Shown: positions 1 through 64,000 of the stretch, piece after piece
How positions within the stretch are numbered: the first letter of the stretch is position 1
Layout of the letters: every line of letters starts with the position of its first letter
Source: Ostreococcus lucimarinus
Taxonomy: Eukaryota
Assembly: GCA_000092065.1 (NCBI GenBank)
Contig: CP000595.1
Direction: 5' to 3' (one strand)
Length of the DNA: 64,000 nucleotides
Made by a program: the position numbers and the translations under genes
The notes under the pieces: model-generated
What the model was told of the DNA's origin: nothing
What the model saw: the letters and a program-made list of their open reading frames with translations, nothing else
Database searches by the model: none

Positions 1-17
1 GAACGGGCGTCGCGCGT

Positions 18-43
18 CGCGACGACGACGACGACGACGACGA

Positions 44-75
<32 letters not shown>
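18..75 (+). repeat. (ACG)n trinucleotide repeat, coding as poly-Thr
   Basis: gacgacgacg... run either side of the ATG at 43; translated as TTTTTTTTT. Confidence 0.8.
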
Positions 76-85
<10 letters not shown>

Positions 86-1398
86 GAAGGCGACGGCGCG
101 CGGAGGCGTCGGGCGGCGCGGTGACGACGGCGCGCGAGGGCGCGCGCGAGGGATGGGGCGCGAACGCGCGGGGGTTCGCGTGCGGCGCGCTGGTCGTCGG
201 GGCGGCGACGGGGGAGGGGGGGTGCGAGCGGCGCGGGGCGGCGGCGGCGGAGGCGGCGCCGACGTCGAACAAGTCGACGGCGCAGTGGCGAATATACACG
301 GATATAGGACGAGGATTGGTGCAAGAGGGAAAACTCGACGAAGCGCGACGGTATTTACAGCGCGCGCTGGTGGAGGCGAAGAAAGGGTTCGGCGAGGACG
401 ACGCGCACGTGGCGGCGGCGCTCAACAACCTCGCCGAGTTGAATAGAATCGAGGCGAGGTGGGAGGATTCGCAAGCGATGTTCGAGGAGGCGCTGGAGAT
501 ATTGCGACGGAAATACGGAGAAAATCATCCAGCGGTGGGAACGGCGTTACACAATCTCGCGGGGTGTCGACTCGCGCAGGACGACGTCGACGGAGCGTAC
601 GATTTGTACGCCAAGTCGCTCGCTCGCAAAGAGGCGACGCTCGGGACGAATCATCCAGAGTACGCGACGACGCTCTATCACATGGCCGAGGTGCTGTGTC
701 GAAGCGATCGTAAAGAAGATGCCATAGTGCTGCTCGAAAGATCGATCAAAGTGAGCGAAGAGATCGGTGCCGCGCACACGGACGCGTGCGCGCGGCGCAT
801 GAAGCGTCTCGCGCAACTGCTGTGGGAGTGCGAACGATTCGAGGACGCCGAACGCGTTCGGCGCCGTATTTTAAGCACTCTGGAGCACATGAATGGGATA
901 GATCACGTGAAGATTGCTGGTGCTTGCGAATCGCTCGCTCTCGTGCTCATGAAGCTCGGTCGTCTGGCCGAAGCGACGTCGTTGCTCGAGCGCTCGGCGA
1001 AGATTCTCGCTCGAGTGCGAGGAGACGGCGGCGCGCTCGCGCTCGCCTCGACGCGTCTGCATCTCGCCGAGGCCGCGCAGGGGATGGGAAACGACGACAA
1101 AGCGCTTAAGTTCTGTCGTCTGGCTCTCGAAATACTCTCACCGAGCGCGCTCGACGCGGTTCGTCGAGATGGTTTGCGTCCCGAGATTCGCGTCGGCGTC
1201 GTCGTGCAGCACGCGCGCGCCGCCGCGCTCCTTTGTGAACTCGCCCCTGACGACGCGACGGGGGACGAGCACGCGAGAAACGCCGCTCAAAACTTAGTCG
1301 CGGTGAAAGCGGTGCCCGGAATCGATCGTCGAGTCCTCGACAGCATCGATCGCGCCGAGTTTAATTTAACGCGAGCGAGCCGTCGCGTTCGCCAGTGA
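43..1398 (+). CDS. TPR-repeat protein (kinesin-light-chain-like TPR_12 repeats); N-terminal poly-Thr tract; may be 5'-partial because the frame is open to the window start
   Basis: 451-aa ORF with repeated TPR consensus (NLAELNRIEARWEDSQAMFEEALEILRRKYGENHPAVGTALHNLAG..., HPEYATTLYHMAEVL...). ATG at 43 lies inside an (ACG)n tract that continues upstream. Confidence 0.55.
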
Positions 1399-1470
1399 TT
1401 AGTTCTCTGGTCTCAGAGTTGTATTTCTAAGCGCGCTATTCTAGTCTCTCTATCCACGTCGCCCCATCCC

Positions 1471-1695
1471 TCACGCACTGGCCGCATCTTCGTCCAGTTC
1501 CGGCAAGTCTTCGGGGTCGTAAATCACCAACAACACCAACGAGCACGACGGGCAGTGCGCGACGTCCTCCCCCGCGCGCAATTCCTCGAGCGTGATTTGG
1601 AAAAAGTCCCCGCACGGGCACTGATACGTGTACGCCTTGAGGTCATCGCGCCACTCCATGTCCTCCAGATCGACTTCATCGTACGCCCCGCTCAT
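1471..1695 (-). CDS. DPH3: Diphthamide biosynthesis protein 3 (DPH3/KTI11), CSL-type zinc finger, 74 aa
   Basis: MSGAYDEVDLEDMEWRDDLKAYTYQCPCGDFFQITLEELRAGEDVAHCPSCSLVLLVIYD matches the DPH3 core (YTYPCPCGD...CPSCSL). ATG (cat) at 1693-1695, TGA at 1471-1473. The track buries it in a 349-aa spurious Arg-rich ORF. Confidence 0.8.
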   Translation of the reverse strand: MSGAYDEVDLEDMEWRDDLKAYTYQCPCGDFFQITLEELRAGEDVAHCPSCSLVLLVIYDPEDLPELDEDAASA

Positions 1696-1797
1696 CGCTC
1701 GCGCGCCGACGCGCGCGTCGTCGCGCGCTCGGTGGTCCGCCGCGTCGCGCACTGCGCCGCCGACGCGTCCTCGCGGCGCCGTTTCCCGGGGCGGGCT

Positions 1798-1811
1798 GGG
1801 GTTTAGCCAAT
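1798..1811. promoter_or_regulatory. Telomere-like GGGGTTTAG (telo-box-like) next to a CCAAT box, in the divergent DPH3/RPL21 promoter region
   Basis: ggggtttagccaat at 1798-1811. Telo-box (AAACCCTAA/TTAGGGTTT) elements are typical of plant/algal ribosomal-protein promoters; 8/9 match here. Confidence 0.3.
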
Positions 1812-1984
1812 ATTTCGCGAGGAGGGCCACGAGACTCGTATTCGAACACGATTTAAGTCGATTCGAGACACGCATCACGAGACACAAAGCACGACGCACG
1901 CCCACCGTCCTCGAACGCGGTCGCTCGCGACGCGCGCGTCGTCGAGGCCGTCTCTTTCTGACGCGCGTCGTCGGTCGTGTAGTA

Positions 1985-2470
1985 GGTGCGTCCGTCGAGG
2001 CGACGCGAACGCGCGCGGAACGCATCGATGCCCGCGATCGCGCGTCGGCGCGCGGTCGAGCGCGACGGAGAACGACGGCGCGGACGTCGAGCGCGCGCAT
2101 CGATCGCGGGCGTGACCCTAGGCGGCGTCGCGCGCGATTCGCGGGAAGGCATCGCGCGAGGCGTCGACGAGGGGATCGAGCGATCGATGCGTCGGATGCA
2201 GACGAAATGTTCGCGTCGTGCGCGCGTCGTGTCGCGCGCGCGCGCGGGATGCGCGCGATGAGGCGTCGTGACGCGTGTTCGATCGCGTTCGGAAGCCCTA
2301 AGGCGGGAGGACCGGGCGCGACGCGCGGGCGCGCGGACGAACGCGAGCGTCGCGGGGACGCACGGCGCGAGCGAACGTGGAAAATATAATCACTGTTTGC
2401 GTCCGGCGCGCGAACCTTGGACCTCGAACGATGAAACTGACCAGAACGCCTCCTTCCTACGCGCAGATAG
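1985..2470 (+). other. Putative 5'-UTR intron of RPL21 (GTGCGT donor at 1985, ACTGAC branch at about 2436, polypyrimidine tract, acceptor CAGATAG directly before the ATG)
   Basis: tagtag|gtgcgtcc near 1985. gatgaaactgaccagaacgcctccttcctacgcgcagatag|ATG at 2430-2473 follows the same grammar as the coding introns in this window. No transcript evidence. Confidence 0.3.
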
Positions 2471-2977
2471 ATGGGTAACCAACGCGCCCGATCGCGCGGT
2501 TTGCGCCACGGCACCCGCAACTTGTTCTCCCGTGGTCACCGTGAGCATGGTACTTTGAACACGACGACGTACTTGCGTACGTTCCGTGTCGGTGATTACG
2601 TCGACATTAAGGTGAACTCGGCGCAACAAAAGGGTATGCCGTACTTGCAGTACCAAGGCAAGACGGGCATCGTGTGGAACGTGACGCCGCGAGCTGTGGG
2701 TGTGGAGATTAACAAGACCATCGGTGGTCGCATCGCTCGTAAGCGCATTCACGTGCGCGTTGAGCACGTGCAACACTCCCGATGCCGTGAGGATTTCATC
2801 GCCCGTCGTGCGGCGAACGACAAGGCGCACCACGAAGCGAAGTTGGCTGGAAAGAAGATCGTGACCAAGCGTCCGGTCACTGGCGCGCCGCGCACGGGGT
2901 TTGCGCTCGAGAACGTGAAGTCGGAACTCTTGACTCCGATCCCGTACGATATCTTGCGCGAAGGCATGAAGTACTAA
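2471..2977 (+). CDS. RPL21: 60S ribosomal protein L21e
   Basis: 168-aa ORF. MGNQRARSRGLRHGTRNLFSRGHREHG...VGDYVDIKVNSAQQKGMPYLQYQGKTGIVWNV...RIHVRVEHVQHSRCREDF is colinear with eukaryotic L21e. Confidence 0.9.
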   Translation: MGNQRARSRGLRHGTRNLFSRGHREHGTLNTTTYLRTFRVGDYVDIKVNSAQQKGMPYLQYQGKTGIVWNVTPRAVGVEINKTIGGRIARKRIHVRVEHVQHSRCREDFIARRAANDKAHHEAKLAGKKIVTKRPVTGAPRTGFALENVKSELLTPIPYDILREGMKY

Positions 2978-3004
2978 ATCTTAGCATACGAATCGGATTG
3001 GGTT

Positions 3005-3009
3005 TGTAA
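3005..3009 (+). promoter_or_regulatory. TGTAA poly(A)-signal-like motif 28 nt after the RPL21 stop
   Basis: TGTAA is the chlorophyte poly(A) signal. It recurs 20-90 nt downstream of many stops here: ARM-BTB at 11286, SSF1 at 17347, Patched at 43974, DUF726 at 46177 and 46186, SEL1L at 51405, and on the minus strand after S16, UMPK and ALG1. Confidence 0.35.
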
Positions 3010-3102
3010 ACTGTAGGTGAGACCTGCTTAAAAATTTCAAAGCTCCCGTCGCGTCGCTTGGCGTCCTCACTATCACGCTCTCGCGCGTCTCAACGCGTCA
3101 CC

Positions 3103-4314
3103 ATGTCGCTTCCTCCCGAATTGCTCGATTTCTGCGTGTGCAAAGGTCCGGGGGACACGATTTCTGAACAGCAGCTCGCCGACGCAGGGGTGAAGCGCGC
3201 CGTCATTCACGGAGACGCGGCGCTGGATACGAAGAATGCGCTCGCAGTCACGTCGTTGTGCAAAGTCAGGTTGAAATGGAAGTTCGACGATGAAGAGTGC
3301 TGGAAACAGGATGAATTCGTCGTGTACGATGGAACAGTACCGAGCGGTGTCGAACTGGCGATCATGAATCTTCACGAGGGCGAAAGTGTCGCCTTCAACG
3401 CGCGCGGCGAAGCGGCGCTGACTGATTTCGAGCCGCTGCCCAAGGCGGACATCTCACAGGTCTTTCGGTCAGGTCAAGCGGAGGTCTTGGATGTCAAACT
3501 CGAGCGTAAGGATAAGTTTGACATGAGCGCGAGCGACAAAATCGCATTCGGCGAAAAAATGAATGAGATTGGCAAGAAGTTGTTCGCGAACGGTCGACTG
3601 GCGCGCGCCGCTGAGGTTTGGAAACGAGCCGCCGAGGTTTTCGCAGTTTTAGAGCCCGAAGACGAGGACGTGAATCCGAACGGGATGAAAAATAACGAGG
3701 CATGTCACGAAGTAGCTCGAAAAGTCTACCTGAATATGGCTCTCGTCATGTACAAACTCGAAAACTTTACTGAATGTGAATTGTATTGCTGCGATGTATT
3801 GGACACTCGCGTCGATGAGCCGACGTACTCCCAAATCAAATCGAAGGCGCTGTTTCGACGAGGTTGCGCTCGACTGAAGCTCAGAAAAGTTTCGCTTGGA
3901 TCTAGAATCACCGCTGACACGGCTGAGGCGGATTTCTTCCTCGCCAGCGAGCTCGATTCTAGCATCGACGTCGCCGCGCATTTCGACGCTTGCACGGAAC
4001 TGCGAGAGCAACTCTTGGCGTCTGGAGTTGAAATCCCGTCCGACGACGTCGAAACGCCGAACGTCGAAGATGAGATGAATCATTACCCTACCGATATCGA
4101 ACACGCTTTGCGCCAAATCCGACGCGAAAATTTACACGACGGGTTGGCGTTCGAACATCCGCAGAAGCGCGCGGCGATTCTTGAAGAGCGCATGCGCGTC
4201 TACAGGCGACTCATGGATGAAACGCCTTGGAGCGCGCTTCGAGGAACGATGTTCGATGCGGACTCTGAAGAGCTGCAAAAAACCGCCACCACTGCGCGCG
4301 AGGTTGATACATGA
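3103..4314 (+). CDS. AIP/FKBP-like protein: degenerate FKBP-like N-domain plus C-terminal TPR repeats
   Basis: The track start at 3058 is TTG; the first ATG is at 3103 (MSLPPELLDF...). N-domain VYDGTVPSGVELAIMNLHEGESVAF is FKBP-like. The TPR region (KIAFGEKMNEIGKKLFANGRLARAAEVWKRA...YLNMALVMYKLENFTECELYCCDVLD...SKALFRRGCARLKL) is colinear with AIP/XAP2-type FKBP-TPR proteins. Lower GC than neighbours. Confidence 0.5.
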   Translation: MSLPPELLDFCVCKGPGDTISEQQLADAGVKRAVIHGDAALDTKNALAVTSLCKVRLKWKFDDEECWKQDEFVVYDGTVPSGVELAIMNLHEGESVAFNARGEAALTDFEPLPKADISQVFRSGQAEVLDVKLERKDKFDMSASDKIAFGEKMNEIGKKLFANGRLARAAEVWKRAAEVFAVLEPEDEDVNPNGMKNNEACHEVARKVYLNMALVMYKLENFTECELYCCDVLDTRVDEPTYSQIKSKALFRRGCARLKLRKVSLGSRITADTAEADFFLASELDSSIDVAAHFDACTELREQLLASGVEIPSDDVETPNVEDEMNHYPTDIEHALRQIRRENLHDGLAFEHPQKRAAILEERMRVYRRLMDETPWSALRGTMFDADSEELQKTATTAREVDT

Positions 4315-4339
4315 TTTATAACAAACAACAACGACATTA

Positions 4340-5107
4340 TTAACTGTTTCTCATTTTCGAAGCCGCGGCGTCGTCGACGATCCATCGCACGTCCCCGGTG
4401 ACCAAGGCGGCGGGCACGGAGCCATCTTGCGGCGCCTCTTCCAATATTCGAGCCGTCATTTCGGCTTTTCCCGCACCGGAGGCGACAAAAACTTTCGCTC
4501 GAGCGGCGTTCACCAAGGGCAAGGAGAACGTCACGCGTTCCGGCGGCGGTTTCGGCGAGTCGGCGATTGGTAAAATCCATCCCTCGGTCTCGCGCAACAG
4601 CGCGTGGTTTGGAAACAGCGAGCAGATGTGACCGTCGGGCCCGAATCCGAGCAAGAGCATGTCGAACACCGGCAATCCATCTTCGTTCAACTCGATCACG
4701 TCCGGCGTCAGCGCGCGTAAATCTCTCTCGTACGCCTCCGCGCACGGCTTCGCCGCGCCCTCGTTGCGTTCGCACAGCGTCTCGTCGACGGCGTACAACC
4801 GTTCTCGCTTCACGCTCACGTCCCCGAACAGCGCCCGCATCGCGCCTCCAAAATTCGATTCCTCGTCGTCCCACTTCACGCATCGCTCGTCCACCCAAAA
4901 CACTCGCCATTTATCCCACTCCACTCGCCGCGTCTCCTCCCGCAGCGCTCCGAGCGCCTTCGCGAGCGACCCCCCCGCGAGCGCCACCGCGAACGTCCCT
5001 CGCTTCTCGATCGCTTCTCTCGACGCCGTCTCCACCGCGTCCGCCAGCGCCTTCGCGCACGCGTCGTTATCGCGCACGCGTTCCATCGTCACCGAGGTCG
5101 CATCCAT
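4340..5107 (-). CDS. PGL: 6-phosphogluconolactonase
   Basis: VALAGGS...WVDERCV...LLLGFGPDGHICSLFPN...VFVASGAGKAEM are 6PGL/GlcN6P-isomerase family motifs. I chose the start at MDATSV (cat at 5105-5107). The Arg-rich upstream extension to 5344 could be a transit peptide or a GC artefact. Confidence 0.75.
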   Translation of the reverse strand: MDATSVTMERVRDNDACAKALADAVETASREAIEKRGTFAVALAGGSLAKALGALREETRRVEWDKWRVFWVDERCVKWDDEESNFGGAMRALFGDVSVKRERLYAVDETLCERNEGAAKPCAEAYERDLRALTPDVIELNEDGLPVFDMLLLGFGPDGHICSLFPNHALLRETEGWILPIADSPKPPPERVTFSLPLVNAARAKVFVASGAGKAEMTARILEEAPQDGSVPAALVTGDVRWIVDDAAASKMRNS

Positions 5108-5365
5108 CGCGTCCCGACGACGATGTCCCGCGCGACGACGATGTCCCGCGCGACGTCCCGGTCGTCGCTCGAGCGGTCGACGCCGCGCCGCGATCGTCGC
5201 GCGCGAGTCCGACGCCCGCGCGCGTCGCATCGGATCGATCGCGCGCGAACCACCGCGTCGCGCGGTGCGCGCGTCGTCGCTCGCACGGCGCGCATCCATC
5301 GGTCGATGCGATTCGATTCGACGCGACGCGCGCGCGCGCCGCACTCGACGACGCGACGACGGCGG

Positions 5366-5482
5366 ATGGCGACTCGACGCGCGCTCCGACCGCTCATGGA
5401 CCGCGTGCTGGTGGAGCGCATCGCGCCCGCGACGAAATCCGTGGGGGGGGTGCTGCTGCCGGAGAGCATGACGGGGAACACG
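5366..5482 (+). CDS. CPN10: Cpn10/GroES (HSP10) exon 1 of 3; the gene is join(5366..5482,5672..5741,5872..5996)
   Basis: MATRRALRPLMDRVLVERIAPATKSVGGVLLPES matches the Hsp10 N-terminus (M.KRLIPLLDRVLVEKI..GGILLPEK). The exon ends at ACG|gtgcgt. Confidence 0.7.
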
Positions 5483-5545
5483 GTGCGTCGACGACGAGGA
5501 CGAAGGCTCGCGAAGGATGGTCGGCGGCGACGCATGCGCGCACGC

Positions 5546-5575
5546 ATGAATGAATGAATGAATGAATGAATGAAT
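5546..5575. repeat. (ATGA)7 microsatellite inside Cpn10 intron 1
   Basis: atgaatgaatgaatgaatgaatgaatg. Confidence 0.8.
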
Positions 5576-5671
5576 GCGCGCGCGCGCGCGGACATCGACG
5601 ACGGTGGCGGACGAAAAAACAAAGGATGAAAGACTGACGCGGAGAATCGCGCGATGACGACGCGGACGCAG

Positions 5672-5741
5672 ATGAACGAGGCGAAAGTGATCGCCGCGGG
5701 ACCGGGACGAAGAACGATGAGCGGCGAGCTCGTGCCGTTGG
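5672..5741 (+). CDS. CPN10: Cpn10/GroES exon 2 (MNEAKVIAAGPGRRTMSGELVPL, phase-1 end)
   Basis: Acceptor gacgcag|ATGAAC after an ACTGAC branch at 5633. Matches Hsp10 GKVIAVGPGSRDKDGKLIPV. Donor TTGG|gtgcgag at 5742. Confidence 0.65.
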
Positions 5742-5871
5742 GTGCGAGACGCGACGCGCGCGCGCGATGAAACGCGAAACGGACGCGAAACGGGACGAAC
5801 AGACGACGGTGACGACGATGACGACGACGATGACTGACGAAGGAATCGATGACGGTTCGGACGAGGCGCAG

Positions 5872-5996
5872 AGATTAAGGTCGGGGACGTCGTCGCGCTT
5901 CCGGAATTCGGCGGCGCCGCGGTGAACGCGGGCGACGGCTCGGGGAAGGAGTACTTTATCTATCGCGAAGAAGAGATCGTGGGCGTCGTGGAGTGA
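5872..5996 (+). CDS. CPN10: Cpn10/GroES exon 3 (EIKVGDVVALPEFGGAAVNAGDGSGKEYFIYREEEIVGVVE*)
   Basis: Acceptor ggcgcag|AG after an ACTGAC at 5832. Matches Hsp10 VKEGDTVLLPEYGGTQVKLG.KEYHLFRDEDVLG. TGA at 5994-5996. Full protein about 103 aa. Confidence 0.65.
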
Positions 5997-6323
5997 GCGC
6001 ACCGCGCGTGACGCGAATTTAGCATCGATCGACGCGCGCGACGCGTCGTTTAATCCGACATTACGGGCATTCATTCAAAGTCGACGCGCGCGCCTCGCCC
6101 CGGCGGGTTTCGACGCGAGCGACAATCGACGTCGCACAACGCGACTCGCGGGTCGACCGCGCGCGCGATCGCGCGTGATCGCGCGACGGATTCGTTTACA
6201 CGTCACGTCGCGCGCGCGCGAAGCGCACGCGCTCGTACGCGCCGCGAACGCGCGAACGGTGTCGATTCGATTTGAACTCTCGACGCGACGGGATTTTGAC
6301 TTTGAAACGCGCCGACGCGCGCG

Positions 6324-9300
6324 ATGACGCGCGAGGAGCGAGGATCGTCGGCGAAGAAGAAGCGTCGAACGTCAACGTCGAGCGCGAAGGGCGAGAGCGG
6401 GGCGACGCTCGACGGACAACGCGAGGCGCGCGCGCTCGGGCCGTGGTCGACGACGGCGCGCGCGCGAGAGGAACGCGCGCGCGCGCGCGCGCACGCGAGC
6501 GCGAGCGCGAGTGGGAAACGAACGAGGGAGGAGGAGGAAAAGGGATCGTTTCGTGGATTATTCGTGGATTGTCGGACGGTGGACGATGACGCGGCGTTCG
6601 AGGCGTGGGAACGGGAGATGCGGGCGGTGGGCGAGGCGCTGCGCGAGTGCCCGTGTACCGAGAAAGACTGGGAGAGCGTGGGGGCGATGGAGAGTGCGCA
6701 AGGCGAAGGCGAAAGTGATGCGTGGGAAAGCGAGAAGATTTGGCTTCATAAGATGTCACGCATCGCGTTCTACGACTCGCAACCGCTGAGCGAGACGAAC
6801 GCGTGGCCGTTCGCTTCGAGAACGAAGAAGGACGCTACAAAGTCGACGGTGGCGCTCTTCAAGGCGAGCGTCTCGGCTTTCATCGCAGCGAAAAATACGC
6901 AGCGACTTGCGGAAGTGGACTGGAAATTACAAGAAAATAAATTAATCAACAGTTGGAAAGAATTGCTTATGACCCACACGCCTCGTCCGGGAGGCTTGGC
7001 AGACGTGTCGTGCGAGTTCAACGTGCACGTCACAGCGCTCGAGCAAGAGTTGGCGAAGAGACAAAATGAAGGTGATAAATCGGATGAATTTGGACGGCGC
7101 ATCAAACACATCAAAATCATGATACAGGTGTTGCAAAGCATAAAGGCGAGCTTCCAGTACTGCGCCACGGCGCTTTATGACACCGTGTTCGCGCCTCTGA
7201 GAGCTTTTTCTTCGGCGTCCATTACGAGTGAAAATTTCGAATCCGGCGTGGAGTTCGTCTCATGGGCCAGTCGCTCGGTGATGATCGCATCCGAACTGTG
7301 CCAAACGAAAGATTCATATCACGTTCGAATGACGCGATACACCAAACACGAGTTTTTGAATTGGTCACGAAAACTTTTGGACTTCTTCTACCACCACCTA
7401 TCGTCCGTGAGAGGTTCGCACATTGTCGAAACACTCGGGTCAGGTAGTGATTGTGCAGAATTAATGCAGCTCATCAAGTGCTTACCCACCATGCGTCTGA
7501 CGCTACCGTGCAAAGGGACTAGCCGGCGTGCCACCTATCTTTCGGACACAAGATTTTCGGACAAATTTCAACGAAAGCTGACACGATTCGCTCTCACGGT
7601 GATCGGTGCTGCAAAGTCTCAACTTTCGCAGCACACACAAACGCACAAATTAGGCAAATTTCTGTTCCCGGAGTGGATCGAGCATCTCGTCGATACCATC
7701 GAGCACAATAAGAGTTACACAGTGAAAGAGCTAGCCCGGGAGATTCTTCTCTCGTTGGATATTGCCAACTTGCTCGCAACTCGTGTAGAAGTGCTCAGCG
7801 TAAAATCTCTCATAAAATTGTCTGACGATGAATTGTCTGTCGACGACGAATTGTCTGTCGACTACGATGACGACGTAAAAGAGCTCAAAGAGTTGTTATC
7901 ATGGCTTCGCTCAATATTAAGCGTGCATCCATCCAAGTTGAGGAACGTGGCTGACTTGGCGAAGGACTTGATTTCCGTCTTTGGATTCTGTCGCCTCCGA
8001 CGCGAAACACATGGTGACAAAGTTCAAAAAAGTGGGCATGATCATAGTTTAGAGTCGGACATATGCAGTATCTTTGCGTGCCTCGCCGTCAGTCGCGATC
8101 ACGACCTTGACGATGAAGAGAAGCTCAAATCTTGTCCGTGTGAGATGGTCAAGTTGAGATCTGAAGACGCGAGAAAAATGATTCAGCAATTGGTGATGCA
8201 TGAAGATCATCTCGACGATGTCGAGGCGGTGATTTTGAATATGCTAACGCTGGATCGAACGAGCATGTCAGCGAGCGATACAACCATCCCTTCCGCTTTG
8301 GCCGCGCTGACTATGTTGGTCCGAAAAAATTGTGTCCTCAGGGAGCGATTTTTCAAATCGGGCGACACCACCAACACGTTGTTGGAGATTCTTGAGTGCA
8401 AGAATGCGAACGTAGCGCGCATCACCAGCGCTTGCATTCTGTCATTCGAAGAGCATCATCGGCTCGTGACTAGTTTGTACAAACCGAACGTGATCACCGA
8501 TAAAAAAGGCGAGCAAGTGACTGAAATATCTGGTTGGGACGTTGACACGATTCGTCAGTCGCTCAGAGCCATCTCTGCGCTCGTCAAAGACTCTACCGTG
8601 TCTTCAATCGGTTTCGATAGCGCCATTTTGGAAGTCATCTGCACTGATAGGCGAATGCTTGTTCTTACGAACAAGATCAAGGCGACGATAGAAAAGAAGA
8701 TTAACAAGAGTATGGATTATCCCAACTCCCGGCTCTGCTTCCCAGAAGCTCTGCTTGAAGAATGGGTGTTCGATCTACTCTGCATGAGAAGCGATCTTCT
8801 CACTCAAATGGCCACTGCGGTCACAAACGGCGGCGGTGACCCGTGGAAAAACTTCAAGCCTAAACATGAAGAGTTCGCGAGTTTCATCAGTCGTGAGTTT
8901 GAAGTCGCGAACACCGACGCGACGATACCACCGGAGGCGCACGCAGAATGGTTTCAAGAGGTCGTGACATTGGTGACAACTGTGCAAGAAAAACTCAAGA
9001 AAGACGAGGAAATCTCCGACGTCTGCAGTATTTTGATGGATGGAGACACCGATGGTCCATCTTCCCGTGTTGGTATCGTAGTCCCCATCTTAACTCTGTT
9101 ACACAAATGTCGCATCTTGCAGGAGCACAATTTGATTTCCGAGCTAGAAGTCGAGGGCATCAGCGATATTGAAAAAGAAGCGTGTTACGTCATCGGCTTA
9201 TTAGCGAGTAAGCAAGGAATTCAAGATCGTATCGCAAGCTCTTTCCTTATCGAAGGCAAGAACGGAATCGAGCAATTAATTCCGCTCTTGCAACGATACC

Positions 9301-11258
9301 AACCCAGTGCGAAAAACGCCGCGAATGCCAGTGTTGCGAGACGCGCATCGGATGCAATCACAAACTTAGCACACGAGAACAGTCGCATTAAAACGATGGT
9401 TCGAAATGCGAATGGCATCCCTCCTCTGGTCAATCTATTGGAATCGCAAGAGAAAAAAGTCCAGAAGGCTGCCGCTAGTGCGCTCAGAACTCTGGCTTTC
9501 AAAAATGGTGAAAATAAAAACCAAATTGTCGAGTGTGGCGCACTTCCGAAGCTCATTTTCATGGCTCGTTCAGAGGACGTAATGATTCACAAAGAAGCAA
9601 TTGGTGTGATTGGAAACTTGGTTCACTCTTCGCCGCACATCAAACGACGCGCCCTCGACGAAGGAGCGCTGCAACCCGTGATTGAATTGCTCAAGTCTCA
9701 GTGTTCCGAAACGCAGCGTGAGGCGGCGTTATTGCTTGGTCAGTTTGCCGCGCGCCTTGAGCCTGCAGCGCCGGGTGATCCAGACTATCGGACAAAAATA
9801 GTCCAGCGTGGAGCTGTAGAGCCGTTGATTAAAATGCTCGGCGGTCAATTTGTCTATCGTGAACCTGGTCTTCGAGAGATGGCAGCCTTTGCCCTCGGTC
9901 GACTTGCGCAACACGGGGATAATCAAGTCGGAATCTGCCATTCGGATGGATTACGGCCGTTGTTGACGTTACTCGAATCAGAGATAGAAGATATCGCCGA
10001 AGGACTTCGTCATCATAGCGCTTCCGGGAAGTCTGATCACGAGATCGATCTAGACGCCAAGCGCTTTGCTGAAAATTTGCAGCACAACGCTGCGTTTGCA
10101 CTCTATGGCCTAGCCGCGCATCAAGACAACGTGCCAAAGATGCTCAAAGAGAACGCCTTCATGCGGTTGAAATTTTCTCATCTCATCGCCGAACAGAGCA
10201 AACAATGTGTGAATAAAACGTTAAAGCGGCTCGAGGACGGAGTCAGCCGCAGAGATGTCTTGACTTATCTCGGTTTCGTCATAAGCACTGGCAAGCCAGT
10301 CGAACGTCAAAGAGTAACGCTCGCTCTGGCTTGGCTAATCAGGAAAGAAAACCAAGACTATCTGAAAGACATGCGCGCGGTTTTCATAGACAAAGGTGGT
10401 CTTGACGTCCTTTCTGGCGCTTTACTTGATACGCCGGCGGAGCCCATAGACTTTTCTGGGCATACGAGTGGTCTCGCCGGTGGCAAACGCATTGTAAACG
10501 TGATAATGGAGGCTCTGAGAGAGATTAAGGACAAGCTGGTGTCACAGGTTGTGGTGGAATCTCACATGATGCCGCCACCCTCGACGCCAACGGCCGAGGA
10601 GCATATGCCAGCGAACTTCAATGACCCCGAGCTTTCAGACGTGACGTTTATTGCTCGGGATGATGAAGGTGAAAAGCGAGAGTTCAATGCGCATAGAATC
10701 GCTTTTACGCACGCCTCTGATGCGTTCTTATCAACGCTCGAAGCGGGTAAAGCTGATGTCGACGTTTATCCCGCCACATACAAGGTTGACCTCGAAGACG
10801 TTTGTTGGAACGTGCTTGAGGCGATGATGGATTTCATTTACACGGGCACTGTCGGACCGATGTCCAGCCTCCGAGACCAGGCGTTTCTCCAGCATAGATG
10901 CGAGGACGTACTCTCCGCCACGACACGCTTCGACCTTCCCGGGCTCAAGTATTTGACCGAAAAACTTTTCATCGATAACGTGAAAATGGATACTTTCACA
11001 TTCGCGAGAACGTGTGCATTGTATCGCGCCGCCGTGGAGCACGACGCCGTGGCGATCCAGGACCACGTGCTGGGCTATGTTCTCGACAACTACGACAAAC
11101 CTTGGATTGACGACGATGTCACGATGAATTGTCTCACTTCATACAAAGCGCGCGTGAAAGACATCGTCGAATGCTTCGGGAAAGGCTTGGTGAAATACCT
11201 TGACAAACTGTTGCGCCGAGAGCGCGTCGCCGTCGTCGCGGACGCGCAAGACGAATGA
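6324..11258 (+). CDS. Large armadillo-repeat plus C-terminal BTB/POZ protein (ARIA/ABAP1-like architecture), 1644 aa; start uncertain
   Basis: ARM-like repeats at 9200-9900 (NGIPPLVNLLESQEKKVQKAAASALRTLAFKNGENKNQIVECGALPKLIFMARSEDVMIHKEAIGVIGNLV...). BTB domain near the C-terminus (DVTFIARDDEGEKREFNAHRIAFTHASDAFLSTLEAG...YKVDLEDVCWNVLEAMMDFIYTG). The body from about 6900 on is about 45-50% GC against about 70% in the flanks. The GC-rich low-complexity N-terminal 190 aa may be UTR. Confidence 0.7.
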   Translation: MTREERGSSAKKKRRTSTSSAKGESGATLDGQREARALGPWSTTARAREERARARAHASASASGKRTREEEEKGSFRGLFVDCRTVDDDAAFEAWEREMRAVGEALRECPCTEKDWESVGAMESAQGEGESDAWESEKIWLHKMSRIAFYDSQPLSETNAWPFASRTKKDATKSTVALFKASVSAFIAAKNTQRLAEVDWKLQENKLINSWKELLMTHTPRPGGLADVSCEFNVHVTALEQELAKRQNEGDKSDEFGRRIKHIKIMIQVLQSIKASFQYCATALYDTVFAPLRAFSSASITSENFESGVEFVSWASRSVMIASELCQTKDSYHVRMTRYTKHEFLNWSRKLLDFFYHHLSSVRGSHIVETLGSGSDCAELMQLIKCLPTMRLTLPCKGTSRRATYLSDTRFSDKFQRKLTRFALTVIGAAKSQLSQHTQTHKLGKFLFPEWIEHLVDTIEHNKSYTVKELAREILLSLDIANLLATRVEVLSVKSLIKLSDDELSVDDELSVDYDDDVKELKELLSWLRSILSVHPSKLRNVADLAKDLISVFGFCRLRRETHGDKVQKSGHDHSLESDICSIFACLAVSRDHDLDDEEKLKSCPCEMVKLRSEDARKMIQQLVMHEDHLDDVEAVILNMLTLDRTSMSASDTTIPSALAALTMLVRKNCVLRERFFKSGDTTNTLLEILECKNANVARITSACILSFEEHHRLVTSLYKPNVITDKKGEQVTEISGWDVDTIRQSLRAISALVKDSTVSSIGFDSAILEVICTDRRMLVLTNKIKATIEKKINKSMDYPNSRLCFPEALLEEWVFDLLCMRSDLLTQMATAVTNGGGDPWKNFKPKHEEFASFISREFEVANTDATIPPEAHAEWFQEVVTLVTTVQEKLKKDEEISDVCSILMDGDTDGPSSRVGIVVPILTLLHKCRILQEHNLISELEVEGISDIEKEACYVIGLLASKQGIQDRIASSFLIEGKNGIEQLIPLLQRYQPSAKNAANASVARRASDAITNLAHENSRIKTMVRNANGIPPLVNLLESQEKKVQKAAASALRTLAFKNGENKNQIVECGALPKLIFMARSEDVMIHKEAIGVIGNLVHSSPHIKRRALDEGALQPVIELLKSQCSETQREAALLLGQFAARLEPAAPGDPDYRTKIVQRGAVEPLIKMLGGQFVYREPGLREMAAFALGRLAQHGDNQVGICHSDGLRPLLTLLESEIEDIAEGLRHHSASGKSDHEIDLDAKRFAENLQHNAAFALYGLAAHQDNVPKMLKENAFMRLKFSHLIAEQSKQCVNKTLKRLEDGVSRRDVLTYLGFVISTGKPVERQRVTLALAWLIRKENQDYLKDMRAVFIDKGGLDVLSGALLDTPAEPIDFSGHTSGLAGGKRIVNVIMEALREIKDKLVSQVVVESHMMPPPSTPTAEEHMPANFNDPELSDVTFIARDDEGEKREFNAHRIAFTHASDAFLSTLEAGKADVDVYPATYKVDLEDVCWNVLEAMMDFIYTGTVGPMSSLRDQAFLQHRCEDVLSATTRFDLPGLKYLTEKLFIDNVKMDTFTFARTCALYRAAVEHDAVAIQDHVLGYVLDNYDKPWIDDDVTMNCLTSYKARVKDIVECFGKGLVKYLDKLLRRERVAVVADAQDE

Positions 11259-11417
11259 TGACAGCATTTGCACGCATCCTAACATTGTAAAACACACACG
11301 AACGATTCATAGTAGTGAATCTAGAACAACGAATTGAAGCAAATACTGCGTCTGATTACACAATTGGACTAAAATAATCTGCCGTCACCGCGCTACCTAA
11401 GGTTCGTCTCGTCCCGC

Positions 11418-11645
11418 TTAAGAAATGATCAGCGCCTTCTTGAGCAAAGCACCCACGGTCTCCGACGGTTGCGCACCCTTGGCGATCCAATCCTTGATCG
11501 CCGGCGCATCCAAAGAGGATTGCTTGCGGATCGGATCGTACCACCCCAACTGTTGGATTGGCAAACCGTCGCGGCGCGCGCGCGAGTCGATGGCGATGAT
11601 GCGATAAAACGGTTCCTTCTTGCGACCCATGCGAGTGAATCGAAT
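11418..11645 (-). CDS. RPS16: Bacterial-type (organellar) ribosomal protein S16, 3' exon; a short 5' exon encoding the first residues is not placed
   Basis: [39 protein letters not shown]...[20 protein letters not shown] matches bS16 ([25 protein letters not shown]...GFYNP...GAQPS). The in-frame codons IRFTR lie upstream of the track's ATG and abut TAG at 11646-11648, which forms an AG acceptor (gatatag|ATT) with an ACTGAC branch 28 nt upstream. Confidence 0.65.
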
Positions 11646-12390
11646 CTATATCGCGTCGTAATCGCGCAAACTCGTCAGTCTCCCGTTCACACTCCCGTTC
11701 ACTCCTCGTTCTCGACTCTCCTTCGCGTCTTTCGCGTTCGAAATCCCCATCCTCGCGTTCGTCTCCCCGAGGTCAAGCCCTGAGGAAATAGGGTTCCTCC
11801 CTCCCTCGCATCTCGCGCGACGTACCGCAACTCTGTTCTCCACGCGCAGCGCCGCGCGAGCGCCCGTGATGGTTCTCTTTTCAACCTATCGTCGCGCGCA
11901 TCCACCGTCCGTCGTCAGTCGTCGCGTTCGCGTCCTCGTCGTCCGCCGTCGCCGCGACCCCACCCATCGTCGACGGCGTCGCGCGATTCGGTCGTCCCGC
12001 GTCCCGCCGTCGCGCTTCGCGCGCCGCCGCGTCGTCGTCGTCGTCTCGACGATTCAATTTTACGCGACGCTCGCGCACCTTGCTCTGCACGCGCGCGCCG
12101 CCGACGAGGGCGGCGCTGAACGTGAACGTGCTCGCGCTCATGACGGACGCGGTGTGCCGCGACGACGCGCGCGGGGGCGCTCGACGCGCGACGGGCTGTT
12201 GGTGGCGTGCGATCGCATCGCGCCCGATGCGCGTCCGTCATGGGATCTCTCGCGCGCGGAATACGCGATCCCGACGCCTGCGCTCAAAAAATGCGAAAAC
12301 GAGACGTCACACGGACCGCGAACCCTCGCGCTCGAGGTCGCGCGATCGCGCTCGACGCGGCCTCTTTCGTCGACGCGCGCGCGACTCACG

Positions 12391-12573
12391 ATGATCAACG
12401 CCGACGGTGAAAATGTGGACCTGTACATCCCGAGAAAGTGCTCGTGGACGAACCGCCTGATCACGGCGAAGGATAAGGCGTCGGTGCAGCTGAACGTCGG
12501 GCATCTCGACGCGAACGGGGTGTACGACGGACGGTACACGACGGTCGCGCTCGCGGGTTACGTGCGAAGCAAG
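12391..12573 (+). CDS. RPS21: 40S ribosomal protein S21e exon 1; the gene is join(12391..12573,12873..12938)
   Basis: [61 protein letters not shown] matches S21e ([32 protein letters not shown].NV). The exon ends at AAG|gtgcgtgcg. Confidence 0.8.
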
Positions 12574-12872
12574 GTGCGTGCGCGCGCTCGATGCGATGGG
12601 GAAGAAATGTTTGCGTCGCCCGGGCGCGGGCGGCGGCGATGGGGGTCGACGATGCGCGCGCGACGCGGCGATCGCGCGGTGGTCGAGCGAGGCTAGGGCT
12701 TTTGAGCGCGCGCGCGGGCGACGAGGCGGGGCGCAGGACGTCGAGTGGGGGCGACGAGGCGCGTTTGGGATGGTTAAGGCGCGAAGCGGAGAGATCGCGC
12801 GCGTGGTGCGCGTGATGCGTCGTGCGAACGCGTGTACTGACGAATCGACGCTCGTTTGTTTCCCGCGAATAG

Positions 12873-12938
12873 GGCGAATCCGACTCCGCCATCGACTTGC
12901 TCTGGCAAAAGAAGAAGGCGGCCATCAACCAAGCGTAA
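12873..12938 (+). CDS. RPS21: 40S ribosomal protein S21e exon 2 (GESDSAIDLLWQKKKAAINQA*)
   Basis: Acceptor cccgcgaatag|GGC with a TACTGAC branch at 12834. Matches the S21e C-terminus GESDDSILRLAK. TAA at 12936-12938. Total 82 aa. Confidence 0.75.
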   Translation, partial: GESDSAIDLLWQKKKAAINQA

Positions 12939-13333
12939 GCGTTCCTGAATGCGTGCTTCATTCGATGGTTAGCGGAGGGTGTGGCGACGATGATAGACGA
13001 GACCAGACCGGCGACGAGCTGGATATAGACTTTGCAAACCAATCACAGGTTTCTTACATTTGAGCGCGGAGACGGCTCCTCGCATCGCGACGAACGCGCC
13101 TCCTCGCGACGAACGCGCTTCGCTTCGCTCGTCGTCATCGTTGTTCGCATCACGCGTGCGTTATTTTTCTGTTCCCACGTCATTATTACAAGTTTTATTT
13201 GCCCCCATTCTCGTCCCGAGCCTCGTTTCGAGCGCGCGCGCCGCTCCGCGCGCGCTCGCGTCCGTCGTCGCCTCGACGTCGACGCACGGTCGTCGTCGTC
13301 GATCGAAGTCGTCGATGTCTGTCATCCCTCGAC

Positions 13334-13771
13334 TCAGTCTCGCTTCAACATGTTCTTCAATCCCCCGGTCGTGCTCGTGCCCCAGAGCAACAGCGCGACG
13401 TTCACGGCGACTTGCAGCTTCCAGGTCTGCGCCACGAATTCCACCGTCTGCCGCCTCGCGTACGTGACGCGCGCGCAGTCGTAGAACATTTTCAGCGTGA
13501 AGGCGTGGAACGCGTTGCACTGCTTGGCGAACACGGCGTTGGACGTGCCCAAACGCTTGCCCAGGACGAGGATTAAAAATCCGAGTCCAGTCATGCGGGC
13601 GAAGAACCCGCTCTGCGTCGTCGCCGCGCCGACGGCGTTGAAGTAACGCAACGGCATGACGCCCGCGGTGGCGCTCCAGAATTTGTCCGGGTTGAGAAAC
13701 AGCGTCACGCCGAACAGCGTGAAGTAGTGCTGCATCGCGGTCGCGTACTGATCGACGTTACGGAAATTCAT
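13334..13771 (-). CDS. Hypothetical small multi-pass membrane protein, 145 aa; function not recognised
   Basis: The track start at 13801 is TTG; the first ATG gives MNFRNVDQYATAMQHYFTLFGVTLFLNPDKFW... Three or four hydrophobic segments and normal amino-acid complexity. Lower GC. Confidence 0.4.
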   Translation of the reverse strand: MNFRNVDQYATAMQHYFTLFGVTLFLNPDKFWSATAGVMPLRYFNAVGAATTQSGFFARMTGLGFLILVLGKRLGTSNAVFAKQCNAFHAFTLKMFYDCARVTYARRQTVEFVAQTWKLQVAVNVALLLWGTSTTGGLKNMLKRD

Positions 13772-14078
13772 CGTTGTTGTTCGTGTCGGTTCCGAGAGCA
13801 AGGGTGCGACGGTGCGTTGTCGCGCGACGTGGAATGGCGACGCGGGAATCGAATCGAATCGCGACGTTTCGTTTTCGCGGATCGAGATTATAAACTTTTT
13901 TTGATGGGTGTTTCATGATGTATTATGCGCGTTTGTAATCACTTTTCGTGTAAAGCTCGCACGAGGGGAAAGACGACGACGTGGCGCCGAATGCCAGCTG
14001 GCACCGGGCCGCGGGTCGAAAGGTTCGTGTTTGAATCGTGTCTGAATGTTCCGACGCGTCCATCGCGTCGCCCGTTCG

Positions 14079-15665
14079 TCACGGCGAAGGGCGCGCTTTT
14101 TTCGCGCGACCAGGCGAGAACATGCTCGAGAGGAAATTCTTCCTTCGCGGCGGCGTCGTTCGGGCGAAGACGTCGGTTTTCGCCGCGTCTGCGTCGATGG
14201 GTTTCAACGCGACGTCGTCGTCATCGATTAAATCGATCGTCAGCACATCACGACTGTCGACGGCGTTTTCGACGGCATTTGAGATGGGGACGGCGTCGAC
14301 GTTGACGGCGGCCAACGCGTCGTCGTCCAATTCGTCATCTTCAAACGTCGGTGCTTCAAAGACTGGTTTTTTTTTGGGTGAAACAACTTTCGTCAAGAAG
14401 TTCATCATGAACGAACGCTGCGCCGAGGTACCTTGAGCTGCCTTGCCTCGCCTGTCGCCAATTTTCAGCGTCGTCTTCTTCGCCGCTCGCCGTGGCGATT
14501 CAATCTTAAATTTCTGGCGGGTGATAGGGTTTAATTCACCTTCCGCTATGCGCCTCGCTTCATCGTCATCGAATTTCGGCCCGAGAAAACTCAAATCGTT
14601 CGCGAACTCGCAATGCTCGGGAACCGGCGTGAGGTGTCGAAGCGCGCCGGCGTGGGGGTCCCACACCAACGCGTGCTTGAAAATCATTCGTGCCTTTCTC
14701 CACTCCACTTCGTACCCTTCCGCGATCAAATCCTTAATTTTTTCATTCGCCCTCAATTCGGCGAACACCGCGTCGACACATCGATGTTTGTTCAAAATAT
14801 TGTACATTTTTTTGATACCCAAGCCGCGAATGTTGTCCAAGAAATCGCACCCCGACAACACGCACAAGCTTAGAAATAATTCGTAGTCCCACCCAGTGAA
14901 ATCCAGCGGCGGCGGACCTTTGCTTTTCGGTTTATTCGCTCGCCCGATCGCGTTGTCGTCGACGTTTTCATCGCTCGGCGTTTCCGTAGTCGTCGTCGTC
15001 GTCGCGCGCGCGGCGCCTTCAAACAAACTCGCCAACCTCAGCTCCTTCGCATCGCCGGATTTTTCCAACTTAAACACTACGCGCGGACACCCGTACGCCA
15101 CGAGATCGGAATCTTCCGTGAACACTAAATCTACCCCCCCCCGTTCCTTCGCCGTGAGAGCGAGCGACGCAATCGTCGCGTCAGCCTCGTACGGCGCGAC
15201 GACGAACTCGAATTTCTCCCTCTTCAGCGCCACGATCAGCTCCCTCGCCATCTCCGGCGTCACATCGATCGCCCCCGAAAACGCCCGAAACGCTCCCTCC
15301 TTATCGCCCGCCGCGCGCGCCCGCTCTCCTCGCTCCAACAGCGCCGCCCGTCGCTCGCGTCTCGCGCGTTCCTCGCCTCGCTTCGCCGGCGCTCTGTCGC
15401 CGTCGAACACGATCACCGGTTCGATCCCGTGATGCCTCAGCATGTTCGCTCGGTGCACGGCGTATTTCACGTACGGCGCCGTCGCGCCCGGTCGTCGCTC
15501 CCACGCGCGATCGCCTCCGGGCGCGAGCGCGTCGACGCACCCGAACGCGCCCTTGTGCAGCCAGCTGTAGGCGTCCACCGCGCATCGCGTGCCGGGCGCG
15601 TATTCACCGACGTGCACGCGCTCGCAGTACGGCTCGAGGACGGCGGGCAGGCCCTTGATGCCCAT
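14079..15665 (-). CDS. EXO1: Exonuclease 1 (XPG/Rad2 family 5'-3' exonuclease)
   Basis: MGIKGLPAVLEPYCERVHVGEYAPGTRCAVDAYSWLHKGAFGC is the XPG-N domain. VVAPYEADATIASLA...VFTEDSDLVAYGC is XPG-I. GWDYELFLSLCVLSGCDFLDNIRGLGIKK is the H3TH region. Colinear with EXO1. ATG at 15663-15665; the upstream 45 aa of the track ORF are discarded. Confidence 0.8.
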   Translation of the reverse strand: MGIKGLPAVLEPYCERVHVGEYAPGTRCAVDAYSWLHKGAFGCVDALAPGGDRAWERRPGATAPYVKYAVHRANMLRHHGIEPVIVFDGDRAPAKRGEERARRERRAALLERGERARAAGDKEGAFRAFSGAIDVTPEMARELIVALKREKFEFVVAPYEADATIASLALTAKERGGVDLVFTEDSDLVAYGCPRVVFKLEKSGDAKELRLASLFEGAARATTTTTTETPSDENVDDNAIGRANKPKSKGPPPLDFTGWDYELFLSLCVLSGCDFLDNIRGLGIKKMYNILNKHRCVDAVFAELRANEKIKDLIAEGYEVEWRKARMIFKHALVWDPHAGALRHLTPVPEHCEFANDLSFLGPKFDDDEARRIAEGELNPITRQKFKIESPRRAAKKTTLKIGDRRGKAAQGTSAQRSFMMNFLTKVVSPKKKPVFEAPTFEDDELDDDALAAVNVDAVPISNAVENAVDSRDVLTIDLIDDDDVALKPIDADAAKTDVFARTTPPRRKNFLSSMFSPGRAKKARPSP

Positions 15666-15971
15666 GCGGCGCGTTCGAACGCGCGCGTCGCGCGGTGCCG
15701 ACGACCGGCGTCGCGACAGCCGGGACGCGCGTTCGAACGCGCGACGCGCGAGAGATATTTCGCGTCGGACTGTTTGCGCGTACGTGCGGTCGGTCGCCAC
15801 GAATCCGTCTCACGTCGCGCAAAATATACACACGGACGCAAACGCGATTCCGCCGGCGGCGGCGCCGCGCGCCTCGCGACGACGCGCGACGGACGCGCGC
15901 GCGCGCGAACGCGGCGCGGATCGCTCGATACGCGAATTCCGCGACGTCGATAACGCGGCGAGGCGCGAAAC

Positions 15972-16127
15972 ATGGCGAAGACGCGACGGAGAAAGCGACG
16001 AACGCACGTGGACGCGGACGCGGGCGGCGGGAGCAAAGGCAAAGACGCGGACGCGCCGCGGACGTTCGTGTTCACGCGAGGACGCATGGCGGACGCGGTG
16101 AAGGATCTGAGCGAGGATTTGCGAAAG
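15972..16127 (+). CDS. PPAN: SSF1/PPAN (Peter Pan) Brix-domain ribosome-biogenesis protein, exon 1; the gene is join(15972..16127,16237..17313)
   Basis: MAKTRRRKRRTHV...PRTFVFTRGRMADAVKDLSEDLRK is the Brix N-terminus. Donor AAG|gtgcgg at 16128. Confidence 0.7.
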
Positions 16128-16236
16128 GTGCGGGAAATCGGGGCGAGAGGAGAGGACGCGATCGGGGGAGATGGGGACGCGAGCGCGGCGAGCGAGGAGG
16201 AACGCGCGGACTGACGAGCGACGACGCGCGACGCAG

Positions 16237-17313
16237 GTGATGGAACCGCACACGGCGCGGAATTTGAAGGAATCGAAGAGCAATAAGTTGAAAGATTTCG
16301 TGCAAGTATCCGGACCGCTGGGGATTTCGCACTTTTTGATGCTCAGTTCGTCGGACGCGTCCAAGTATTTCAAGATTTGTCGAACGCCGAGAGGGCCGAC
16401 GTTGACGTTTAAGATTCATTCGTTTTCCCTGTCGAACGAGGTCGCAGCGACGCAAAAGAACCCGAGGAATCCAGCGAAGGCGTTTTTGTCGCCTCCGCTC
16501 GTGATTTTAAATAACTTTGGCGATGAAGCGCATCAAAAGTTGGCGACGATTACGTTTCAGAATATGTTTCCGCCTATCAACGTGCGCAAGGTGAAGCTTT
16601 CAACGTGTCAGCGCGCCGTGCTCGTGGATTACGACGCCAAGACGAAAAGATTTCAGTTTCGTCACTACAGCATCAACGCCGCGCCCGTGGGGGCGAATAA
16701 AAAATTGAAGAAGCTCTTACAGTCGAGAAACGCGCCCGATTTGGGGGACACGCAAGACGTGAGCGAATTTTTCGACAAGAGAGTCGGCGACGCGAGCGAT
16801 AGCGAAGGCTCCGACGACGAAAGTCGACGAGTGCACTTGACGCAGGACTTCAATCGCGTCGCTCACGCCGACAGCACGTCCAAGATTATCCTCAACGAAA
16901 TCGGTCCTCGCATGGAACTCGAGCTCGTCAAGGTCGAGGAAGGCATGTGCGACGGCCGCGTGTTATACCACGCCTACGTCAAGAAAACCGCGGAAGAGGT
17001 CAAAACTCTCGAGCAGAAAAAGGTCGAGCGCGAAAAGTTACGAAAACGCCGACGAGTAGAGCAAGAAGCGAACGTCAAGCGCAAGGCGCGCGAGAAGGAA
17101 ATCAAAGCGGACGCCGAGCGCGCCCGTCAAGGCAAATCCAAAAAGAAATCCTCCGCCGTGGACGAGTTCGGGAACGTCCGCGACGTCGAGGGTGAGGCAG
17201 AAGACGACGCCAAGTGGGCCGCCGCGTTCGAACGCGAAGAAAAAGAATGGCGAGAGGGCGACGTGTACGACGAGCGTTCCGGAAAGACAAAGCGTAAACG
17301 CCACGGCGACTAG
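16237..17313 (+). CDS. PPAN: SSF1/PPAN Brix-domain protein, exon 2
   Basis: Acceptor gacgcag|GTGATGGAA after a GACTGAC at 16209. VMEPHTARNLKESKSNKLKDFVQVSGPLGISHFLMLS...TPRGPTLTFKIHSFSL continues the Brix domain in frame with exon 1. K/E/R-rich C-terminal tail. Confidence 0.75.
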   Translation: MMEPHTARNLKESKSNKLKDFVQVSGPLGISHFLMLSSSDASKYFKICRTPRGPTLTFKIHSFSLSNEVAATQKNPRNPAKAFLSPPLVILNNFGDEAHQKLATITFQNMFPPINVRKVKLSTCQRAVLVDYDAKTKRFQFRHYSINAAPVGANKKLKKLLQSRNAPDLGDTQDVSEFFDKRVGDASDSEGSDDESRRVHLTQDFNRVAHADSTSKIILNEIGPRMELELVKVEEGMCDGRVLYHAYVKKTAEEVKTLEQKKVEREKLRKRRRVEQEANVKRKAREKEIKADAERARQGKSKKKSSAVDEFGNVRDVEGEAEDDAKWAAAFEREEKEWREGDVYDERSGKTKRKRHGD

Positions 17314-17456
17314 CGCCGCGACGCCGCCTCACCGTCACCAGTGTGTTGTAAACGTATCCATTAGCACATCGTTCCATTTCCCAATTCACCATCTTTAACG
17401 ATTGCGTCGTCGTCGTTTCGCCGTCCATCTGACCGCCCTCGTTTCGCTTTCAATGC

Positions 17457-17465
17457 TTAGGGTTT
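17457..17465. promoter_or_regulatory. Perfect telo-box TTAGGGTTT about 500 bp upstream of ribosomal protein P1
   Basis: gcTTAGGGTTTgag at 17457-17465, between the SSF1 3' end and the RPLP1 start. Confidence 0.4.
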
Positions 17466-17968
17466 GAGCTGGAGTTTTCCTACGAGAGCGCCCGCGCGCG
17501 GTGCGATCGACCTCTTTCGTCGGCTCGATACGCTAAGGCGCGAACACACGCGCGGCTACGAAACAAGCACACACAAGTAAACAAAACGTACGTTCACGCG
17601 CCCGCACGTGCGTCGCGCTGCACGCGTCGCACGCGCGACGCCGAGGCGAAGATCGCGCGCGCGTTGAAAACCCCAAAACGCATCGACGAACGATCTTCGT
17701 CGCGCGCTGGCTCAACGTTCGCGCCCTTCGACGGCGTCGAGCGATGACGATCGTGACGATATATTTCGTTCGCGTTCGTTCGCGCGCGGTGTCGGCGATC
17801 GCGCGTCGCACGGCATAGAAAGCGAGGACGCCGCGACGTCGCTATGGGTGTTCGAACCGCGACGTCGAGGGGGTCATCGAGGTCGACGCGCGAAGGCGGC
17901 GCGCGAGCGATGGGCTTGAGAGAACGAAAGACTGACGAAAGAATGTGTTTCGCTGGAACAGAAATAAA

Positions 17969-18283
17969 ATGTCTGGTGATCTCGCGTGCACGTACGCGGC
18001 TCTCATCCTCCACGATGACGGTCAAGAGGTGACGGCTGACAAGATCAGCGCTGTCGTCTCTGCGAGCGGGTTGGAGCTCGAACCGTACTGGTCCGGTTTG
18101 TTCGCCAAGTTCCTCGAGCAAAAGTCCGTGGGTGACCTCATCTCCAACGTCGGCGCTGGTGGCGGCGGCGGTGGCGGCGGCGGCGCGGCTGCGGGCGGCG
18201 ACGCCGGCGGCGACGCGGCTGCTGCTGCTCCGGAAGAAGAAGAAGAAGAAGAAGCCGAAATGGACTTCGACTTGTTCGATTAA
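17969..18283 (+). CDS. RPLP1: 60S acidic ribosomal protein P1
   Basis: MSGDLACTYAALILHDDGQEVTADKISAVVSASGLELEPYWSGLFAKFL...Gly/Ala hinge...EEEEEEAEMDFDLFD*. Canonical P1, including the C-terminal (M/F)DFDLFD. Confidence 0.85.
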   Translation: MSGDLACTYAALILHDDGQEVTADKISAVVSASGLELEPYWSGLFAKFLEQKSVGDLISNVGAGGGGGGGGGAAAGGDAGGDAAAAAPEEEEEEEAEMDFDLFD

Positions 18284-18501
18284 TCTTCTGAAACGTCACA
18301 CGGCGATGAAGCGACCGGCTTCGCTGATGAACGATTTTAGGCTTAGCTCTATAAAGGCTTTCACGCTTTCCGCGACGCGTTTCGTTGTAACGGCGTGAAA
18401 TCTCAAATCGTTTTAACCTCTTTGCGCCACACGTTGAGTAAAATACTATTACAATCGCTGAAAAGATGCGTGGGTGGCGCGGTACTAGTGTACAAAACCA
18501 T

Positions 18502-19524
18502 CTATTCCTCGCACGTGTCCGAGCACTTGTCGGACGAGCCAACACACGTGCCCACGCTGCAACCGCGAAGCGCGTTGACGATGTTGCCGTCGTGCGCGAT
18601 GTTAAATACGACGACTGGGATATCGTTCTCTTCGCAAAGCGTGATGGCAGTTTGATCCATGACGCCCAAGCCGAGACGACGGACGGTTTCGTACGTCAGC
18701 GTCTTGTAGAGTTTGGCGTTGGCGTTCTTCTTGGGATCGCTGTCAAACACGCCGTCCACCTTGGTCGCCTTCAAGACGCACTGCGCGTTAATTTCCGCCG
18801 CACGAAGCGCGGCGCCGGTATCGGTGGTAAAGAAAGGGTTCCCCGTGCCCGCACCGAAGATGACCACTCGACCCTTTTCCAAGTGTCGAATCGCGCGACG
18901 GCGAATGTACGGCTCCGCCACTTCCTTAATTTCGAGCGCGCTCATCACTCGCGTCGGCACCCCTTTGGACTCGATCGCCGCCTGCAAGTTTAACGAGTTC
19001 ATCACCGTCGCGAGCATCCCCATGTAGTCCGCGCTCGCGCGATCCAACCCGTTTCCTTCCTTTTCGGCGCCTCGAAAAAAGTTGCCTCCGCCGACGACCA
19101 CCGCCACCTCGATCCCCGACATCGCCGCCTGCGCCACCTCGCTCGCGATCGACTTCACCACGTCCGGCGAGATCCCAAATCCATCCTCTCCCGCCAGCGC
19201 TTCCCCCGACACCTTCAGCATCACTCGACGCCACTTCCACCGTTCGAACCCGTCCTCGTCCTCGTCGTTCGCGCTCGCCTTCTCCCCCTTCCCCTTCTTC
19301 CGTCCCTCGCTCCTCATCGCCGATATCTCCAGTCCCTCCATCGCCGACTTCGCGTCCTCGTCCTCGCGGTCCACGATCGCGCGCGCTGTCGTCGTTCCTC
19401 CCCGTCCCCTCGCGTTCGTTCGCGCCGCCGCAATTCTTCCCCTCGGCGCGTTCGCGCGCGCCCTCGTTCGCGTCGTCGCGCCCGCGCGCGCGAATCCGCG
19501 CGCCGCGGCGTTCGCTCGCGTCAT
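18502..19524 (-). CDS. PYRH: UMP kinase (PyrH, bacterial/plastid type) with probable N-terminal transit peptide; conserved core is 18502..19341
   Basis: [24 protein letters not shown]...[11 protein letters not shown]...[13 protein letters not shown]...VDGVFDSDP are UMPK motifs. The most upstream plausible ATG ([15 protein letters not shown]..., Ala/Arg/Thr-rich) is at 19522-19524. The track ORF extends to 20268 through an Arg-rich artefact. Confidence 0.75.
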
Positions 19525-19728
19525 CGCTCGCGTTCGCGCGCGCGCGCGTCGTCGGCGTCGGCGTGTGCGACGCGCACGACGCGCGACGCGTTCGACACCG
19601 TCGGCGCGACGCCGCGCGTATGCGCAAACAGTGAGAGACCGCGCACCACCGCGCGCGCCGGCATTCCGCGGTCGCCCGATCGCGCGCGTCGCGCCGCGCC
19701 GACGGACGAGCGCTCGAGCGCCCGCGCG

Positions 19729-20952
19729 ATGCGCGCCTCCGCGTTCGATCGACGCCGCGCGTTCGCGCGCGCGCGCGCGCGCGAGGACGCGCGACGAGAC
19801 GCGCGCGCGTTCACGGTGCGCGGCGGTTGCGCGGCGCCGGCGGCGCTGACGCTGACGACGCGCGCGACGCGCGGGCGCGCGCGCGACGGCGCGCGCGCGG
19901 AGGGGAGACGGGCGAGTAATCGCGCGGTGCCGGACGTCGCGGCGAAAGCGAACGACGCGGGACGAAAGTCGCGGAAGAGGGCGATGACGTGCTACAGGCT
20001 CGCGGCGGAGCGCGATAACCCTATAGCGTGCGCGACGCACCTGGTGAAGCCGGCGGTGGCGATGTTCCTCGCGGGCGGCGTCGCCGGTGCGCTGGCGAAG
20101 ACGTGCACGGCGCCGCTGGATCGGCTGAAGATCATCATGCAGACGTCGGGGGCGTCGAGGGCGAGCGCGGCGAGCGTGGCGGCGGCGGACAAGGGGTTGT
20201 TGGCGGCGTTCGTGGCGATCGGAAAGACGGAGGGCGTGGCGGGATATTGGCGAGGAAACGTGCCGCAAGTGGTGCGAATTTTGCCGTATTCGAGCGCGAT
20301 GCTGTACTCGTACGAAGCGTACAAGAAAAAGTTGACGAATAAGGAAACCGGGGAGTTGGCGGTGCCGGCGCGTTTGCTCGCGGGCGCGGGCGCGGCGTGC
20401 ACGGCGACCATCGTGACGTACCCTCTCGATATCATTCGCCTTCGATTGAGCGTGGACACGAGTGCGAAGAGCATGGGCGACGTCGCCCGCACCATCTTGG
20501 CCAACGAAGGGCCGCTCGGGTTCTTCAAGGGTTTGCGAGCGACGTGCATTTCCATCGCGCCGTACAGCGCGCTCAACTTTTGCGCGTTTGATTTATTCAA
20601 AAAGGCGCTCCCGGAAGAAATTCGCAACGAAGCGCAAGGGATCGCCACGGCATCGCTTATGGCGACCGCGTTGGCCACGGGTTCGATGTATCCGCTGGAT
20701 ACTATTCGTCGTCAAATGCAGCTTCAAGGGAGCACGTACGCGAACATGCTCGACGCCGGTCGCGGCATCGTCGCCGCCAACGGCGTCGGTGGTCTCTTCC
20801 GCGGTTTCATCCCGAACGCGATGAAAAACATGCCGAACAAGTCCATCCAGCTCACCACGTTCGACGTCCTGAAGAAGGGCATCAGGCGTTCAGAGGTGGA
20901 GTACGCCAAAGAGGTCGCTATTTTAGCCGCCGAAAACAAAAAAATCAAGTGA
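19729..20952 (+). CDS. Mitochondrial carrier family (SLC25) protein, plastid/mito adenine-nucleotide-carrier-like, with N-terminal presequence
   Basis: Three Px[DE]xx[KR] repeats ([34 protein letters not shown]) and six TM segments. Head-to-head with UMPK, about 200 bp apart. Confidence 0.8.
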
Positions 20953-21189
20953 TCGTTCGATCGCATCTTTTTCCATTGACCCCCCGACACCGACACCGAC
21001 TTCTTCACATCGCGTCTTCGCTCTGGCACTCCCATACGCGAGCTGCTCCCGATTCTCGTTCGGTTGTAACACTACGAGAATCCGACGGATTTCTGGAACG
21101 CGAGCGCGTCGCGTCGCGTCGAATCGCCTTCGAACGTTCCATCTTCGCTCACCGTCGCACTACAAAATTACACGCGCTCTCGCGCTCTA

Positions 21190-21456
21190 CTACTTACAAT
21201 CATCCCTGTACTCAAACAACCCGCAATCTCCTCCCCAGGGAAACTGCTCGCGATTGCGAATTCTCAGGTACGAGTACGCCGGGTTCTCGTGCCCGTGTCC
21301 GTGCGCCGCGTTGGACAGCGTGTACACCCCGAACCCAGCGCACGCGGGTATGACGAGCATGGAGACGGCGCGCCATTTATTCATCTCCGCTGTTTCATCG
21401 CGTCGATCGCGTTTCAGCGCGTCAGTCGCGCGCGCTCGTCGTTTTCGCGCGCGCAT
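21190..21456 (-). CDS. COX6A: Cytochrome c oxidase subunit 6a (COX6A) homolog
   Basis: WRAVSMLVIPACAGFGVYTLSNAAHGHGHENPAYSYLRIRNREQFPWGGDCGLFE matches COX6A ([57 protein letters not shown]). Start at 21454-21456 (MRARKRRARA presequence) or at 21382-21384. Confidence 0.6.
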   Translation of the reverse strand: MRARKRRARATDALKRDRRDETAEMNKWRAVSMLVIPACAGFGVYTLSNAAHGHGHENPAYSYLRIRNREQFPWGGDCGLFEYRDDCK

Positions 21457-21806
21457 CGTCGTCGCGTCGCGATCGTTCGGTTCGCGCGTTCGTTCGTTCG
21501 CGCGCGCGACGCACCGATCTCTTCCTCGACGCTCGCGCCGGAGCTCATCGAGCGGGCGCGGGAAATTTGTTCGACGCGTTTGGGCGATCGCGCGGCGCGC
21601 GCGACGAGTCGGGCGAGCATGGCGAGCGCGCGTGTGTGCGGGCTGGGGTCGCGCGCGCGCGCGCGGATCCCCGGGTGGGAATCCGAGGTGGGGTGATGGT
21701 ACAAACCTATGACGAGCTATGGGATCTAATGACGACGCGATCGCGACGATCGCGCGAGGGTGAGAGGGAAAGGACACGACGCGTGACCGGGGACGACGGC
21801 GTGGGG

Positions 21807-22523
21807 CTACTTTTGGACGAGCGACGCGCGCTCGGCGACGTCGACGTCGTCGCCGCGCACGCGAGCGATGACAAAGGGACCGGCGGCGCGCACGTGCGCG
21901 GCGGTGCGATATCCCTTGTGCTGGTGGAACTTGAGACAGACGAAGAAAATCAACGTCGTGGCGAAGAAGACGAGGTTGTGCCAAGCCAAACTTTCGAAAC
22001 TTTTGGCGAAATCAAACATGACGTACACGGCTTTGCCCGTGGCGTAGAATCGATACCAGCAAAAGAAGACGTACGCCTGAACGAAGAGGATGGACCAACC
22101 GAAGTCTCGTCGACGCATGGGTAAGGCGCCGAGTAAAAACTCAAGGAGTAAAACGACCATATTCCCGGCGTGTTCGACCAGGCGGTACCACTCGAGGTAG
22201 CAATCGGGATAGTTGTCCACGCCCTCGAGCGCCCGACACATCGGAAACGCGAAGAACGAGTACCACGCTCCAGCGCTCGATAACACGTTCGTCGTCCACG
22301 CAACGCCGTACGCGATCACTAAAACATTTGTCAAACCGTCTAATTCCCCCTCTTCTCGCTCAGTTCTATACATGTTCATCCCCAGCGCTCCCTCTAAGAC
22401 GAACAACAATAAAATCGTCCAGTCGCTCAGGTAGTCGAACCCATCCGTCTTTCGAACCTGCATCGAGTGCTCGTAAACCATGTGATAGCAGAAGAAAAAC
22501 ACCCCGAACGCGAACGTCCCCAT
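21807..22523 (-). CDS. AIG1/FAR-17a (ADTRP)-family multi-pass membrane protein
   Basis: Colinear blocks with AIG1: FDYLSDWTILLLFVLEG; MCRALEGVDNYPDCYLEWYRLVEHAGNMVVLLLEFLL against the [29 protein letters not shown] block; FVQAYVFFCWYRFYATGKAVYVMFD against [25 protein letters not shown]. Confidence 0.5.
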   Translation of the reverse strand: MGTFAFGVFFFCYHMVYEHSMQVRKTDGFDYLSDWTILLLFVLEGALGMNMYRTEREEGELDGLTNVLVIAYGVAWTTNVLSSAGAWYSFFAFPMCRALEGVDNYPDCYLEWYRLVEHAGNMVVLLLEFLLGALPMRRRDFGWSILFVQAYVFFCWYRFYATGKAVYVMFDFAKSFESLAWHNLVFFATTLIFFVCLKFHQHKGYRTAAHVRAAGPFVIARVRGDDVDVAERASLVQK

Positions 22524-22574
22524 TCGTAACGCGAACAGCGCGGCCCTGGTGCGGAGGAAACGCGCGCGAGTCCG

Positions 22575-22940
22575 TCAGTCAATGTCAATCTTCAAACCGC
22601 GCGCTTCGCCGCGGAGGCCAACACCAAACGCGCGAGGCGAATCCGAATTCATCTTCCACGAGGCAACGCGCTCGCTCGCGCGCTCGCTCGAGAAAATGCA
22701 CTTCACGACGTACTTTGGAACGAATCGCGACGACGAGGAGACGCGCTCGAAGCTCACGTTGGCGACGCCGTCGATTTTCGGCATGGCGATCACGTTGTGC
22801 GCAGCCAGGGCGCCCCAAGCGACGACGCTCGTGATGGTCGCCGTCGTCGTCCACTGCGGTGGAGGCTTGCGTATGCGCAGATCATCGAAATCTATGTCAT
22901 CTTCCTCGAGCTCGGCGCGATCGGGCGCCGCGCGAGGCAT
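22575..22940 (-). CDS. Possible small hypothetical protein, 121 aa, no recognisable family
   Basis: ATG at 22938-22940, normal amino-acid complexity (…WTTTATITSVVAWGALAAHNVIAMPKIDGVANVSFERV…), and a local GC dip. An overlapping plus-strand ORF at 22549..22998 is equally unrecognisable, so coding status is unresolved. Confidence 0.2.
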   Translation of the reverse strand: MPRAAPDRAELEEDDIDFDDLRIRKPPPQWTTTATITSVVAWGALAAHNVIAMPKIDGVANVSFERVSSSSRFVPKYVVKCIFSSERASERVASWKMNSDSPRAFGVGLRGEARGLKIDID

Positions 22941-23100
22941 TGGAGCGCGGACGCGAGTCGCGCACTGCGGCGCGCGGCGCAGCCGGGAAGGCGGTTGAGG
23001 CGTAGGACGTCTACGAAGGCGGTGCGTTCGTTCGCTCGCGTGCTGTGCGTGCTGCGCTAGATAATTAATGATGATGCTACGTCGAAATTATGGTCATCGA

Positions 23101-24165
23101 TCACGCGCGTAAGACCTTGAGCCAGCGGTCGACGACGGCGTCGCTTCCGTACCAGTGAAACTTTGACGGTTCGTCAAACGTGCCGACGGTGGACATCGAG
23201 TGCCAGCAGGCGTCGATGACGATCATTTCGGCGCCCTCTAACGCAAGTGCGGCGCAGTTTGGTACGACAGCGTCGCCTTCGACGCCGTCTCCGTCGCCAC
23301 CGGCGACGACGGCGTAGGAACCGGCTGCATATTTGCCGATGGTTTTCGGCTCCGCCGACGCGTTTCCGACGACGGCGCGTCCCGTGACGCAGACGTACTG
23401 AACATCCGGTTCAAAGTACGCGCCGGGCCAAGTATCGTTTACCCATTTAGATGCCCCGCGCGTTGGATCTGACTTCGCATCCTGCGCGTGTGGCGTCCCT
23501 AAGCATATCAAACGTCGCACACGCTCGTCCCGCTTCAAGAAATCTCCGGAGCACTCTACCTCGCTCGCATTCATCGCCAGTGCGCCGCCGATGAACGCCC
23601 GCGCGAGCCACCCACCGGCAGAGTGCGCGACAATGTCAACGCTCGTCGCTTCAGGGTTCGCTCGCAACGCCTCTTTCACGCACGCGTCGACGCGTTCTAA
23701 ATACCACCCGTAGCTCTCTCGCGTCGTGCACGCGTTCATCCAAAACCCCTTCGTGAAGATCCCTCGCAAAATCCCCACGAACCAATCTTTTCGCTCGACC
23801 TCAGCGACGTGCACGCTGAACCCTCTCGAGCGCAGTGACTTCGCCAGGCTCGCCTCGTCGTTCCCAAGCGCGTCCTCGTAGTCGCTCGAGCAGTTCCCGA
23901 ACCCGCTCAGCACGACGATCGGATTCGCCGACGCCGACGCTCGCACGCGCGTGTCGTCGCTCGATGCATCACTGACGTCGATGACGTCCGCCGATGCGCG
24001 CGTGAGCGTGAGAAACGCGTCCGAACGCGACGCTTTCGCGGCATCCAGACTTTGTCCCAGTCCCAGCGGCGCGAGCCTCGCGAGGGGCGGTTTGCTCGAC
24101 GCGCGCGCTCGTAACGGCGAGAAAGCGGTGCGCGCGGTCGAGGACAACGCGTCTGACGCGCGCAT
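23101..24165 (-). CDS. Alpha/beta-hydrolase fold protein (lipase-like, nucleophile motif AHSAGG) with plastid-type transit peptide
   Basis: IVVLSGFGNCSSDYE...VDIVAHSAGGWLARAF carries a GxSxG. N-terminus MRASDALSSTARTAFSPLRARASSKPPLARLAPL is transit-peptide-like. Confidence 0.6.
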   Translation of the reverse strand: MRASDALSSTARTAFSPLRARASSKPPLARLAPLGLGQSLDAAKASRSDAFLTLTRASADVIDVSDASSDDTRVRASASANPIVVLSGFGNCSSDYEDALGNDEASLAKSLRSRGFSVHVAEVERKDWFVGILRGIFTKGFWMNACTTRESYGWYLERVDACVKEALRANPEATSVDIVAHSAGGWLARAFIGGALAMNASEVECSGDFLKRDERVRRLICLGTPHAQDAKSDPTRGASKWVNDTWPGAYFEPDVQYVCVTGRAVVGNASAEPKTIGKYAAGSYAVVAGGDGDGVEGDAVVPNCAALALEGAEMIVIDACWHSMSTVGTFDEPSKFHWYGSDAVVDRWLKVLRA

Positions 24166-24241
24166 CGCGGTCGATGGACGCTCGCGCGCGGTGGCGTCGA
24201 GCGTCGGCGAGTGAGGTCGGAGTGAAATATCTAAGACTATT

Positions 24242-25282
24242 TTAAGACTGCGCGTTCAACTGGGCCAATAATTTCGCTTTCTTCTCCGCCAATAGCCGCT
24301 CAAGGTCGATGACTTCCTCCTGATCCTCGATGGATTCCTTCTGCTTCTTAGTCGCCGGTTCGTCAGCCTCGGACGCTTCCGGTTCCTCCGCTTCTTCTAC
24401 GTCTTCATCTGACTCGACAGCTTCGGGCGTCTGTTCGCGTTCGACTTCCACGCGCACGATGTGATTACCGATCTTTTTCCCGTCCTTGATCCCCTTCCCG
24501 TCGAGCGTCTTCGTATCCCCACTCTTCGTTTCTTCGTCGAAATACATCGTTTCCACTCCGTGCACGGTCTCGACCTCGAAAAATCCGCCCTCGAGCGCGT
24601 CCTTTGCGCTCAGCCTCAGCGTCGACGTCACGTTCAAACCATCTCTCGAGAACACTTTACTAGGCAAAATCCGCACCCTCACGTGTTGCGTGCGACCACT
24701 AATGGGTAATCTACTCCCATCCAACACTCCCGCCGGCACATGCACGCGTCCATGAAAGAAATCATCCTTGACGCCGTCGCCGCCGCATTTTCGGCACGTC
24801 TCGGGCTTCCCGAATCCCCGTCCATCGCACGTTCCACACGTCCCTTGGCTCCCCACCGCTGTTCCTCCCCGATTTGCACACCCCTCGCACTTCAAACACG
24901 CCATCCCCACGCCTTGACAGCTCGAGCACAGCAGCTTAAACGGTATCATCGCCAACTTTGTCGTCCCCGTCACGCTCTCCTTAAAGCTCACATTCACCAG
25001 CACGTCGTCCCTCTTCGCTCCGTTCAGCTCGCACTTTTGATCGTACGCCGCGCGTGAGACTTCATCCTTGAGCACTTCGTACGCGTTCGCGACGTTTCGA
25101 AACCGCACGCGCGCCTCGTCGCGTTCGGCATCCGTTTTCGTCGTTCGGGACACTTTGTCCGGGTGCAATTGCAGCGCGAGTTTCTTATACGCACGCTTGA
25201 TCTCATCCGTCGTCGCCGCGCTTTGCACGCCCAATATTTCATACGCGTTCATCCCGCTCGCGCCCGCGCTCGTCGACGCCAT
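24242..25282 (-). CDS. DnaJ/Hsp40 co-chaperone: J domain plus Cys-rich CxxCxGxG zinc-finger region
   Basis: MNAYEILGVQSAATTDEIKRAYKKLALQLHPDK is the J-domain HPD motif. CSSCQGVGMACLKCEGC...CGTCDGRGF...CRKCGGDG is the zinc-finger region. Confidence 0.8.
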   Translation of the reverse strand: MASTSAGASGMNAYEILGVQSAATTDEIKRAYKKLALQLHPDKVSRTTKTDAERDEARVRFRNVANAYEVLKDEVSRAAYDQKCELNGAKRDDVLVNVSFKESVTGTTKLAMIPFKLLCSSCQGVGMACLKCEGCANRGGTAVGSQGTCGTCDGRGFGKPETCRKCGGDGVKDDFFHGRVHVPAGVLDGSRLPISGRTQHVRVRILPSKVFSRDGLNVTSTLRLSAKDALEGGFFEVETVHGVETMYFDEETKSGDTKTLDGKGIKDGKKIGNHIVRVEVEREQTPEAVESDEDVEEAEEPEASEADEPATKKQKESIEDQEEVIDLERLLAEKKAKLLAQLNAQS

Positions 25283-25353
25283 CGCGCGCTTCGGTGCGTC
25301 GATCTCTGCCGACTCGAACGAAAAGCGCGGTCCCGCACACGACGACGCGCGGC

Positions 25354-26244
25354 ATGGCGCAACCGAGCGCGCTTCCGATCGCGAGCGCGGACGTCAAGCG
25401 AGAACTCGCGTCGAGCGATGATCGCGTCGTCACCGCCGCGGCGTCCGCGCTCGGTGCGCTCGCCGTGCGCGTGCAGTTGCCGACAGATTTCGCAGCCCTG
25501 GTGGATGATTTAATGGACGCGCTCGAACGCGATGGCGCGAAAACGGGGAAGAAAGACGCTAGAAAACTTGCGAGCGTGCTAGCGGCGCTGAGTGGACTGT
25601 GCGCGAGCGTAGATGGGGCGCGGGGAAGGGCGCTGGATCGAGGGGCGGCGGCGACGGTGACGCGAGAGGCGCTCGGCGCGAACGAGGACGGTGCGAATGA
25701 TGAAGAGACGGACGCCGTGCGCGTGAACGCGCTGGATTTCTTTCGATTCTTGCAGCATGATGACGACAGGCGAGGTTTTGAGGCGGTGCGAGGGGATTCG
25801 AGATGCATGGCGTTCGTATTGGCGTCGGCGCGCGAGCGAGGGTCGCGCGAGATGGATTTTATGAAGCGCGTCGGCGGCGTGGATTTAGTGGTGAATTTTG
25901 CACAGCAAGTGGCGGCAGACGACGAGAAATTTGATGCACTTATTCGTGAGGGCGCGTTTGAGGTGTTCACGCACGCGTTGCTCGCAGATGAGGACGAGGT
26001 CACCGTTCGCGGGCTCATCGGACTCGCTTGCGCGCTGCCGAGACGACGGGCGCTGCGCGTCAAACTCGCTGAAGACGGCGAGTGCGTGCGACGGCTCGCG
26101 ACCCTGATGGGATCATCCACGGATGAAAGTCTCAAGGGCTTCGCCGGGGGTTTGTTCCGAGCCTTAGCGCTCGATCCCGAGACGAAAGGTTTAGTCGAGA
26201 AGGCGCTGCGAGAAGGCGGTGCCGGCGTGCTGCAAACAGCTTGA
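25354..26244 (+). CDS. Hypothetical helical protein (armadillo-like?), function unknown
   Basis: The track start at 25294 is GTG; the first ATG is at 25354 (MAQPSALPIASADVKRELASSDDRVV...). Continuous non-repetitive ORF to 26244. Start-to-start with DnaJ, 72 bp apart. Confidence 0.4.
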   Translation: MAQPSALPIASADVKRELASSDDRVVTAAASALGALAVRVQLPTDFAALVDDLMDALERDGAKTGKKDARKLASVLAALSGLCASVDGARGRALDRGAAATVTREALGANEDGANDEETDAVRVNALDFFRFLQHDDDRRGFEAVRGDSRCMAFVLASARERGSREMDFMKRVGGVDLVVNFAQQVAADDEKFDALIREGAFEVFTHALLADEDEVTVRGLIGLACALPRRRALRVKLAEDGECVRRLATLMGSSTDESLKGFAGGLFRALALDPETKGLVEKALREGGAGVLQTA

Positions 26245-26407
26245 TAAACATCGATCCCGGCTCGCCGCCGCCCGATACCGCTCGTATTTGATGTAGTATT
26301 CATTTGCCATTGTCTAGGATGTTTCCCGTCGTCGCGCGCGCGTCATCGCCTCACTTCGTCTCTCTCTCGCGGCTTCACTTCACTTCGCGCCTCGCGCTCC
26401 GCGCTCG

Positions 26408-28651
26408 ATGCCTCCTCGACGATCGACCCGATCGCGATCGCCCTCGAAAGAGGCGCGAGACGCGATCAACAACGCCGCCGTCGCGTCATCCGCGCGCGCG
26501 CCCGCGGAAATGCGTCAAGACGACGCGCAGAATGAAAAAGAAGGCGGCGGCGCGGTGGAATCCATGTCAATCGAAGCGACGAATGCGATGCGTTTAAAGC
26601 TCGGTTTAGCGCCCTTGCGCGAAGGAGCGTCGAAGAAAACCCATGACGCGGACGCTTTACGTCGTGATGAGGCGAAAGCGGCGGAAACGGCGGCGCTGGC
26701 GGAGAAGATTGCTGCGAGGAAGCGTCAGAGGGAGATTGAAAAGTTGAACGCGGCGACTACAAAGCTCGGCGACGCGGACGATGAGGAGGAAGACGCGGGA
26801 GCTTGGTTGGCGAAGAGCAAAACGAAGATGGCGACGAAAGCGCAGGAGTTGGAACGCGCGAAAGCGGCCAAAGTTGCGGCGATGTTCGCGGAGAGGGATG
26901 AGGACGCGGAGGCGAGCGCGTCGGAGGAGGAGGACGAGGGGGCGAAGAAATCAAAGTCGGCGGCGTACACGTCGAAGGATTTGCGCGGACTCAAGGTGAG
27001 GCACACCGCGGATGAAATTAATGAAGGTCAAGAGGTGGTGTTGACGCTGAAGGATACGAGCGTGTTGGATGATGAGGATGATGAATTAGAAAACGTCTTA
27101 ATCGCCGAGCGCAAGTCGCGTAAAAAGGCGAGAAAGGAGTCAACGAAGAAGAGTGACGACCCTTTCGGGGAGGGCAAGGATGTGGAGGCCAAGAAAACGG
27201 TGTTAGGAAAGTACGACGCTCATGATGAGGATGCGGCAATGGAACTCGACGGTGAGGGTGGCCTCGACGCGGCTGAGGAGAAGCGAAAGGCAGAAATCAA
27301 GGCGCGACTCGCCGCCGAACTCTCGGGATTGAAGGGTAAAGCGGAAACCGCGGAAGTTGTCAAGGGTGAGCAAGCTGATTTTCACACCCAAGAAGAGATG
27401 CAAGCTAAGTTTGTGAAGCGCGAAAAGAAGAAGAAGATGCGCAAAAAATTGAGAAAGAAGCATATCGATGCTGCGGAGCTCGAGCAAGACGCGCTGGCGC
27501 CAGAGTCGAGCGATCTCGGTTCACGACGCTCGCGCGGCGAGTCTAGTGCCGAAGCTAAGGCCACGACTAATGAGAAAGACGCGAAGTTCGCGAATGCGTT
27601 GCAAAAAGCTCGTGAAGTGACCGATAAGAAGATTCTCGCTGAACTCGCCGGCGAAGCAGAGGAAGAGGAAGACGACGAGCTCGCTCGTGCGCTCGCAAGG
27701 AGCCGGAAGATGGCAAATATTTCGAACAAAGCAGCGCGCTCGGCGCCGGCAGACGTGGTCGCGCAAGTGGCGGCGCGTCGTCAAGCAGATGAGGCGAAGG
27801 CTCGAGAGAACGCCGCGAATGTCGCCGACGAATCTCTAGTTTTTACAGACATGTCTGAGTTTGTTCAAGGCATCAACACTCAAGACGGCGCGCTCGATGA
27901 GGTCTACGACGAAGACGCAGACACTGAGGAAATGCCAGACGTACCGCCGCCGCCACCACCGGGCGGTGAAGACGAGCCGATGGACGATGAAATGCCAGAT
28001 GTGCCGCCACCGCCACCGCAAGAGGAAGTCGACGCGCACGTTAACATGCCCGTACTCGCGGAAAAGCACGTCGTGCAAAAAGGGTTGGCGAGCACACTCG
28101 CTCTTCTCAAAGACAAGGCTCAACTCGATGATGCGCAAAACACGCGCTGGAGTGGGCGCGCCAACGACATGAAGGATCGATTCGACAGACAGCACGTGCT
28201 CGAGGCGCACGCCATAGAAGAAAAAGCCGTCGACGGCTACAAGTTCGGTTTCAAGCTCGATAAGTTGGACGAGTTCGGACGGAAGCTCACCCCGAAAGAG
28301 GCGTTTAGAGAGCTTTGCCATCGTTTCCACGGCATCGAGCCTGGCAAAATGAAGCGCGAAAAGCGCCTGCGACAATTCCAGGAGGAGCAACAGCGTCTCA
28401 AGGCGTCAAGCGTCATGGACGACCGCATCAAGGACGTACAGCGCGATCAAGCGACGCCTTACGTCGTACTTAGCGGTCACGTGAGGGCTGGACAGGCGAG
28501 AAACGCTGATCCGGTGGCGACGATGAAGCGCGAACAGGAATCCGCGCGCGCCACCCCCGCCGCCGCGTCGCGCGGTCCATCATCGGCATCCGGTCTGAAG
28601 GCTTCCAACGCGACAAAAGTCTCGTTTGCGATGAAACCATCGAAGAAGTAA
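26408..28651 (+). CDS. SART1: SART1/Snu66 (U4/U6.U5 tri-snRNP-associated protein 1)
   Basis: SIEATNAMRLKLGLAPL is the SART-1 signature. C-terminal block GYKFGFKLDKLDEFGRKLTPKEAFRELCHRFHGIEPGKMKREKRLRQFQEE...ATPYVVLSG is colinear with SART1. Internal duplication MPDVPPPPP x2 at 27931-28020. Confidence 0.8.
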   Translation: MPPRRSTRSRSPSKEARDAINNAAVASSARAPAEMRQDDAQNEKEGGGAVESMSIEATNAMRLKLGLAPLREGASKKTHDADALRRDEAKAAETAALAEKIAARKRQREIEKLNAATTKLGDADDEEEDAGAWLAKSKTKMATKAQELERAKAAKVAAMFAERDEDAEASASEEEDEGAKKSKSAAYTSKDLRGLKVRHTADEINEGQEVVLTLKDTSVLDDEDDELENVLIAERKSRKKARKESTKKSDDPFGEGKDVEAKKTVLGKYDAHDEDAAMELDGEGGLDAAEEKRKAEIKARLAAELSGLKGKAETAEVVKGEQADFHTQEEMQAKFVKREKKKKMRKKLRKKHIDAAELEQDALAPESSDLGSRRSRGESSAEAKATTNEKDAKFANALQKAREVTDKKILAELAGEAEEEEDDELARALARSRKMANISNKAARSAPADVVAQVAARRQADEAKARENAANVADESLVFTDMSEFVQGINTQDGALDEVYDEDADTEEMPDVPPPPPPGGEDEPMDDEMPDVPPPPPQEEVDAHVNMPVLAEKHVVQKGLASTLALLKDKAQLDDAQNTRWSGRANDMKDRFDRQHVLEAHAIEEKAVDGYKFGFKLDKLDEFGRKLTPKEAFRELCHRFHGIEPGKMKREKRLRQFQEEQQRLKASSVMDDRIKDVQRDQATPYVVLSGHVRAGQARNADPVATMKREQESARATPAAASRGPSSASGLKASNATKVSFAMKPSKK

Positions 28652-28749
28652 TCCGTAGCACGCGTCATTAGAATATCACGTGTAGAGCAATTAGTTTGAC
28701 GTCGCCGCGCGCGCGCCGAGATCGACGCTTCACTCTTCGCCTCGCTCCG

Positions 28750-28872
28750 ATGCCCGCGAAACCGAAATCGCGCGCCAAAGAGCTCGCCGCGCGCGACGAC
28801 GCAGACGATGGCACCGTCGACGCCGTCGACGCCGGCGCCCTCGATCGCGCGTGCGCTACAATCGCAGAAAAG
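28750..28872 (+). CDS. Small coiled-coil protein, 142 aa, exon 1; putative join(28750..28872,28922..29227); family not recognised
   Basis: MPAKPKSRAKELAARDD...ATIAEK then AAG|gtacaac. Intron of 49 nt ends ...ccgtag|GTC. The downstream frame is closed by that TAG, so exon 2 has no ATG of its own (the track shows a GTG start). Confidence 0.3.
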
Positions 28873-28921
28873 GTACAACACGCGCGCGGTGCCGACTTTC
28901 AACATTCTCACGACGCCGTAG

Positions 28922-29227
28922 GTCCCGAACGCGCTCGCGAAAGCGCACGATGCCGTCGAAACGCGCGTGGCGACGTCGCTACAAACAGCCGAGGCGGAAG
29001 AAACGGAGGCGACGCGCGCGTTGAAGCGAGCGAAGAAGGCTTTGGAACTCTCTCGTCGCGTGTCTGGGAAACTGCGACGAGACGACGGCGTCGAATCGAC
29101 GGCGACGACTGTGTCAAATGAAATCATAAGAGATCGCTTTGGACACTTGGTGAGCGATTTAAAGGAGAGAATTGAGAAGCAGGTGCGCGCGATCGAGGTT
29201 CGCGTGAAGGAATTAGATGATGATTAA
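28922..29227 (+). CDS. Small coiled-coil protein exon 2 (VPNALAKAHDAVETRVATSLQTAEAEETEATRALKRAKKALELS...RIEKQVRAIEVRVKELDDD*)
   Basis: In phase with exon 1. Heptad-like coiled-coil composition. Donor GTACAA is non-consensus for this window and there is no ACTGAC branch, so confidence is low. Confidence 0.3.
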   Translation, partial: VPNALAKAHDAVETRVATSLQTAEAEETEATRALKRAKKALELSRRVSGKLRRDDGVESTATTVSNEIIRDRFGHLVSDLKERIEKQVRAIEVRVKELDDD

Positions 29228-29335
29228 TGTAGAGCCGCGTCGCGGCGTCACGATCGATGCGTGTGCTGTACGATGGAACCAACAACTAAATTGAAACGCT
29301 AGCAAGAACTCGCCGCTATTGTCGTGATCTAAATA

Positions 29336-30232
29336 CTATTGTGCATGCACCTTTGTCGCGAGAGGCTCGTACCACACCGGCGTGAAGCCAGCCTTGGCTC
29401 TGGCCTCGTCGTTGAACGGCGGTTTGAGCGCGCCGTGAAAATACTCACGGACAATCTCATGGAACGCCTTCACCACGCCGCTCTCCTCTGTTTCTTCACC
29501 GACATCACCGCCGTCGACTTCCCGGGCGTGCAAATATTTAAACCAGCGCAGCCCCGAAGCGCAGTGCGTGATCTCCTCTGGATAAATGACGGTTTCCAAC
29601 AACGTCGCCGACGCCTCGTCCCCGTTCCGACGAAACTTCCCGATCGTCTGCGGCAAAACATCCAAACCCCGCGCTTCGTGCACGCAGTGCTCCACCGCGA
29701 GCCTCGCCTCGAGCGAATGCGCCGTCTCTTTCGCCGTCCGCCACAGCCCGTCGTGCGCCTCCAGCTCGCCGAATCGCACGACGCCGCACTCGTCCAATCT
29801 TCGCGACAACAGCGCGAAATGCCGCCCTTCATCCGCCGCGAGCTCGACGAAATCATCATAAAACTCTTTCGGCATATTTCGAGCCACACCGAACCGCTGA
29901 ATCGCGTCCCAGGCCAAGAGCATCGCCCAGCTCTCTATGCTCGCGAGCGAGTGCAAAATCGCCGAGCGCGACTGCGCCGTCCCGCCGTTCCCGATCCGTC
30001 GCGTCTGCCCTGGATCCACCACGCGCGATATCTCTCGCACGGGATCATCGACGACGTTCTGCGTGTCCTCACGCGCGTACGACGTCGTCGTCGTCGCGTC
30101 GTCGTCGTCACCGAACCACCACCGGTGCGTTTCCGCCGTCATCACCGCCTTCTTCGCGCACGACGGCTCGAGCATCACGCACCGCGCGCGATGCACGAGC
30201 TCGCGCACTCTGCGCGCTTCGTCCTCCGTCAT
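29336..30232 (-). CDS. DUF455-family (ferritin-like superfamily) protein
   Basis: FGVARNMPKEFYDDFVELAADEGRHFALLSRRLDE...AHDGLWRTAKETAHSLEARLAVEHCVHEARGLDVLPQTI is the DUF455-type four-helix-bundle pattern. The track start at 30283 is TTG; the first ATG is at 30230-30232 (MTEDEARRV). Confidence 0.5.
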   Translation of the reverse strand: MTEDEARRVRELVHRARCVMLEPSCAKKAVMTAETHRWWFGDDDDATTTTSYAREDTQNVVDDPVREISRVVDPGQTRRIGNGGTAQSRSAILHSLASIESWAMLLAWDAIQRFGVARNMPKEFYDDFVELAADEGRHFALLSRRLDECGVVRFGELEAHDGLWRTAKETAHSLEARLAVEHCVHEARGLDVLPQTIGKFRRNGDEASATLLETVIYPEEITHCASGLRWFKYLHAREVDGGDVGEETEESGVVKAFHEIVREYFHGALKPPFNDEARAKAGFTPVWYEPLATKVHAQ

Positions 30233-30235
30233 CGC

Positions 30236-30274
30236 GCGCGCGGTCGGCGCGCGGTCGGCGCGCGGTCGGCGCGC
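30236..30274. repeat. 3 x 13-bp direct repeat (CGCGCGGTCGGCG) in a 50-bp bidirectional promoter/5'-UTR
   Basis: cgcgcggtcggcgcgcggtcggcgcgcggtcggcg lies exactly between the divergent start codons at 30232 (-) and 30283 (+). Confidence 0.6.
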
Positions 30275-30282
30275 GTCGTCCA

Positions 30283-31548
30283 ATGGCGAACCCGTCGGCG
30301 CCGCTTCAAATCGCGACGCGTCGACGCGCGCGACCCGAAATGCCGCCGCGCGTGAAGAAAATCAAGCGCGAGTACGCCGACGCCGATGCCGGCGACGCGG
30401 ACTACGACGCGGTGTCCTCGGGCGAGGACGACGCGGCGGAGATCACGATGAAGATTACGAAGAAGAAGCGGGCGCCCAAAAAAGTTAAAACGGACGACGG
30501 CGACGCCGAGGGCGGCGCGCGGGTCAAGGCGAAGGACGAGAACGCGCCGCAGAAGATCGGTTTCGACATCACCGCCGGACCGATTCAGGACGAGGGCTTG
30601 CACGCGAAGTATAACGCGATGAATCTGGACGAGCTGAAGCAGTACATGAAGATGAATCGAATGCCGAGCAGCGAGGTGGGACAGAAGAATAAACGAATCG
30701 TGTATAAAAAGGCGGATCTCGTGGCGCACTGCGTGGATGGGGAGAAGTGGGGACGGTATCCGTTGTGTCCGAATTGTGGGAAACGAGGGACGACGACGCT
30801 GCGGGTGACGTATGCGGATGAGAATCACGGAGGTCAGGGAACGTGGAAGTGCGTCGGGTACTACGATACGGTTTTGCAGAGCGTGACGCGGTGCTCGTTT
30901 AATTACAAGGAAGATAAGGATGCACCGCGGGAGCGATTGCCGTGGCGTAAGCCCGGAGATGAGATGTCGGACGACGAGCAAGATGACGTGCAGGCGGGGA
31001 TGGACAAGCCCGTGGTGTTTCCGGACGACATGCACGCGATGGCGCCGATGGAGATGTCGAAGAAGATGGTGGAGATTTGCCGCGAGCACGGGTTGCAGTT
31101 ACCCAAGGCGGAGAACGAAGCTTTACGAGAGTGCTACACTAAGCTCCAGGCGTCGATGAATTACGACGACGAATACGACATCAAAACTGCGTTCAATTTG
31201 CTTAAGGAGGCGTACCCGCCGTTGACCAAGGAGCAACAAGCCGGCGGCGCCGACGCGAAGAATCCCGCGAATACGAAGCTATGCCAAGCGCTCGAAGCCA
31301 TCTTCCAAGCCGCGAAGACCTCACCCGAAGAACCGATGAAGTCGGCCTCGTATCGCAAAGCCGCACAGTCCATCCGTGAGATTGATTTCGAAGTCACGAG
31401 TGGCATCGCGATTAGCAAAGGCAAACTCAAGGTGCCAAACGTCGGCCCGTCGCTCGGCGCGCAAATCGAGTTTTGGATCAAGAATGGCTACTTCGAGCGC
31501 ATGGAATACTACGAACGAGGAGAAATCCCGCCGTCGTCGAAGAAATGA
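30283..31548 (+). CDS. Putative DNA-binding/repair protein: SAP-like motif, C2-type zinc ribbon, and C-terminal DNA-polymerase-beta 8-kDa (HhH/dRP-lyase)-like domain, with no polymerase domain
   Basis: LDELKQYMKMNRMPSSEVGQKNKRIVYKKADLV is SAP-like. CPNCGKRG...WKC is the zinc ribbon. SYRKAAQSIREIDFEVTSGIAISKGKLKVPNVGPSLGAQIEFWIKNG aligns with the Pol beta 8-kDa domain [43 protein letters not shown]. The ORF stops at 31548, 95 bp before the next gene. Confidence 0.45.
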   Translation: MANPSAPLQIATRRRARPEMPPRVKKIKREYADADAGDADYDAVSSGEDDAAEITMKITKKKRAPKKVKTDDGDAEGGARVKAKDENAPQKIGFDITAGPIQDEGLHAKYNAMNLDELKQYMKMNRMPSSEVGQKNKRIVYKKADLVAHCVDGEKWGRYPLCPNCGKRGTTTLRVTYADENHGGQGTWKCVGYYDTVLQSVTRCSFNYKEDKDAPRERLPWRKPGDEMSDDEQDDVQAGMDKPVVFPDDMHAMAPMEMSKKMVEICREHGLQLPKAENEALRECYTKLQASMNYDDEYDIKTAFNLLKEAYPPLTKEQQAGGADAKNPANTKLCQALEAIFQAAKTSPEEPMKSASYRKAAQSIREIDFEVTSGIAISKGKLKVPNVGPSLGAQIEFWIKNGYFERMEYYERGEIPPSSKK

Positions 31549-31642
31549 ACACGAACATGACGCAAAGCGCGCGCTTTACTCTACAATACGGTACAACAAA
31601 AATCTCCTAGCGATGAAACGAAACGAAACGAGTCCTCGACCA

Positions 31643-32131
31643 TCAAGCGCCTCCATCGAAACTCTTCGCCGCGTGCGTCCTCAACATCTCCAATCGATAT
31701 TGGGACAAATCGACGAGCAACGACTTTTTCATCTCATCCCAATCGAATTCGTCGCCAAACTCTCGTCGCACCTCGATGACTCTCGTCGCCGCCAGTCGCA
31801 CGTCCGCGTCCTCGCTTCGCATCAAACTTTCGATAAACTCGCTTCCCGTCCCCACCAGCGGCGTCGTTTCCATCTGCTTCAGCATCGCCGCCGTGACGGA
31901 GCTCTGATTGACGTCCTCCGAGCACTCGTTGCCCTGTCCGTCGAGCTGCGCCATGACGATTCTGACGCCCACGAGCGTGTGCAGCCTGGAAATCATCTCC
32001 TTCGCCTTGTCCCGCGGGTCGTACCCGCACGCCGTCGCGTACTCGTCCGCGCTCGAAGACGCTCGCGCGCGGCGACGCCTTCGCGCGCCGCGCGGCGCGA
32101 CGACGACGCGCGCGGCGGCGGTGGACGCCAT
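31643..32131 (-). CDS. Hypothetical helical protein (ARM/HEAT-like C-terminal region); start uncertain
   Basis: Coding-like C-terminal 110 aa (EMISRLHTLVGVRIVMAQLDGQ...EDADVRLAATRVIEVRREFGDEFDWDEMKKSLL). The track start at 32218 is GTG; the first ATG is at 32129-32131, only 33 bp from the opposite gene's ATG at 32164. Confidence 0.3.
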   Translation of the reverse strand: MASTAAARVVVAPRGARRRRRARASSSADEYATACGYDPRDKAKEMISRLHTLVGVRIVMAQLDGQGNECSEDVNQSSVTAAMLKQMETTPLVGTGSEFIESLMRSEDADVRLAATRVIEVRREFGDEFDWDEMKKSLLVDLSQYRLEMLRTHAAKSFDGGA

Positions 32132-32163
32132 TCGCGCGCGCGTCGAAGAGTGTCGTCGCGCGC

Positions 32164-32976
32164 ATGTCCCGCGCGTGCGCGTCGTCGCGCGTCGCGCTCG
32201 CGCGCGCGTCGCGCGCACCGACGCGCAAACGCGCGCTCGACCGCTCGACGCGGTCGCGCGCCGTCGCGACGCGCGACGACGCGCGCGCGGACGTCGAGAG
32301 CGACGCGTCGGCGTTGTCCCGCGCGCTGGAATCGATTCGCGACGCCGACGTCAACGTCGTCGTCGTCGAGCGCGACGACGCGCGGAAGCGGTTCGTCGAG
32401 CGCGAGTCGCTGGTCGAGGCGCTGCGCGCGTCGGCGGCGTTCGAGCGCGCGGTGACGTTTCGAAAAGCGCCGACGGTGGAGGAGACGGCGCGCGCGCTCG
32501 CCGTCGCGGATAACGCGCTGGCGAGGGACATCGCGACGTGCGTGAGAGCGTTCGTGAACGTGGTGCCGGGCGCGGATCGGGGGGTGAAGGTGACACTGAG
32601 TCTGTTGCGCTCGACGCTGTGCTCGCGATTACACGTCGACCACACGAGCGCTCGAATGATGGTGACGTTTTACGGCCGAGGGACGGAAATTTGCGACGCG
32701 CGAACGAGCGCCGCGATCGCGAAGGCGAACGCGGATGGTGGAAATTTTGTGACCGATGCGTTGAAGACGTTGGCGGAGAAGTTTGCACCTCCGAGAGAGA
32801 TAAGTACTTGCGACGTGGCGCTGTTGAAGGGCGAGCGATGGACGTACGCAGACGGCTCGACGTCAAAAGGTAAAGCCATCGTGCATCGTTCGCCGCTCAT
32901 CGACGAGAACGAGTGGCGATTGACTTTGAAAGTTGACGTGGTAAACTTTGGATGTGAATGCGAAGAGGAGCACTAG
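32164..32976 (+). CDS. Conserved hypothetical protein (possibly a DUF1826-type family); function unknown
   Basis: 270-aa ORF starting at ATG 32164. The C-terminal half (MMVTFYGRGTEICDARTSAAIAKANADGGNFVTDALKTLAEKFAPP...WTYADGSTSKGKAIVHRSPLIDENEWRLTLKVDVVNFGCE) has normal complexity and lower GC. Confidence 0.4.
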   Translation: MSRACASSRVALARASRAPTRKRALDRSTRSRAVATRDDARADVESDASALSRALESIRDADVNVVVVERDDARKRFVERESLVEALRASAAFERAVTFRKAPTVEETARALAVADNALARDIATCVRAFVNVVPGADRGVKVTLSLLRSTLCSRLHVDHTSARMMVTFYGRGTEICDARTSAAIAKANADGGNFVTDALKTLAEKFAPPREISTCDVALLKGERWTYADGSTSKGKAIVHRSPLIDENEWRLTLKVDVVNFGCECEEEH

Positions 32977-33020
32977 AATAGGACTAGAAAGAATTTGATG
33001 TACAACAAACGCGGAGAGCT

Positions 33021-34073
33021 TCAGAAGAATTGCGGCGCCGTGAATCGCAACGCGGCGCTTCGAAACACGTCGACGTGCGCGTCTAGACTCGGCTCGATGG
33101 GCTTAGAGTACCCACCTCCCATGGTGATCACGAGAGGGACCTCACGGGCGATGCACATCGAATACACGGCGTTGTTTCGTCGTAGTAACCCTTCGCGGCT
33201 CATCGCGAGTCGCCCGAACGAATCCTCCTTCAAAGCGTCGATACCAGCTTGGAAAAACACGATCGCTGGGTCGTAATCATCGAATAACTTCGGCAGCCAC
33301 TGCTCGAGAAGGCTTAAATATTCCTCATCCTCGCAATCGTCCGGCAATTCGACGTCGTGCGTCGATTTCTCCCGCGTCTTGATGGGGTAGTTCTTTTCGC
33401 CGTGCATGGAAAACGTCACCACCTGCGCGTCGCCCTCGAAAATTTTTGCCGTGCCGTTCCCTTGATGCACGTCAAGATCGATGACTAATATTTTACGATC
33501 TCGCAGCGAGTCCGCGAACTCGCGTCTGGCGACGTTGATGGCGACCGCGACGTCGTTGAACACGCAAAAGCCTTCGCCTCTGTCCCTGTACGCGTGGTGC
33601 GTCCCCCCCGCGATCTGCGCGCTCGCTCGCGCACCGCTCATCACCTCTCGCATGCACGCCACCGTTCCTCCGGTGCTCGCCAACGAGCGTTCGACGTTCT
33701 GCTGAGCCATGGGGAAGCCAATCTTTCGCACCTCGTCCTCTCGCAGCGTGAGCGTCAGCACCCGCTGCACGTACTCCGGGCAGTGCGTCAACAGCAGCTC
33801 GCTCTCGATGTCCACTTTCGGAGACTCCAGAAGTGTGATCTTGTTCACCAACGCCGCGTCGCGGCGCAGAGCTTCGCGCGTGCGCGCGTACTTGTCCATC
33901 GGAAAGCGATGTCCGTCTGGGAGGTCCACCCGCGCCCAGTCCGCGAAAAACACCGAGAGCGGTCTGGGCGGCGACGCGCGCGTCGACGGAGACGCGGAAG
34001 CCGCGGTAGACACCGCGCGGTGCAGGCTCGCCGCCAGCGCTTGACCGCGCGGGAAAAGAGGGGCGGGACGCAT
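33021..34073 (-). CDS. Histone deacetylase-family protein (class II / HDA14- or AcuC-like) with organellar presequence
   Basis: IAGGTHHAYRDRGEGFCVFNDVAVAI is the HDAC catalytic motif. VIDLDVHQGNGT and VVTFSMHGEKNYP are also present. N-terminus MRPAPLFPRGQALAASLHRAVSTAASASP is transit-like. Confidence 0.8.
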   Translation of the reverse strand: MRPAPLFPRGQALAASLHRAVSTAASASPSTRASPPRPLSVFFADWARVDLPDGHRFPMDKYARTREALRRDAALVNKITLLESPKVDIESELLLTHCPEYVQRVLTLTLREDEVRKIGFPMAQQNVERSLASTGGTVACMREVMSGARASAQIAGGTHHAYRDRGEGFCVFNDVAVAINVARREFADSLRDRKILVIDLDVHQGNGTAKIFEGDAQVVTFSMHGEKNYPIKTREKSTHDVELPDDCEDEEYLSLLEQWLPKLFDDYDPAIVFFQAGIDALKEDSFGRLAMSREGLLRRNNAVYSMCIAREVPLVITMGGGYSKPIEPSLDAHVDVFRSAALRFTAPQFF

Positions 34074-34118
34074 GCCGCGAGGCGGCGTGTGCGGCGCGAC
34101 GACTCCGAGTCTTGGATT

Positions 34119-35783
34119 TCAATCCACGTCGGTGACGTGACTCGCGTGTAATAAATCCGGTAAATTCGTGAGTGAGTGCTTTTTGGCGTATTCCCGGCGT
34201 ACGGCGTCGATCGCGGCTCGGGCTGATGGGGAATCCTCGCCGAGGACGCACACGACGCCGCCGGAACCGCCGCCGGTGATTTTGGCGCCGAATAACGCGT
34301 TTCTTTCCACGTCGACTTCGCGAACGAGTCGCACTAAATCATCAGTAGCGGTTGAACCTAAGCCGACGGAGCTGTAGGAGCTGTGGCTGGCGAACATGAG
34401 ATCCCCGAGTCGTCGGCCAAGTTGTCGAACGTCGTCGTCGGCGCAAACGTCGTCGCTCGGCCAATCTTCTAAAATACTCAAAAATTCGCGCACGCGTGCG
34501 TGCTCGCGTACAGCGTGACTCACGGTTGCACGCAAGGTATACGTTGAGTCGGCGTCGATGGTGGTGTTCGGCTCGTCGTCGTGGCTGATGTATCGCGCGA
34601 GGAACGATTTGCCCGTCATTTCCTCGTCTACGTGCTGCGACCACGACATCGGACTTCCAGCGCTGCCCTCGTCCCACTGCCGAGCTGTGATGACACCACA
34701 CAGATCCACTTTACTCGGCACGACGTCTCTGTTCAATCGCGCGTTCATTTCGTTGATGAGGATCTTTTTGCCCATGAACGTGCCGCATCGCACGCGCGCG
34801 TAATCTGAACCGCCCGAGTTCGAGTGTCGCACGCCAGAATCGATGCCCCACACCCGCAGCTTTCGCGGCAATGGCACCAGTCGATATATGTCTTCAGCCC
34901 CGTCGTGTGACGTGTTGGCCAAATCGCAATCGATGGCGATGAAATTTCCGCGCGACGCCGAATCGACGGAGTGAAAGCACGCGTACTGATCCATGAATCC
35001 GCAAGGCGCCCCGACGACGTCATTTTCCGCGGTTTGACAATACAGAGGAATCATCGCCACATGCGCGCTAAACCTTCGAGCGGCGTCGTCTTCGGAAACC
35101 ACGCCAGCGCGCAGCGCGCTCGCCGCCACGGCTCTCGCCACGGCGATTTCCACCGCCGCCGAACTCGCCACGCCTTTCCCTTGCGGCACGTCCGAGCGAA
35201 TCTCAATCTCGCAATCGCATCGCGCGAGCTTCTTCACCCACGCTCGCGCGCGTTTATTCGACGCGTCCGCATCGCTCGATATCGCTCGCAAAAACTCCCC
35301 CATCGCGCCGGCGACGTACGCCGCCCATCGCTCGTTCGCCGCGCTCGGCGTCCTCTCAAAATATTCCCTCGTCTTCCCCGCATCGAACGTCTCCGCGTCG
35401 AACACCTCATCGAATCGCGCTTCAAAACATCGCGCGTCCTCTTCCTCCGCGCCGCGCGTCCCGATCGTCACCGTTCGCGCTCGAAACGTCCCGCTCGTCC
35501 CGCTCGCCGCGTCTCGAAACCGCGCGCGACACTCCGTTCGCCGCCCTCCGAGCCCCAACTGCGCGACCGTCGCGCCGGAGTAATCCGCGATCCCTCCCAT
35601 GACGTCCACGCGTCCGCGTCCGACGCCGACGCCCGCGCTCGCGCCGTCGTCGTCGCCACCGTCCTCGAAAAATCGCGCGATGTCCCCGTCACCAACGAAC
35701 TCGCGCGACGTTTTCGTCGTCGTCCGCGTCGACGCGCGCGCGAGCGCCGCTCGAAGCGCTCGCGCGATCGCGTCGCTACGCAT
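34119..35783 (-). CDS. GHMP-kinase, galactokinase-family sugar-1-kinase (GalK / arabinokinase / GalAK-like)
   Basis: GRVDVMGGIADYSGA is the galactokinase signature GR[VI]N[LI]IGEHxDY. PQGKGVASSAAVEIA is the GHMP ATP motif. GFMDQ is the GalK motif. Its stop lies 46 bp from the HDAC ATG. Confidence 0.7.
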   Translation of the reverse strand: MRSDAIARALRAALARASTRTTTKTSREFVGDGDIARFFEDGGDDDGASAGVGVGRGRVDVMGGIADYSGATVAQLGLGGRRTECRARFRDAASGTSGTFRARTVTIGTRGAEEEDARCFEARFDEVFDAETFDAGKTREYFERTPSAANERWAAYVAGAMGEFLRAISSDADASNKRARAWVKKLARCDCEIEIRSDVPQGKGVASSAAVEIAVARAVAASALRAGVVSEDDAARRFSAHVAMIPLYCQTAENDVVGAPCGFMDQYACFHSVDSASRGNFIAIDCDLANTSHDGAEDIYRLVPLPRKLRVWGIDSGVRHSNSGGSDYARVRCGTFMGKKILINEMNARLNRDVVPSKVDLCGVITARQWDEGSAGSPMSWSQHVDEEMTGKSFLARYISHDDEPNTTIDADSTYTLRATVSHAVREHARVREFLSILEDWPSDDVCADDDVRQLGRRLGDLMFASHSSYSSVGLGSTATDDLVRLVREVDVERNALFGAKITGGGSGGVVCVLGEDSPSARAAIDAVRREYAKKHSLTNLPDLLHASHVTDVD

Positions 35784-35964
35784 CGCGTCACCGGCCGTCG
35801 CGCGCGTCGTCGTCGTCGTCGTCTGACGCGCTCGACGTCGCGATTCGCGTCGCGAGCGCGCCTTTGCGGTGCACTTTTTGAGCGCTCGATCGGCATCTTA
35901 TCCGTCGCCCGCACACGCGCGCGCGTCGCCACGGCGCCCGAATCGCGCTCGATCGACGCCCGAG

Positions 35965-37509
35965 ATGTCGACGCGCGTCCGCGACGCGCCGCGCGTCGCG
36001 ACGCGCGCGCACGCGCGGCGCGTCGGGCGTAAAACTCGAAAGAGTGGGACGTCATCGTCCGCGGGACGGCGACGTCGCGACGGCGTCGCGCGGTCGACGG
36101 CGGACGACGGCGAACGATCGACGGCGCGCGAGGCGCGCGGCGCGCAGTCGCGTCGCGAGGCGCTGCTGCGCGCGGCGAGCGCGACGGTGATGGCGACGAC
36201 GACGACGACGGCGGACGCGGCGCGCGCGGCGGCGGGCGCGGCGCGGCGACTGCAGGAGACGTACTTCGCGGCGACGTCGAAAGCGATCGCGCCCGAGCGG
36301 TGGTACCCGTACTGGTGGGCGCTGCCGCTCGCGCCGTACGGGAGCAAAGCGACGGCGCTCGCGGAGGCGGTGCCGGGGGAGGTGTGGACGTTCGATCAGT
36401 TGCAAGGATTGCTCGACGTGCTCGTCAACGTGCGAATGACGGTGGCGCGACTGGAGGGGGGGGGGTTGTGGGTGCACAACCCGGTGGCGCCGACGAAGGA
36501 GCTGGTGGGGATGGTGAAGGAGCTGGAGAAACGATACGGCGCCGTGAAACACATCGTCGTCGGGAGCGCGGCGATCGAGCATAAGATTTACAGCGGGCCG
36601 TTCAGCAAGGCGTTTCCGAACGCCGACGTGTGGTTGCCGCCGAAGAATTGGACGTTTCCGGTGGACGTGCCTCTGGAGACGTACGTGCCGTTTTACCCGC
36701 AAGGGTCGCCGAAGACGCTTCCGATGCAATCGATCGGAGGCGAACAAAACGTGCCGTGGGCGAACGAGATTGAACACGCCGTGCTGCAAGTCGGCGGCTC
36801 GTCCCTGCGCGGATTCAAGGATCCTTGGTTCGTCGACACCGCGTTTTATTTGAAGCGCACGAAAACGGTCGTGCTCACGGATGTCATGGAAAAGGTGAGC
36901 CAACAAGCGCCGCCGGTGTGTCAAATCAACCCGCAGCCGCTCTTGGTGCGCGCGATGGATGAGCCGGACAAGGTGCCGGCGAACACATCGCAGGCGAGAA
37001 GCGACGGGTGGGGGAAAACCGTCTTGTTTGGTTTGCTCTTCAACCCGAACGCGGTGGAGTTTGAATTTAGCGGAGACATCGCCAACGATTTGCTCGATGG
37101 GTTCAAGTGGGATCCGAGCTGGCGCGCCGATTTCGACGCCCTCGTCGCCAAGCCGATGTTTGTGCCGCCCATTTTAGCCGTCTTGGCGTTCCCGCGTCGC
37201 CGCGACGAAGTCAAGCGTTGGTCGAACATCGTCACCTCGTGGGATTTCACGTCCATCATCCCGAGCCACCTCGACGGTCCCTTCAACGCGACGCCGGATG
37301 AATTCACCGCCGCCATGGACTTTGCCTTGACGGCGACGCCGTACGAGCAATTCGGCGCCAACGCGCAGAGCTTAATCGACGTCGACAAATTGAGCGTCGA
37401 TCTCAAGTCTCTCGAAGTGCCCAAGCCGTTGAGTCCGGAGCTCATCACTCCTCCCAAACCAGCGCAGGAAGCGGTGGAAATCGTCCTCGACGCCGCGTCG
37501 GAGCAATAA
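35965..37509 (+). CDS. Conserved plastid-type protein of unknown function (DUF4336-like)
   Basis: The track start at 35869 is GTG; the first ATG is at 35965 (MSTRVRDAPRVATRAHARRVGRK..., transit-like). Long non-repetitive domain (WYPYWWALPLAPYGSKATALAEAVPGEVWTFDQLQGLLDVLVNVRMTVARLE...VVGSAAIEHKIY). The family call is from memory only. Confidence 0.4.
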   Translation: MSTRVRDAPRVATRAHARRVGRKTRKSGTSSSAGRRRRDGVARSTADDGERSTAREARGAQSRREALLRAASATVMATTTTTADAARAAAGAARRLQETYFAATSKAIAPERWYPYWWALPLAPYGSKATALAEAVPGEVWTFDQLQGLLDVLVNVRMTVARLEGGGLWVHNPVAPTKELVGMVKELEKRYGAVKHIVVGSAAIEHKIYSGPFSKAFPNADVWLPPKNWTFPVDVPLETYVPFYPQGSPKTLPMQSIGGEQNVPWANEIEHAVLQVGGSSLRGFKDPWFVDTAFYLKRTKTVVLTDVMEKVSQQAPPVCQINPQPLLVRAMDEPDKVPANTSQARSDGWGKTVLFGLLFNPNAVEFEFSGDIANDLLDGFKWDPSWRADFDALVAKPMFVPPILAVLAFPRRRDEVKRWSNIVTSWDFTSIIPSHLDGPFNATPDEFTAAMDFALTATPYEQFGANAQSLIDVDKLSVDLKSLEVPKPLSPELITPPKPAQEAVEIVLDAASEQ

Positions 37510-37590
37510 CTAGCGAGTCTCGCGTTTTAATCAAACCGTCGCGAACTACGGATAAGACCTCAAACCTCACCGCGCGCTCCCATCGACGCG

Positions 37591-38664
37591 ATGCTCGCCC
37601 TCGCGAGCGCATCGCGCGCGAGCGCGTCACACGCGATGTCGCGCACCGCGCGCGCGCCGCTCGACCGCTCTCGCGCGCGAGCGCCGTCGTCGTCGTCGGT
37701 TTTCACGCGTCGATCGAGCGCGTCCCGCTCGACCACGCACGTCGTCCGCGCCGCGTCGGACGAGCGCGTGGAGACGCACGCGTTCTTCTCCCCGTCCAAA
37801 ATCAACCTGTTCTTACGAATCACCGCGCGAAGACCCGATGGATTCCACGACCTCGCGTCGCTGTTCCACGTCATCGACCTCGGGGACGACATGACGTTTG
37901 CGAAGTCGTCGAGCGAGACGAAGGACACGCTGATCTGTAACGACCCCACGATCCCGACGGATTCGTCGAATTTAGTGATCAAGGCGTTGGATTTGTTCCG
38001 CGCGAAGACGGGCGTGCGACAGTACTTTTGGATCGAGCTGGATAAAAAGGTGCCGCACGGCGCCGGACTCGGCGGCGGGAGCGGAAACGCGGCGACGACG
38101 CTCTTCGCCGCGAATAAGTTGTGTGGATCGCCGGCGACGGAGGCGGAACTGTTGGAGTGGAGTGGGGAAATAGGAAGCGATATTTCGGTGTTCTTTTCTA
38201 AGGGCGCGGCGTATTGCACGGGGAGAGGGGAGATTGTGGAGGACGTGGAGCCGCCGTTGGATTTAGCCACGAAGATGTTGCTCGTGAAGCCGCCGATGGG
38301 GTGCTCGACGCCGGCTATATTTAAGGCGCTCGATCTCGATGGACGCTCGAAGGCGGACCCGTTAGAGTTGTTGAAACGCATCGGCGTCGATGGATGCTCG
38401 GAGACGGTGTGCATCAACGATCTCGAGGCGCCCGCGTTTACGGTGTTGCCCGAACTCGCCGAGCTCAAGGAACGGCTCAAGGCGGCGACGGCGGATAAAA
38501 AGACGGTGGTTTTCATGTCTGGTAGCGGTAGCACGATCGTCATCGTCGGCGACGATGACGTTCCCGCGTTCGTGGCGCGAGACGACGCCCTGTTCAAGGC
38601 GCCCACGCGATTAATCACGAGAAAGCCCGGCGAGTGGTACGCGCCGACGCTTCGCCGAGCGTAA
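37591..38664 (+). CDS. ISPE: 4-diphosphocytidyl-2-C-methyl-D-erythritol kinase (IspE/CMK, MEP pathway) with transit peptide
   Basis: FFSPSKINLFLRITARRPDGFHDLASLFHVIDLGDDMTF...KKVPHGAGLGGGSGNAATTLFAANKL is the IspE/GHMP signature. Confidence 0.85.
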   Translation: MLALASASRASASHAMSRTARAPLDRSRARAPSSSSVFTRRSSASRSTTHVVRAASDERVETHAFFSPSKINLFLRITARRPDGFHDLASLFHVIDLGDDMTFAKSSSETKDTLICNDPTIPTDSSNLVIKALDLFRAKTGVRQYFWIELDKKVPHGAGLGGGSGNAATTLFAANKLCGSPATEAELLEWSGEIGSDISVFFSKGAAYCTGRGEIVEDVEPPLDLATKMLLVKPPMGCSTPAIFKALDLDGRSKADPLELLKRIGVDGCSETVCINDLEAPAFTVLPELAELKERLKAATADKKTVVFMSGSGSTIVIVGDDDVPAFVARDDALFKAPTRLITRKPGEWYAPTLRRA

Positions 38665-38713
38665 ACGTGAATGGTAATAAAATCTCTACGGCATAGCGAC
38701 AACTACTGAACGA

Positions 38714-39529
38714 CTACTGGCCGATTCTCAGCCCGATATAACTGCTCACACTCGGCGTATCCGCTTCGAACTGCCTGAACGAATCCACCATGACGTCGAA
38801 TATCTTGGAATTCTTTTCGTACGAAGCCGTCGGCGACTGCAACCGCAATTCGTACAGCTTCCCGTTCTCCGTCCCGAGCGCGCTTCGCAGCGTCCGATCC
38901 CACTCCAACGTCTGCGGTCGATCCTCCGCCGTCAACCCGTACTGATTCCTCGCGCTATAACTCGAAATCCTCACCTCCACGTCGTAATACACTTTCCCAT
39001 CGCTCTTCGTCCTTCGCCTCGCGTTTAAAATCTCCTTCTCTCGCCGCACCCCCAGCCGCGTCGACATCAGCTCGCCGACGTACTGTTCCAGCACCCTCTT
39101 CGCCGCGTCCTCCGCCGTTCCCAGATCTTCCACGCTCTCGTACGCGCTGCTCGACGGCGAGCTCACCGCGACGAACGCGTTCGTCTCGACCTCGCTCGCG
39201 TCTCGAAAAAACACGTCGTTCCCGCTCCCCCTGACCTCGACCCACGCGCTCGGTCGATCGAATCCGTACCCATCGATCGCGTCCGTGTACCGCGCGAATC
39301 CGATCGGCGGTCGTTCGAACGCGCGCGCGGGCGTCGCGATCGCGACGCGCGCCAGCGCCACCGCGCTCAGCGCCGCGCGCATCGCGTCGCGCCGCGTCGT
39401 CGTCGTCGTCGTCGTCGATCGCGATCGCGCGTCGCATCGCGCGACGACGGCGCGTTGGATCGCCGGCGCGCGTCGCGGCGTCGACGCGGGCGTCGCGCGA
39501 TGCGTCGCGATCGACGACGCGCGCGCCAT
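38714..39529 (-). CDS. PsbP-domain (PsbP-like/PPD) thylakoid-lumen protein
   Basis: DGYGFDRPSAWVEVRGSGNDVFFRDASEVETNAFVAVS...SVEDLGTAEDAAKRVLEQYV matches the PsbP fold pattern. Transit-like N-terminus. Confidence 0.6.
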   Translation of the reverse strand: MARASSIATHRATPASTPRRAPAIQRAVVARCDARSRSTTTTTTTRRDAMRAALSAVALARVAIATPARAFERPPIGFARYTDAIDGYGFDRPSAWVEVRGSGNDVFFRDASEVETNAFVAVSSPSSSAYESVEDLGTAEDAAKRVLEQYVGELMSTRLGVRREKEILNARRRTKSDGKVYYDVEVRISSYSARNQYGLTAEDRPQTLEWDRTLRSALGTENGKLYELRLQSPTASYEKNSKIFDVMVDSFRQFEADTPSVSSYIGLRIGQ

Positions 39530-39585
39530 GGCGCGCGAACGACGACGACGATCGTTCGCGCGTCGAGGATTGCCGACGACGATCG

Positions 39586-41001
39586 ATGCGTCGATCGCGC
39601 GCGACGCGCGCGCGACACTCGCGCGCGCTCGATCGCGCGATCGCGCGACGCGCGCGCATGTCGCGCGCCGGCGCGGACGCCGCGCGCGCGTCGCCGACGC
39701 GCGGGACGCACCGCGGCGACGCGATGGCGGTCGGTGACGACGCCGCGCGCGCGCTCTTCGCGTGGGGGTGCGGCGAGGACGGGCAGCTCGGGCTCGACGA
39801 CGCGCGGTCGACGGCGCGCGAACGATGCGCGGCGTCGCCGCGGCGCGTGGCGCTGGAGGCGACGACGCCGGCGTCGGCGTCGCGGCGGGGCGAGGCGACG
39901 CCGCGCGCGCCGGCGTGCGGGTCGAGAAACTCGATGTGCGCGACGACGACGGGGGAGCTGTACGCGTGGGGGTGGAATTCGCACCGAGCGCTGTCGTTCG
40001 GGTGGCAGGAGTGCGACGCGCTGTTCGTGGACGCGCCGAGGCGAAGTCGACTCGAGGTGGGCGAGGGGGGGAGGCGGTTGGAGGTCGCGGCGGCGGCGAG
40101 CGGCGGATGGCACGCGCTGTGCGTGGACGCGGACGGCGCGGTTTGGGGGTGGGGTGGGAATGAGTACGCGCAAGCGGGGCGCGCGGACGCGGAGGCGGAG
40201 GCGCGGAGCGCGGCGATTCCGGATCGAGACTGGGCGCCGGCGCGGGCGTTGATTTCGCCGGCGCGGATGATTCCGCTCCCGTTCGCGGTGTCCGCGGTGT
40301 CGTGCGGAGGGATGAGCTCGTTCGCGCTCTTGCGCGACGGAAGGGTGTTCGAGTGGGGTCTGACGAGCGAAGAGGAGGAACCGCGAGAGGAACCCGCGCA
40401 CTTGCCGACGCTCGATAAACACGTCGTGGAGATCGCGGCGGGGAGCTTTCATTTGCTCATGCGCACGCGTAACGGCGAGGTACTGTCGTACGGGAACGGA
40501 ATGTACGGTCAGCTCGGACTCGGGGCGTTCAGCGCCGCGGATAAGCCTCGCGTGATTGAGACTTTCGGCCGCGTCGGCGTGGCGAAAATCGCGGCCGGCG
40601 GTTGGCACTCCGCCGCCGTCACCGCCGGCGGCTTACTGTACACTTGGGGACGCGGTGAGTACGGTCGACTCGGGCACGGCGACGACTGCAAGGACAAGGT
40701 CGTCCCGCAACTCGTCGACTTGGGCGAAGACGAATCAAACTTCATCGCCGACGTCGCCCTCGGCGGTTCGCACTCCTGCGCAATCACGTGCGAAGGTCAC
40801 GTCCTCAGTTGGGGGCGCAACACCTTAGGACGTCTCGGTCGAGTCGTTTCCGATCCATCCCCATCGTGCGGCCACCCCGGTCGCGTCGTTTTCCCGCCCC
40901 TCCCCGGCGGTAGATTTTGGCGCGTCGACAAAATTTCCTGCGGCGGCAGGCACACCCTCGCCGTCGCCGTCGCCGAAAACCTCCCATCCGCCGCCGCGTG
41001 A
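39586..41001 (+). CDS. RCC1-repeat (regulator of chromosome condensation-like beta-propeller) protein; start among ATGs at 39586/39658/39724
   Basis: Seven WG/YG...G.LG blades (LFAWGCGEDGQLGL, LYAWGWNSHRAL, VWGWGGNEYAQAG, VFEWGLTSE, VLSYGNGMYGQLGLG, LYTWGRGEYGRLGHGD, VLSWGRNTLGRLGR). Confidence 0.75.
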   Translation: MRRSRATRARHSRALDRAIARRARMSRAGADAARASPTRGTHRGDAMAVGDDAARALFAWGCGEDGQLGLDDARSTARERCAASPRRVALEATTPASASRRGEATPRAPACGSRNSMCATTTGELYAWGWNSHRALSFGWQECDALFVDAPRRSRLEVGEGGRRLEVAAAASGGWHALCVDADGAVWGWGGNEYAQAGRADAEAEARSAAIPDRDWAPARALISPARMIPLPFAVSAVSCGGMSSFALLRDGRVFEWGLTSEEEEPREEPAHLPTLDKHVVEIAAGSFHLLMRTRNGEVLSYGNGMYGQLGLGAFSAADKPRVIETFGRVGVAKIAAGGWHSAAVTAGGLLYTWGRGEYGRLGHGDDCKDKVVPQLVDLGEDESNFIADVALGGSHSCAITCEGHVLSWGRNTLGRLGRVVSDPSPSCGHPGRVVFPPLPGGRFWRVDKISCGGRHTLAVAVAENLPSAAA

Positions 41002-41258
41002 TCGCGCGCGCTTCTCTTCTCCGTGTAATCACACGCGCGCGCACAATTTAGCCCTCTTTTTTGCTCGCCGTCGCGCTTCTCCGCGCCGCGAGCGTCCCGC
41101 GCCCTCCGTCGCGTCGGCGTCGCCGTCTCCGGCGCGATCCACCGCCTCACCTAAGAAGGTCGACGTCACGGCGTCAAAAAGCGCCGCCTTCGTCGCCCCT
41201 TCGTCGCGCGACGCGCGCGATCGCGGTCGAAACGCTCGAATCGAGCGAAACGCGCGCG

Positions 41259-43910
41259 ATGGCGTTCGACGACGCGTCGCGCGTCGCGCCGCAGCCGCAG
41301 CGCGCCGAGCGCGACGGCGACGACGCTTCGGTCGTCGGTCCGGGACGAAAAGCGCAATCGCTCCAAACGAAGGATTCGTCGAGCGAACGGACGCGAACGG
41401 GCGTCGCGAACCGAGTGAATGGGTACTTTGGCGCGAAGTTTCATCGCCTCGGGCGATTGAGCGCGTCGAGACCTTGGACGGTGATGCTGTGCTCGATGTT
41501 GTTTTGCATCTTGTGCGCCGTCGGCTTGGGGGCGCCGGGATTGAAGAATGAAAAGCGCGGCGATAAGCTTTGGGTGCCGACCGATACGCCGGCGCAGGGG
41601 GATAAGAATTACGTCGATGCGAATTTTGGCTCGGAGACGCGCTTCGCGCAGGTGATTTTACGATCGACGACGAACGGGGCGAACGTGCTCACGCCGACGG
41701 GGTTGGCGGCGCTGGAGAACGTCGCGGCGCGAGTGCGGAACGCGAATATCGCGTGGGAAGGTGCGACGTATACTTATGCGCAACACTGTTACAAAATGGG
41801 GGCGACGTGCTACGAAAAGAGCGTGCTGAACGCGTTTGCGAACGCCACGGCGTACGGGTCGCAGTCGCTAATCGACGCGGCGCTGAGCGCGTCCCCGTTG
41901 ACCAGCGAGAACCCCAACGATGGATCTACGGTGTTGTTGAAGAACGTCGCCGGTGGAATAACCATGACTGGTGCCGTGCCGAGCGCCTCGGCGATTTCTC
42001 TGACGTACTTGTTCAAGAATAACGACGTGCTGAGGAACGGAGATTACGTCGATGAAAAGGGCGACGCGTTTGATAGCGTCGTGCTCGATATTTTCGCCAA
42101 TCCTCCGTCCGGTTTCAGCGCTTCATACGTCACCGAACGATCATTTTCCGACGAATTTGGCAGCACAATTCAAAGTGATTTGCAAAAGCTTCAAATCGCG
42201 CTGTTTTTGATTCTCGCCTACGCCGCGCTCACGCTCAGCAAATGGAACATGGGATGCGTCGGCTCTCGAGTGGGCGTCACTCTCGCGGGTATCGTCTCCA
42301 TCGGCATGGCCATCGCATCTGCGTACGGCATCGGTGCTTATTGTGGTCTCTTCTTCTCGCCGTTGATGAATGTTCTGCCGTTCTTATTGCTCGGCATCGG
42401 CGTCGACGACATGTTTGTCATCGTAAACTCGTACGACAACACGGAGGCGCGCGTCGACCCGGTCGAACGCATGGGGCGGTCTTTGCGAGTCGCCGGGATG
42501 AGCATCACGGTCACATCGGCCACGGATGTCATCGCCTTTCTCATCGGTTCGTCCACGTCGTTGCCAGCGTTGAAGAACTTTTGCTTCTACGCGGCGCTCG
42601 GCATCTTCTTTGACTATCTCTACCAAATCACCTTCTTCACCGCTTTCTTGTCCATCGACGAGCGAAGAAAGAGCGAAAACAAAGCCGACTGCTTCTTTTG
42701 CTTGGACTGCCCTCCCGAGGCGTGCTGCGTGTGCTGTACGCCGAAAAAAATGCCGAAGTCATTGCTGCAAATCGCTTTGGGCGATGGTCTCGGTAAGCAA
42801 CTCGGAAAGAAGCCCGTCAAAATTTTTGTCCTCGCGTTCTTCTCCGCCATCACCGTCGGCGGCATCATCGGTTCGACGAAGATGCAAGTCGATGCGGACG
42901 TGAACAATTTCATCCCAGATGGATCATACTTGAAGAACTGGTTCGCCGACACAGACGCGTACTTTACCGAGTACGGTGACGCGGTCGAGATCTACTCCAA
43001 GAGCACGCTCGATTTGACGACGGAAGATTCCATCTTGCGCGCCGCCACGGCGGCGTTTACGGCGAATCCGTACGTCATCAACGAATCCGTTCGTTCTTGG
43101 GTTGACGACTTTTACACATATCACACCACTACCAATGGCGTGACCGTGACGTCGCTCAACTATATCCCATCGCTCAAGACCTGGCTCAGCACCGCTGCTG
43201 GGTCTCAGTACAAAAACGACGTCGTGTTTGACGACGAGACGTCGCCGACGGCCATCGTCAGCACGCGAATTCACGGCAACCACATAAAGACGGACAAGTC
43301 GAACGTCAACGTGCAGGCGATGGATACGTTGCGCGCCGCGATTAACGCTGTCAGTGGTAACAACGGTCGAATTTTCGCCTTTGGTAGTCAGTGGTTGAAT
43401 TACGAGCAGTACAAGTCGATCACGAGCGAAGCCATCAGGAATATTTCCATCACTCTCGCGGCGTGCTTCGTCATCATCGCCATGCTCGTCATCGAGATTA
43501 AAACCGTCGTGAGCGTGTCCTTGGCGCTGACGATGATTTTTGTCAACATCGTCGGTTACATGCACTTCTGGGGTCTCACCATCGATTCCGTGACCGTCAT
43601 CATGCTCGTCATCGCTCTCGGACTCGCCGTCGATTACTCGGCGCACATCGGTCGCGCGTACTTGGAAAAGACTGGCACCCCGGACGAACGCATCGTTCGC
43701 ACGCTCCAGGACATGGGTGTCGCCGTCTGGAACGGTGCGATGTCCACCTTCATGGCTGTTCTCATCCTCGGCTCCTCCGATTCGTACGTCTTCCAAACCT
43801 TTTTCAAGCAGCTCTTCCTGTGCATCGTCCTCGGCTTGATGCACGGCTTGATCTTCCTTCCGGTGGTGCTCTCCATGTTGCGTCCCGCCGCGTACGCCGA
43901 GGCCACGTGA
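41259..43910 (+). CDS. Patched/NPC1/Dispatched-family (sterol-sensing-domain, RND-like) membrane protein
   Basis: LLGIGVDDMFVIVNSYDNTE is the SSD/Patched motif. Two six-TM bundles. The track start at 41061 is TTG; the first ATG is at 41259 (MAFDDASRV). Confidence 0.75.
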   Translation: MAFDDASRVAPQPQRAERDGDDASVVGPGRKAQSLQTKDSSSERTRTGVANRVNGYFGAKFHRLGRLSASRPWTVMLCSMLFCILCAVGLGAPGLKNEKRGDKLWVPTDTPAQGDKNYVDANFGSETRFAQVILRSTTNGANVLTPTGLAALENVAARVRNANIAWEGATYTYAQHCYKMGATCYEKSVLNAFANATAYGSQSLIDAALSASPLTSENPNDGSTVLLKNVAGGITMTGAVPSASAISLTYLFKNNDVLRNGDYVDEKGDAFDSVVLDIFANPPSGFSASYVTERSFSDEFGSTIQSDLQKLQIALFLILAYAALTLSKWNMGCVGSRVGVTLAGIVSIGMAIASAYGIGAYCGLFFSPLMNVLPFLLLGIGVDDMFVIVNSYDNTEARVDPVERMGRSLRVAGMSITVTSATDVIAFLIGSSTSLPALKNFCFYAALGIFFDYLYQITFFTAFLSIDERRKSENKADCFFCLDCPPEACCVCCTPKKMPKSLLQIALGDGLGKQLGKKPVKIFVLAFFSAITVGGIIGSTKMQVDADVNNFIPDGSYLKNWFADTDAYFTEYGDAVEIYSKSTLDLTTEDSILRAATAAFTANPYVINESVRSWVDDFYTYHTTTNGVTVTSLNYIPSLKTWLSTAAGSQYKNDVVFDDETSPTAIVSTRIHGNHIKTDKSNVNVQAMDTLRAAINAVSGNNGRIFAFGSQWLNYEQYKSITSEAIRNISITLAACFVIIAMLVIEIKTVVSVSLALTMIFVNIVGYMHFWGLTIDSVTVIMLVIALGLAVDYSAHIGRAYLEKTGTPDERIVRTLQDMGVAVWNGAMSTFMAVLILGSSDSYVFQTFFKQLFLCIVLGLMHGLIFLPVVLSMLRPAAYAEAT

Positions 43911-44026
43911 CCGAGCTCACCGAAATAATCTTATTCTTTCGCATGCTTTCGTGCAATTTGTTCCGTTATCTCCGTGTAAAATCACTCCGACATATAGAAC
44001 GACCTCACCACTCGCGCTCGCTCGAC

Positions 44027-44059
44027 GACCGACCGACCGACCGACCGACCGACCGACCG
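44027..44059. repeat. (CCGA)n microsatellite, about 8 units
   Basis: gaccgaccgaccgaccgaccgaccgaccgacc in the intergenic region after the Patched gene. Confidence 0.8.
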
Positions 44060-44105
44060 CGTCACTTCGCGCCCCACGGCGTCGGCTTCGTCGCCGGCGC
44101 GCGCG

Positions 44106-46169
44106 ATGCGCACGGCTTCGTCGACTTCGTCGGCGTCGCGCCGCGCGTCCCTGTCTCTCTCGCGCGCGTCGTCGGCGACGGTTCGCGCGGCGAACCGACG
44201 TTGCGATCGTCATAACGGTGTCGTTCGTTCGCTCGAACGCGCGCGCGGAAGCGCGCACGCGACGCGCGCGACGCCGCGATCGGGCGATCGGGCGACGTTT
44301 ACGGATGCGTACGCGGTGGACGCGAGCTTCGGTGGCTCGCTGGACGCGTCGTCGGATCGATGGGACGGAACGGCGCTGTCGTGGAGCTCTGAGATGGATT
44401 ACGACGAGGAGTTCGGCGCGCCGTGGTGGACGCCCGAACGCGTCGCGCGCGTGGGACGAACGATAGAAAGCGCGGTGAATGACACGATGCGAGAGTGGCC
44501 GGACGAAGGGTTGACGGTCGAGAGATTGGTGGAGACGCTCGTGTCGAGAGGGGCGCTTCGCGCGGATGAGCGCGCGGCGCTCAGGCAGCGCGCGAAACGC
44601 GTCGGCGAGGATTGGACGCGGTATGCGCAAGCCGAGGATCGCGCGGTCTTAAAGCTACGAAGGAAGTTGGTAAAGGGCGAGGACATTCGCGCGAATGCGT
44701 TGAAGCTGCCGAAAATCGACTCGACGTCGATAAAAGATTGGACCAAGTCGGATTGGGAACGCTTCTTCAAGGTGGTTTTGGCGTCCGTCATCGGCGGTGC
44801 CGCGTTATTTGCGAGCGGAGGGACCGCGACACCGGCGCTAGTGGCGGCAATGCACGGACTCGGGCTCGGTGCTGAAGCGTTTTCAGCGTTCGGTGGTTTG
44901 CAATGTATGCTCGGCGTCACCGGCGCGTCGCTGTGCGCGCAAAAGATGGCGAATCGCACCAAGACTGAGCTTGAAAACTTCGACCTCATACCGCTTCGCG
45001 GCGCGCATAAATCGTATGCCATGCATATATTCGTTCCTGGGTTTACGCGCGACGACCATGACTTATTAGGCGCTTGGGGTGCGACGAACAACCAATACGT
45101 CTCCGTCGTGCCGGAATCCCGTTCCGTCGTCCCCGACCTGGGCATCGAGTTCACGAGTGGCGCAGATGGATCGATCATCGTACAGGCGAAAGACGATTCA
45201 ATCGCCAAGCGTCATGGTGTTGTTTCTGGAAGCACTCTGCTGTCTTATCGATCGGTTAAAAAACCTGGCGAGCCGAGTGTCGTGCTCTCCGAACTCGTCG
45301 ACATGCCGACGTCTGACGAATTGTCGCGAGTGCCGCGCCCAATCGAGATTCGACTGCAGCTCCCCGATCGCGATGATGAGCTGAAGAAAGAAATGAGCGA
45401 GCTCGCGAACGAAATCAAGTCTCAAGTCGGTAATCATAGCAAGGAAGAACACTTGCCGACCGCTGAAGCGGCTATTCGACCCGAGCAACGGCGCTGGGGC
45501 AATCGCACGGGCGAGCAACTCGTGTTGAATTGGGAGCCGTCTACACTCAATGAACTCGGCGCGTGCATGACATCCTGGAACGAGACGTGCACCGTCAACT
45601 TTTACTTAACGCCCGCAGCGTTGGCTAAGACTGCGCTCGGAGGGATCGCTGACGCTATCGCTTGGCCGGCGACGCTTCTCTCGAGCGCGGGTTTCATCGA
45701 CGATCCTTGGGCTTTGGTCAAACTGCGCGGAAAAATCGCGGGCGAAGAACTCGCGCAGAGCTTGTTAGATGGCCAGCATGGTCATCGACCGGTGACGTTC
45801 GTCGCGTACAGCGCCGGTGCTTACGTCGTTCAGAGCTGCTTGCAAAAGTTGTACGAAGCCGGCGACAGAGGCAAGAACATCGTCGACCGCGCAATCTTCA
45901 TCTCGGCGCCGATTTCTACGTCCAAGGACGTTTGGCAGCCGATGCGTGAGGTCGTCTCCGGTCGTCTCGTTAACGTCCACTGCCACACGGATTGGATTTT
46001 GCTTCTCATGTGGCGCTTCAACATGCTCGATCCCATGACCAGACTCGCGGGCTTGTCCATCGTCAAGCGCGTGCCGAGCGTGGAAAACTACAACATTAAA
46101 AATCTCCGTCACGCGCATCTCCCCGACGAAATCTCGCGCGTGCTCGAGGAAATCGACCTTCAAGAGTAA
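44106..46169 (+). CDS. DUF726/TMCO4-like alpha/beta-hydrolase-type membrane protein; start uncertain
   Basis: C-terminal block VTFVAYSAGAYVVQSCLQKLYEAGDRGKNIVDRAIFISAPISTSKDVWQPMREVVSGRLVNVHCHTDWIL is the DUF726 GxSxG region. Confidence 0.5.
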   Translation: MRTASSTSSASRRASLSLSRASSATVRAANRRCDRHNGVVRSLERARGSAHATRATPRSGDRATFTDAYAVDASFGGSLDASSDRWDGTALSWSSEMDYDEEFGAPWWTPERVARVGRTIESAVNDTMREWPDEGLTVERLVETLVSRGALRADERAALRQRAKRVGEDWTRYAQAEDRAVLKLRRKLVKGEDIRANALKLPKIDSTSIKDWTKSDWERFFKVVLASVIGGAALFASGGTATPALVAAMHGLGLGAEAFSAFGGLQCMLGVTGASLCAQKMANRTKTELENFDLIPLRGAHKSYAMHIFVPGFTRDDHDLLGAWGATNNQYVSVVPESRSVVPDLGIEFTSGADGSIIVQAKDDSIAKRHGVVSGSTLLSYRSVKKPGEPSVVLSELVDMPTSDELSRVPRPIEIRLQLPDRDDELKKEMSELANEIKSQVGNHSKEEHLPTAEAAIRPEQRRWGNRTGEQLVLNWEPSTLNELGACMTSWNETCTVNFYLTPAALAKTALGGIADAIAWPATLLSSAGFIDDPWALVKLRGKIAGEELAQSLLDGQHGHRPVTFVAYSAGAYVVQSCLQKLYEAGDRGKNIVDRAIFISAPISTSKDVWQPMREVVSGRLVNVHCHTDWILLLMWRFNMLDPMTRLAGLSIVKRVPSVENYNIKNLRHAHLPDEISRVLEEIDLQE

Positions 46170-46297
46170 ATATTCCTGTAATTCCTGTAATAACGATGCA
46201 CTGACCCTCGCCGCCGCGCGTTTCGCTTTGCCTCGAGTCGGCGTCCGCGGCGAGCCCACACTTCGTGCGGCGTCCCCACACTTCGTGCCGTCGCGCC

Positions 46298-47485
46298 ATG
46301 CCGCGAATCGTCGGGCTCGGCGACCCCGTGACTGATGTGGTGTATCACGCATCTCGCGACGCGATCGTCGCGCTGTTGCGCGACGCGCACGACGCACACG
46401 ACGCGGATGAAGTTGAAATCGGCGGCTGCGTCCCAGTGTCCGCGCGCGAGCTGCGCGCGCTCGTGCGCGCGATTCCCGAGCGCGACGCCGTCGTGAGCCC
46501 CGGCGGAAGCGCGGCGAACGTTCTCAAAGGCATCGCACAGTGCGCGGCCGACGATGCGAGCTCGACGACGTCGTGCGTGTTCGTAGGGACCGTGGACGGG
46601 CGGGACGACGTCGGCGCGGCGTACGGGGACGCGCTGCGACGCGCGAGAGTTGAATCGGCGCTCATGGCGTACGAAGGCGATGATGCGAGCGATGCAGAGG
46701 GAGAAAATGGAATAATTGGAAGCGCGCGATGCGTGTGCTTGGTGGACGATCGAGGGCAGAGAACGATGCGGACGTATTTGGGGGCGTCGGCGAAGACGCG
46801 AGCGGACGATTTGCCGAGCGAGGCGTTGCGCTCGGCGGATGTGTTGCACGCGGAGGGGTACGCGCTGTATAAACCGGATGTTTTAGCGCGCGCGTGCGCG
46901 CTGGCCAAGGAAAACGGCGCGCTCGTGAGCTTAGATTTGGCGTCGTTTGAGGTTGTGAGGCACTGTCGAGACGCGCTGCGCGAGACGCTCGAGTCGGGCG
47001 TCGTCGACGTGATATTTTGCAACGAAGACGAGGCGCGCGAACTCGTGCGTGGAATCGACGACGACGGCTGCGCGCGCGCGCAGGAGTCGCATCCGCAGTT
47101 GAACGGGCGCGACGTCGAGCGACCGAGCGAGGAAACCGAGTTGGCGGCTTTGGCGTATTTATTGCGTTACGTCAAACTGGCCGTGTGTTCTCGCGGCAAG
47201 CGCGGGTGCGTCGCGATGAACGCTGAAGGCGAGCGAAGCGAATCTCGCGCCGAAGGCGTGGAAGCGATCGACACCACGGGCGCGGGAGACACGTTCACGA
47301 GCGGGTTCTTGCACGCCTATCTCGCCGGTGGATCGTTGCGACAGTGCGGCGACGCCGGTTGCGCCGCGGGGGCAGAGGTCGTTCAAGTTCGCGGCGCGGA
47401 GATGGACGACGATCGCTGGCGTCGCGTGCGCGAAAAGATTGCGATAATTTTAGGCAAGGAGCGCTCACCGAGCGCGACGATGTAG
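46298..47485 (+). CDS. PfkB-family carbohydrate/nucleoside kinase (ribokinase/adenosine-kinase-like)
   Basis: SPGGSAANVLKGIAQ is the N-terminal motif. DTTGAGDTFTSGFLHAYLAG is PfkB signature 2. The track start is GTG; the first ATG is at 46298 (MPRIVGLGDP). Confidence 0.75.
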   Translation: MPRIVGLGDPVTDVVYHASRDAIVALLRDAHDAHDADEVEIGGCVPVSARELRALVRAIPERDAVVSPGGSAANVLKGIAQCAADDASSTTSCVFVGTVDGRDDVGAAYGDALRRARVESALMAYEGDDASDAEGENGIIGSARCVCLVDDRGQRTMRTYLGASAKTRADDLPSEALRSADVLHAEGYALYKPDVLARACALAKENGALVSLDLASFEVVRHCRDALRETLESGVVDVIFCNEDEARELVRGIDDDGCARAQESHPQLNGRDVERPSEETELAALAYLLRYVKLAVCSRGKRGCVAMNAEGERSESRAEGVEAIDTTGAGDTFTSGFLHAYLAGGSLRQCGDAGCAAGAEVVQVRGAEMDDDRWRRVREKIAIILGKERSPSATM

Positions 47486-47571
47486 CGTTAGCGATAAAAA
47501 TCTGGTTGTCGTGTTGTTATTGATTCATCATCACGAAATTCGGCCCCAAAGTACTTCACGCGTTCTCTCGT

Positions 47572-48879
47572 TCAGATCGCGAAGGTGCCGACGGGTTCTC
47601 GTTGTCGATATTTGCGCGCTCGAAGGTGCCTCTGGTAGCACGCCGTGCACACGGTGTGTTCGCCAGACTTGCGCCACTGCGATGATTGCTTCGTGCGGTC
47701 GCACGACGGACAGTGCCGCGGCGGCGCGGAGCTCGGCTTTTGCGCCTTTTTCCCGCCGTTTTTGTGCGGCGGCATGCGCTTGCGAGGCGCGCCGGCGGCG
47801 TTCAAATCCGGGTGATTCGCGCGGTCGCTGAAACACTGGTGACACGTCCACACGGGTTCGCCCTCGGGCCCGGTTTCTTTCGATCGGTACCATCGCACGT
47901 CGGGCTCGGTGCGCTTCGCCTTTCGGCAATCCGCGCACGTTCGTTCGTCGCGCAGTTTCCGCATGCGATTCTTCGTTCGGTGATAGCACTTGTGGCAGCA
48001 CTTCCCCCCCGCCGCCGCGTCCTCCGACGGGTCGCTCACCAACAGCATCCCGTTCGCGGAATTCCCGCACTTTTCGCACCGCGTCAGCGCGCCCTCGTTC
48101 TTTCTCCGCTCCTTCCGCGCGCGCTCGTAGCACTTCGCGCACCGCGTCCCGAGCGCGCCGCCCTCGCGCCCCGTCGCCGCGGTCCCCCGCGCGGGATCGT
48201 CCGCCGCCACGCGCACCCACTCCCCCCTGCACTTCGTCTCCCCGCACTCCACGCACGCCCGCACGACGCCGTCGACGACGTGCTCCGTCGTCGCGTTCCT
48301 CTTTCTCCGCTCTCTCTGAAAGCACGCCTTGCACCGAAACCGCGTCGCGTCGCCCCCCCCGTCATCCATCCTTCGCCATCTCGACGTCTTCTCCGCCCCG
48401 CACGTCTCGCACGCCCGCCCATCCGTCGCCGGTGGTGCGCGCTTCTCCGTCCTCTGCCCCGGCGTCCCTCGCGCGCCCTCCGCGGTCGCCGCCGGTCGTT
48501 TCCGCGGCGTCCCGGTCGCGCGTCCCGGTCGCGCGTCGAGCGACCCGAGTCTCGCCGTCGTCTCGCGCGTCGTCGCCTGCACGCGCGCGCGATCGTCGCT
48601 CGGCGCGCGCACCGAAGCGACGAGCGAGCGCTCGCGCGTCGCGCGGCGCGACATCGTTGTCGACGGATCGCGCGCCGGGGCGTCGAGAGTCGCGCGCGTC
48701 CGTGTGTGGATCGCGCAACGGTCGAATGCGATCGATGGATGCGATCGATGCGATCGATCGATCGATCGACGCGAGGCGACGGCGCGATGCGGATGATTCG
48801 GACGCGCGAATCCCATCGTTCGCGCGCGCGCGCGTTCGCGCGTTCGCGCGTTCGCGCATTCGCGCGCATGCACTCGCAT
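47572..48879 (-). CDS. Protein with five tandem GATA-type (CX2CX17-20CX2C) zinc fingers; putative transcription factor
   Basis: CETCGAEKTSRWRR...CKAC; CVECGETKCRGEW...CAKC; CEKCGNSANG...CHKC; CADCRKAKRTEPDVRWYR...CHQC; CPSCDRTKQSSQWRKSGEHTVCTAC. The last is the most GATA-canonical (T..WR...G..C.AC). ATG at 48877-48879. Confidence 0.6.
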   Translation of the reverse strand: MRVHARECANARTRERARARTMGFARPNHPHRAVASRRSIDRSHRSHPSIAFDRCAIHTRTRATLDAPARDPSTTMSRRATRERSLVASVRAPSDDRARVQATTRETTARLGSLDARPGRATGTPRKRPAATAEGARGTPGQRTEKRAPPATDGRACETCGAEKTSRWRRMDDGGGDATRFRCKACFQRERRKRNATTEHVVDGVVRACVECGETKCRGEWVRVAADDPARGTAATGREGGALGTRCAKCYERARKERRKNEGALTRCEKCGNSANGMLLVSDPSEDAAAGGKCCHKCYHRTKNRMRKLRDERTCADCRKAKRTEPDVRWYRSKETGPEGEPVWTCHQCFSDRANHPDLNAAGAPRKRMPPHKNGGKKAQKPSSAPPRHCPSCDRTKQSSQWRKSGEHTVCTACYQRHLRARKYRQREPVGTFAI

Positions 48880-48928
48880 TCATCCGAGGGGGACGACGAC
48901 GGACGACTGTGTCGTTGTATCATCGGGT

Positions 48929-49080
48929 ACGAAGCCCTTGGTATATGACCCAGTGCGTCGTATACGGTCACGGTTTTCGCTATGTATCGAAAATCAGGGT
49001 TACGAAGCCCTCGGTATGTGACCCAGTGCGTCGTATACGGGCACGAATATCGCTGTGTATACGGACACGAAAATCAGGGT
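48929..49080. repeat. Imperfect tandem duplication, 2 x about 75 bp, in the divergent GATA-ZnF/SEL1L promoter
   Basis: tacgaagccctTggtatAtgacccagtgcgtcgtatacggTcacg...aaaatcagggt repeated as tacgaagccctCggtatGtgacccagtgcgtcgtatacggGcacg...aaaatcagggt. Confidence 0.75.
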
Positions 49081-49091
49081 TTAGGGTTTAG
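49077..49091. promoter_or_regulatory. Interstitial telomere-like repeat GGGTTTAGGGTTTAG (two TTTAGGG units, contains telo-box TTAGGGTTT)
   Basis: Immediately follows the tandem duplication. About 90 bp upstream of the SEL1L ATG and about 200 bp from the GATA-ZnF ATG. Confidence 0.5.
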
Positions 49092-49183
49092 AAGATGCCG
49101 CCGACGCGCGACCGCGGCGACGCCGACCGTCGCGCGCATCGCGACGCGCGACGCGCGACGATCGCGCCGTCGCGCGACGCGCG

Positions 49184-51385
49184 ATGGCGCGGGCGTCGAC
49201 GCGCGACGCGCGCGACGCGCGCGACGCGCGACGGCGCGACGGCGCGGTGCGTCGACGCGGGAGACGCGCGGTGACGGCGATGACGACGCTCGCGATGATG
49301 ACGCTCGCGGTGACGCGCGCGCGCGCGGACGGCGCGACGACGACGACGACGACGACGACGACGGATCGCGCGAGTCGCGAGAGCGCGATGGGCGACGCGG
49401 GAGGGCCGAGGGATGGGATTCCGCACCCGGCGGCGGCGGCGGCGCGCGAACGCGAACGCGAACGCGAGGACGAGGACGCGGCGCGGACGACGGGCGCGAA
49501 AACATCGCGAGTGGACGACGAACGGAAAAAGTACGTCGATGATTTGCTCGAGGAGGAGTCGGTGGACGATCGAAGGCGGGCGCGGTCGGCGAGCGCGTCG
49601 AGGGCGTCGAGGGCGCGAGCGAGACGCGCGGCGGCGGAGTGGATCGAGGCGTACGTCGAGGGCACGGCGACGAGAGACGCGAGCGGGTGGGACGACGGCG
49701 AGGCGTGGTTCGCGCTCGGGCACGCGCGCAGGTACGGGTTGATCGAGGGACGGGAGATGGACGAGGGGGGGGCGATGGAGTGCTTGCGGCGCGCGGCGGA
49801 GCTGGGGGACGCGGCGGCGCACGACGAGTTGGGGTTCACGTACGCGAGTGGATGGGACGGCACGCCGCGCGATGGCGCGAAGAGCGTGCTGCACTATTAC
49901 TTCGCCGCGAACGCGGGGAGCGTGCGAGCGATGATGGCGCTGGGGTATCGACACAAGCACGGCATCGACGTTCCCGAGTCGTGCGAGACGGCGGTGTTGT
50001 ACTATCACGAGGCGGCGAAAATCGTCGTGGAAGAGGCGGCCAAACGCACGCCGGGGGTGCTGCCGTTTCAGATTGAAAAACACCGTCTCAGCGCGGAGAT
50101 GAGCGGGAGTAATCTCGCGGCGAGGCGCGAGCGGGATTTGGTGCAGTATTATCGTTACAGCGCCGACATGGGCAACGTGGACGCGCAGGTGACGATGGGT
50201 CGGTTGTACTCGCTCGGCGCCCGCGGGTTGCGCAAAGACGTCGGCGCCGCGCGTAAATACTTGACGGACGCCGCGAACGCGGGAGACGCGACGGCGATGG
50301 CAAATTTAGGAAACATGTACGCCAACGGGTTCGGCGTCGACGTCGACAACGCCACGGCGTTGCACTGGTTTCGCAAGGCGGCGAAGAAAGGCAACGCCAT
50401 GGGGCGGTACGGGCTCGGGTACATGACGCTCGCCGGTCACGGCGTGGCTCAAGATCACGCGTTGGCGGTGCAGTACCTGAACCAAGCCGCTGAGCAAGGG
50501 CTTTCCGACGCGCGATACTTTCTCGGCGTCTTGCACTTGCGAGGCATCGGCGTCAAGCAAGATTTCACAAAGGCGTATCATCACTTCAACATCGCTTCGC
50601 ACGTCGGGCACGAGGTTGCGACGTATAATTTGGCGATGATGCAGTTGAACGGCATGGGGTTTCCGTCGTCGTGCGCGTCCGCGAGCGCGTTACTGAAACA
50701 ACTCGCCGAACGAGGACACTGGGCGACGCCGATGGAGCACGCGTACGCGGCGTACATGCGTCGTGACTACCGCGGCGCGCTCTTGCGTTACATGAAAATG
50801 GCAGAGATGGGAATCGAGATCGCTCAAGCCAACGCCGCGTTCTTGCTCGAACAAAGACTCGGTGACGAAGGTCGATTCCGCGAGGACACTCAGGTGAACC
50901 CAGAGGCGCCGAGCACGGCGACGCGCGCGCTCCACTACCATCGACTCGCGGCGACGCAAGGTAACGTCAAGTCGCTTCTTCGCATCGGTGACGCGTATTA
51001 CTGCGGCAAAGGCGCGAACGTCTCGCTCACGAAATCTATCGCCGCCTATCGCCAAGCGAGCGAACAGAGAAATCCGCACGCGATGTTCAATCTCGCGCAC
51101 ATGCACGAGCACGGCATCGGCATGCAAAAAGACTTGCACCTCGCCAAGCGTTACTACGACATGATCCTCAACAACGCCCCAGACGCCACCATCATCGTGC
51201 ACCTGGCCCTCAAAAAGCTCGTGCTCCATCAGTGGATCATCGACAACAAGGACACCATCTTGCGCGTCGCCAAAGAAATCCACGCGAGTCCGACGGCGCA
51301 ATTCGTCGACTTCGTCGTCGTCGTCGGCGCCGCGGCGTTGCTTTGTTTCGTCCTTCTCCTTCGCGTCGGACTCGCTCGCGGGTGA
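49184..51385 (+). CDS. SEL1L/Hrd3-like Sel1-repeat protein (ERAD component) with C-terminal TM anchor
   Basis: More than 10 Sel1 repeats (AMANLGNMYANGFGVDVDNATALHWFRKAAKKGNAMGRYGLGYMTLAGHGVAQDHALAVQYLNQAAEQG...). C-terminal TM FVDFVVVVGAAALLCFVLLL. Signal-peptide-like MTTLAMMTLAVTRARA near the N-terminus. Confidence 0.7.
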   Translation: MARASTRDARDARDARRRDGAVRRRGRRAVTAMTTLAMMTLAVTRARADGATTTTTTTTTDRASRESAMGDAGGPRDGIPHPAAAAAREREREREDEDAARTTGAKTSRVDDERKKYVDDLLEEESVDDRRRARSASASRASRARARRAAAEWIEAYVEGTATRDASGWDDGEAWFALGHARRYGLIEGREMDEGGAMECLRRAAELGDAAAHDELGFTYASGWDGTPRDGAKSVLHYYFAANAGSVRAMMALGYRHKHGIDVPESCETAVLYYHEAAKIVVEEAAKRTPGVLPFQIEKHRLSAEMSGSNLAARRERDLVQYYRYSADMGNVDAQVTMGRLYSLGARGLRKDVGAARKYLTDAANAGDATAMANLGNMYANGFGVDVDNATALHWFRKAAKKGNAMGRYGLGYMTLAGHGVAQDHALAVQYLNQAAEQGLSDARYFLGVLHLRGIGVKQDFTKAYHHFNIASHVGHEVATYNLAMMQLNGMGFPSSCASASALLKQLAERGHWATPMEHAYAAYMRRDYRGALLRYMKMAEMGIEIAQANAAFLLEQRLGDEGRFREDTQVNPEAPSTATRALHYHRLAATQGNVKSLLRIGDAYYCGKGANVSLTKSIAAYRQASEQRNPHAMFNLAHMHEHGIGMQKDLHLAKRYYDMILNNAPDATIIVHLALKKLVLHQWIIDNKDTILRVAKEIHASPTAQFVDFVVVVGAAALLCFVLLLRVGLARG

Positions 51386-51431
51386 AAACGACCGTCGCTC
51401 GCTTTGTAAACCATTCGTACGACTAGCCATT

Positions 51432-51470
51432 CCGCCTTCGCCTCGCCTTCGCCTTCGCCTTCGCCGTTCG
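51432..51470. repeat. (CGCCTT)n hexamer repeat in the SEL1L 3' region
   Basis: ccgccttcgcctcgccttcgccttcgccttcgcc. Confidence 0.7.
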
Positions 51471-51531
51471 CGCCGTCCCCACACCGAGTCGCGACCGATC
51501 GCGCGCGCGCTCGTCCGCGGCCGATCGTTCG

Positions 51532-51750
51532 ATGTCCGCGCTCTTCGACTTCAAGTCCTTCCTCACCACGCTCCTGCTCTTCATCTGCGCGTGCACGTAC
51601 GTCAAACTTCGCGCGCCCGGGTTGTTGGATTCTCACCGCACCGGGTTTCGAGGTGTTTTCTGGAAAGCCGCGCGCGTGGGCGAGCGTCTATCGCCGTGGG
51701 TCAGCGTCGCGTGCGCGTACATGTCAGTGCAAACGCTGTTCGGGTGGTAG
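51532..51750 (+). CDS. TMEM167: Protein kish (TMEM167), 72 aa
   Basis: MSALFDFKSFLTTLLLFICACTYVKLRAPGLLDSHRTGFRGVFWKAARVGERLSPWVSVACAYMSV matches human TMEM167A ([61 protein letters not shown]) almost residue for residue. Confidence 0.8.
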   Translation: MSALFDFKSFLTTLLLFICACTYVKLRAPGLLDSHRTGFRGVFWKAARVGERLSPWVSVACAYMSVQTLFGW

Positions 51751-51849
51751 TCGTCGAGAGAGGCGGCGCTGAGGCACGCGGGACGGTTGAGCGGGGACGA
51801 GCGGGACGGACGAGCGCGCGCGGAACGACGCGCGGCGAGGCGAAGGACG

Positions 51850-54800
51850 ATGAGCGCCAAGGCGAGCTTGATGAAGACGCTCAAGGCGGCGAACGAGGCG
51901 TTGAAAGCCGGGGACGCCGCGAGCGCGCGAGGTTTGGCGAAGGAGGCGATCGAGGCGGACGGGGACGCGTACGAAGCGTGGGTCATGGATGGAAAGGCGG
52001 CGAACGCGCTCGGGGCGCTCGATGACGCGGTGAAATCGTACGAGCGTGCGATTGAGATCAGAAGCGAGCATCCAGCGGCGTATCAAGGGTTGAATGAGAC
52101 GTTCGCGGCGAAAGGTGATGTCGTGGGGCGGTTGCGCGCGTTGCGAGCGCTCGTCGACGCGCATCGAGCGAGCGGGAAGGTGGACAAACTCGTCGAGTTT
52201 TTGAAACAAGCGTGCGCGTGCGCGTGGGAAAACGCGCAATGGTCGCGCGTGATTGAGTTCTGCGGTGAGATGGGCGAGTTTCGCACGGGAGAGGTGGACG
52301 AAGTGACGCGCGTTGAGTCGGTCAAACGCGCGTGCGACGGCGCGTTGGCTTTGCGCGACGCGCGCGCCGCCGAGGCGGGAGAGGCGGCGGTGCAAATGCT
52401 TCGTTCGAAGACTATTGCGAGTAAGGCTGAAGAAGAAGCTGTGCGCAAGTTGGGTGCGCGAGCGTCGCACGCCGTGGACGACGAAGACTTGGCGACGACC
52501 CTGCGAGCTTGGCTGAGCGAAGACGTCGCCAACGCGTCGTACGATTCACGGACGCACGCCGCGGAATTGGATCGACTCGACGCCCGTCTGGCTGCTGCGC
52601 TTTCGGGATCGGTCGACTGCGACTTCGATGTCAGAGCGTGCGCACGTGAGGCGCTGACTGAGGCTACTGTACTCATCGATCGATGGGGCGAAGTCGTCAT
52701 TGATCTCGTCGAGCCGCTGTGCGTGGAAATCGTCGCCGCGCTCGAACTCGGTTTAGATTGCGAAGAAGAGGGATGGGATGATAACGAGGTCGAGGATGAA
52801 GATGAGGCGAAAGTCATACGTTTGCTCGAGCGCGTGCTCGCTTTACGGGCGAACACGATCGCGTCAGGCTGGCTCGCGCTCAGGGACTCGCGTCGAAGCG
52901 GCGCATTTACGCATTCATGCCGTCCCGCGACTCCTCCTCGAGAAGACGCCAGAGGTTTGCTGACGCCGGAGCTTCGGGACGAAATTGTAACCACGCTCAA
53001 TCGCGATGACGAGTCGAAAGTGAGCCATGCGTCCGCCGCAATCGGCTGGCTTGCGTTGGCGGAGTCCATGCTCGTCGGCGGCGAGCGTGCGGACGTGCAC
53101 GCGCTTCAGGCCGCGACCACGGCGATGAAAATCATGCGCGAAGACATCACAACAGATGCATTACCGAAAATGTCCCGACGGGTTTTGATGGTGCACGCTG
53201 AGGCTATGCTTCGCGTAGGGATGTTTCAAGAGGCGAGGGCTGCGTTTGTCGTGCTTGAAGGTCCGCGAGCGGCGCGAGGATTGGCGACGTACGCGTTCAA
53301 CGCGCACCCTCCCGATTACGAGCGCGCTTTGCAGTTACTCTCCGACGCCGCCGAGACTTACCCTAACGTGCGACGCGTGGGCGTTGAGCTCGGATGGCTC
53401 ATGACCATTGCTGGATCTTCAGAGCGTCGAGCCGAGGGGTTGGAGACGCTCGAGCGAGCGTGCGGCGTAAAGTCAGGTGAGCCGTTGTCGACGACGACGC
53501 CCGCTGATGCAAGTGCGCGACTCGGAATCGCTAGATGGCGCGCTCAAGTCTCAGCGGCGAAGGGGCCAGGGAGCGCGCACGAGGCGTTACTCATCGGCGC
53601 CGCGGGCGATTCGGCGCATCGCGCGGCGGCTTTCGCGCATCTCGGTCTTTCGTGCGGTGCAAGCGGCGATGACGCGCGCGCGCAAAAGTGTCACGCGCGT
53701 GCGCTGGCACTCGACGCTGCGGACCCGACATCTGGGCCTGTGGCGTTTACGAACGCGTTGGACGCGAACGACGACGCCAAGGCGACGTCCATTTGCCGCG
53801 CTGCGCTCGCCGTGGATTCGCGGTGCTCCTGGGCGGCGAACAGACTCGCGCCAATGTGCGCTCGTATCGGTGATCACAGCGGTGCCATTGGCGCCTTACA
53901 AGTAGTCTTGCGTGTTTCTCCTCGAAACGCCAGCGCCTGGGAAGCTTTAGGTGCGTCGTACAACAGTCTCGGTAGGCATTCCGCCGCGCTCAAAGCATTC
54001 GAGCGAGCGATGGAGTTGAGCGATGAAGCGGGCGAGGGAGTTCGCTCATACGCGGCTTCGCAAACAGGACACATTTATTTGGCGCTAGGATCCTCCGCAG
54101 ACGCTATTGAGGCTTACGACAAAGCACTAAGCGATGGCGTCGATCATTTAGCCGCCTTGTTTGGTTCGGCGAGCGCTCACTCGTATTACGCCAAAGGCGC
54201 GTTGCGCTGGGGCGCTCCGGGACGCGCCGCGGTATCACTAAAAGCCGCAACAAAAGCAGGGAAACGCGCGGTAGAAATCATGGGCGACGGCGCCACCGCA
54301 ACGGTTTGGAAGTTGCTAGGGGACATTCATCACCTCGCAGCGCAAGTCAATGATCCAGCGCTCGGGAAGGACTTCACATCCATGCTTGCCGCGCGAACGA
54401 CCGAAGCTCGCAGCGCGGTCGAGGCGTACGGAAAGGCATTGAACCTAAAACCCGACCGTCCCGGTCGATGGCGTGACGTCGTTGCTGCGCTGCGATTGCA
54501 AACCGAGATTCACAAACTTTCAGGCGACGTCGCAGCTGCGGAGGCGAGCGCGGCAAAGGCGTGGGAACGCGCCGCGGGCTACCTTCGAGTCGCCCCAGGC
54601 GACCCGTTCGCCTGGTTCGCCGCGGCAGCGATCGATGATCCTGCCGTAATTTCAGACGCTGTGCGCACTGAGCGAAAAATCACCGCTTTATCTCGCGCCG
54701 TCGCACTCAATCCCACGTTTGCTCAAGCGTGGTGCGCGCTGGGCCGTTTGTATCTATCATCGGGCGACGTCGGCGAGGCGACTTTATCGCTTGACAGCGC

Positions 54801-55911
54801 GCGTATCGCCGACCCAAGCAGTGGTGATGCGTGGACAGCGACTGCAGCTTTGCACATAGCCACTGGTAAATTAGCTGAAGGACGCGGCGCGTTCCGTATG
54901 GCGGCGGCGCTTGGCGCCGGCGCGGAGGCAGATTTGGGATGTGCGCTCACGGCGTGCGCTTCTGGGTTGACTTATGCCAAAGATGCTTACGCGGCTGCTC
55001 GTCGGGCGAGTGAAAGTTTACCCGTTGATTCTACAGCGGCGATCGCACTCGCCCTTTGCGCCGAATGCCGAGGGTTGTTTGAGGAAGCCGAAGATGCAGC
55101 GGCGCACGCAGTGGCGTCGCTCGAAAACGTCCCTGCGCTGGGCGGCGATCCAAACGTCATACGAACCGTCGCAGAAGAATGCCGCGCTCGAGTGTCGCAA
55201 AGACGGTTGGACGATTCCGACTCAACCGCATCCACGAGTGTTGATGGAGACTTTGAGAACACGCTTGAACGCGCCAAACTTTTGGTGCATGCGCGACCCG
55301 GAGATTTGAAGATGCAGGACGCTTTGACGCGCGTGGCGTCGTGCGCCCCAGATCACCAAACAGTCGTTTCGGCCCTCTCTGCATGCCCACCATCTTCACC
55401 AAACGGTGACTATCGCGTTCAATCTTCGCTCGCGCGCGCTGCGGCGGCGTGCGCCTTGAACGCGTCGACCGTTGTCGGCGACGCCGAGGGCTCGGCTCGA
55501 GCCAATCGATTCGTTGCGCGCGCGACGATGCTCGATCCATCCTCTACAGAGTCCCTCGAACTGCTCAACATCGTTCTCGATCGACGTAAGGGCATCGTTC
55601 GAGAAGCCACGCAATCGGAAGCACACGAGCTCCACGCCGCGCTCAAGTCTGCCTTGACGCAGAGCGCCGCCGGCGATTCAGCCTCCGCCGAAGCCGCCGC
55701 GCGCGCCGTCGTCAATCGCGAGCCCATCACCGACGCCGCGCAAGCCGCCGCTCGTCTCATCCTCGCTTCGTTTCTCATCGAACGCTCTCGACGCGACGGC
55801 GACGCCAAACCGGCGAAGGAGGCGATCAAGGTATTGGCGAAGATTCCATCCGAAGCCGGCGCTCGAGTCGCCGATCTCGCGGCGGCGCTGGCCGACGCCG
55901 TGTCGGGATGA
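51850..55911 (+). CDS. Ski3/TTC37-like TPR protein (SKI complex scaffold), 1353 aa
   Basis: The N-terminus is colinear with the TTC37 N-terminus (...[42 protein letters not shown]): MSAKASLMKTLKAANEALKAGDAASARGLAKEAIEADGDAYEAWVMDGKAANALGALDDAVKSYERAIEIRSEHPAAYQGL. TPR-like repeats run throughout. Real ATG at 51850. Confidence 0.5.
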   Translation: MSAKASLMKTLKAANEALKAGDAASARGLAKEAIEADGDAYEAWVMDGKAANALGALDDAVKSYERAIEIRSEHPAAYQGLNETFAAKGDVVGRLRALRALVDAHRASGKVDKLVEFLKQACACAWENAQWSRVIEFCGEMGEFRTGEVDEVTRVESVKRACDGALALRDARAAEAGEAAVQMLRSKTIASKAEEEAVRKLGARASHAVDDEDLATTLRAWLSEDVANASYDSRTHAAELDRLDARLAAALSGSVDCDFDVRACAREALTEATVLIDRWGEVVIDLVEPLCVEIVAALELGLDCEEEGWDDNEVEDEDEAKVIRLLERVLALRANTIASGWLALRDSRRSGAFTHSCRPATPPREDARGLLTPELRDEIVTTLNRDDESKVSHASAAIGWLALAESMLVGGERADVHALQAATTAMKIMREDITTDALPKMSRRVLMVHAEAMLRVGMFQEARAAFVVLEGPRAARGLATYAFNAHPPDYERALQLLSDAAETYPNVRRVGVELGWLMTIAGSSERRAEGLETLERACGVKSGEPLSTTTPADASARLGIARWRAQVSAAKGPGSAHEALLIGAAGDSAHRAAAFAHLGLSCGASGDDARAQKCHARALALDAADPTSGPVAFTNALDANDDAKATSICRAALAVDSRCSWAANRLAPMCARIGDHSGAIGALQVVLRVSPRNASAWEALGASYNSLGRHSAALKAFERAMELSDEAGEGVRSYAASQTGHIYLALGSSADAIEAYDKALSDGVDHLAALFGSASAHSYYAKGALRWGAPGRAAVSLKAATKAGKRAVEIMGDGATATVWKLLGDIHHLAAQVNDPALGKDFTSMLAARTTEARSAVEAYGKALNLKPDRPGRWRDVVAALRLQTEIHKLSGDVAAAEASAAKAWERAAGYLRVAPGDPFAWFAAAAIDDPAVISDAVRTERKITALSRAVALNPTFAQAWCALGRLYLSSGDVGEATLSLDSARIADPSSGDAWTATAALHIATGKLAEGRGAFRMAAALGAGAEADLGCALTACASGLTYAKDAYAAARRASESLPVDSTAAIALALCAECRGLFEEAEDAAAHAVASLENVPALGGDPNVIRTVAEECRARVSQRRLDDSDSTASTSVDGDFENTLERAKLLVHARPGDLKMQDALTRVASCAPDHQTVVSALSACPPSSPNGDYRVQSSLARAAAACALNASTVVGDAEGSARANRFVARATMLDPSSTESLELLNIVLDRRKGIVREATQSEAHELHAALKSALTQSAAGDSASAEAAARAVVNREPITDAAQAAARLILASFLIERSRRDGDAKPAKEAIKVLAKIPSEAGARVADLAAALADAVSG

Positions 55912-55951
55912 TGCTGCGTCACCGTCGCACTTCCGCGCGCGCGTTCGTCAG

Positions 55952-57172
55952 ATGTCGAGAACGACGCACGTATGTCTCGCGCTCTCACCGCTCGCGGTGC
56001 GATCGCACGGTCGACACCGCGTGCCGACGGTGCATACCGCGCGCTCGCGCGTCGGGACGCCGCGGCTTTGGCTTCGGGACGCGCGACGTCTCGCCTCGCT
56101 CGCATCGCGCGATGAAGACGACGTCGTTCTCATTGAGTCACAGAACGTGAATGATGAACGTGACGAGAGCGCCGCGCGCGTCGCGGCGACGCCGGTACCG
56201 CCGCGGTGGGATGTCGCCGTCAACGCGGAGACGCTCAAAGAAATCGTAAACTTTGGCTTTGAGCGATTTGGATTTGAAGATGACTCGGATGCGTTGAACG
56301 CTTTGGCGCGGGCGTTGAACTCCAACTGCGACCGCGGTTTAGAAACGATGGGTGACGTGGAAACGAACCGACGCGTATGGGGCGCGAACACGACGCGACC
56401 ATACCCGACAAAGTCGATTTGGGATTTTGCGTTCGAGGCGCTCGAGGACGTCACGTTGCGCGTACTCGTAATCAGCGGTGCGTTGTCGCTCGTGTTGGAA
56501 ACGTCCATCGGGGGCGATGATTCAGAGTATAGTTGGGCGAATGGAGCTGCGATACTTCTCGCGGTGTGCATCATCGTCGTCGTGGAGTGCGTGAACAACA
56601 ACGAAAAACAGAGATCGTTTGTCAATCTCAACGCACGAAGCGAACAGACAAACGTCGCGAGCATTTTACGCGGTGGGAATCGTGAGCTTTTGAGGAAGAG
56701 TGAAGTCGTCGTTGGAGACGTCGTGGAGCTGCAAGCGGGAGACGTTGCACCGTGTGATGGCTTAGTGATCGAGAGTGCGGCGTTTTTGGTCGATCAAAGT
56801 CACATTACCGGCGAGAGCGATGATATTGAAAAGAATCGTCAATCGATAATTTTCGCTGGAAGCAAAGTCACGTCTGGACGCGGATCGATCCTGTCGATCG
56901 GCGTCGGTGAGAATTCGTCTAGTGGACAAATTGCAGAGATGATCAATGTCGGTGCCGAAGAGTTCACGCCGCTGCAGTTGCAACTGCAGGCGCTTGCCGT
57001 CAAAATTGGTCGCTGGGGCATCAGCGCCGCATTGGTCGTCGGTTTCATTTTAAGCTTTACGCTCGTATTTGACGCAATTCAAGGGACTGGTCCGCCCATC
57101 GAGGCGCTCGGTTTGGATTTCTTGCATATCGTCATCATCGCCATCACCATCGTCGTCGTATCGGTGCCCGAG
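55952..57172 (+). CDS. Plasma-membrane-type (PMCA/ACA, P2B) Ca2+-transporting P-type ATPase, exon 1; the gene is join(55952..57172,57483..59438)
   Basis: N-terminal cytosolic domain and TM1-4, colinear with PMCA (…RVWGANTTRPYPTKSIWDFAFEALEDVTLRVLVISGALSLVLE…ITGESD…). Ends ...VVVSVPE|gtgcgtggg, inside the conserved PEGLPLAVT motif. Confidence 0.8.
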
Positions 57173-57221
57173 GTGCGTGGGAAAGCGTTTTTCTTTTTTT
57201 CGTGCTCGAGCGCCGGTGGTG

Positions 57222-57403
57222 TTCTGTGATGATTGAGTAAATTTCTCTGAATTCGTTGACGAAACTACTCTGTCTGCCGACTTCCCTCTGAGAACGCCAC
57301 CGAAAAGCTTTGAGCGCGCGACTTCCATTCATTTCTGTGATGATTGAGTAAAGTTCTCTGAATTCATTGACGAAACTACTCTGTCTGCCGACTTCCCTCT
57401 GAG
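57222..57403. repeat. Tandem duplication (2 x about 71 bp at 111-bp spacing) inside the Ca-ATPase intron; introner-like
   Basis: ttctgtgatgattgagtaaaTttctctgaattcGttgacgaaactactctgtctgccgacttccctctgag at 57222-57292 and again at 57333-57403 with two mismatches. Confidence 0.8.
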
Positions 57404-57482
57404 ATTTGAATGGTCGTGACGCGGATTGACTTTTTCACGCGCAACCTCGACTGACAATACCTCGTTTCCTTTCGCAACACAG

Positions 57483-59438
57483 GGCTTACCACTCGCCGTG
57501 ACGCTCGCTCTGGCATTTTCCGTCAGGCGCATGCTCGAGTTGTCCATGCTCGTCCGCGTCCTAGGCTCCGCCGAAACCACAGGCGAAGTCACGGCTTTGC
57601 TCATCGACAAGACTGGGACGGTGACTGAAAACGACCAACGCGTTAATCGCGCGTGGATCGCGGGTGTAGATATCGGACCTCTAACGAGCAAAAGCGTGAC
57701 GTGGGCGAGTGAAATTGCAAACAAGACGCGAAACGAGCCAACGCTCGATCCTCGCGTGGTGAAACTCCTGTCGATTTTGCTCGCAATGAACTCGACCATA
57801 ACCTACGATGCCAAAGGGCAAATTTTGCGAGGAGCAAAGGCGGAAATCGCGCTGTTACGATTCGTTAACTCAATGAACAACGACGAATTGTTCGTCGCTA
57901 CGATTCGTAAGTACTTCCCTTTGGTCAAGCTCTTTCCATTCAACACTTCCAGAAAGCGCATGTGCACGCTCTTCACACTTCGCGACGGCATCAACGACGA
58001 CGAAATGGGAGACGTGATCGTTCGTGCGGTCACGAAGGGCGCATCTCAAGACATGTTGAACTTGTGTTCATCTGTCATGGACGAAAACGGCGCCCATCAT
58101 CCACTCGACGCCGCTACGAAGGATCAGCTGTCGAAAAAGTTTCTCGAATGGCAAGATGACGCGGAAAGGGTATTACTCGTCGCGTATAAGGACATCGAAC
58201 GCGATCTCATCACAACGCATGAAGCGACGAATATTTGCAGTCGAATGAGCGCCAGCGACGCTGAATCCGACCTCACGCTCGTCGCAGCAATCGGGATGTG
58301 CGACCCTTTGAGGCCAGAATCCACGAAGAGCGTGCGTTTATGTCGCCGCTCTGGCGTCGCAGTGAAGATGGTCACTGGGGATTCGTTGTCCACCGCTACC
58401 GCGGTGGCAAGGAGATGCGGAATACTCGATGAAAAAGACATGAGCACCGAAGCAACGATGACGGGTGAAGCGTTTCGAGAAGCAATTCGTGGAGAAGAGG
58501 GTCAAGAAATCGATCAATCGAAACTCGATGCCATTTGGCCGAATTTGCGAGTGCTCGCTCGCGCGTCGCCACAAGACAAATTCATCCTTACCGATGGTAT
58601 ACGCAACACAAAGCTATCGGGACGAAAAGAAGTTGTAGGGGTTGTAGGCGACGGCACAAACGACGCGCCCGCACTTCGACGCGCCAATGTCGGTTTCGCT
58701 TTAGGCTCGGGGACGGAGTGCGCCAGAGATGCAAGCGATATTGTTCTTCTGCAGGACGATTTTTCTTCCGTCGTCGACGCCATTCGTTACGGCAGGAACG
58801 TGTTTGAATCAATCGAAAAGTTTATCACGTTCCAACTGACGGCGAATTGTACGACAATCATTCTGTCCACCGGCTGCGCACTTGTGTATGCGAAGAGCCC
58901 GCTGAACGCCATCGAGCTATTGTTTGTCAATCTTGTCATCGATTCGTTGGCAAGCTTAGCGCTCGCGACGGATGAGCCGAGCGACGACGTGATGCGACAG
59001 CCTCCGTCAGATGCGAGCAACCTCATCACGTCAACCATGCGGCTCAATATCTTCACCCAAGTTTCGTATCAGCTCGCCGTCATGGCGTACTTGCTCAACG
59101 AATTCGGCCCGGAAGACACCCAAATCTACTGTTGCTTCGTCTTGCTTCAGCTCGCGAATCAAATCAACTGTCGCAAAGTTACCACGGAGGTCAACGTTTT
59201 CAAGGGTGCGACGAAGAACAAGCTCTTCGTGAGCCTCTTGACGAGCGAGATTTTGCTCCATGTCGCCATCGTGCAAGCGGGCGGCGCGGTGTTTCACACC
59301 TCTCCGCTCAATGCGGGAGAGTGGCTGCGATGCACCGCGTTCGCGCTCGGGGCGATTCCTCTGCGCGCATTGTTCGTGACATTTTTTGTTTCACTCTTCG
59401 CCGCGTTTCGGGAAGAGGACGCGTTGCACCATCACTAG
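57483..59438 (+). CDS. PMCA-type Ca2+-ATPase exon 2
   Basis: Acceptor caacacag|GGCTTACCACTCGCCGTGACG with a GACTGAC branch at 57450. GLPLAVTLALAFS, DKTGTVTEN (phosphorylation site), VGDGTNDAPALRRANVGFALG (hinge), and C-terminal TM7-10. Confidence 0.8.
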   Translation, partial: GLPLAVTLALAFSVRRMLELSMLVRVLGSAETTGEVTALLIDKTGTVTENDQRVNRAWIAGVDIGPLTSKSVTWASEIANKTRNEPTLDPRVVKLLSILLAMNSTITYDAKGQILRGAKAEIALLRFVNSMNNDELFVATIRKYFPLVKLFPFNTSRKRMCTLFTLRDGINDDEMGDVIVRAVTKGASQDMLNLCSSVMDENGAHHPLDAATKDQLSKKFLEWQDDAERVLLVAYKDIERDLITTHEATNICSRMSASDAESDLTLVAAIGMCDPLRPESTKSVRLCRRSGVAVKMVTGDSLSTATAVARRCGILDEKDMSTEATMTGEAFREAIRGEEGQEIDQSKLDAIWPNLRVLARASPQDKFILTDGIRNTKLSGRKEVVGVVGDGTNDAPALRRANVGFALGSGTECARDASDIVLLQDDFSSVVDAIRYGRNVFESIEKFITFQLTANCTTIILSTGCALVYAKSPLNAIELLFVNLVIDSLASLALATDEPSDDVMRQPPSDASNLITSTMRLNIFTQVSYQLAVMAYLLNEFGPEDTQIYCCFVLLQLANQINCRKVTTEVNVFKGATKNKLFVSLLTSEILLHVAIVQAGGAVFHTSPLNAGEWLRCTAFALGAIPLRALFVTFFVSLFAAFREEDALHHH

Positions 59439-59462
59439 AATTTTTAGATTACATCAGAACTT

Positions 59463-60785
59463 TCACGCCGCGTCGGCGAACACAGGTAACGCACAGCGCT
59501 TCCAATGATCGTCCCACGTTTGCTCTCCCCATTTCGCCGCGCCGTGTTTCAACGCTCTGAGCGTGAGGCGTTCGTCGCCACGGAGAAGTTTCGCGAACAT
59601 CGCCGCGAGTTCGGTGGCGTCGGCAAAGAGCACGCCGTTGACGCCCTCTTGCACGAGCTCTCCGATGACAGCGTACCGCATCGCGGCGACGGGTAACGAT
59701 GCCCCAAACATATCCACAATTTTCATCGGTAAATCTAAACCGCTGCTCGAGGTGTGCAGGGAGACGCCCAGGTGCGCGTTCGCGAGCGCGCGCGGATAGT
59801 CAGCGGCGTCGAGCCAGACGGTTCGAAACGCCACGTGCTCGAGCGCGAGTTCGTTAATCTTCTTCTCGTACATCGTCTTTCGTGGGCCTTGACCGGTGAT
59901 AATTATGACGATGTCAGGGTACGACTTTGACGCATGATCGCCCTTCGCGCGCTTGCGCGCGTCGTACGCGACGGCGGCGTCAAGCAAAACGCCAAAGTCT
60001 TCATCCGGCGTCCACGACGTCGAACTCACGATGAACCTCGGCTTATTCTTCGTCATATTCTCGTGCGTGCCCCGCAAAAACCGATCGAGCGCGTCCTCAC
60101 TCCGCGCGACGGGCGAAGCCTCCAGCGCCGAGCGCGCGGGTTCGCTTCTCCAAAATTCCAACGGCGTCGTCGCCTCGCGCGCCGCCTCTCGAAATCGCTC
60201 CGCCGCGCGGTCTTCCACGACGCGCGCGCCCTCAATCTTCCATTCTTTCTCCAAAAAGTTTCCCATCGCCTTCGTCACGCACACGTGCGCGTCTCCCCAC
60301 ATCTTTCCCTGCGTCCGTTCGTACCATTTCAACATTCGCGTCGTCGCGCTCGCGTCGCCGCGCTTCATCCCGAACAGCGTGTACGCGAAATTATGCCAGT
60401 CCACCACCAACCGCGTCCGTCGCGCGCGACACACGATTCCGCACACCAAAAACGTCGGCACGCACGGCGGGTTCTGTATCAGCATCTCTTCGCACCGCTG
60501 CATCGTCATCAGGATCCAAAACAAGTGCGCGCACTGCGCCGCGACGCGCGTCCCGAGCGCGAGCGCGAGCGGGACGCGCGTCAACCACCGCCACCGACAT
60601 CCCACGACGTAACGCATCGTCACCGCGTCTTCGCGAGACAGCGCATCGATCGGAGGCGTGCCCGAGTAACACACGACGTCGACGGCGCGATCCGCGTCGC
60701 GCGCGAGCGACAGCGCGTGGTATTGCATTCGAGGCGAACGACCAAAGTCGCCCAAAACCACGAGCGCGGTGCGTCGTTTCGTCAT
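59463..60785 (-). CDS. ALG1: ALG1 chitobiosyldiphosphodolichol beta-1,4-mannosyltransferase
   Basis: ALVVLGDFGRSPRMQYHALSLA is the ALG1 hallmark. GVSLHTSSSGLDLPMKIVDMFGASLPV is the GT1 C-domain. ATG at 60783-60785. The stop is only 25 bp from the convergent Ca-ATPase stop. Confidence 0.85.
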   Translation of the reverse strand: MTKRRTALVVLGDFGRSPRMQYHALSLARDADRAVDVVCYSGTPPIDALSREDAVTMRYVVGCRWRWLTRVPLALALGTRVAAQCAHLFWILMTMQRCEEMLIQNPPCVPTFLVCGIVCRARRTRLVVDWHNFAYTLFGMKRGDASATTRMLKWYERTQGKMWGDAHVCVTKAMGNFLEKEWKIEGARVVEDRAAERFREAAREATTPLEFWRSEPARSALEASPVARSEDALDRFLRGTHENMTKNKPRFIVSSTSWTPDEDFGVLLDAAVAYDARKRAKGDHASKSYPDIVIIITGQGPRKTMYEKKINELALEHVAFRTVWLDAADYPRALANAHLGVSLHTSSSGLDLPMKIVDMFGASLPVAAMRYAVIGELVQEGVNGVLFADATELAAMFAKLLRGDERLTLRALKHGAAKWGEQTWDDHWKRCALPVFADAA

Positions 60786-60951
60786 CGCGGCGCGCGCGCG
60801 GGCGCGAGCGGGCGCGTCGAGGTCGCGCGCGCGCGCGGGCCGCGTCGGGACGCGGCGAAGACGCGCGGTCGCGCGCGGCGAGAAGTGCGGCGCCGCGCTC
60901 GCCAGTGGGCGAGATATTATTGATAATCTTTCGCATCGTCGCGCGCTCTGG

Positions 60952-61764
60952 TCATCGACGGGCGAACTTACCCTTACCGCGTCCGCCGCCGCGTCCGCCG
61001 CCGCGTCCGCCGCCGCGTCCGCCGCGACGGGCGTCTCGCGCGTCTTCAAATTTGGCCTCCTTGGCGTTCGCCTTGCGCTTGGACCCTGGCAACGCGTCGC
61101 TGTCGTCGCTGCTGTCGTCGCTGCTATCGTCGTCCGACGCATCGTCGGATTCAGATTCTTCTTCGTCTGAATCGTCCTGTTCGGAATCCTCGCTCTCGCT
61201 CTCGCTCTCGCTCTCGCTCTCGTCTTCGCCTTCGTCTTCGTCTTCGTCGCTCGCCTCGGCTCGTCTCGCCGCCGCCGCCGCCTTCGCCATCGCCTTCGCC
61301 TTCACCATCATGTCCTCCTCACCGTCGCTCTCACTCTCGCTATCATCGCTCTCGCCGTCTTCTTCGCCGTTACTTTCGCTGTTCTCTTCGCTCTCATCGC
61401 TCGAATCGTCGCCGCCGAGCGACGCCGTCGTCGCCTCGACCCGCCCCGTGAGGCACACCTCCGCCTCGCGTCCGTTGTGCGACACCACCACTCGTTCGCC
61501 GTCGCCGAAGCACAGCCCGGAGCCTCCGATGGCGAACTGTTCGCGTCCGGGCGCGTCGCTCACGCTGCCGAGCGCGATGGCGTCGGTTTTCCCGTCGCCG
61601 CCGCCACCTCTGGTCGCGACTTGGACGGTGATTCTTTCGTCTTTACTCGCGCGTTTCGGGCCCTCGCACGTCAGGGCGACGTGGGTGAGGACGACCATGG
61701 ACCCGCGCGACGGGGTGAAGGCGCGGCCGGCGCCGGCGGGGACGCGGAGTTGGAAGAGTTCCAT
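60952..61764 (-). CDS. Nucleoplasmin-like-domain acidic nucleolar-type protein (plant HD2/HDT-like N-domain, Asp/Glu/Ser-rich middle, C-terminal RGG box)
   Basis: MELFQLRVPAGAGRAFTPSRGSMVVLTHVALTCEG...ITVQVAT...IALGSVS...VVVSHNG parallels HD2 MEFWGVEVK...LHLSQAALGE...VLLSVKV...LVLGTLS...FELSH. It is followed by (ESES/DD)n and then GRGGGRGGGRGGGRGKGK. Confidence 0.5.
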   Translation of the reverse strand: MELFQLRVPAGAGRAFTPSRGSMVVLTHVALTCEGPKRASKDERITVQVATRGGGGDGKTDAIALGSVSDAPGREQFAIGGSGLCFGDGERVVVSHNGREAEVCLTGRVEATTASLGGDDSSDESEENSESNGEEDGESDDSESESDGEEDMMVKAKAMAKAAAAARRAEASDEDEDEGEDESESESESESEDSEQDDSDEEESESDDASDDDSSDDSSDDSDALPGSKRKANAKEAKFEDARDARRGGRGGGRGGGRGGGRGKGKFARR

Positions 61765-61820
61765 CGCGGCGGCGTGTGCGGCGCGAGGGCGAGCGCGAGG
61801 CGGAGACGCGCGTTACATAA

Positions 61821-62839
61821 TTATGCAAATTTAGTGCGCGCGACGGCGCCGGCGAGGAAGGCGGCGACGACGGTGGCGATGCGCTTGATTTTATCGTCTT
61901 TGCCCGCGCGTTTGGACGATGAGGCGTCGATGGCGTAACGCATGGACCATTGGACGCCGTACGCGTCGAGCATGACGGCTTGCGTGAGACGAAACAAGTC
62001 GCGGGCGGCTTCTTTTTCGTTTTTGAAGATGCTCACCGACTCCACGGAGACGCCGAGGGGAACTTTGGATTGTTTCGTTTCGGCGATGATGCGCTCGCAC
62101 ATGGCGACGAGGATTTCCACGGACTTTTGCGCCGGGTTGTCGGCGCCGAGAATTTCGGCTTCGACGGCTTCCGGGACGGAGCACCCGAGCCACTTGATGA
62201 ATTTCATCGTTTTTTCGCGCCCACACGGGGCAAACGTGAGCACGATGCGCTTGGGTTGGATCCCCCGCCTCTCACACTCCGCACCGTAATCGTTCACGAG
62301 CTTGATCGTCATATCAGCGTCGTAAATGGCTTGAGAAATAAACCACTCCGCGCCCGCATCCGTCTTGGCGCACAGCGTCTCGTGCTCGTTTCCCTTCTTC
62401 GCGTGTCTCTCCGCGATCGTCACCCCACCGAACGCGCATCCCCTCTTAGTCTTCCTCAACATTTCCGCCGCGCGCTGAATCGTCGGTCCGGCGTACTCCT
62501 GACTCGAACTCGCGCCTCCGACGAGATTATACGCGCTCGTCTCTCGCGTGGCTTCGTCGAGCCACGACTGAAATTCGCCCTCGCTCTTCGTCTCCGCCAC
62601 GCACTTGTACACCACGCTCTCCGTCCCACCGCTCGCCTTTCGCAGCGCCGCGGCGAACGCGCCCGGATCATCGAGCTTTCGAAACGGAAACGGTCTCGCG
62701 TCCGCCGTGCGTCCGGCTTCTTCTTGAATATCGTACACGATGTACCCGTCGCACGCCAACCCGCGCGACTTTTGCACAAAGTTATCCGCCGCGTCCGCGA
62801 TGGCGTCCGCGGACGATCCTTCCAGCGGCGGCGTCACCC
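61821..62839 (-). CDS. Methylenetetrahydrofolate-reductase-like (MetF/MTHFR-fold) protein, exon 2; the gene is complement(join(61821..62839,63032..63083))
   Basis: TIM-barrel-like blocks colinear with MetF (...GGVTIAERHAKKGNEHETLCAKTDAGAEWFISQAIYDADMTIKLVNDYGAECERRGIQPKRIVLTFAPCG...). The track start at 62837 is GTG. Acceptor cag at 62840-62842 with an ACTGAC branch at 62870-62875 (minus strand). Confidence 0.45.
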
Positions 62840-63031
62840 CTGACGGCGCGAGCGCGCGTGGCGATGCGCGTCAGTCGCCGCGACGCGCGTTTCGCGTTTC
62901 GCGGTCGATCGCGCCGATGTCGAACGTCGACGCGCGTCCCGCGCGCGGTTGAAAAAGTGATCATCCACGGCGGCGACGCGAATCGCGTCGCGCTTCGCGA
63001 GCGGCGCGACGCGACGGCGAGCGCGACGCAC

Positions 63032-63083
63032 CGAACAGGAACACGGGTCGCGAGGTGTCTTTTAAGGCGTCGACGAGGGTCAT
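63032..63083 (-). CDS. MTHFR-like protein exon 1 (MTLVDALKDTSRPVFLF + G, phase 1)
   Basis: ATG at 63081-63083. Ends TTCG|gtgcgtcgcg (GTGCGT donor at 63031-63026). Splices to GG|GTGACGCCG, giving ...VFLFGVTPPLEG, which resembles the MetF N-terminal FSFEFFPP strand. Confidence 0.4.
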
Positions 63084-63159
63084 GGTGCGGGAAGGCGCGA
63101 GTGGGGCGGTGGACGGCGCGTCCCAGTGTGAGGTTTGGCTTCGGGACGGGACGAGGCGA

Positions 63160-63245
63160 CGCGCGGCGAGCGAGCGAGCGAGCGAGCGAGCGAAAGGAAG
63201 AAATGCGTCATTTGATTGAAATGCGATGCGATGCGATGCGATGTA
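63160..63245. repeat. (GCGA)8 and (GCGAT)4 microsatellites in an intergenic spacer
   Basis: gcgagcgagcgagcgagcgagcgagcgagcga at 63160-63195 and gcgatgcgatgcgatgcgatg at 63222-63245. Confidence 0.8.
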
Positions 63246-63249
63246 CGAA

Positions 63250-63996
63250 TTATGCGGGCGCGAGAGGAGGGAAGGCGTCGTCGTCGGCGCGCGCGGGTCG
63301 GCGGGTGAAGGTGGCGGCGAACCTGGCGCGGAGGGCGTCGAGGGCGCCGGCGAGCGCGGCCCAGGCGAGCAAGCCGACGATGGAGAGGAAACCGAAGACG
63401 CCGCTGGGGGCGGAGAGCTTGGATCGGAGGAGTAAAACGGCGATGCGTCGTCGTCGACGGTCCATTTGGGCGTTGCAAGCGGCACGCTCGGATCCTTCGT
63501 AGATCTCGCACGCCACGTTCTCGGGGCCGGCGCCGCTGAGCGCGGCGCGAGCGAAGGCGAACGAGGCGGCGAAGAAAGCTCGGAAGGAAAAGTTTGCCAT
63601 AGAGCGGGCGAAAGATGCTCGAGCGACCTTGACGAGCTGTGTGCGAATGCTCGGCGGAGGCAGCATACCTTCCGGACGCGCCTTCATCGCCAAACGTCGC
63701 AACGCGCTCCCGGCGGACGAGTCCACTAAGTCGTTCATCAAGCGATTGATGGCGTCCTTGGCGTGTTCGTCGGCCGTGGACGCCGCGGCGCCGCTTTCAC
63801 CTTGCTCCGCCGCCGTGTTGGCCTGCGCGCTCAACGCCACAAGCTTGGACCAATTCACGTCCCCATCTTTATCCAATAGCATTTGTTCCAACGCCTTCTT
63901 ACCGCGATCCGTTCGCGGCGACAAGGCGCGGAAAATAGCCGTCGGCGCGGCGACTTCGTACATGTTACAGTTGGTGCGCGCGGCGGCGAAATCCAA
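63250..63996 (-). CDS. Hypothetical protein with C-terminal TM segment; 5'-partial, the frame is open to the window end
   Basis: Non-repetitive ORF (…DKDGDVNWSKLVALSAQANTAAEQ…RRRRRIAVLLLRSKLSAPSGVFGFLSIVGLLAWAALAG…). The track start at 63996 is TTG, so the true start is probably beyond 64000. Confidence 0.3.
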   Translation of the reverse strand: MDFAAARTNCNMYEVAAPTAIFRALSPRTDRGKKALEQMLLDKDGDVNWSKLVALSAQANTAAEQGESGAAASTADEHAKDAINRLMNDLVDSSAGSALRRLAMKARPEGMLPPPSIRTQLVKVARASFARSMANFSFRAFFAASFAFARAALSGAGPENVACEIYEGSERAACNAQMDRRRRRIAVLLLRSKLSAPSGVFGFLSIVGLLAWAALAGALDALRARFAATFTRRPARADDDAFPPLAPA

Positions 63997-64000
63997 CGTC

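Follow-up and report, generated by a model that had tools for sequence, protein, structure and literature searches.

Non-coding DNA of the ribosomal protein (RP) genes in a 64-kb stretch of Ostreococcus lucimarinus DNA (the window, analysed at its full length) is enriched more than 10-fold in a CCCTA core, and the other non-coding DNA of the window is not enriched. The motifs carrying this core are probably telo-box-like, RP-associated cis-elements, bound by a putative telobox-type Myb protein and helping to co-regulate the RP genes, a reading derived from the DNA sequence. RP genes would carry such elements near their putative transcription start, in most cases within the 5'UTR or first intron, in either orientation, with the rough consensus R-R-V-CCCTA-R (for example AAACCCTAA, AAGCCCTAA/G, GAACCCTA and TGACCCTAG). 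The elements would act as DNA-level sites for the Myb protein, whose binding would help to co-regulate the RP genes, as the land-plant telo-box does.

The CCCTA core at ribosomal protein genes

The CDS coordinates bear out the gene context proposed in the first-pass annotation: DPH3 (CSL zinc finger; 1471-1695, minus strand) next to RPL21 (CDS 2471-2977, plus strand), RPLP1 (CDS 17969-18283, plus strand) and a Sel1-repeat gene (SEL1, start 49184). The window also encodes bS16, a nuclear-encoded organellar RP (ATG at 11630, minus strand), and RPS21 (ATG at 12391). The three telomere-like motifs highlighted in that annotation are present: site 1 (1798-1811), site 2 (17457-17465) and site 3 (49077-49091). 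Two more were overlooked: TAGGGTTTA at 14525-14533, within an XPG-like CDS, and TAGGGTT at 11789-11795, between bS16 and RPS21. The G-strand was on the plus strand in all four telomere-like matches of at least 8 nt, a bias that is not significant at n = 4.

The O. lucimarinus telomere is of the TTTAGGG type (PMC2794166). Compared with 100 dinucleotide-preserving shuffles of the 64-kb window, several longer telomere-like words were in excess: TTAGGGTTT (two observed, 0.06 expected; no shuffle reached two), AAACCCTA (three observed, 0.12 expected; no shuffle reached three) and GGGTTTAG (three observed, 0.47 expected, two of the three overlapping each other at site 3). The bare 7-mer TTTAGGG was not enriched in these comparisons (one observed, 1.26 expected). 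Six sites in the window match the telo-box AAACCCTAA, about 1.3 units of the telomere repeat, with at most one mismatch; of the five outside coding sequence, three fall in RP 5' regions and two at site 3.

A stronger signal, overlooked in the first-pass annotation, was found in the CCCTA/TAGGG 5-mer, present in 16 copies in the 64 kb, seven of them non-coding. Six of these seven lie in RP 5' regions or first introns: RPL21 (two), bS16/RPS21 (one), RPS21 intron 1 (two) and RPLP1 (one). Relative to per-segment dinucleotide shuffles, the 2.47 kb of RP-associated non-coding DNA holds six copies vs 0.47 expected (Poisson P = 1e-5), and the other 11.6 kb of non-coding DNA one copy vs 2.8 expected. 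The copy at 12870 is a plain splice acceptor (TAG/GG); without it, five copies stand against the 0.47 expected. The core was picked after inspection of the data; in an unbiased ranking of 5-mers CCCTA came second of 164 (P = 1.8e-4), with only the compositional CGCGC above it. The enrichment at translation genes that characterises the plant-type telo-box is found here for the CCCTA core, in a sample of four RP genes within one 64-kb window. The RP non-coding segments are also unusual in other respects, having long introns and being CG-richer.

These counts bear on the possibility that the motifs are neutral interstitial telomeric sequences (ITS), that is, short tracts without a regulatory role that telomerase-assisted break repair, slippage or recombination left behind, and whose proximity to RP genes would be a coincidence or a side effect of the larger amount of non-coding DNA at these genes. 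The absence of enrichment of the plain TTTAGGG 7-mer counts in favour of a neutral origin; the excess of the core in RP non-coding DNA, and its scarcity in the rest, are left unexplained by it, and we regard this explanation as unlikely. The proposal that telo-boxes mark promoters, including those of RP genes, is upheld for the RP genes through the CCCTA core; as a statement about promoters at large it fails, only one of about 30 non-RP intergenic regions in the window having one. Nor do the three sites form one RP-linked set: site 2, at RPLP1, belongs to the RP-associated group, site 1 lacks the CCCTA core and site 3 flanks genes unrelated to translation.

Conserved islands in RP introns and 5' regions

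TCT/TOP-like pyrimidine motifs, taken as putative start sites, served as the positional reference for the telo-like motifs. A CCTCTTTCG-type motif, comparable to the animal TCT/TOP polypyrimidine initiator, stands ahead of each of the three cytosolic RP genes and is conserved among clades; known here from the sequence, these motifs are a companion feature, not the finding itself. They are TCTCTTTCT at RPL21 (1952-1960, plus strand), CCTCTTTCGTCG at RPS21 (12362-12373, plus strand, ending 17 bp before the ATG; GCCTCTTTCGACG in the same place in clade L017) and again CCTCTTTCGTCG at RPLP1 (17512-17523, plus strand). The RPLP1 motif is conserved in L015 and L021, and the aligned position reads CCTCACTCG and CCTCATTCT in O. 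tauri and L013. We infer 5'UTR introns in RPL21, from a donor GTGCGT near 1986 to an acceptor CAG directly before the ATG at 2471, and in RPLP1, reaching to just before the ATG at 17969.

The RP non-coding DNA was compared among clades by shared k-mers, for which mononucleotide shuffles are a poor null because of the CG repeats. Four islands persist in two further Ostreococcus clades (L017 and L023), in which the non-coding DNA around them is unalignable: GTGACCCTAGG and GAAGCCCTA in the RPL21 intron, AACCCTA in the bS16 5' region and CTAGGGCTTT in the RPS21 intron. In RPL21, the first CCCTA-core motif (TGACCCTAGG, 2113-2122, plus strand, at about +160 from the TOP-like motif) has the counterparts GTGACCCTAGGCGG in L017 and GTGACCCTAAGG in L023; the second (GAAGCCCTAAGG, 2292-2303, plus strand, at about +340), one mismatch from the telo-box, corresponds to GGGAAGCCCTAG and GAAGCCCTAAGA, respectively. 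One clade carries a 2.5-kb spacer in the RPL21 5' region. The bS16 island (AAGCCCTGAGGAAATAGGGTT, 11775-11795), whose motif reads AACCCTA on the strand of the gene, about 160 bp upstream of the ATG, is conserved in both clades, reading AAGCCCTCATGAAATAGGGTT in L017 and AACCCTA in L023. In RPS21 intron 1, the 10-mer CTAGGGCTTT (12693-12702; AAAGCCCTAG on the minus strand, antisense to the gene, at about +330) is common to the window, L017 and L023; the sole other non-CG-repeat word common to the three is the start of exon 2, GACTCCGC.

RPLP1 carries the perfect telo-box reported upstream of this gene, site 2 (reading TTAGGGTTT on the plus strand and AAACCCTAA on the other), ending 46 bp upstream of the TOP-like motif (54-55 bp from start to start, 54 bp if counted from the start of TAGGGTTT). 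The spacing is identical in the close relatives L015 and L016, whose immediate 5' flank has diverged; the site 2 telo-box is absent at RPLP1 in O. tauri (L011) and in clades L013 and L021. Within the proposed intron, GTTGAAAACCCCAAAACG (17663-17680, plus strand) contains AAACCCCAA, one mismatch from the telo-box. Its core TGAAAACCCCA is invariant in all four aligned Ostreococcus clades, O. tauri included, and the flanks vary, giving GTTGAAAACCCCAAAACG in three clades and GGTGAAAACCCCAGTTCG in O. tauri. It shares AAACCCCA with site 1.

Site 1 itself (GGGGTTTAG at 1798-1806 followed by CCAAT at 1807-1811, plus strand, in the divergent DPH3/RPL21 intergenic region) matches the telomere array over 8 nt and lacks the core, reading CTAAACCCC on the C-strand; it may be a weak telo-box variant (AAACCCC). 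It is invariant in 10 population contigs, themselves nearly identical throughout, and has no counterpart at the same position in either of the divergent clades L017 and L023; L017 carries CTAACCCTAGG on the opposite strand, about 60 bp from that position.

Farther afield, the sole ACCCTA in 12.3 kb of a distant Mamiellales-like contig is AAAACCCTAAAAA, containing the perfect telo-box AAACCCTAA, in the 5'UTR intron of RPLP1, and the RPL21 gene of Klebsormidium has AACCCTAA in intron 1. No such motif was found in the 6.2 kb of a low-GC Bathycoccus-like RPL21 contig, nor at RPLP1 of Chloropicon. The commonest conserved form, AAGCCCTA(A/G), differs from the telomere repeat, and the best-conserved RP motifs (AAGCCCTAA/G, TGACCCTAG and GAACCCTAT) have only the CCCTA core in common with the telo-box.

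That sites 1 and 2 are conserved no further than in very close relatives agrees with a neutral telomeric origin, which in turn accounts neither for the four islands kept across three clades in otherwise unalignable introns nor for the perfect telo-box that the distant relative has in its RPLP1 intron. The position of most conserved CCCTA instances within the proposed first introns raises another alternative, namely signals acting in the RP pre-mRNAs (splicing enhancers, branch sites, autoregulatory protein-binding sites or unannotated intronic snoRNAs), since RP introns often contain regulatory RNA elements or snoRNAs. We consider this very improbable. The motif is sense in RPL21 and bS16 and antisense in RPS21 and RPLP1, and its occurrence in both orientations argues for an element working at the DNA level and against one working in RNA. 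Its distance from the 3' splice sites is 170-350 nt, with CTGAC branch-like sites nearer to them, and in RPLP1 the copy precedes the putative start site. Rfam gave no match anywhere in the window, and a relaxed Rfam scan restricted to the RPL21 5' region and intron gave just two matches, both below threshold.

The two-unit repeat at the SEL1 promoter

Site 3 (GGGTTTAGGGTTTAG, (GGGTTTA)2G, 49077-49091, plus strand) is a two-unit interstitial telomeric repeat, with a perfect telo-box unit at 49081-49089. It ends 92 bp upstream of the SEL1 ATG, in a non-ribosomal divergent promoter shared with a minus-strand gene. That neighbour, annotated as a GATA zinc-finger gene, has five C-x2-C...C-x2-C fingers, but its Pfam GATA match is sub-threshold (E = 0.005; 16.8 bits vs a cut-off of 26.8).

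The duplicated module reported beside site 3 is real. The interval 48925-49076 (plus strand) consists of two modules in tandem, about 73-80 bp long and both terminating in CGAAAATCAGGGTT; their 63-nt units, at 48925 and 48998, share 87% identity, and the two copies of CGAAAATCAGGGTT are 80 bp apart. This minisatellite varies within the species, one haplotype having a single module (L024), another two larger modules (L025) and a third unrelated sequence (L026). Site 3 is present in all four same-species haplotypes compared, and the homology of L026 starts exactly at its 5' end; the site is absent in L031 (92% SEL1 identity) and in every more distant clade compared. The module had no match in a viral contig collection, which lends no support to a prasinovirus origin. 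Site 3 is a young, species-specific repeat at which a hypervariable minisatellite has its fixed, promoter-proximal edge and, being species-specific and in such a position, it carries no information on deep conservation or on the ribosomal genes.

Site 3 also speaks for the neutral explanation: it alone combines the features of an ITS, with two perfect units, restriction to one lineage and a position exactly at a structural-variant junction in tandem repeats. Unlike a neutral ITS, it is very short, keeps a fixed distance of about 92 bp to a start codon within a bidirectional promoter, and is retained in four of four haplotypes although the adjoining DNA was replaced; the single-unit motifs of the RP genes do not fit the neutral category. 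Site 3 may use the same factor as the RP motifs, and it provides a natural case for asking whether selection maintains telomeric repeats or whether they serve as recombination junctions.

Its location in a non-RP bidirectional promoter is also what would be expected if the motif were a general promoter or chromatin element of many gene classes (nucleosome exclusion, insulator or Polycomb-recruiting telobox) and not specific to RP genes. Further examples of this kind are TAAACCCTAG, in the amino-acid-kinase/mitochondrial-carrier promoter of one divergent clade, and AAACCCTAAA, in an unannotated intergenic region of another; plant teloboxes likewise are not confined to RP genes, and TRB proteins link them to the recruitment of PRC2 (PMC5405695). 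Such a general role seems improbable to us, given that just one non-RP non-coding segment of the window carries CCCTA where 2.8 copies are expected, and that the core reaches 2.4 per kb in RP non-coding DNA vs about 0.3 per kb or fewer in the non-ORF DNA of the control SEL1 loci (seven contigs, about five SEL1 identity groups).

Relation to telo-boxes of land plants and to fungal systems

RP-associated elements bound by a telobox-type Myb protein, the reading we prefer, would have their nearest equivalent in the land-plant telo-box (AAACCCTAA), a short interstitial telomere motif found 5' of RP, eEF1A and other translation-apparatus genes in Arabidopsis, rice and moss. The plant motifs fall between about -60 and +140/180 relative to the start site, and both cytosolic and mitochondrial RP genes are enriched in them (PMC2576244, PMC3022908, PMC3212954). 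The Ostreococcus motifs resemble them in part: some are identical or near-identical to the TTTAGGG unit of the organism, they would lie around the start, in the 5'UTR or first intron, and they are tied to cytosolic RP genes and to a nuclear-encoded organellar RP gene, in a genome that encodes telobox-Myb proteins: O. lucimarinus has two TRFL proteins, and the TRFL and Smh/TRB lineages are separate (PMC3400083, PMC4700174). Unlike in land plants, the commonest conserved form is not AAACCCTAA, and conservation is patchy, RPLP1 varying by clade and the Bathycoccus-like RPL21 contig being devoid of the motif. The association with site II (TGGGCY)/TEF partner motifs was not found in the window, which has only two non-coding TGGGCY sites. 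One of them is at RPLP1, where it is intronic and some 450 bp away from the telo-box, and neither is near RPL21 or RPS21.

The first-pass annotation had also proposed that the link between telo-box and translation genes predates land plants. This is suggested by the clustering of CCCTA-core motifs at the RP genes together with their conservation between clades, for four genes only; of the sites cited for it, site 3 is uninformative and the RPLP1 site is confined to close relatives. The evolutionary point is worth making, because the RP telo-box was called land-plant-specific in the one published analysis found to have tested algae (PMC3212954), and no report of telo-boxes in promoters of Ostreococcus came up in our literature search.

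The reuse of a telomere-repeat-binding factor (putative here) at RP promoters through telomere-like sites has a parallel in fungal Tbf1, a TTAGGG-binding Myb, and in Rap1 of S. cerevisiae, both of which have RP regulons (Hogues et al. 2008, as cited in PMC3022908). The Ostreococcus case differs from these in its lineage and in its telomere unit, and the factor would be a putative one. Tentatively, and contrary to the published view, telomere-Myb control of RP genes through CCCTA-core sites in the 5'UTR or first intron might already have existed in the chlorophyte-streptophyte ancestor and been lost or rewired, for example in Chlamydomonas, perhaps sharing an ancestry with the fungal Tbf1-RP system; we see this as possible, somewhat short of an even chance.

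Of the promoter elements that plants use at ribosome and translation genes, the telo-box is one of the best known. If true, a conserved RP-associated element in a prasinophyte would push this link back by about a billion years, and it raises the question of why plants and fungi have repeatedly put telomere-binding proteins to new use at their ribosomal genes. Ostreococcus would be a simple system in which to study that reuse: its genome is very compact, it has few transcription factors and it can be genetically transformed.

Telomere-like motifs and ribosomal-protein genes in the window

The three motif sites reported by the first-pass annotation were found where it had placed them: GGGGTTTAG at 1798-1806 (site 1), directly followed by CCAAT (1807-1811), between DPH3 (1471-1695, minus strand) and RPL21 (2471-2977, plus strand); TTAGGGTTT at 17457-17465 (site 2), upstream of RPLP1 (17969-18283, plus strand); and GGGTTTAGGGTTTAG at 49077-49091 (site 3), between the gene of a multi-finger GATA-like protein (minus strand, ending near 48657-48879; Pfam GATA below threshold) and that of a Sel1-repeat protein (plus strand, from 49184). 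The gene map, drawn from Pfam scans and from inspection of the sequence, also places an organellar-type bS16 gene (minus strand, ATG at 11630, PF00886 on the called product), RPS21 (plus strand, ATG at 12391, intron from 12575), an XPG-like nuclease (14079-15665, minus strand) and a Brix-domain protein (16171-17313, plus strand). The RPLP1 protein matches an NCBI Ostreococcus protein at 100% identity and its O. tauri counterpart at 80%. The window probably belongs to O. lucimarinus or a very close relative. Two other features of the map are a large Armadillo/BTB gene (6324-11258) with a GC content of 0.48-0.51 (window 7000-11000) versus about 0.61 in the remaining window, and a P-type cation ATPase present as two ORFs (55952-57229 and 57531-59438), implying an intron of about 300 bp.

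Compared with dinucleotide-preserving shuffles of the 64-kb window, the longer motifs were over-represented: TTAGGGTTT (2 observed vs 0.06 expected), AAACCCTA (3 vs 0.12; at least three copies in 0/100 shuffles) and GGGTTTAG (3 vs 0.47, two of the three overlapping each other at site 3); the bare unit TTTAGGG was not enriched in the window (1 vs 1.26). Allowing one mismatch at most, AAACCCTAA has six matches, five of them non-coding (two at site 3 and three in the 5′ regions of ribosomal-protein, RP, genes). An all-phase telomere-array scan yielded two additional sites: TAGGGTT at 11789, between two RP genes; and TAGGGTTTA at 14525-14533, which is part of the XPG-like nuclease coding sequence, conserved in the close relatives L015 and L016, and thus needs no regulatory explanation.

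Copies of the telo-box core, CCCTA/TAGGG, are very scarce: the 64-kb window has 16, of which seven are non-coding. Six of the non-coding copies fall in RP non-coding DNA, the seventh being site 3 (all C-strand): GTGACCCTAGGC at 2116 and GAAGCCCTAAGG at 2296, in the predicted RPL21 5′UTR intron; GGAACCCTATTT at 11789, in the bS16 5′ region; AAAGCCCTAGCC at 12694, in RPS21 intron 1; TTCGCCCTATTC at 12870, trivially the TAG|GG splice acceptor of an RPS21 intron; and CAAACCCTAAGC at 17458, in the RPLP1 promoter. In a comparison based on the four RP genes of the window, with a core refined post hoc and sets unlike in length and composition, CCCTA occurred 6 times in the non-coding DNA associated with RP genes (2.47 kb) against 0.47 expected from per-segment dinucleotide shuffles (Poisson P = 1e-5; 5 vs 0.47 with the splice acceptor excluded), and once in the other 11.6 kb of non-coding DNA (2.8 expected). 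It was found in 4/4 RP segments and, in an unbiased ranking of RP versus other non-coding DNA, was second among 164 5-mers (P = 1.8e-4), preceded only by the compositional CGCGC.

All three cytosolic RP genes of the window also carry an upstream TCT/TOP-like pyrimidine motif, the putative start site: GTCTCTTTCTGACG in RPL21 (1952-1960) and the same 12-mer, CCTCTTTCGTCG, in RPS21 (12362-12373) and RPLP1 (17512-17523). In RPL21 and RPLP1 about 450-520 bp separate the motif from the downstream ATG; a GTGCGT/GTAAAC-type donor comes after the motif, and the ATG is immediately preceded by a CTGAC branch-like site, a pyrimidine tract and CAG; from these signals we infer that both genes have 5′UTR introns. 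CTCTTTC occurs three times in RP non-coding DNA and is absent from the other non-coding DNA of the window, and the TOP-like motif is kept in other clades; it is likely an RP-specific initiator.

Conservation among Ostreococcus clades and more distant algae

Ten metagenome contigs with identical RPL21 are uninformative on conservation because they are nearly identical to each other along their whole length, except for an indel that adjoins site 1 on its 5′ side. At this indel L005 and L007 carry an extra CGAAAATCAGTCGCGCGCGCG (about 9300; window ~1795). The 10-mer CGAAAATCAG of this region also borders the telomeric repeat in each of the two site-3 modules, so that GAAAATCAG + GGTTTAG may form a composite element.

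L017 (RPL21 90% identical) and L023 represent two divergent Ostreococcus clades, the clade identities of these and the other metagenome contigs being putative, and both retain the gene order DPH3-RPL21 ... bS16-RPS21. Their non-coding DNA is mostly unalignable to the window, and four RP motifs survive in it as islands, orthologous sites being non-independent observations: the RPL21 intron motifs at 2116 (GTGACCCTAGGCGG in L017, GTGACCCTAAGG in L023) and 2296 (GGGAAGCCCTAG and GAAGCCCTAAGA), the bS16 5′ motif at 11789 (AAGCCCTCATGAAATAGGGTT and AACCCTA) and the RPS21 intron motif at 12694 (CTAGGGCTTT in both). The site 1 motif is not at the equivalent position in L017 or L023; L017 has CTAACCCTAGG near it, on the opposite strand.

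The RPLP1 telo-box is retained only in L015 and L016, at an unchanged distance from the TOP-like motif and with a diverged immediate 5′ flank; it is absent from O. tauri (L011), L013 and L021. The RPLP1 5′UTR intron harbours a further island (17663-17680), a one-mismatch telo-box sharing AAACCCCA with site 1, whose core TGAAAACCCCA is invariant in 4/4 aligned Ostreococcus clades including O. tauri (GTTGAAAACCCCAAAACG in three clades, GGTGAAAACCCCAGTTCG in O. tauri) within a diverging intron. This island is absent from clade L021, whose RPLP1 coding intron contains AGACCCTAAAA. The L013/L014 clade has an extra 686-aa gene (1178-3238) between Brix and RPLP1, and a perfect TAAACCCTAG (5774-5782) in the divergent promoter of amino-acid-kinase and mitochondrial-carrier genes.

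More distant contigs gave mixed results. In the Mamiellales-like L096 (GC 0.63, RPLP1 64% identical), the sole ACCCTA in 12.3 kb is AAAACCCTAAAAA, in the RPLP1 5′UTR intron, 76 bp upstream of the ATG. Klebsormidium nitens RPL21 has AACCCTAA in intron 1 and, some 190 bp 5′ of the ATG (L100, about 3810), GGGGTTTAGC, a 10-mer of site 1 in identical orientation; as a post hoc match at a single gene, this may be coincidence. No such motif was found at Chloropicon RPLP1 or in the 6.2 kb of a low-GC, Bathycoccus-like RPL21 contig.

The telomeric repeat between the GATA-like and Sel1 genes

When metagenome contigs were scanned with Sel1 as the protein query, orthologous loci were retrieved at 98-100%, 92%, 81-82%, 78%, 76% and 73% identity. 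The (GGGTTTA)2 repeat is confined to the 98-99% group, being absent from every locus at 92%, 81-82%, 78%, 76% and 73%. The DNA immediately 5′ of it is structurally hypervariable within the species: one module in haplotype L024, two in the window, two larger ones in L025 (both with TTAGGGTTTAGAAGATGC at the end), and unrelated AT-rich sequence in L026, whose homology to the window starts exactly at GGGTTTAGGGTTTAG. The minisatellite (48925-49076; L024, L025, L026) is built of sub-repeats of about 24 bp (GTATACGGNCACGAAWATC...), which contain GAATATC and AAAATCA words resembling evening-element/CCA1-type sites. The module had no match among viral contigs. The duplication described by the first-pass annotation as a duplicated promoter module is therefore real, but the module is a young, unstable minisatellite varying among same-species haplotypes. 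The repeat itself could be either the first promoter-proximal element, maintained by selection, or a recombination/repair junction. In both cases site 3 is uninformative on ribosomal genes and on deep ancestry.

A candidate regulatory site and the land-plant telo-box

The CCCTA motifs are found in sense as well as in antisense to their host genes, one of them upstream of the putative start site, and are distant from 3′ splice sites; nothing in the whole window reached the Rfam gathering score, and scanning the RPL21 5′ region at relaxed settings produced two weak, below-threshold matches only. Together, these sequence features make a protein-binding site at the DNA level more likely than an RNA element. 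The most economical model would be that a telobox-Myb factor binds CCCTA-core sites (candidate targets AAACCCTAA, AAGCCCTAA and AAACCCCAA) at RP start sites and first introns, and that the genes would thereby be co-regulated, both binding and transcriptional effect being presumed. O. lucimarinus telomeres are TTTAGGG (PMC2794166), and the species has two TRFL proteins (XP_001421395.1, XP_001416857.1); its telobox-Myb proteins fall into distinct TRFL and Smh/TRB-type lineages (PMC3400083, PMC4700174).

In land plants the telo-box lies about -60 to +140/180 relative to the start site and is over-represented in RP genes, both cytosolic and mitochondrial (PMC2576244, PMC3022908, PMC3212954). The Ostreococcus element behaves like it, with incomplete membership: the form conserved best is AAGCCCTA(A/G) rather than AAACCCTAA, the one identical to the telomere repeat; the window yielded no site II partner motif; conservation is patchy; and the enrichment comes from four genes. 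Our literature search found no paper reporting a telo-box motif in Ostreococcus promoters. Chlamydomonas RP genes were described as devoid of telo-boxes (data not shown there) and the regulation was called land-plant-specific (PMC3212954). An RP-associated motif in Ostreococcus challenges this land-plant-specific view of telo-box regulation.

Follow-up and report, generated by a model that had tools for sequence, protein, structure and literature searches.

What splices the genes of a compact algal genome, and can its signals be read from raw sequence? The question is raised by 64,000 nt of Ostreococcus lucimarinus DNA (contig CP000595.1; the whole stretch is called the window below), for which an earlier note had described a uniform intron grammar in at least 7 genes: a GTGCG(T/G) donor, and an ACTGAC branch motif ahead of a YAG acceptor.

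Introns of the window and their signals

The common signals are real, and they are carried by 12 introns in 10 genes. These are listed with their strand, phase and signals; a slash marks the 5′ splice site.

1986..2470, plus strand: probable RPL21 5′-leader intron; donor tag/GTGCGT, branch AACTGACC at 2436
5483..5671, plus strand: Cpn10 intron 1, phase 0; donor GTGCGT, branch GACTGACG, acceptor CAG
5742..5871, plus strand: Cpn10 intron 2, phase 1; donor GTGCGA, branch GACTGACG, acceptor CAG
11646..11825, minus strand: S16 intron B, phase 0; donor GTACGT, branch GACTGACG, acceptor TAG at 11646
11886..12078, minus strand: S16 (chloroplast-type) intron A, phase 0; donor aag/GTGCGC, branch GACTGACG, acceptor TAG
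12574..12872, plus strand: RPS21e intron, phase 0; donor aag/GTGCGT, branch TACTGACG, acceptor TAG
16128..16236, plus strand: SSF1/Brix intron, phase 0; donor aag/GTGCGG, branch GACTGACG, acceptor CAG
17608..17961, plus strand: probable RPLP1 5′-leader intron; donor GTGCGT, branch GACTGACG, acceptor CAG
21390..21514, minus strand: COX6a intron, phase 1; donor tcg/GTGCGT, branch GACTGACG, acceptor CAG
22546..22713, minus strand: membrane-protein intron, phase 2; donor aaa/GTACGT, branch GACTGACG, acceptor CAG
57173..57482, plus strand: P-type Ca-ATPase intron, phase 0; donor gag/GTGCGT, branch GACTGACA, acceptor CAG
62840..63031, minus strand: MTHFR-like intron, phase 1; donor tcg/GTGCGT, branch GACTGACG, acceptor CAG

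The introns named in the earlier note all lie where it had placed them and bear the signals that it described, except for a shift of 1–4 bases at the RPL21 leader. Coordinates and signals agree throughout for RPS21, SSF1, Ca-ATPase and MTHFR-like. In the RPL21 leader the signals are present, but the donor G is at 1986 instead of 1985 and either CAG 2466 or TAG 2470 may be the acceptor; the CAG is the likelier, the TAG directly abutting the ATG at 2471. Four introns come in addition, in the RPLP1 5′ leader, in COX6a, in the membrane-protein gene and, as a second, upstream intron with a GTGCGC donor, in S16. Three of the added introns were first located by means of the motif itself, which introduces a partial circularity; those of COX6a and the membrane-protein gene were later confirmed independently, and the evidence for the RPLP1 leader intron is conservation in O. 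tauri.

The donor rule GTGCG(T/G) is too narrow. It accommodates 8 of the 12 donors (7 GTGCGT and 1 GTGCGG) but not the remaining GTGCGA, GTGCGC and two GTACGT. Thus Cpn10 does contain the two introns attributed to it, but the second has a GTGCGA donor; likewise the S16 acceptor at 11646 was correctly identified, but the donor of that intron is GTACGT. GT[GA]CGN describes the donor better and fits all 12. The other half of the grammar was accurately described: ACTGAC precedes a YAG acceptor in every intron, within the extended motif GACTGACG in 9 of them. From the branch A to the 3′ splice site the distance is 22–34 nt in all 12 introns, and the acceptor is the first usable YAG. The introns are 109–481 nt long and have a GC content of 0.58–0.72, except for the Ca-ATPase intron, a snoRNA host (0.47). 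All four ribosomal-protein genes of the window carry an intron.

Six products of the window (RPL21, RPLP1 and the spliced RPS21, SSF1/Brix, membrane-protein and MTHFR-like products) are identical, residue for residue, to NCBI proteins of O. lucimarinus CCE9901, all from one record of 468,366 bp. Relatives rank as expected; in a protein search RPL21 identity was 93% for an O. mediterraneus cluster, 75% for Bathycoccus and 74% for Micromonas. The Mamiellales origin deduced in the earlier note is therefore correct, and the window is nuclear DNA of O. lucimarinus, a tiny marine green alga. GC content varies between 0.49 and 0.71 along the window and is mostly about 0.6. This places the introns in the nuclear genome of a member of the Mamiellophyceae and away from its low-GC outlier region; gene density, the type of intron and orthology with O. 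tauri chromosome 16 lead us to infer that the source record is not chromosome 2.

Junctions, spliced contigs and orthologous introns

All junctions of the 10 coding introns restore the reading frame. Alignments to homologues of known structure are gap-free at the junction for RPS21, S16, SSF1, COX6a and MTHFR-like, and four spliced models (RPS21, SSF1/Brix, membrane protein, MTHFR-like) exactly match CCE9901 RefSeq proteins. In addition, public contigs with 99.5–100% identity lack 5 introns (both of S16 and those of COX6a, the membrane-protein gene and MTHFR-like), each excised at its GT...AG boundaries; related-species contigs give the same result for RPS21 and S16 intron B. For the two Cpn10 introns, SSF1, Ca-ATPase and both leader introns, the support consists of homology, annotation or conservation.

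Spliced Cpn10 can be aligned to mitochondrial Hsp10/GroES over its full length; a gap of 1 residue lies beside junction 1. The position of its intron 1 is common to the sequences L008 and L010 and to O. tauri, where length and sequence differ and the signals are kept; orthologues of intron 2 have a GTGCGT donor in L008 and O. tauri and GTGCGC in L010. S16 intron A sits in the transit-peptide region and is cut out exactly in the 100%-identical public contig L012; its position is conserved in L008 (GTACGT) and L010 (GTGCGT). The junction of S16 intron B falls in a gap-free alignment with chloroplast S16. This intron is missing from L012 and from the related-species contig L020, and its GTACGT donor recurs in L008, L010 and O. 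tauri. A match to the spliced S16 (116 aa) was found in a JGI contig and none in NCBI. RPS21e aligns without a gap to eS21, its spliced product is XP_001421604.1, and the intron-less related-species contigs L016–L020 break at the same point. Its orthologous introns have GTGCGA and ACTGAC in L008, GTAAGA and ACTAAC in L010, and GTACGT and ACTGAT in O. tauri.

The SSF1/Brix junction aligns without a gap to human PPAN and yields XP_001421605.1; at this site O. tauri carries an intron of 89 nt, its signals being GTGCGT and GACTGACG. The COX6a junction leaves no gap against plant COX6a, and the intron is absent from three public contigs (L013–L015, 99.5–100% identity). The NCBI O. lucimarinus model of this protein has 77 aa versus 101 aa for the transcript-supported product; the O. 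tauri product also has 101 aa, from a gene range of 436 nt that shows the same signals. The membrane-protein gene (CDS 21807–22940, 321 aa) gives XP_001421756.1 upon splicing. Its intron is absent from the 100%-identical contig L021 and retained in the transcript-like contig L013, itself devoid of the COX6a intron; the O. tauri orthologue has a GTGCGT donor. A GTGAGC at 22757 was rejected as the donor of this gene, being out of frame; a transcript-like contig uses GTACGT. The MTHFR-like junction aligns without a gap to 3ijd_A, the spliced product is XP_001421767.1, and contig L022 (99.6–99.8% identity) lacks the intron. Finally, the Ca-ATPase intron splits a PE/GLP motif, and splicing restores PEGLP. 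It houses two box C/D snoRNA-like units; an intronic C/D snoRNA also lies within a cation-ATPase gene of O. tauri. At the same position the 75%-identity relative L001 has an intron with donor GTAAGT and branch GAGACTGACG.

Both leader introns are probable, their basis being cross-species conservation. The RPL21 layout is repeated in two other Ostreococcus lineages: GTGCGA or GTGCGC precedes the ATG by about 490–500 nt, and an ACTGAC or ACTAAC is followed about 30 nt later by an ATG-adjacent CAG. At RPLP1 (CDS 17969–18283) the leader acceptor CAG is 7 nt before the ATG. The O. tauri leader has the same arrangement, with GTACGC at −434, GACTGACG at −45 and a CAG 8 nt before the ATG. Metagenome contigs scanned for the two leader junctions, in a test that had no positive control, gave no match for either.

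Overall, intron position is conserved in O. tauri, L008 and L010 for Cpn10, S16 and RPS21, in O. tauri alone for four other introns, and in L001 for Ca-ATPase, lengths and sequences having diverged. Since orthologous introns in other lineages may carry GTAAGA, GTAAGT, ACTAAC or ACTGAT, the grammar is strongly preferred but not obligatory across Ostreococcus.

Origin of the shared signals

We regard these as almost certainly ordinary, canonical major-type spliceosomal introns of O. lucimarinus, of the class found outside the outlier chromosome. In genomes with few introns, such as this one, the surviving ones keep near-invariant signals. The 5′ splice site reads G/GT[G/A]CG[T>G,A,C], with C or G and then G as the usual next bases. 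The branch site (G)ACTGAC(G) would pair with the GUAGUA box of U2 snRNA, the second A bulging out as the branch nucleophile, and the G would take the place of the yeast A; with this G-U wobble, ACUGAC fits the universal U2 box. The 3′ splice site is the first YAG found about 20 nt or more past the branch. The U1, U2 and U6 pairings and the identity of the branch-point A are drawn here from general splicing knowledge.

Could the motifs be short GC-rich words co-occurring by chance in DNA of 60% GC, and the introns mere gaps between unrelated open reading frames? The whole-window scan suggested in the earlier note shows that neither hexamer is over-represented overall (GTGCGK: 119 observed, 130 expected; ACTGAC: 21 observed, 19.7 expected). 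Only 8 of the 119 GTGCGK copies are donors, and the donor hexamer is useless alone in such GC-rich DNA. The joint grammar occurs 9 times versus 3.4 in composition-matched simulations of 64 kb, a count of 9 being reached by 1 of 200 simulations, and at least one match, at 51688–52557 on the minus strand, looks spurious. ACTGAC, however, is concentrated in introns. Introns make up 2.73 kb, or 2.1% of the strand-specific sequence, and hold 12 of the 21 ACTGAC copies, each of them 22–34 nt from an acceptor, a density about 61 times that found elsewhere; for GACTGACG 9 of 11 copies are intronic (206-fold denser). Together with the restored frames, gap-free homology, exact RefSeq proteins, intron-less contigs and conserved positions, this refutes a chance origin, which is very improbable. 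Sense coding sequence contains 1 copy of ACTGAC versus 4.9 expected from codon shuffling (P ~0.04); in 52 kb this is too faint a signal to establish avoidance in exons. A search blind to the branch motif, which scored coding potential on both sides, regained 3 known introns (both of Cpn10 and that of SSF1). It needs 30 clean codons per side and has little power for introns devoid of the grammar; its other joins were spurious, linking neighbouring genes.

Common descent from a mobile family might also account for shared signals, as in the introner elements IE-C of Micromonas RCC299, which have the same extended branch motif GACTGACG (PMC3879977). IE-C copies are about 67 nt long and form a repeated family, whereas the introns of the window share nothing beyond the signals: an all-against-all comparison of the 12 revealed no family within the window, all matches being short, of low complexity and rich in CG, and the intron lengths are widely spread. 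Moreover, orthologous introns occupy the same sites in Ostreococcus lineages of about 71–75% DNA identity, which indicates old singletons and makes an introner origin scarcely credible. Nor do the introns resemble the two other classes with unusual splice signals, the U12-type (minor-spliceosome) introns and the BOC1 introns of the outlier chromosome, to which we give practically no weight. A U12-type [AG]TATCCTT donor occurs in none of the 12, nor is there a TCCTTAAC branch 10–15 nt from any acceptor. BOC1 introns are 40–65 nt long, AT-rich and lack a branch motif (PMC3879977), whereas those of the window are longer, GC-rich except for the snoRNA host, and all contain ACTGAC.

It is somewhat less improbable, but still most unlikely, that U1 and U2 changed to fit GUGCGU and ACUGAC in a separate or co-evolved spliceosome distinct from the machinery for the weak-signal introns of chromosome 2. 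The general fit of ACUGAC to the universal U2 box speaks against such a change. Sister-lineage orthologues also swap GTGCGT, GTACGT and GTAAGT, and ACTGAC and ACTAAC, which argues for one tolerant machinery. Irimia and Roy raised the possibility since two intron classes coexist in one genome (PMC2483917), but each of the five Mamiellales species in which U1 was identified has a single U1 candidate with a standard pairing region (bioRxiv 10.1101/2022.06.08.495308). As the same work reports GYGCGY donors in Mamiellales with U1 unchanged, the +4 C of GUGCGU is tolerated and not compensated. Rfam at gathering thresholds gave no match in the window, and no snRNA gene lies there.

Relation to published introns and significance

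As the earlier note had stated, the canonical major-type introns described here match a very strong Mamiellales consensus, in agreement with PMC2483917 and PMC3879977. Outside chromosome 2, O. lucimarinus introns have a GTGCGTG 5′ splice site and an ACTGAC/GACTGACG branch, and 87% of the EST-confirmed ones contain ACTGAC and 66.5% GACTGACG (Irimia and Roy 2008, PLoS Genet, PMC2483917). Organism, signals and intron-poor genome are the same as here, and there is no substantive difference (ACTGAC in 87% there versus 12/12 here). What the window contributes is local: a third of its donors deviate from GTGCG(T/G), branch and acceptor are 22–34 nt apart, and two introns belong to 5′ leaders. Canonical introns of Micromonas RCC299 and CCMP1545 are likewise singletons of normal-GC regions with AG/GTGCGT and NCTGAC, but their branch lies 43–52 bp before the acceptor (Verhelst et al. 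2013, PMC3879977). Hemiascomycete yeasts (GTATGT ... TACTAAC) are also intron-poor, with near-invariant donor and branch motifs and introns that are 5′-biased and concentrated in ribosomal-protein genes. The motifs themselves differ (GTGCGT here versus GTATGT, ACTGAC versus ACTAAC), and the convergence is independent. Thus the grammar has been in print since 2008 for Ostreococcus and 2013 for Micromonas and represents no new biology.

Its use is practical. The grammar identifies the source lineage correctly from raw sequence and, when anchored on the branch and not on the donor, finds introns missed by prokaryote-style gene callers on metagenome contigs. Deposited annotation may mis-model such introns, with COX6a and S16 as possible cases. 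The exact O. lucimarinus RPL21 is present in 720 blocks of a public collection; because the species is very common in marine metagenomes, the simple rule ACTGAC, 20–35 nt, first YAG could rescue split genes in many assemblies.

All four ribosomal-protein genes have a telo-box (ARCCCTA, telomere-repeat-like) within their first intron or next to it (7 telo-boxes versus 1.9 expected), and a CTCTTTC start-site-like motif is found at each cytosolic ribosomal-protein gene. With the two snoRNA-like units of the Ca-ATPase intron, these elements point to a tentative reading, possible though rather doubtful, in which the few introns of a compact genome may be kept for functional cargo and not just for strong splice signals. 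In Arabidopsis, telo-boxes are promoter-proximal regulatory modules. If the cargo reading is true, the ribosomal-protein introns of O. lucimarinus would be modules of the same kind.

Introns of the window and evidence for their splicing

The window carries a total of 12 introns in 10 of its ~42 genes. A uniform intron grammar, namely a GTGCG(T/G) donor and an ACTGAC branch motif 25-40 nt before a YAG acceptor, had been proposed in an earlier note, and the signals of the introns listed there were found in place, small corrections apart. The RPL21 leader intron was rightly located, but its donor starts at 1986, not 1985, and its acceptor is either the CAG at 2466 or the TAG at 2470. The donor rule holds for 8 of the 12 introns and fails for one third of the donors: the second Cpn10 donor is GTGCGA, and the S16 intron ending at 11646 opens with GTACGT. 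Four introns were added, the last three of which surfaced by inspection of all 21 ACTGAC sites.

11886-12078, minus strand: second, upstream S16 intron (intron A), GTGCGC donor
17608-17961, plus strand: probable 5′-leader intron of the acidic ribosomal protein P1 gene (RPLP1)
21390-21514, minus strand: COX6a intron
22546-22713, minus strand: intron of a membrane-protein gene, GTACGT donor

With these corrections to coordinates and donor rule, the observation is confirmed and its interpretation supported. A low-power search blind to the branch motif found no convincing additional introns in the window.

Intron status is backed by four independent lines of evidence: homology, annotation, intron-less contigs and conservation. 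The spliced products align to solved homologues (Hsp10/GroES, eS21, chloroplast bS16, human PPAN/yeast Ssf1, plant COX6a and the MTHFR-like 3ijd) without gaps at the junctions, save for one residue adjoining Cpn10 junction 1, and the Ca-ATPase junction restores the invariant PEGLP motif. Spliced RPS21 (XP_001421604.1), SSF1/Brix (XP_001421605.1), the 321-aa membrane protein (XP_001421756.1) and the MTHFR-like protein (XP_001421767.1) match deposited O. lucimarinus proteins exactly. In public contigs of 99.5-100% identity introns are missing precisely: L012 is without S16 introns A and B, L013-L015 without that of COX6a, L021 without that of the membrane protein and L022 without that of the MTHFR-like gene. 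Contigs of a related species are without the intron of RPS21 and intron B of S16 (11646-11825, minus strand). The only possible source of such intron-less contigs is spliced RNA. The transcript-like contig L013 (Logan, SRR28326253; 7.8 kb) runs unbroken across six genes on both strands and aligns to window positions 26622-20980; it retains the membrane-protein intron and lacks the neighbouring COX6a intron. This pattern suggests that in this very compact genome transcripts overlap or read through, or that pre-mRNA and mRNA are mixed.

The window has a GC content of ~60%, with dense, mostly single-exon eukaryotic genes, including those for TPR, ARM/BTB, XPG, SART-1, HDAC, PsbP, RCC1, a Patched-like protein and a P-type ATPase. 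GC dips to 0.49-0.55, vs ~0.62 elsewhere, at 8001-12000, 42001-44000 and 56001-60000, coinciding with the ARM/BTB, Patched-like and Ca-ATPase genes. For RPL21e (2471-2974) the best matches are metagenome proteins; among the matched clusters, the one at 93% includes Ostreococcus mediterraneus, the one at 75% Bathycoccus prasinos and the one at 74% Micromonas commoda. Exact-sequence look-up identified RPL21 as XP_001421600.1 and RPLP1 as XP_001421606.1 of O. lucimarinus CCE9901; together with the four matched spliced models, all six proteins lie on one 468,366-bp O. lucimarinus record. The organism had been called a Mamiellales picoalga from its intron signals, and since six products match proteins of O. 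lucimarinus CCE9901 exactly, that call was correct. The orthologous region of O. tauri is on chromosome 16 (CAID01000016.2).

Placement of the signals and intron class

Neither motif is enriched across the window (GTGCGK, 119 observed vs 130 expected; ACTGAC, 21 vs 19.7), and the evidence for the grammar is motif placement, not motif abundance. Within 2,730 nt of sense-strand intron fall 12 of the 21 ACTGAC copies, a 61-fold excess, and 9 of the 11 copies of GACTGACG, a 206-fold excess. The branch A lies 22-34 nt from the acceptor in all 12 introns, and the acceptor is in each case the first YAG past ~10 nt from the branch. The full grammar gives 9 window matches vs 3.4 in first-order Markov simulations (n=200), of which one reached 9. 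Few GTGCGK copies (8 of 119) serve as donors; given this, and the ~3.4 grammar matches expected by chance, a motif scan has a real false-positive rate. The useful anchor for scanning is the branch motif rather than the donor. On the sense strand of 52 kb of coding sequence ACTGAC occurs once (58835) vs 4.9 expected (P ~0.04, within-gene codon shuffling); antisense copies there are as expected (7 vs 5.8), and GTGCGT, the donor hexamer, shows no avoidance. The scarcity may mean that exons avoid cryptic branch sites, a claim for which one window is too weak.

The window introns are standard GT-AG introns of U2 type. The U12 type and the introns of the outlier chromosome were both rejected on the features of the window introns, and introner elements were rejected because the 12 introns share no sequence. 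Their donor and branch are near-invariant, as is usual in intron-poor genomes. Given one G-U wobble, ACUGAC could base-pair with the universal branch-binding box of U2 and leave the branch A bulged. At +4, GUGCGU does not match the canonical 5′ end of U1; U1 is standard in every Mamiellales species with an identified candidate (bioRxiv 10.1101/2022.06.08.495308), so there is no compensatory change for this mismatch. The window itself contains no snRNA genes.

The grammar is a correct, independent rediscovery of an already published feature. EST-confirmed O. lucimarinus introns outside chromosome 2 contain ACTGAC in 87.2% and GACTGACG in 66.5% of cases, and their 5′ splice sites follow an 'atypical consensus GTGCGTG' (Irimia & Roy 2008, PMC2483917), and canonical Micromonas introns bear AG|GTGCGT and NCTGAC (Verhelst et al. 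2013, PMC3879977). Intron-bearing genes of the window include all four ribosomal-protein genes, SSF1, Cpn10 and COX6a, a distribution in keeping with the intron excess reported for O. lucimarinus genes of high expression (Lanier et al. 2008).

Conservation and contents of the introns

At syntenic loci of other Ostreococcus lineages the introns occupy the same codon positions and keep their signals; orthologous introns differ in length and their interiors are largely unalignable. The Cpn10, S16 and RPS21 introns were compared in O. tauri, in L010, a contig resembling O. mediterraneus, and in L008, which represents a fourth lineage; those of SSF1, the RPLP1 leader, COX6a and the membrane protein in O. 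tauri only; the RPL21 leader in L008 and L010; and the Ca-ATPase intron in a 75%-identity relative (L001). One and the same intron can bear different signals in different lineages: donor and branch of the RPS21 intron are GTAAGA and ACTAAC in L010, GTACGT and ACTGAT in O. tauri; the Ca-ATPase donor is GTAAGT in L001, and the RPL21 leader intron has ACTAAC in L010. Within the species, Cpn10 intron 1 contains a (GAAT)n microsatellite and then a (CG)n run (5540-5575, plus strand) and measures 188, 189 or 193 nt among metagenome contigs, with donor and branch unchanged.

The RPL21 and RPLP1 5′-leader introns are the weakest members of the set and are considered probable from their layout. In three lineages the RPL21 leader shows a GTGCG[T/A/C] donor at about -485 to -500 and ACTGAC or ACTAAC ~30 nt before a CAG abutting the ATG; the O. 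tauri layout matches for RPLP1. Metagenome-contig scans, run without a positive control, gave no matches to the predicted spliced junctions of either leader.

A telo-box-like heptamer, ARCCCTA, occurs 7 times in the window vs 1.9 expected (7 reached in 0 of 100 shuffles), 4 copies lying within or next to the four genes for ribosomal proteins. The pyrimidine motif CTCTTTC is weakly enriched window-wide (14 vs 8.7 expected) and looks like a transcription-start element, or a TOP-like one, common to genes for cytosolic ribosomal proteins.

2294-2300, plus strand: ARCCCTA in the RPL21 leader intron
11789-11795, minus strand: ARCCCTA in S16 intron B, kept in L008
12694-12700, minus strand: ARCCCTA in the RPS21 intron
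17458-17464, minus strand: ARCCCTA ~50 nt upstream of the RPLP1 start-site motif
1952-1958, plus strand: CTCTTTC just upstream of the donor of the RPL21 leader intron
12362-12368, plus strand: CTCTTTC, as CCTCTTTCGTCG, just upstream of the RPS21 ATG
17512-17518, plus strand: CTCTTTC, as CCTCTTTCGTCG, just upstream of the RPLP1 leader exon

The low GC of the Ca-ATPase intron (0.47) is due to two tandem snoRNA-like units inside it, 97% identical over 72 nt.

57218-57298, plus strand: box C/D snoRNA-like unit 1, with a 7-bp terminal stem
57329-57409, plus strand: box C/D snoRNA-like unit 2

Their layout is TGATGA, CTGA, TTGACGA, then the guide CTGTCTGCCGACTTCCCT followed by CTGA, and both are also present in the orthologous intron of the 75%-identity relative (L001, about 9650-9900). 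A relaxed Rfam scan gave 25 weak matches, 24 of them to C/D-box families; the best (snoU83B, 22.6 bits) is under the gathering score. The guide is complementary to AGGGAAGTCGGCA, a stretch present in a Candida 25S rDNA primer, and the target is therefore likely to be large-subunit rRNA. O. tauri Ot-CDsno112, a 73-nt intronic C/D snoRNA of a cation-ATPase gene on chromosome 16, is probably the orthologue.

Consequences for annotation

At COX6a and S16 the deposited annotation of O. lucimarinus seems to be incomplete. For COX6a (21190-21620, minus strand) the NCBI model in the same 90% cluster has 77 aa vs 101 aa for the transcript-supported spliced product, and the O. tauri protein also has 101 aa. 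The 116-aa spliced product of chloroplast S16 (11418-12141, minus strand) is exactly matched in a JGI contig only, and by no NCBI protein. The practical yield of the grammar is a rule for mending split gene calls of an abundant alga, in metagenome assemblies as well as in the deposited annotation.

Follow-up and report, generated by a model that had tools for sequence, protein, structure and literature searches.

The 64,000-nucleotide stretch of Ostreococcus lucimarinus DNA analysed here (the window) very probably carries a nuclear gene for a mitochondrial-type Cpn10 (Hsp10), which is interrupted by two canonical introns and most likely read from the ATG at 5366 into a protein of 103 amino acids. 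The three-exon gene is real, ordinary and already publicly annotated, and its splice model is the published one. A protein search returned a deposited protein of 93 amino acids from O. lucimarinus CCE9901 (Mamiellales, Bathycoccaceae), named “co-chaperonin 10, mitochondrial” (XP_001421602.1, ABO99895.1, UniRef100_A4S8D8), which is 100% identical over its full length, both splice junctions included. The deposited sequence runs unchanged through junction 1 (...ESMTGNTMNEAKV...) and junction 2 (...LVPLEIKVGD...). Because the identity extends across the junctions, the sequence-only reading that had pointed to this locus rediscovered an annotated gene model. The features of the gene and its surroundings are listed in Table 1.

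Table 1. The Cpn10 gene of O. lucimarinus and neighbouring features (positions in the window unless another contig is named)
Feature	Position	Strand	Description
6-phosphogluconolactonase (6PGL)-like gene, ORF	4340-5344	-	Start near 5107 if the product is 255 aa
Intergenic region 6PGL-Cpn10	5108-5365		Short, divergent; upstream in-frame ATGs at 5123 and 5141
Exon 1	5366-5482	+	117 nt, codons 1-39, MATRRALRPLMDRVLVERIAPATKSVGGVLLPESMTGNT; start codon, first β-strand and first half of the mobile loop
ATG of deposited model XP_001421602.1	5396-5398	+	93 aa, MDRVLVERI...; probably internal Met11
Intron 1	5483-5671	+	189 nt, phase 0, after codon 39, GTGCGT...CGCAG
Microsatellite in intron 1	5546-5576	+	(ATGA/TGAA)n, from the repeat search
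Branch motif of intron 1	5632-5639	+	GACTGACG
Exon 2	5672-5741	+	70 nt, MNEAKVIAAGPGRRTMSGELVPL plus base 1 of codon 63
Intron 2	5742-5871	+	130 nt, phase 1, within codon 63, GTGCGA...CGCAG
Branch motif of intron 2	5832-5839	+	GACTGACG
Exon 3	5872-5996	+	125 nt, EIKVGDVVALPEFGGAAVNAGDGSGKEYFIYREEEIVGVVE, stop TGA at 5994-5996
Organellar-type RPS16 (PF00886)	11421-12100; in L077, 9652-10400	-	Two apparent upstream introns
RPS21e (cytosolic eS21)	12334-12935	+	One intron of ~290 nt, roughly 12574-12863, after ...GYVRSK

Joining the three exons by script yields a frame of 312 nt that encodes 103 amino acids without an internal stop. The sequence-only reading had described three short pieces that translate to a continuous, full-length Hsp10, separated by introns of 189 and 130 nt with GTGCGT and GTGCGA donors, ACTGAC branch sites and CAG acceptors. 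The in-frame join and a match to the entire Cpn10 profile of Pfam bear out the first part of this description, and every coordinate and motif in the second part proved exact. The same reading held that the gene is invisible in a six-frame track. This stands in so far as no set of gene-like ORFs covers the exons: in the ORF list, exon 2 lies within a 38-aa ORF (5654-5770), no ORF of at least 30 aa covers exon 3, and the only long ORF in the frame of the gene is, as had been claimed, an Arg-rich one of 144 aa (5123-5557) that holds exon 1. It does not stand for the 144-aa ORF itself, which on its own reaches 24 bits against the Pfam Cpn10 profile, above the curated cut-off of 21.1 bits. This read-through ORF ends at a TGA (5555-5557) that belongs to the microsatellite in intron 1. 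The more general claim that homology-guided splicing finds genes missed by ORF scanning is true, but it describes standard eukaryotic gene prediction.

The 103-aa product matches PF00166 (Cpn10) with 82.5 bits (E = 2.3e-23), residues 7-102 aligning to positions 2-93 of the 93-position profile. The profile alignment that had been proposed as a check on the gene was therefore passed over the full profile length. Scanned singly, the exons match consecutive blocks of the profile (2-30, 35-55 and 57-93), with exon 1 alone reaching 27.6 bits over positions 2-30 and exon 3 alone 25.2 bits over positions 57-93. This colinearity indicates that the three pieces are parts of one domain and not chance matches. 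The product forms a single domain of ~100 residues, large insertions are absent at the exon joins, and a sister-species sequence that reads through both joins uninterrupted aligns to it without a gap at either one.

In a search of solved structures, the best relatives of the algal protein were human mitochondrial HSP10 chains (E = 1.8e-20, 76 bits). Chlamydomonas chloroplast Cpn23 (E = 6.6e-16, 62 bits) and Cpn20 (E = 9.9e-14) were also matched, and the bacterial matches scored 52-63 bits, among them Thermus cpn10 (E = 1.9e-16) and E. coli GroES (E = 6.8e-13). The NCBIfam models of bacterial GroES gave full-length matches that all fell below their curated cut-offs (best score 71.9 bits, cut-offs of at least 96), as is expected because the protein is a eukaryotic member of the family.

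Comparing the algal protein with human HSP10 (HSPE1; PDB 6mrc, 4pj1, 8g7n) reveals the same length class and an alignment over residues 5-100, with an identity of roughly 45% when counted by eye from the alignment. Both proteins have a (K/R)xxxPLxDRVLVER N-terminus, a GG(I/V)(M/L)LPE mobile loop and an LPE(Y/F)GG motif. The mobile loop GGVLLPES of the alga aligns with GGIMLPEK of human HSP10, and it is the sequence encoding this loop that is interrupted by intron 1. The algal protein differs from its human counterpart by one additional residue in the mobile loop and, in the loop that precedes KEYF, by three more. The Pfam family also includes bacterial GroES (E. coli 1aon; Thermus 4v4o), with the single-domain profile matched end to end, but its matches are weaker (about E 1e-13 to 1e-16), and the algal gene is nuclear with spliceosomal introns, unlike that of bacterial GroES.

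In both GroES and Hsp10, a hydrophobic tripeptide of the mobile loop contacts the chaperonin. By homology, the algal Cpn10 would act as a heptameric lid that caps mitochondrial Hsp60 and binds it through the mobile loop GGVLLPES. Seven subunits would form a dome, and their mobile loops would bind the apical domains of Hsp60 in its ATP state. We infer this oligomeric function by analogy with the characterised members of the family. Upstream of these steps, the pre-mRNA would be spliced at the GTGCG donors, with GACTGACG as branch sites and CAG acceptors, to give the joined frame, which would then most likely be translated from the ATG at 5366.

Both the compartment and the start of the protein allow other readings. 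Green algae have plastid as well as mitochondrial co-chaperonins, and the matches to the two Chlamydomonas chloroplast proteins would also suit a chloroplast-type Cpn10. We nevertheless consider a plastid location very improbable. The best matches are to mitochondrial HSP10, LPEFGG of the alga aligns to LPEYGG of human HSP10, and the depositor's name for the protein contains “mitochondrial”. Moreover, the product has a single domain, preceded by only six residues from its conserved start, too few to accommodate a transit peptide. A mitochondrial location is thus suggested by the order of the matches, by this short N-terminus and by the depositor's naming.

As for the start, XP_001421602.1 begins at Met11 of the 103-aa model, which adds MATRRALRPL from the ATG at 5366 and has the N-terminus (M)ATRRALRPLMDR, compared with MDRVLVER in the deposited model. 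The exact 103-aa product was absent from the protein collection. If the deposited product is the true one, translation would begin at the ATG at 5396 with the same introns, and 5366-5395 would be 5' UTR. This model is the public annotation, Met11 is kept in every lineage examined, and the 93-aa protein still scores 75.7 bits (profile 7-93), above the Pfam cut-off. We regard it as unlikely all the same, since conservation at the protein level extends across lineages into the ten upstream residues. MATRRALRPL occurs in two Ostreococcus strain groups, MATRRLLRPL in a sister species and MSAVKKLIPL at the N-terminus in a Bathycoccus-like lineage; four of the N-terminal codons differ from those of the sister species, and three of these four changes are synonymous. 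The ten residues can also be aligned with the N-terminal strand of human HSP10, beginning at its residue 5, and with positions 2-6 of the Pfam profile, where they add 6.8 bits. A ribosome scanning the mRNA would encounter the ATG at 5366 first, provided that transcription does not begin downstream of this site. The conserved MATRR(A/L)LRPL N-terminus therefore favours the start at 5366, which the sequence-only reading had chosen, over the RefSeq start. The ATG at 5366 appears better supported than that at 5396, and the RefSeq model is quite likely truncated by ten N-terminal residues. A start still further upstream, at the ATG at 5123 or 5141, would lengthen the protein to ~180 aa and provide it with an Arg-rich targeting presequence at the N-terminus. 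In line with this, no stop interrupts the frame between 5123 and exon 1, the extension from this ATG is rich in Arg, Ser and Thr like organellar presequences, and the close strains L010 and L011 have an upstream in-frame extension as well. However, both ATGs sit in an 18-nt tandem duplication, less than 40 nt from the start of the divergent 6PGL gene. Of the three lineages, two (the L003-L009 group and the sister species) lack in-frame ATGs before MATRR, and upstream sequence and frame are not conserved. Arg-rich open frames are common in all frames of this CG-rich DNA (61% GC), and mitochondrial Hsp10 proteins normally lack a cleaved presequence. We consider such an extended protein extremely improbable and rejected the ATG at 5123 as a start because the upstream ATG is not conserved.

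The tandem duplication in the 6PGL-Cpn10 intergenic region is perfect (5115-5150, two copies of CGACGACGATGTCCCGCG) and carries both upstream ATGs. These duplicated ATGs give the misleading 144-aa ORF the appearance of a gene.

The exon-intron structure is reflected in the pattern of conservation among wild strains. We compared the window with nine related three-exon Ostreococcus metagenome contigs, comprising the close strains L010 and L011 and a second strain group, L003-L009. The exons measure 117, 70 and 125 nt without a single indel in all nine. Exon identity to the L003/L009 group is 93-95%, as opposed to an intron identity of 65-71% with 30-59 gap columns. Intron 1 varies from 154 to 189 nt over the nine contigs, with lengths that are not confined to multiples of three, and is 65-66% identical between the window and the L003/L009 group. 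Intron 2 measures 120 nt in the L003-L009 group (71% identity, 30 gap columns) and 130 nt otherwise. The related strains keep GTGCG as donor, CTGAC as branch motif and CGCAG as acceptor. Much of the length variation of intron 1 is accounted for by its tetranucleotide microsatellite, which is polymorphic among wild strains, reading (GAAT)n in the window and (GGAT)n elsewhere with a varying copy number. In L003-L011, a 6-phosphogluconolactonase-like gene lies on one side of the locus and a large ARM/BTB gene on the other. The orthologous 6PGL-like genes carry a PF01182 annotation, and the gene was mapped onto the window.

Both introns have GT-AG boundaries with GTGCG-type donors, and the donors of the orthologous Ostreococcus introns read GTGCGC and GTGCGT. 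ACTGAC is present in both introns in its extended form GACTGACG, with the branch A placed 34 nt from the 3' end in each. The extended motif occurs 11 times in the window, compared with 4.3 expected occurrences, and no shuffle reached 11. Irimia and Roy found ACTGAC in 87% and GACTGACG in 66.5% of the EST-confirmed O. lucimarinus introns outside chromosome 2, which also have strong 5' splice sites (PMC2483917). Judged by these signals, both Cpn10 introns are typical O. lucimarinus spliceosomal introns of the type found outside chromosome 2. An origin from introner-like repeated elements was rejected: a repeat search of 5000-6400 turned up nothing beyond low-complexity CG-rich matches and the microsatellite, and no sequence is shared between these introns and their sister-species orthologues.

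Further occurrences of GACTGACG, counting both strands, lie at 8087, 8553, 16209, 17930, 21420, 22573 and 62869 and may mark other introns. Two of these, the minus-strand motifs at 8087 and 8553, are probably chance matches because the long ARM/BTB ORF on the plus strand covers them. The apparent introns of the RPS16 gene in the window carry the motif at 11673 and 11913, with the donors GTGCGC and GTACGT.

Searching for the spliced exon 1-exon 2 junction with a pattern degenerate for the known strain variants gave no match in the metagenome contig collection (metagenome_contigs), and no contiguous spliced sequence of the O. lucimarinus type was present among 65 related loci. The O. lucimarinus-type contig L029 (Ga0182095, a probable metatranscriptome series) keeps both introns. 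The supplementary gene list of the O. lucimarinus EST paper includes entries for chaperonin 60 but none for Cpn10.

The evidence on splicing comes from a sister Ostreococcus species, whose RPS21e shares 95% identity with O. tauri RPS21e. Genomic contigs of this species (L016-L020, L026, L031, L056 and L078) carry the gene in three exons. Exon 1 measures 117 nt and exon 2 measures 70 nt, so that the introns lie at the same positions and in the same phases as in the window. They are 198 or 197 nt (GTGCGT...TAG) and 184 or 187 nt (GTGCGT...CAG) long. The contigs L001/L077 (Ga0182063, 17.8 kb) and L002/L012 (Ga0182055) are 99-100% identical to the genomic contigs of the sister species and lack exactly the two Cpn10 introns. 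When the genomic exons are joined, they equal the contiguous coding sequences of the intron-less contigs exactly. L077 also lacks, just as precisely, the 361-nt GTGCGT...CAG intron of RPS21e, 6.5 kb away, which is the orthologue of the RPS21e intron in the window. L077 and L012 are most likely RNA-derived, that is, metatranscriptomic, and as such they provide near-direct evidence for splicing of the orthologous introns at these sites. Since L077 keeps two apparent RPS16 introns and is a mosaic of spliced and unspliced sequence, we infer its RNA origin rather than regard it as proven. In O. lucimarinus itself, both introns are probably removed as well.

The contigs could instead represent a natural intron-less allele of the sister species, affecting Cpn10 and RPS21e, in which case they would be uninformative on splicing. 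L077 is indeed a 17.8-kb contig with genes on both strands and intergenic DNA, and it retains the apparent RPS16 introns. Reverse-transcriptase-mediated intron loss favours highly expressed genes and takes adjacent introns together. An allele of this kind would, however, require that three canonical introns have gone from two genes 6.5 kb apart in DNA that is 99.7-99.9% identical to intron-bearing contigs. The intron-less form was also restricted to the Ga0182xxx samples (two of three contigs) and occurred in none of the nine Ga0181/Ga0255 contigs that span both intron sites. From the shared Ga01820xx numbering, we take the samples of L077 and L012 to belong to JGI project Gs0128817 (Groves Creek Marsh). 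For this project, PMC12137139 describes a contig from Ga0182069, in the same numbering series, as metatranscriptomic. We therefore hold an intron-less allele to be distinctly unlikely, and a reverse-transcriptase-mediated conversion that erased three introns from Cpn10 and RPS21e, both highly expressed, and left those of RPS16 in place to be highly unlikely. If there were such an allele, it would represent a segregating recent intron loss in a wild picoalga population. Even then, the precise excision at GT-AG boundaries marks the missing blocks as introns. We dropped the idea that L001 is a truly intron-less orthologue, reflecting lineage-specific intron gain or loss, as genomic contigs of the same species carry the introns.

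The comparison across lineages also bears on the age of the introns. The sister-species contigs L019 and L078 have the same neighbours as the window (a 6PGL-like gene, Cpn10 and a large ARM/BTB protein) and three Cpn10 exons. In a Bathycoccus-like lineage, whose identity was assigned from its GC content only (0.46-0.48, for example L038), the best spliced model has exons of 114, 73 and 131 nt and introns of 273 and 71 nt, which occupy the same two aligned positions in the same phases as those of the window. Whereas the window uses GTGCG donors and CGCAG acceptors, the Bathycoccus-like lineage has GTACG donors and TACAG acceptors. The intron sequences of the window are unrelated to those of the sister species and the Bathycoccus-like lineage, and their lengths differ (198 and 184 nt in the former, 273 and 71 nt in the latter). 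As the same positions recur in these lineages, both introns appear to be older than the lineage split. The intron sequences, by contrast, have turned over completely.

The protein search found no Cpn10 of O. tauri, even though the collection contains the RPS21e of this species and a close relative clearly has Cpn10. The orthologue in O. tauri may lack an annotation or have been modelled wrongly.

On the L003-L011 contigs, prokaryote-style gene calls split Cpn10 into fragments that run into the introns (P0003-P0007). One such spurious entry in a large protein collection is P0006, which is 148 aa long, Arg-rich and has 11 member sequences. An antisense ORF of 226 aa (5394-6074, minus strand) lies over almost the whole Cpn10 gene and has no Pfam match. 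In one metagenome pipeline it was called as a gene (L010, 2772-3452). Most likely, the high GC content has produced this ORF as an artefact.

Taken together, this result has little value outside quality control. A small split gene was rebuilt correctly from raw sequence by a first-stage reader. For the public model XP_001421602.1, it offers a probable correction of the start by ten residues. It also calls for caution with marine metagenomes, in which prokaryote-style gene calling breaks up algal genes of this kind and yields spurious protein entries. Biologically, this is a textbook case and not novel: a mitochondrial Hsp10 gene with two canonical Ostreococcus introns. A by-product of the analysis is that the positions of these introns are conserved in related lineages.

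Follow-up and report, generated by a model that had tools for sequence, protein, structure and literature searches.

GATA-type zinc fingers usually occur singly or in pairs within a protein. The stretch of nuclear DNA that we analysed (64,000 nucleotides, hereafter the window) comes from Ostreococcus lucimarinus, a very small green alga of the sea, and contains an open reading frame for which an earlier note proposed five such fingers in a row. This raises the question of whether five modules are really present, whether all of them are related to the GATA finger, and what a protein built in this way might do.

We confirmed an open frame of 435 codons on the minus strand at 47572..48879, and the earlier note had taken the whole of it as a protein of 435 aa. 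The protein deposited for O. lucimarinus CCE9901 (XP_001421764.1 / ABP00058.1 / UniProt A4S8G5) is, however, only 360 aa long and starts at M76; it equals the translation from that codon (nt 48654) onward, with 100% identity over all 360 aa. Because the deposited start lies at M76, because orthologs P0002 and P0005 have this start in common, because the segment upstream is made of simple repeats (CGTTCGCG x6 and (CGAT)n microsatellites), and because a 98%-identical strain (P0001) carries the upstream part in another frame (compare the window ORF at 48084..48971), codons 1-75 are non-coding. The parts of the locus are as follows.

47572..48654, minus strand: true coding sequence without introns, 360 aa and a stop codon, 100% identical to the deposited protein
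48655..48879, minus strand: upstream in-frame extension (codons 1-75), non-coding 5' leader or promoter
48421..48654, minus strand: N-terminal 78 residues, rich in Arg, Ala and Thr, predicted to be disordered, unconstrained

No Pfam family matched the N-terminal region. The gene is already known to the databases, and with a GATA-type label: its product is a "predicted protein" at NCBI and a "GATA-type domain-containing protein" in UniRef. Searching the literature by accession, we found no paper that names A4S8G5 / XP_001421764.1, and no link emerged between the O. tauri ortholog of this protein and the iron-responsive O. tauri "zinc GATA factors" ostta03g01100 and ostta07g03410 (PMC4855317). 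Many long spurious ORFs overlap the locus in all six frames. The GC fraction is 0.61 in the window and ~0.57-0.58 in the contigs that bear the distant orthologs.

The pattern CX2C-Xn-CX2C occurs five times, at ORF residues 157-186, 209-250, 268-298, 315-349 and 390-414; from finger 1 to finger 5, the loops measure 22, 34, 23, 27 and 17 residues. The unusual count reported for this one ORF therefore stands, and the string that had been quoted for the C-terminal finger is present exactly in the translation. The modules, and a basic stretch that lies between the last two of them, are listed below.

48322..48411, minus strand: finger 1, CETCGAEKTSRWRRMDDGGGDATRFRCKAC, loop 22, then basic helix FQRERRKRN
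48130..48255, minus strand: finger 2, CVECGETKCRGEWVRV...GTRCAKC, loop 34, then basic helix YERARKERRK
47986..48078, minus strand: finger 3, CEKCGNSANGMLLVSDPSEDAAAGGKCCHKC, loop 23, then basic helix YHRTKNRMRKLR; Trp absent
47833..47937, minus strand: finger 4, CADCRKAKRTEPDVRWYRSKETGPEGEPVWTCHQC, loop 27, then non-basic helix FSDRANHP
47737..47787, minus strand: basic stretch between fingers 4 and 5, PRKRMPPHKNGGKKAQK, candidate nuclear localisation signal
47638..47712, minus strand: finger 5, CPSCDRTKQSSQWRKSGEHTVCTAC, loop 17, then basic helix YQRHLRARKYRQ

Nearly all of the cysteines in the 360-aa protein (20 of 22) fall within the ten CX2C motifs. When we shuffled this sequence 100,000 times, the number of such motifs averaged 1.28 and peaked at 7, short of the ten observed; the pattern is real and far above chance level. 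Linkers of 15-40 residues separate neighbouring fingers. The finger region is strongly charged (64 K+R vs 34 D+E), and the helices that follow fingers 1, 2, 3 and 5 are basic, the one after finger 4 being non-basic. The window protein and its 70%-identical ortholog P0005 have the stretch PRKRMPPHKNGGKKAQK unchanged; in the predicted model it is unstructured, at low confidence. It would be a candidate nuclear localisation signal.

Next to the pattern itself, conservation bears on whether these modules matter. An exhaustive HMMER search of 1.84 billion representative proteins returned ten at E <= 0.001: the close ortholog P0005, a 122-aa fragment (P0006), seven proteins that share the multi-finger architecture at 27-33% identity, and P0013. 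Word-indexed homology searches recovered close relatives only, the distant orthologs being found by the exhaustive search. The finger family is thus tiny, at about ten clusters among 1.8 billion representatives. Its named members come from Ostreococcus only, among them CEG00405.1, the ortholog in O. tauri (340 aa, 33% identical, annotated "Zinc finger, GATA-type"), and the other clusters come from marine metagenome contigs of up to 275 kb. The suggestion of a lineage-specific protein was borne out to this extent, and the family appears to be confined to Ostreococcus-like picoalgae. The search for orthologs proposed along with that suggestion yielded CEG00405.1, P0005 and the seven distant multi-finger proteins.

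Across orthologs of 27-33% identity, all 20 finger cysteines are invariant, including the four of finger 3 in every ortholog. Three orthologs (P0007, P0012 and P0014) contain a sixth, C-terminal module, CX2C-X20-CX2C, which is absent in O. lucimarinus and O. tauri. We also considered whether wild strains might have lost finger 1 by frameshift, given their 265-aa proteins (P0003, P0004, P0029 and others), and rejected this: in the L002 DNA, the reading frame runs uninterrupted through finger 1, which is intact, and the 265-aa proteins therefore reflect start-codon choices of a prokaryotic gene caller.

The surroundings of the gene are shared as well. In the window it is flanked by genes for a PfkB kinase (convergent, with stop codons 86 bp apart), a DUF726 protein and a Patched/sterol-sensing protein, and by a divergent gene for a Sel1-repeat protein and one for a large TPR protein. 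The distant ortholog P0012 adjoins PfkB and Patched genes, and the distant ortholog P0007 adjoins Sel1 and TPR genes; given these common neighbours, the proteins are positional orthologs. Between the distant-ortholog contigs and the window, the finger protein is 32% identical, compared with 57-80% for the neighbouring genes. Its sequence thus changes far more quickly than those around it, yet no zinc ligand has been lost. In comparison with the ortholog in L001, which is 70% identical, dN/dS was 0.41 for the finger region and ~1.2 for the N-terminus (few sites); taken singly, finger 1 gave 0.28 and finger 5 gave 0.09 (few sites). These comparisons show a genuine gene on which selection acts.

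Are the conserved modules GATA fingers? The curated gathering threshold of the Pfam GATA model (PF00320) is 26.8 bits, and the whole protein scored 16.5-16.8 bits against it. Searched in isolation, finger 1 and finger 5 each had GATA as their top Pfam family, at 22.9 bits (E 6.4e-5) and 19.5 bits (E 7.2e-4), respectively, and fingers 2, 3 and 4 of the window protein gave zero Pfam matches. Ten fingers from orthologs scored at best 25.9 bits, none of them above the cut-off. For orthologous fingers 1, 2 and 4, the best Pfam family was GATA (18.9-25.9 bits overall; 22.9-25.9 for finger 2 and 18.9-20.6 for finger 4), with one exception: finger 1 of one ortholog scored 27.0 bits against DUF7573 vs 23.1 against GATA. 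Counted by significant PF00320 matches, as the earlier note had proposed, the number of fingers above the curated threshold is zero.

The profile of the whole array proved too weak against PDB chain sequences, where it reached GATA-3 at E = 4 only, so we derived a separate profile for each finger from the orthologous sequences and searched the PDB chain sequences with each. The finger 1 profile retrieved GATA-3 at E 2.9e-8, and the top 14 of its 17 matches were GATA factors. All seven matches to the finger 5 profile were GATA factors (best E 0.0039), and finger 4 retrieved GATA-3 (E 4.7e-5) and GATA-1 (E 1.3e-3). Against the same sequences, finger 2 had no GATA match, and finger 3 had nothing relevant. 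Among the 1.84 billion proteins, the whole-array profile did match P0013, a canonical two-GATA protein, and it did so through finger 5 (E 3.9e-5).

We then aligned the finger profiles by hhalign with a canonical GATA profile, composed of 18 plant GATA fingers drawn from rows of Table S4 of PMC11608367 and the two fingers of P0013, and computed z-scores against column shuffles in which the cysteines were kept in place. Fingers 1 and 2 aligned at probabilities of 93.9% (z 7.8) and 94.5% (z 9.0), finger 5 at 62% and finger 4 at 44%; finger 3, at 9%, was not above its shuffles. Aligned with one another, the five fingers gave probabilities of 72-97%, and in nine of the ten pairs the observed score exceeded all 100 Cys-anchored shuffles, one shuffle in 100 reaching it in the tenth. 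Finger 2 matched fingers 1 and 5 at 95.5-95.9%, above the Cys-anchored shuffles, and finger 4 matched finger 1 at 96.2%. For finger 3, the matches to fingers 1, 2, 4 and 5 lay at 72-88%, and none of 100 shuffles attained such a score. One aberrant shuffle score above 130 arose in each of two control series, and we treated both as degenerate-alignment artefacts; the standard deviations of the two comparisons concerned (A5-A4 and A7-A9) are too large as a result, which makes those two z-scores meaningless.

These profile comparisons show that all five modules are homologous to each other and, by the same evidence, that fingers 1, 2, 4 and 5 are demonstrably GATA-derived; finger 3 is tied to GATA solely through its sister fingers. 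The claim of five GATA-type fingers thus holds in part: a GATA relationship is supported by profiles for fingers 1, 2, 4 and 5, but none reaches 26.8 bits and finger 3 gives no direct signal. Nor is the likeness restricted to the last finger, since finger 1 as well as finger 5 scores as GATA below threshold, and the remaining fingers do not all fail, since profiles link 2 and 4 as well as 1 and 5 to GATA. What is new relative to the existing label is that all five modules belong to one homologous array, beyond the one or two that domain models detect.

Judged by sequence, none of the five is a canonical GATA finger. The canonical set follows the pattern C-x-x-C-x-x-x-x-T-P-x-W-R-x-G-P-x-G-x-x-x-L-C-N-A-C-G. 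Within that set the Ala and Gly of CNACG never vary, and conservation of the Asn, Thr and Pro is 90% or higher. In all five fingers CNACG is replaced by C-x-x-C-[FY] (CKACF, CAKCY, CHKCY, CHQCF and CTACY for fingers 1 through 5), and the longer motif C-N-A-C-G-[LIV] becomes C-x-x-C-[FY]-x-[RK]. Some of the new helix residues are invariant within the family, namely, C-K-x-C in finger 1 and C-[ST]-x-C-Y-Q-x-x-x-R in finger 5, which argues that the replacements are functional and do not represent decay.

The beta-hairpin is better preserved in some of the modules. In finger 1 it reads G-A-E-K-T-S-R-W-R-R, of which TSRWRR is a full match to T-[PS]-x-W-R-[RK] and is invariant in the orthologs, and the motif G-x-x-x-T-S-x-W-R-R aligns with GATA-3 residue for residue. 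The finger 5 hairpin, SSQWRK, is shifted by one residue, and its S-x-x-W-R-K is invariant in the family. Fingers 2 and 4 have partial motifs (GEWVR and VRWYR), and finger 3 has none, so that the hairpin motif is present in one to two of the five. The spacing of class IV fingers (CX2C-X17-20-CX2C; types IVa, IVb and IVc) is found in finger 5 alone. Among the orthologs, loops range from 16 to 43 residues in finger 1, from 17 to 41 in finger 4 and from 16 to 17 in finger 5, and insertions pile up at the hairpin turn.

The C-terminal finger had been described as canonical, which our results contradict: at 19.5 bits it scores below the 22.9 bits of finger 1, and it has CTACY in place of CNACG. Finger 1 is the most GATA-like module of the protein, finger 3 the most divergent and finger 5, with its low dN/dS, the most constrained. 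Taken with the shared gene order, the comparisons point to a small, syntenic, fast-evolving family of the Ostreococcus type that has its own helix signature, which is also new, as is the family's departure from the curated GATA definition on three of its sequence features.

Predicted structure gave a compatible picture. An AlphaFold2 model made from nine sequences had a mean pLDDT of 66.7, with the fingers at 70-91 and residues 1-77 below 50; the N-terminal 77 residues and the linker between fingers 4 and 5 are predicted to be disordered. In every module the model places a beta-hairpin ahead of a helix whose start lies at the second CX2C. Foldseek returned no PDB match at E <= 0.001. Its top match was a GATA3 double-finger/DNA complex (E 2.2e-3, probability 0.89), followed by LIM structures (LMO2, LMO4 and PINCH) and then by C2H2 arrays, of which CTCF and ZFP568 had low probability. 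The fold is compatible with GATA-type treble clefs and, the domains being small and the model a prediction, amounts to no proof of them.

How, then, does the protein compare with known systems? With the class IV GATA factors (PF00320, IPR000679; animal GATA1-6, fungal AreA/Gln3 and plant GATAs) it shares the Cys4 CX2C...CX2C site, the G-x-x-x-T-[PS]-x-W-R-[RK] hairpin motif in finger 1, the 17-residue loop in finger 5, and a helix that opens at the second CX2C, with basic residues after it. GATA is also its best match in Pfam, in PDB sequences and by fold, in line with the GATA-type annotation in UniProt and in O. tauri. Unlike those factors, which have one or two fingers, it has five, or six in some orthologs; four of its fingers have loops of 22-34 residues (16-43 across orthologs); and it combines the changed helix motif with a finger lacking Trp and with sub-threshold scores. 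These departures in loop, helix motif and score make binding to WGATAR doubtful.

Proteins with many GATA domains have been reported in plants, where 151 of 5,335 GATA factors have two to five (e.g., OsGATA24-26) and two of the 5,335 have five (PMC11608367). The architecture described here is therefore rare, as the earlier note had supposed, but a count of five is not without precedent. Among the rows of Table S4 in that study that are listed, the multi-domain proteins are mostly near-canonical IVb (CX2CX18CX2C with CNACG), some having partial type IVp fingers. Several fingers per chain are thus common to those listed proteins and ours, whereas here every finger is divergent and the family is picoalgal. 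In chlorophytes, loops of unusual length ("type IVe") are overrepresented, at 33 of 66 (PMC11608367).

Two further comparisons are with LIM domains and with poly-C2H2 arrays. LIM proteins also contain tandem zinc modules of GATA-like topology, and their structures stand below GATA3 in the Foldseek ranking. A LIM domain, however, comprises two zinc fingers with a 2-residue spacer and ligands of the pattern C2HC plus C4/C3H/C3D, whereas the array has linkers of 15-40 residues, basic helices and ligands that are all Cys, with no His or Asp; Pfam LIM gave no match to the finger protein even at E <= 10. The analogy with poly-C2H2 arrays (CTCF and the KRAB-ZNFs) is functional and speculative: both would be strings of small, DNA-reading zinc modules whose sequence changes quickly from one related species to the next. 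The two differ entirely in fold and ligands (C2H2 fingers are beta-beta-alpha), and there is no sequence relationship.

We consider it most likely, with a probability of roughly 60%, that the protein is a nuclear regulator that binds nucleic acid, most likely DNA, through several of its GATA-derived fingers. That the fingers descend from one that binds DNA, that the W-R-[RK] hairpins of fingers 1 and 5 are invariant and that four helices are basic all argue for this reading, as do the excess of K+R over D+E and the conserved basic stretch that resembles a nuclear localisation signal. It is weakened by the fact that no finger reaches the Pfam threshold and finger 3 carries no direct GATA signal, and also by the replacement of the Asn, Ala and Gly of CNACG throughout and by loops that measure 22-34 residues here and as many as 43 in orthologs, vs 17-20 in GATA. 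From the sequence we infer zinc binding, nuclear location and DNA binding alike. On this account, one GATA-type (treble-clef) finger would have been duplicated and have diverged into five tandem Zn(Cys4) fingers, with a disordered N-terminal region preceding the array. Each finger would consist of a zinc knuckle and a beta-hairpin with a Trp-Arg/Lys motif, then a helix beginning at the second CX2C, and several fingers would read their target simultaneously and in a sequence-specific manner. That target would be other than the classical WGATAR. In published complexes of GATA-1 and GATA-3 with DNA, the Asn of CNACG contacts the bases, and because the helix motif is changed in all five fingers, WGATAR is an unlikely target and the specificity has probably been altered.

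Some GATA-type and LIM fingers serve protein contacts, and a rival explanation is that the fingers are GATA-derived, although they no longer bind DNA, the array having become a scaffold for protein-protein or RNA binding. This would explain why the CNACG helix motif is gone from five of five fingers, why LIM-domain complexes rank directly under GATA3 in Foldseek, why the helix of finger 4 is non-basic and why the protein changes so rapidly outside its zinc ligands (32% identity, vs 57-80% for its neighbours). The scaffold explanation is harder to reconcile with the family-invariant T-S-R-W-R-R of finger 1 and S-x-x-W-R-K of finger 5, both of which match the GATA hairpin motif, or with the high net charge and strongly basic helices in four of the five fingers; and a LIM-like arrangement is opposed by the unmatched Pfam model and the long linkers already described. 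We regard it as unlikely. Another rival holds that we are dealing with generic C4 zinc ribbons or treble clefs whose likeness to GATA arose through convergence on CX2C...CX2C; we think this decidedly improbable, and if it were so, "GATA-type" in UniProt would be an over-annotation. Every Pfam GATA score does lie under the cut-off, an unrelated small zinc-ribbon model such as DUF7573 can score similarly (27.0 vs 23.1 bits), and the array as a whole finds GATA-3 in the PDB at E = 4 only. Per-finger profiles, by contrast, retrieve GATA almost exclusively (top 14 of 17 for finger 1 and 7 of 7 for finger 5), and the likeness extends beyond the cysteines, with Cys-anchored shuffles falling below the scores of fingers 1 and 2 (z = 7.8 and 9.0) and with the finger 1 hairpin lining up with GATA-3 at each residue. 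The last explanation, one working finger among decaying CX2C remnants, or an entire ORF that is a chance frame in GC-rich DNA, might draw on the many long spurious ORFs that overlap the locus in six frames and on the missing Pfam matches for fingers 2, 3 and 4 of the window protein. Against it stand 20 cysteines that are invariant at 27-33% identity, the retained synteny, purifying selection that acts on the finger region and is absent in the N-terminus, and ten CX2C motifs where 1.28 are expected, and we take this explanation to be effectively refuted by the conservation data.

Whichever of these explanations holds, the locus offers a conserved, single-locus array of divergent, GATA-like fingers that is evolving fast. 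Since current domain models miss most of these fingers, censuses based on Pfam or InterPro thresholds would under-count GATA domains. Should the array turn out not to bind DNA, the "GATA-type" label in UniProt misleads on function. If, as we favour, the array is a DNA-binding regulator, it would reveal how much change the GATA scaffold tolerates, from loops of 16-43 residues to a changed recognition helix, and it would make a tractable test case, O. tauri being transformable. A bolder and rather doubtful idea, which goes by analogy, is that picoalgae have evolved arrays of five to six GATA fingers of their own that read long or composite DNA targets, evolve rapidly, like the poly-C2H2 arrays of animals, and use a code unlike WGATAR; if true, a poly-finger DNA reader would have been invented independently on a zinc-finger scaffold that is not C2H2. 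To our knowledge, the transcription factor set of Ostreococcus is among the smallest of any free-living eukaryote, and each uncharacterised DNA-binding protein would therefore represent a sizeable share of its regulatory repertoire.

The finger gene (window 47572-48654, minus strand), which encodes a 360-aa protein with five GATA-like fingers, lies in a stretch of about 3.5 kb (window 46160-50083) in which we counted 20 ORFs of at least 60 aa, with all six reading frames represented. These include ORFs of 420 aa and 295 aa that overlap the real finger gene on either strand. Their translations are rich in arginine and alanine, and the overlapping ORFs look like products of high GC content and not genes. 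The same effect explains why metagenome gene callers cut the finger protein to 265 aa. Elsewhere in the window, GC falls to 0.49 at 8001-10000 as compared with about 0.6 in the remainder, and this low-GC stretch lies inside a long ORF (6324-11258; 1644 aa). The features of the finger gene and its orthologs discussed below are as follows.

Features of the finger gene, its upstream region and its distant orthologs
Window 47722-47946, minus strand: segment of low synonymous divergence covering finger 4 and the linker (residues 237-311 in the numbering of the 360-aa protein)
Window 48729-48866: microsatellites, (CGAT)n and six copies of CGTTCGCG, in the finger-gene 5' leader
Window 48925-49091: tandem duplication in the divergent promoter that separates the finger gene (minus) from the Sel1 gene (plus)
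Contig L003, 599-1738: distant ortholog P0012, with a sixth module
Contig L004, 8001-9158: distant ortholog P0007, with a sixth module

Upstream of the gene, the in-frame ORF extension looks protein-like ('IDRSIDR', 'RERARAR') because of the two leader microsatellites, of which (CGAT)n is present in about 10 copies. The promoter duplication has an aligned block of 63 nt at 87% identity and a spacing of 73 nt, and a search of the window placed its 40-nt core at only two positions, both within the duplication. The duplication sits in a relatively AT-rich island. Directly adjoining it is AAACCCTAAACCCT, which is telomere-like when read on the minus strand and resembles the plant 'telo-box' promoter element.

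Within the coding sequence, comparison with the 70%-identical ortholog on contig L001 gave an unusually low pS of about 0.05 across finger 4 and its linker, a value based on only about 20 synonymous sites, versus 0.19-0.38 in other segments. This low value could reflect nucleotide-level constraint, gene conversion, or merely small numbers. At the C terminus, the distant orthologs P0012, P0007 and P0014 carry a sixth CX2C-X20-CX2C module (e.g., CERCGAHPKSSVAKWRMNTETSGVCGKC), which matched no model in a Pfam scan; the O. lucimarinus and O. tauri finger proteins are without it.

The finger protein shares about 32% identity with its positional orthologs, whereas the proteins encoded beside those orthologs on the same contigs (PfkB, Patched, Sel1 and TPR) are 57-80% identical to their window counterparts, which lie, in order of position, at 41061-43910, 46265-47485, 49184-51385 and 51787-55911. 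We therefore conclude that the finger protein evolves much faster than its neighborhood.
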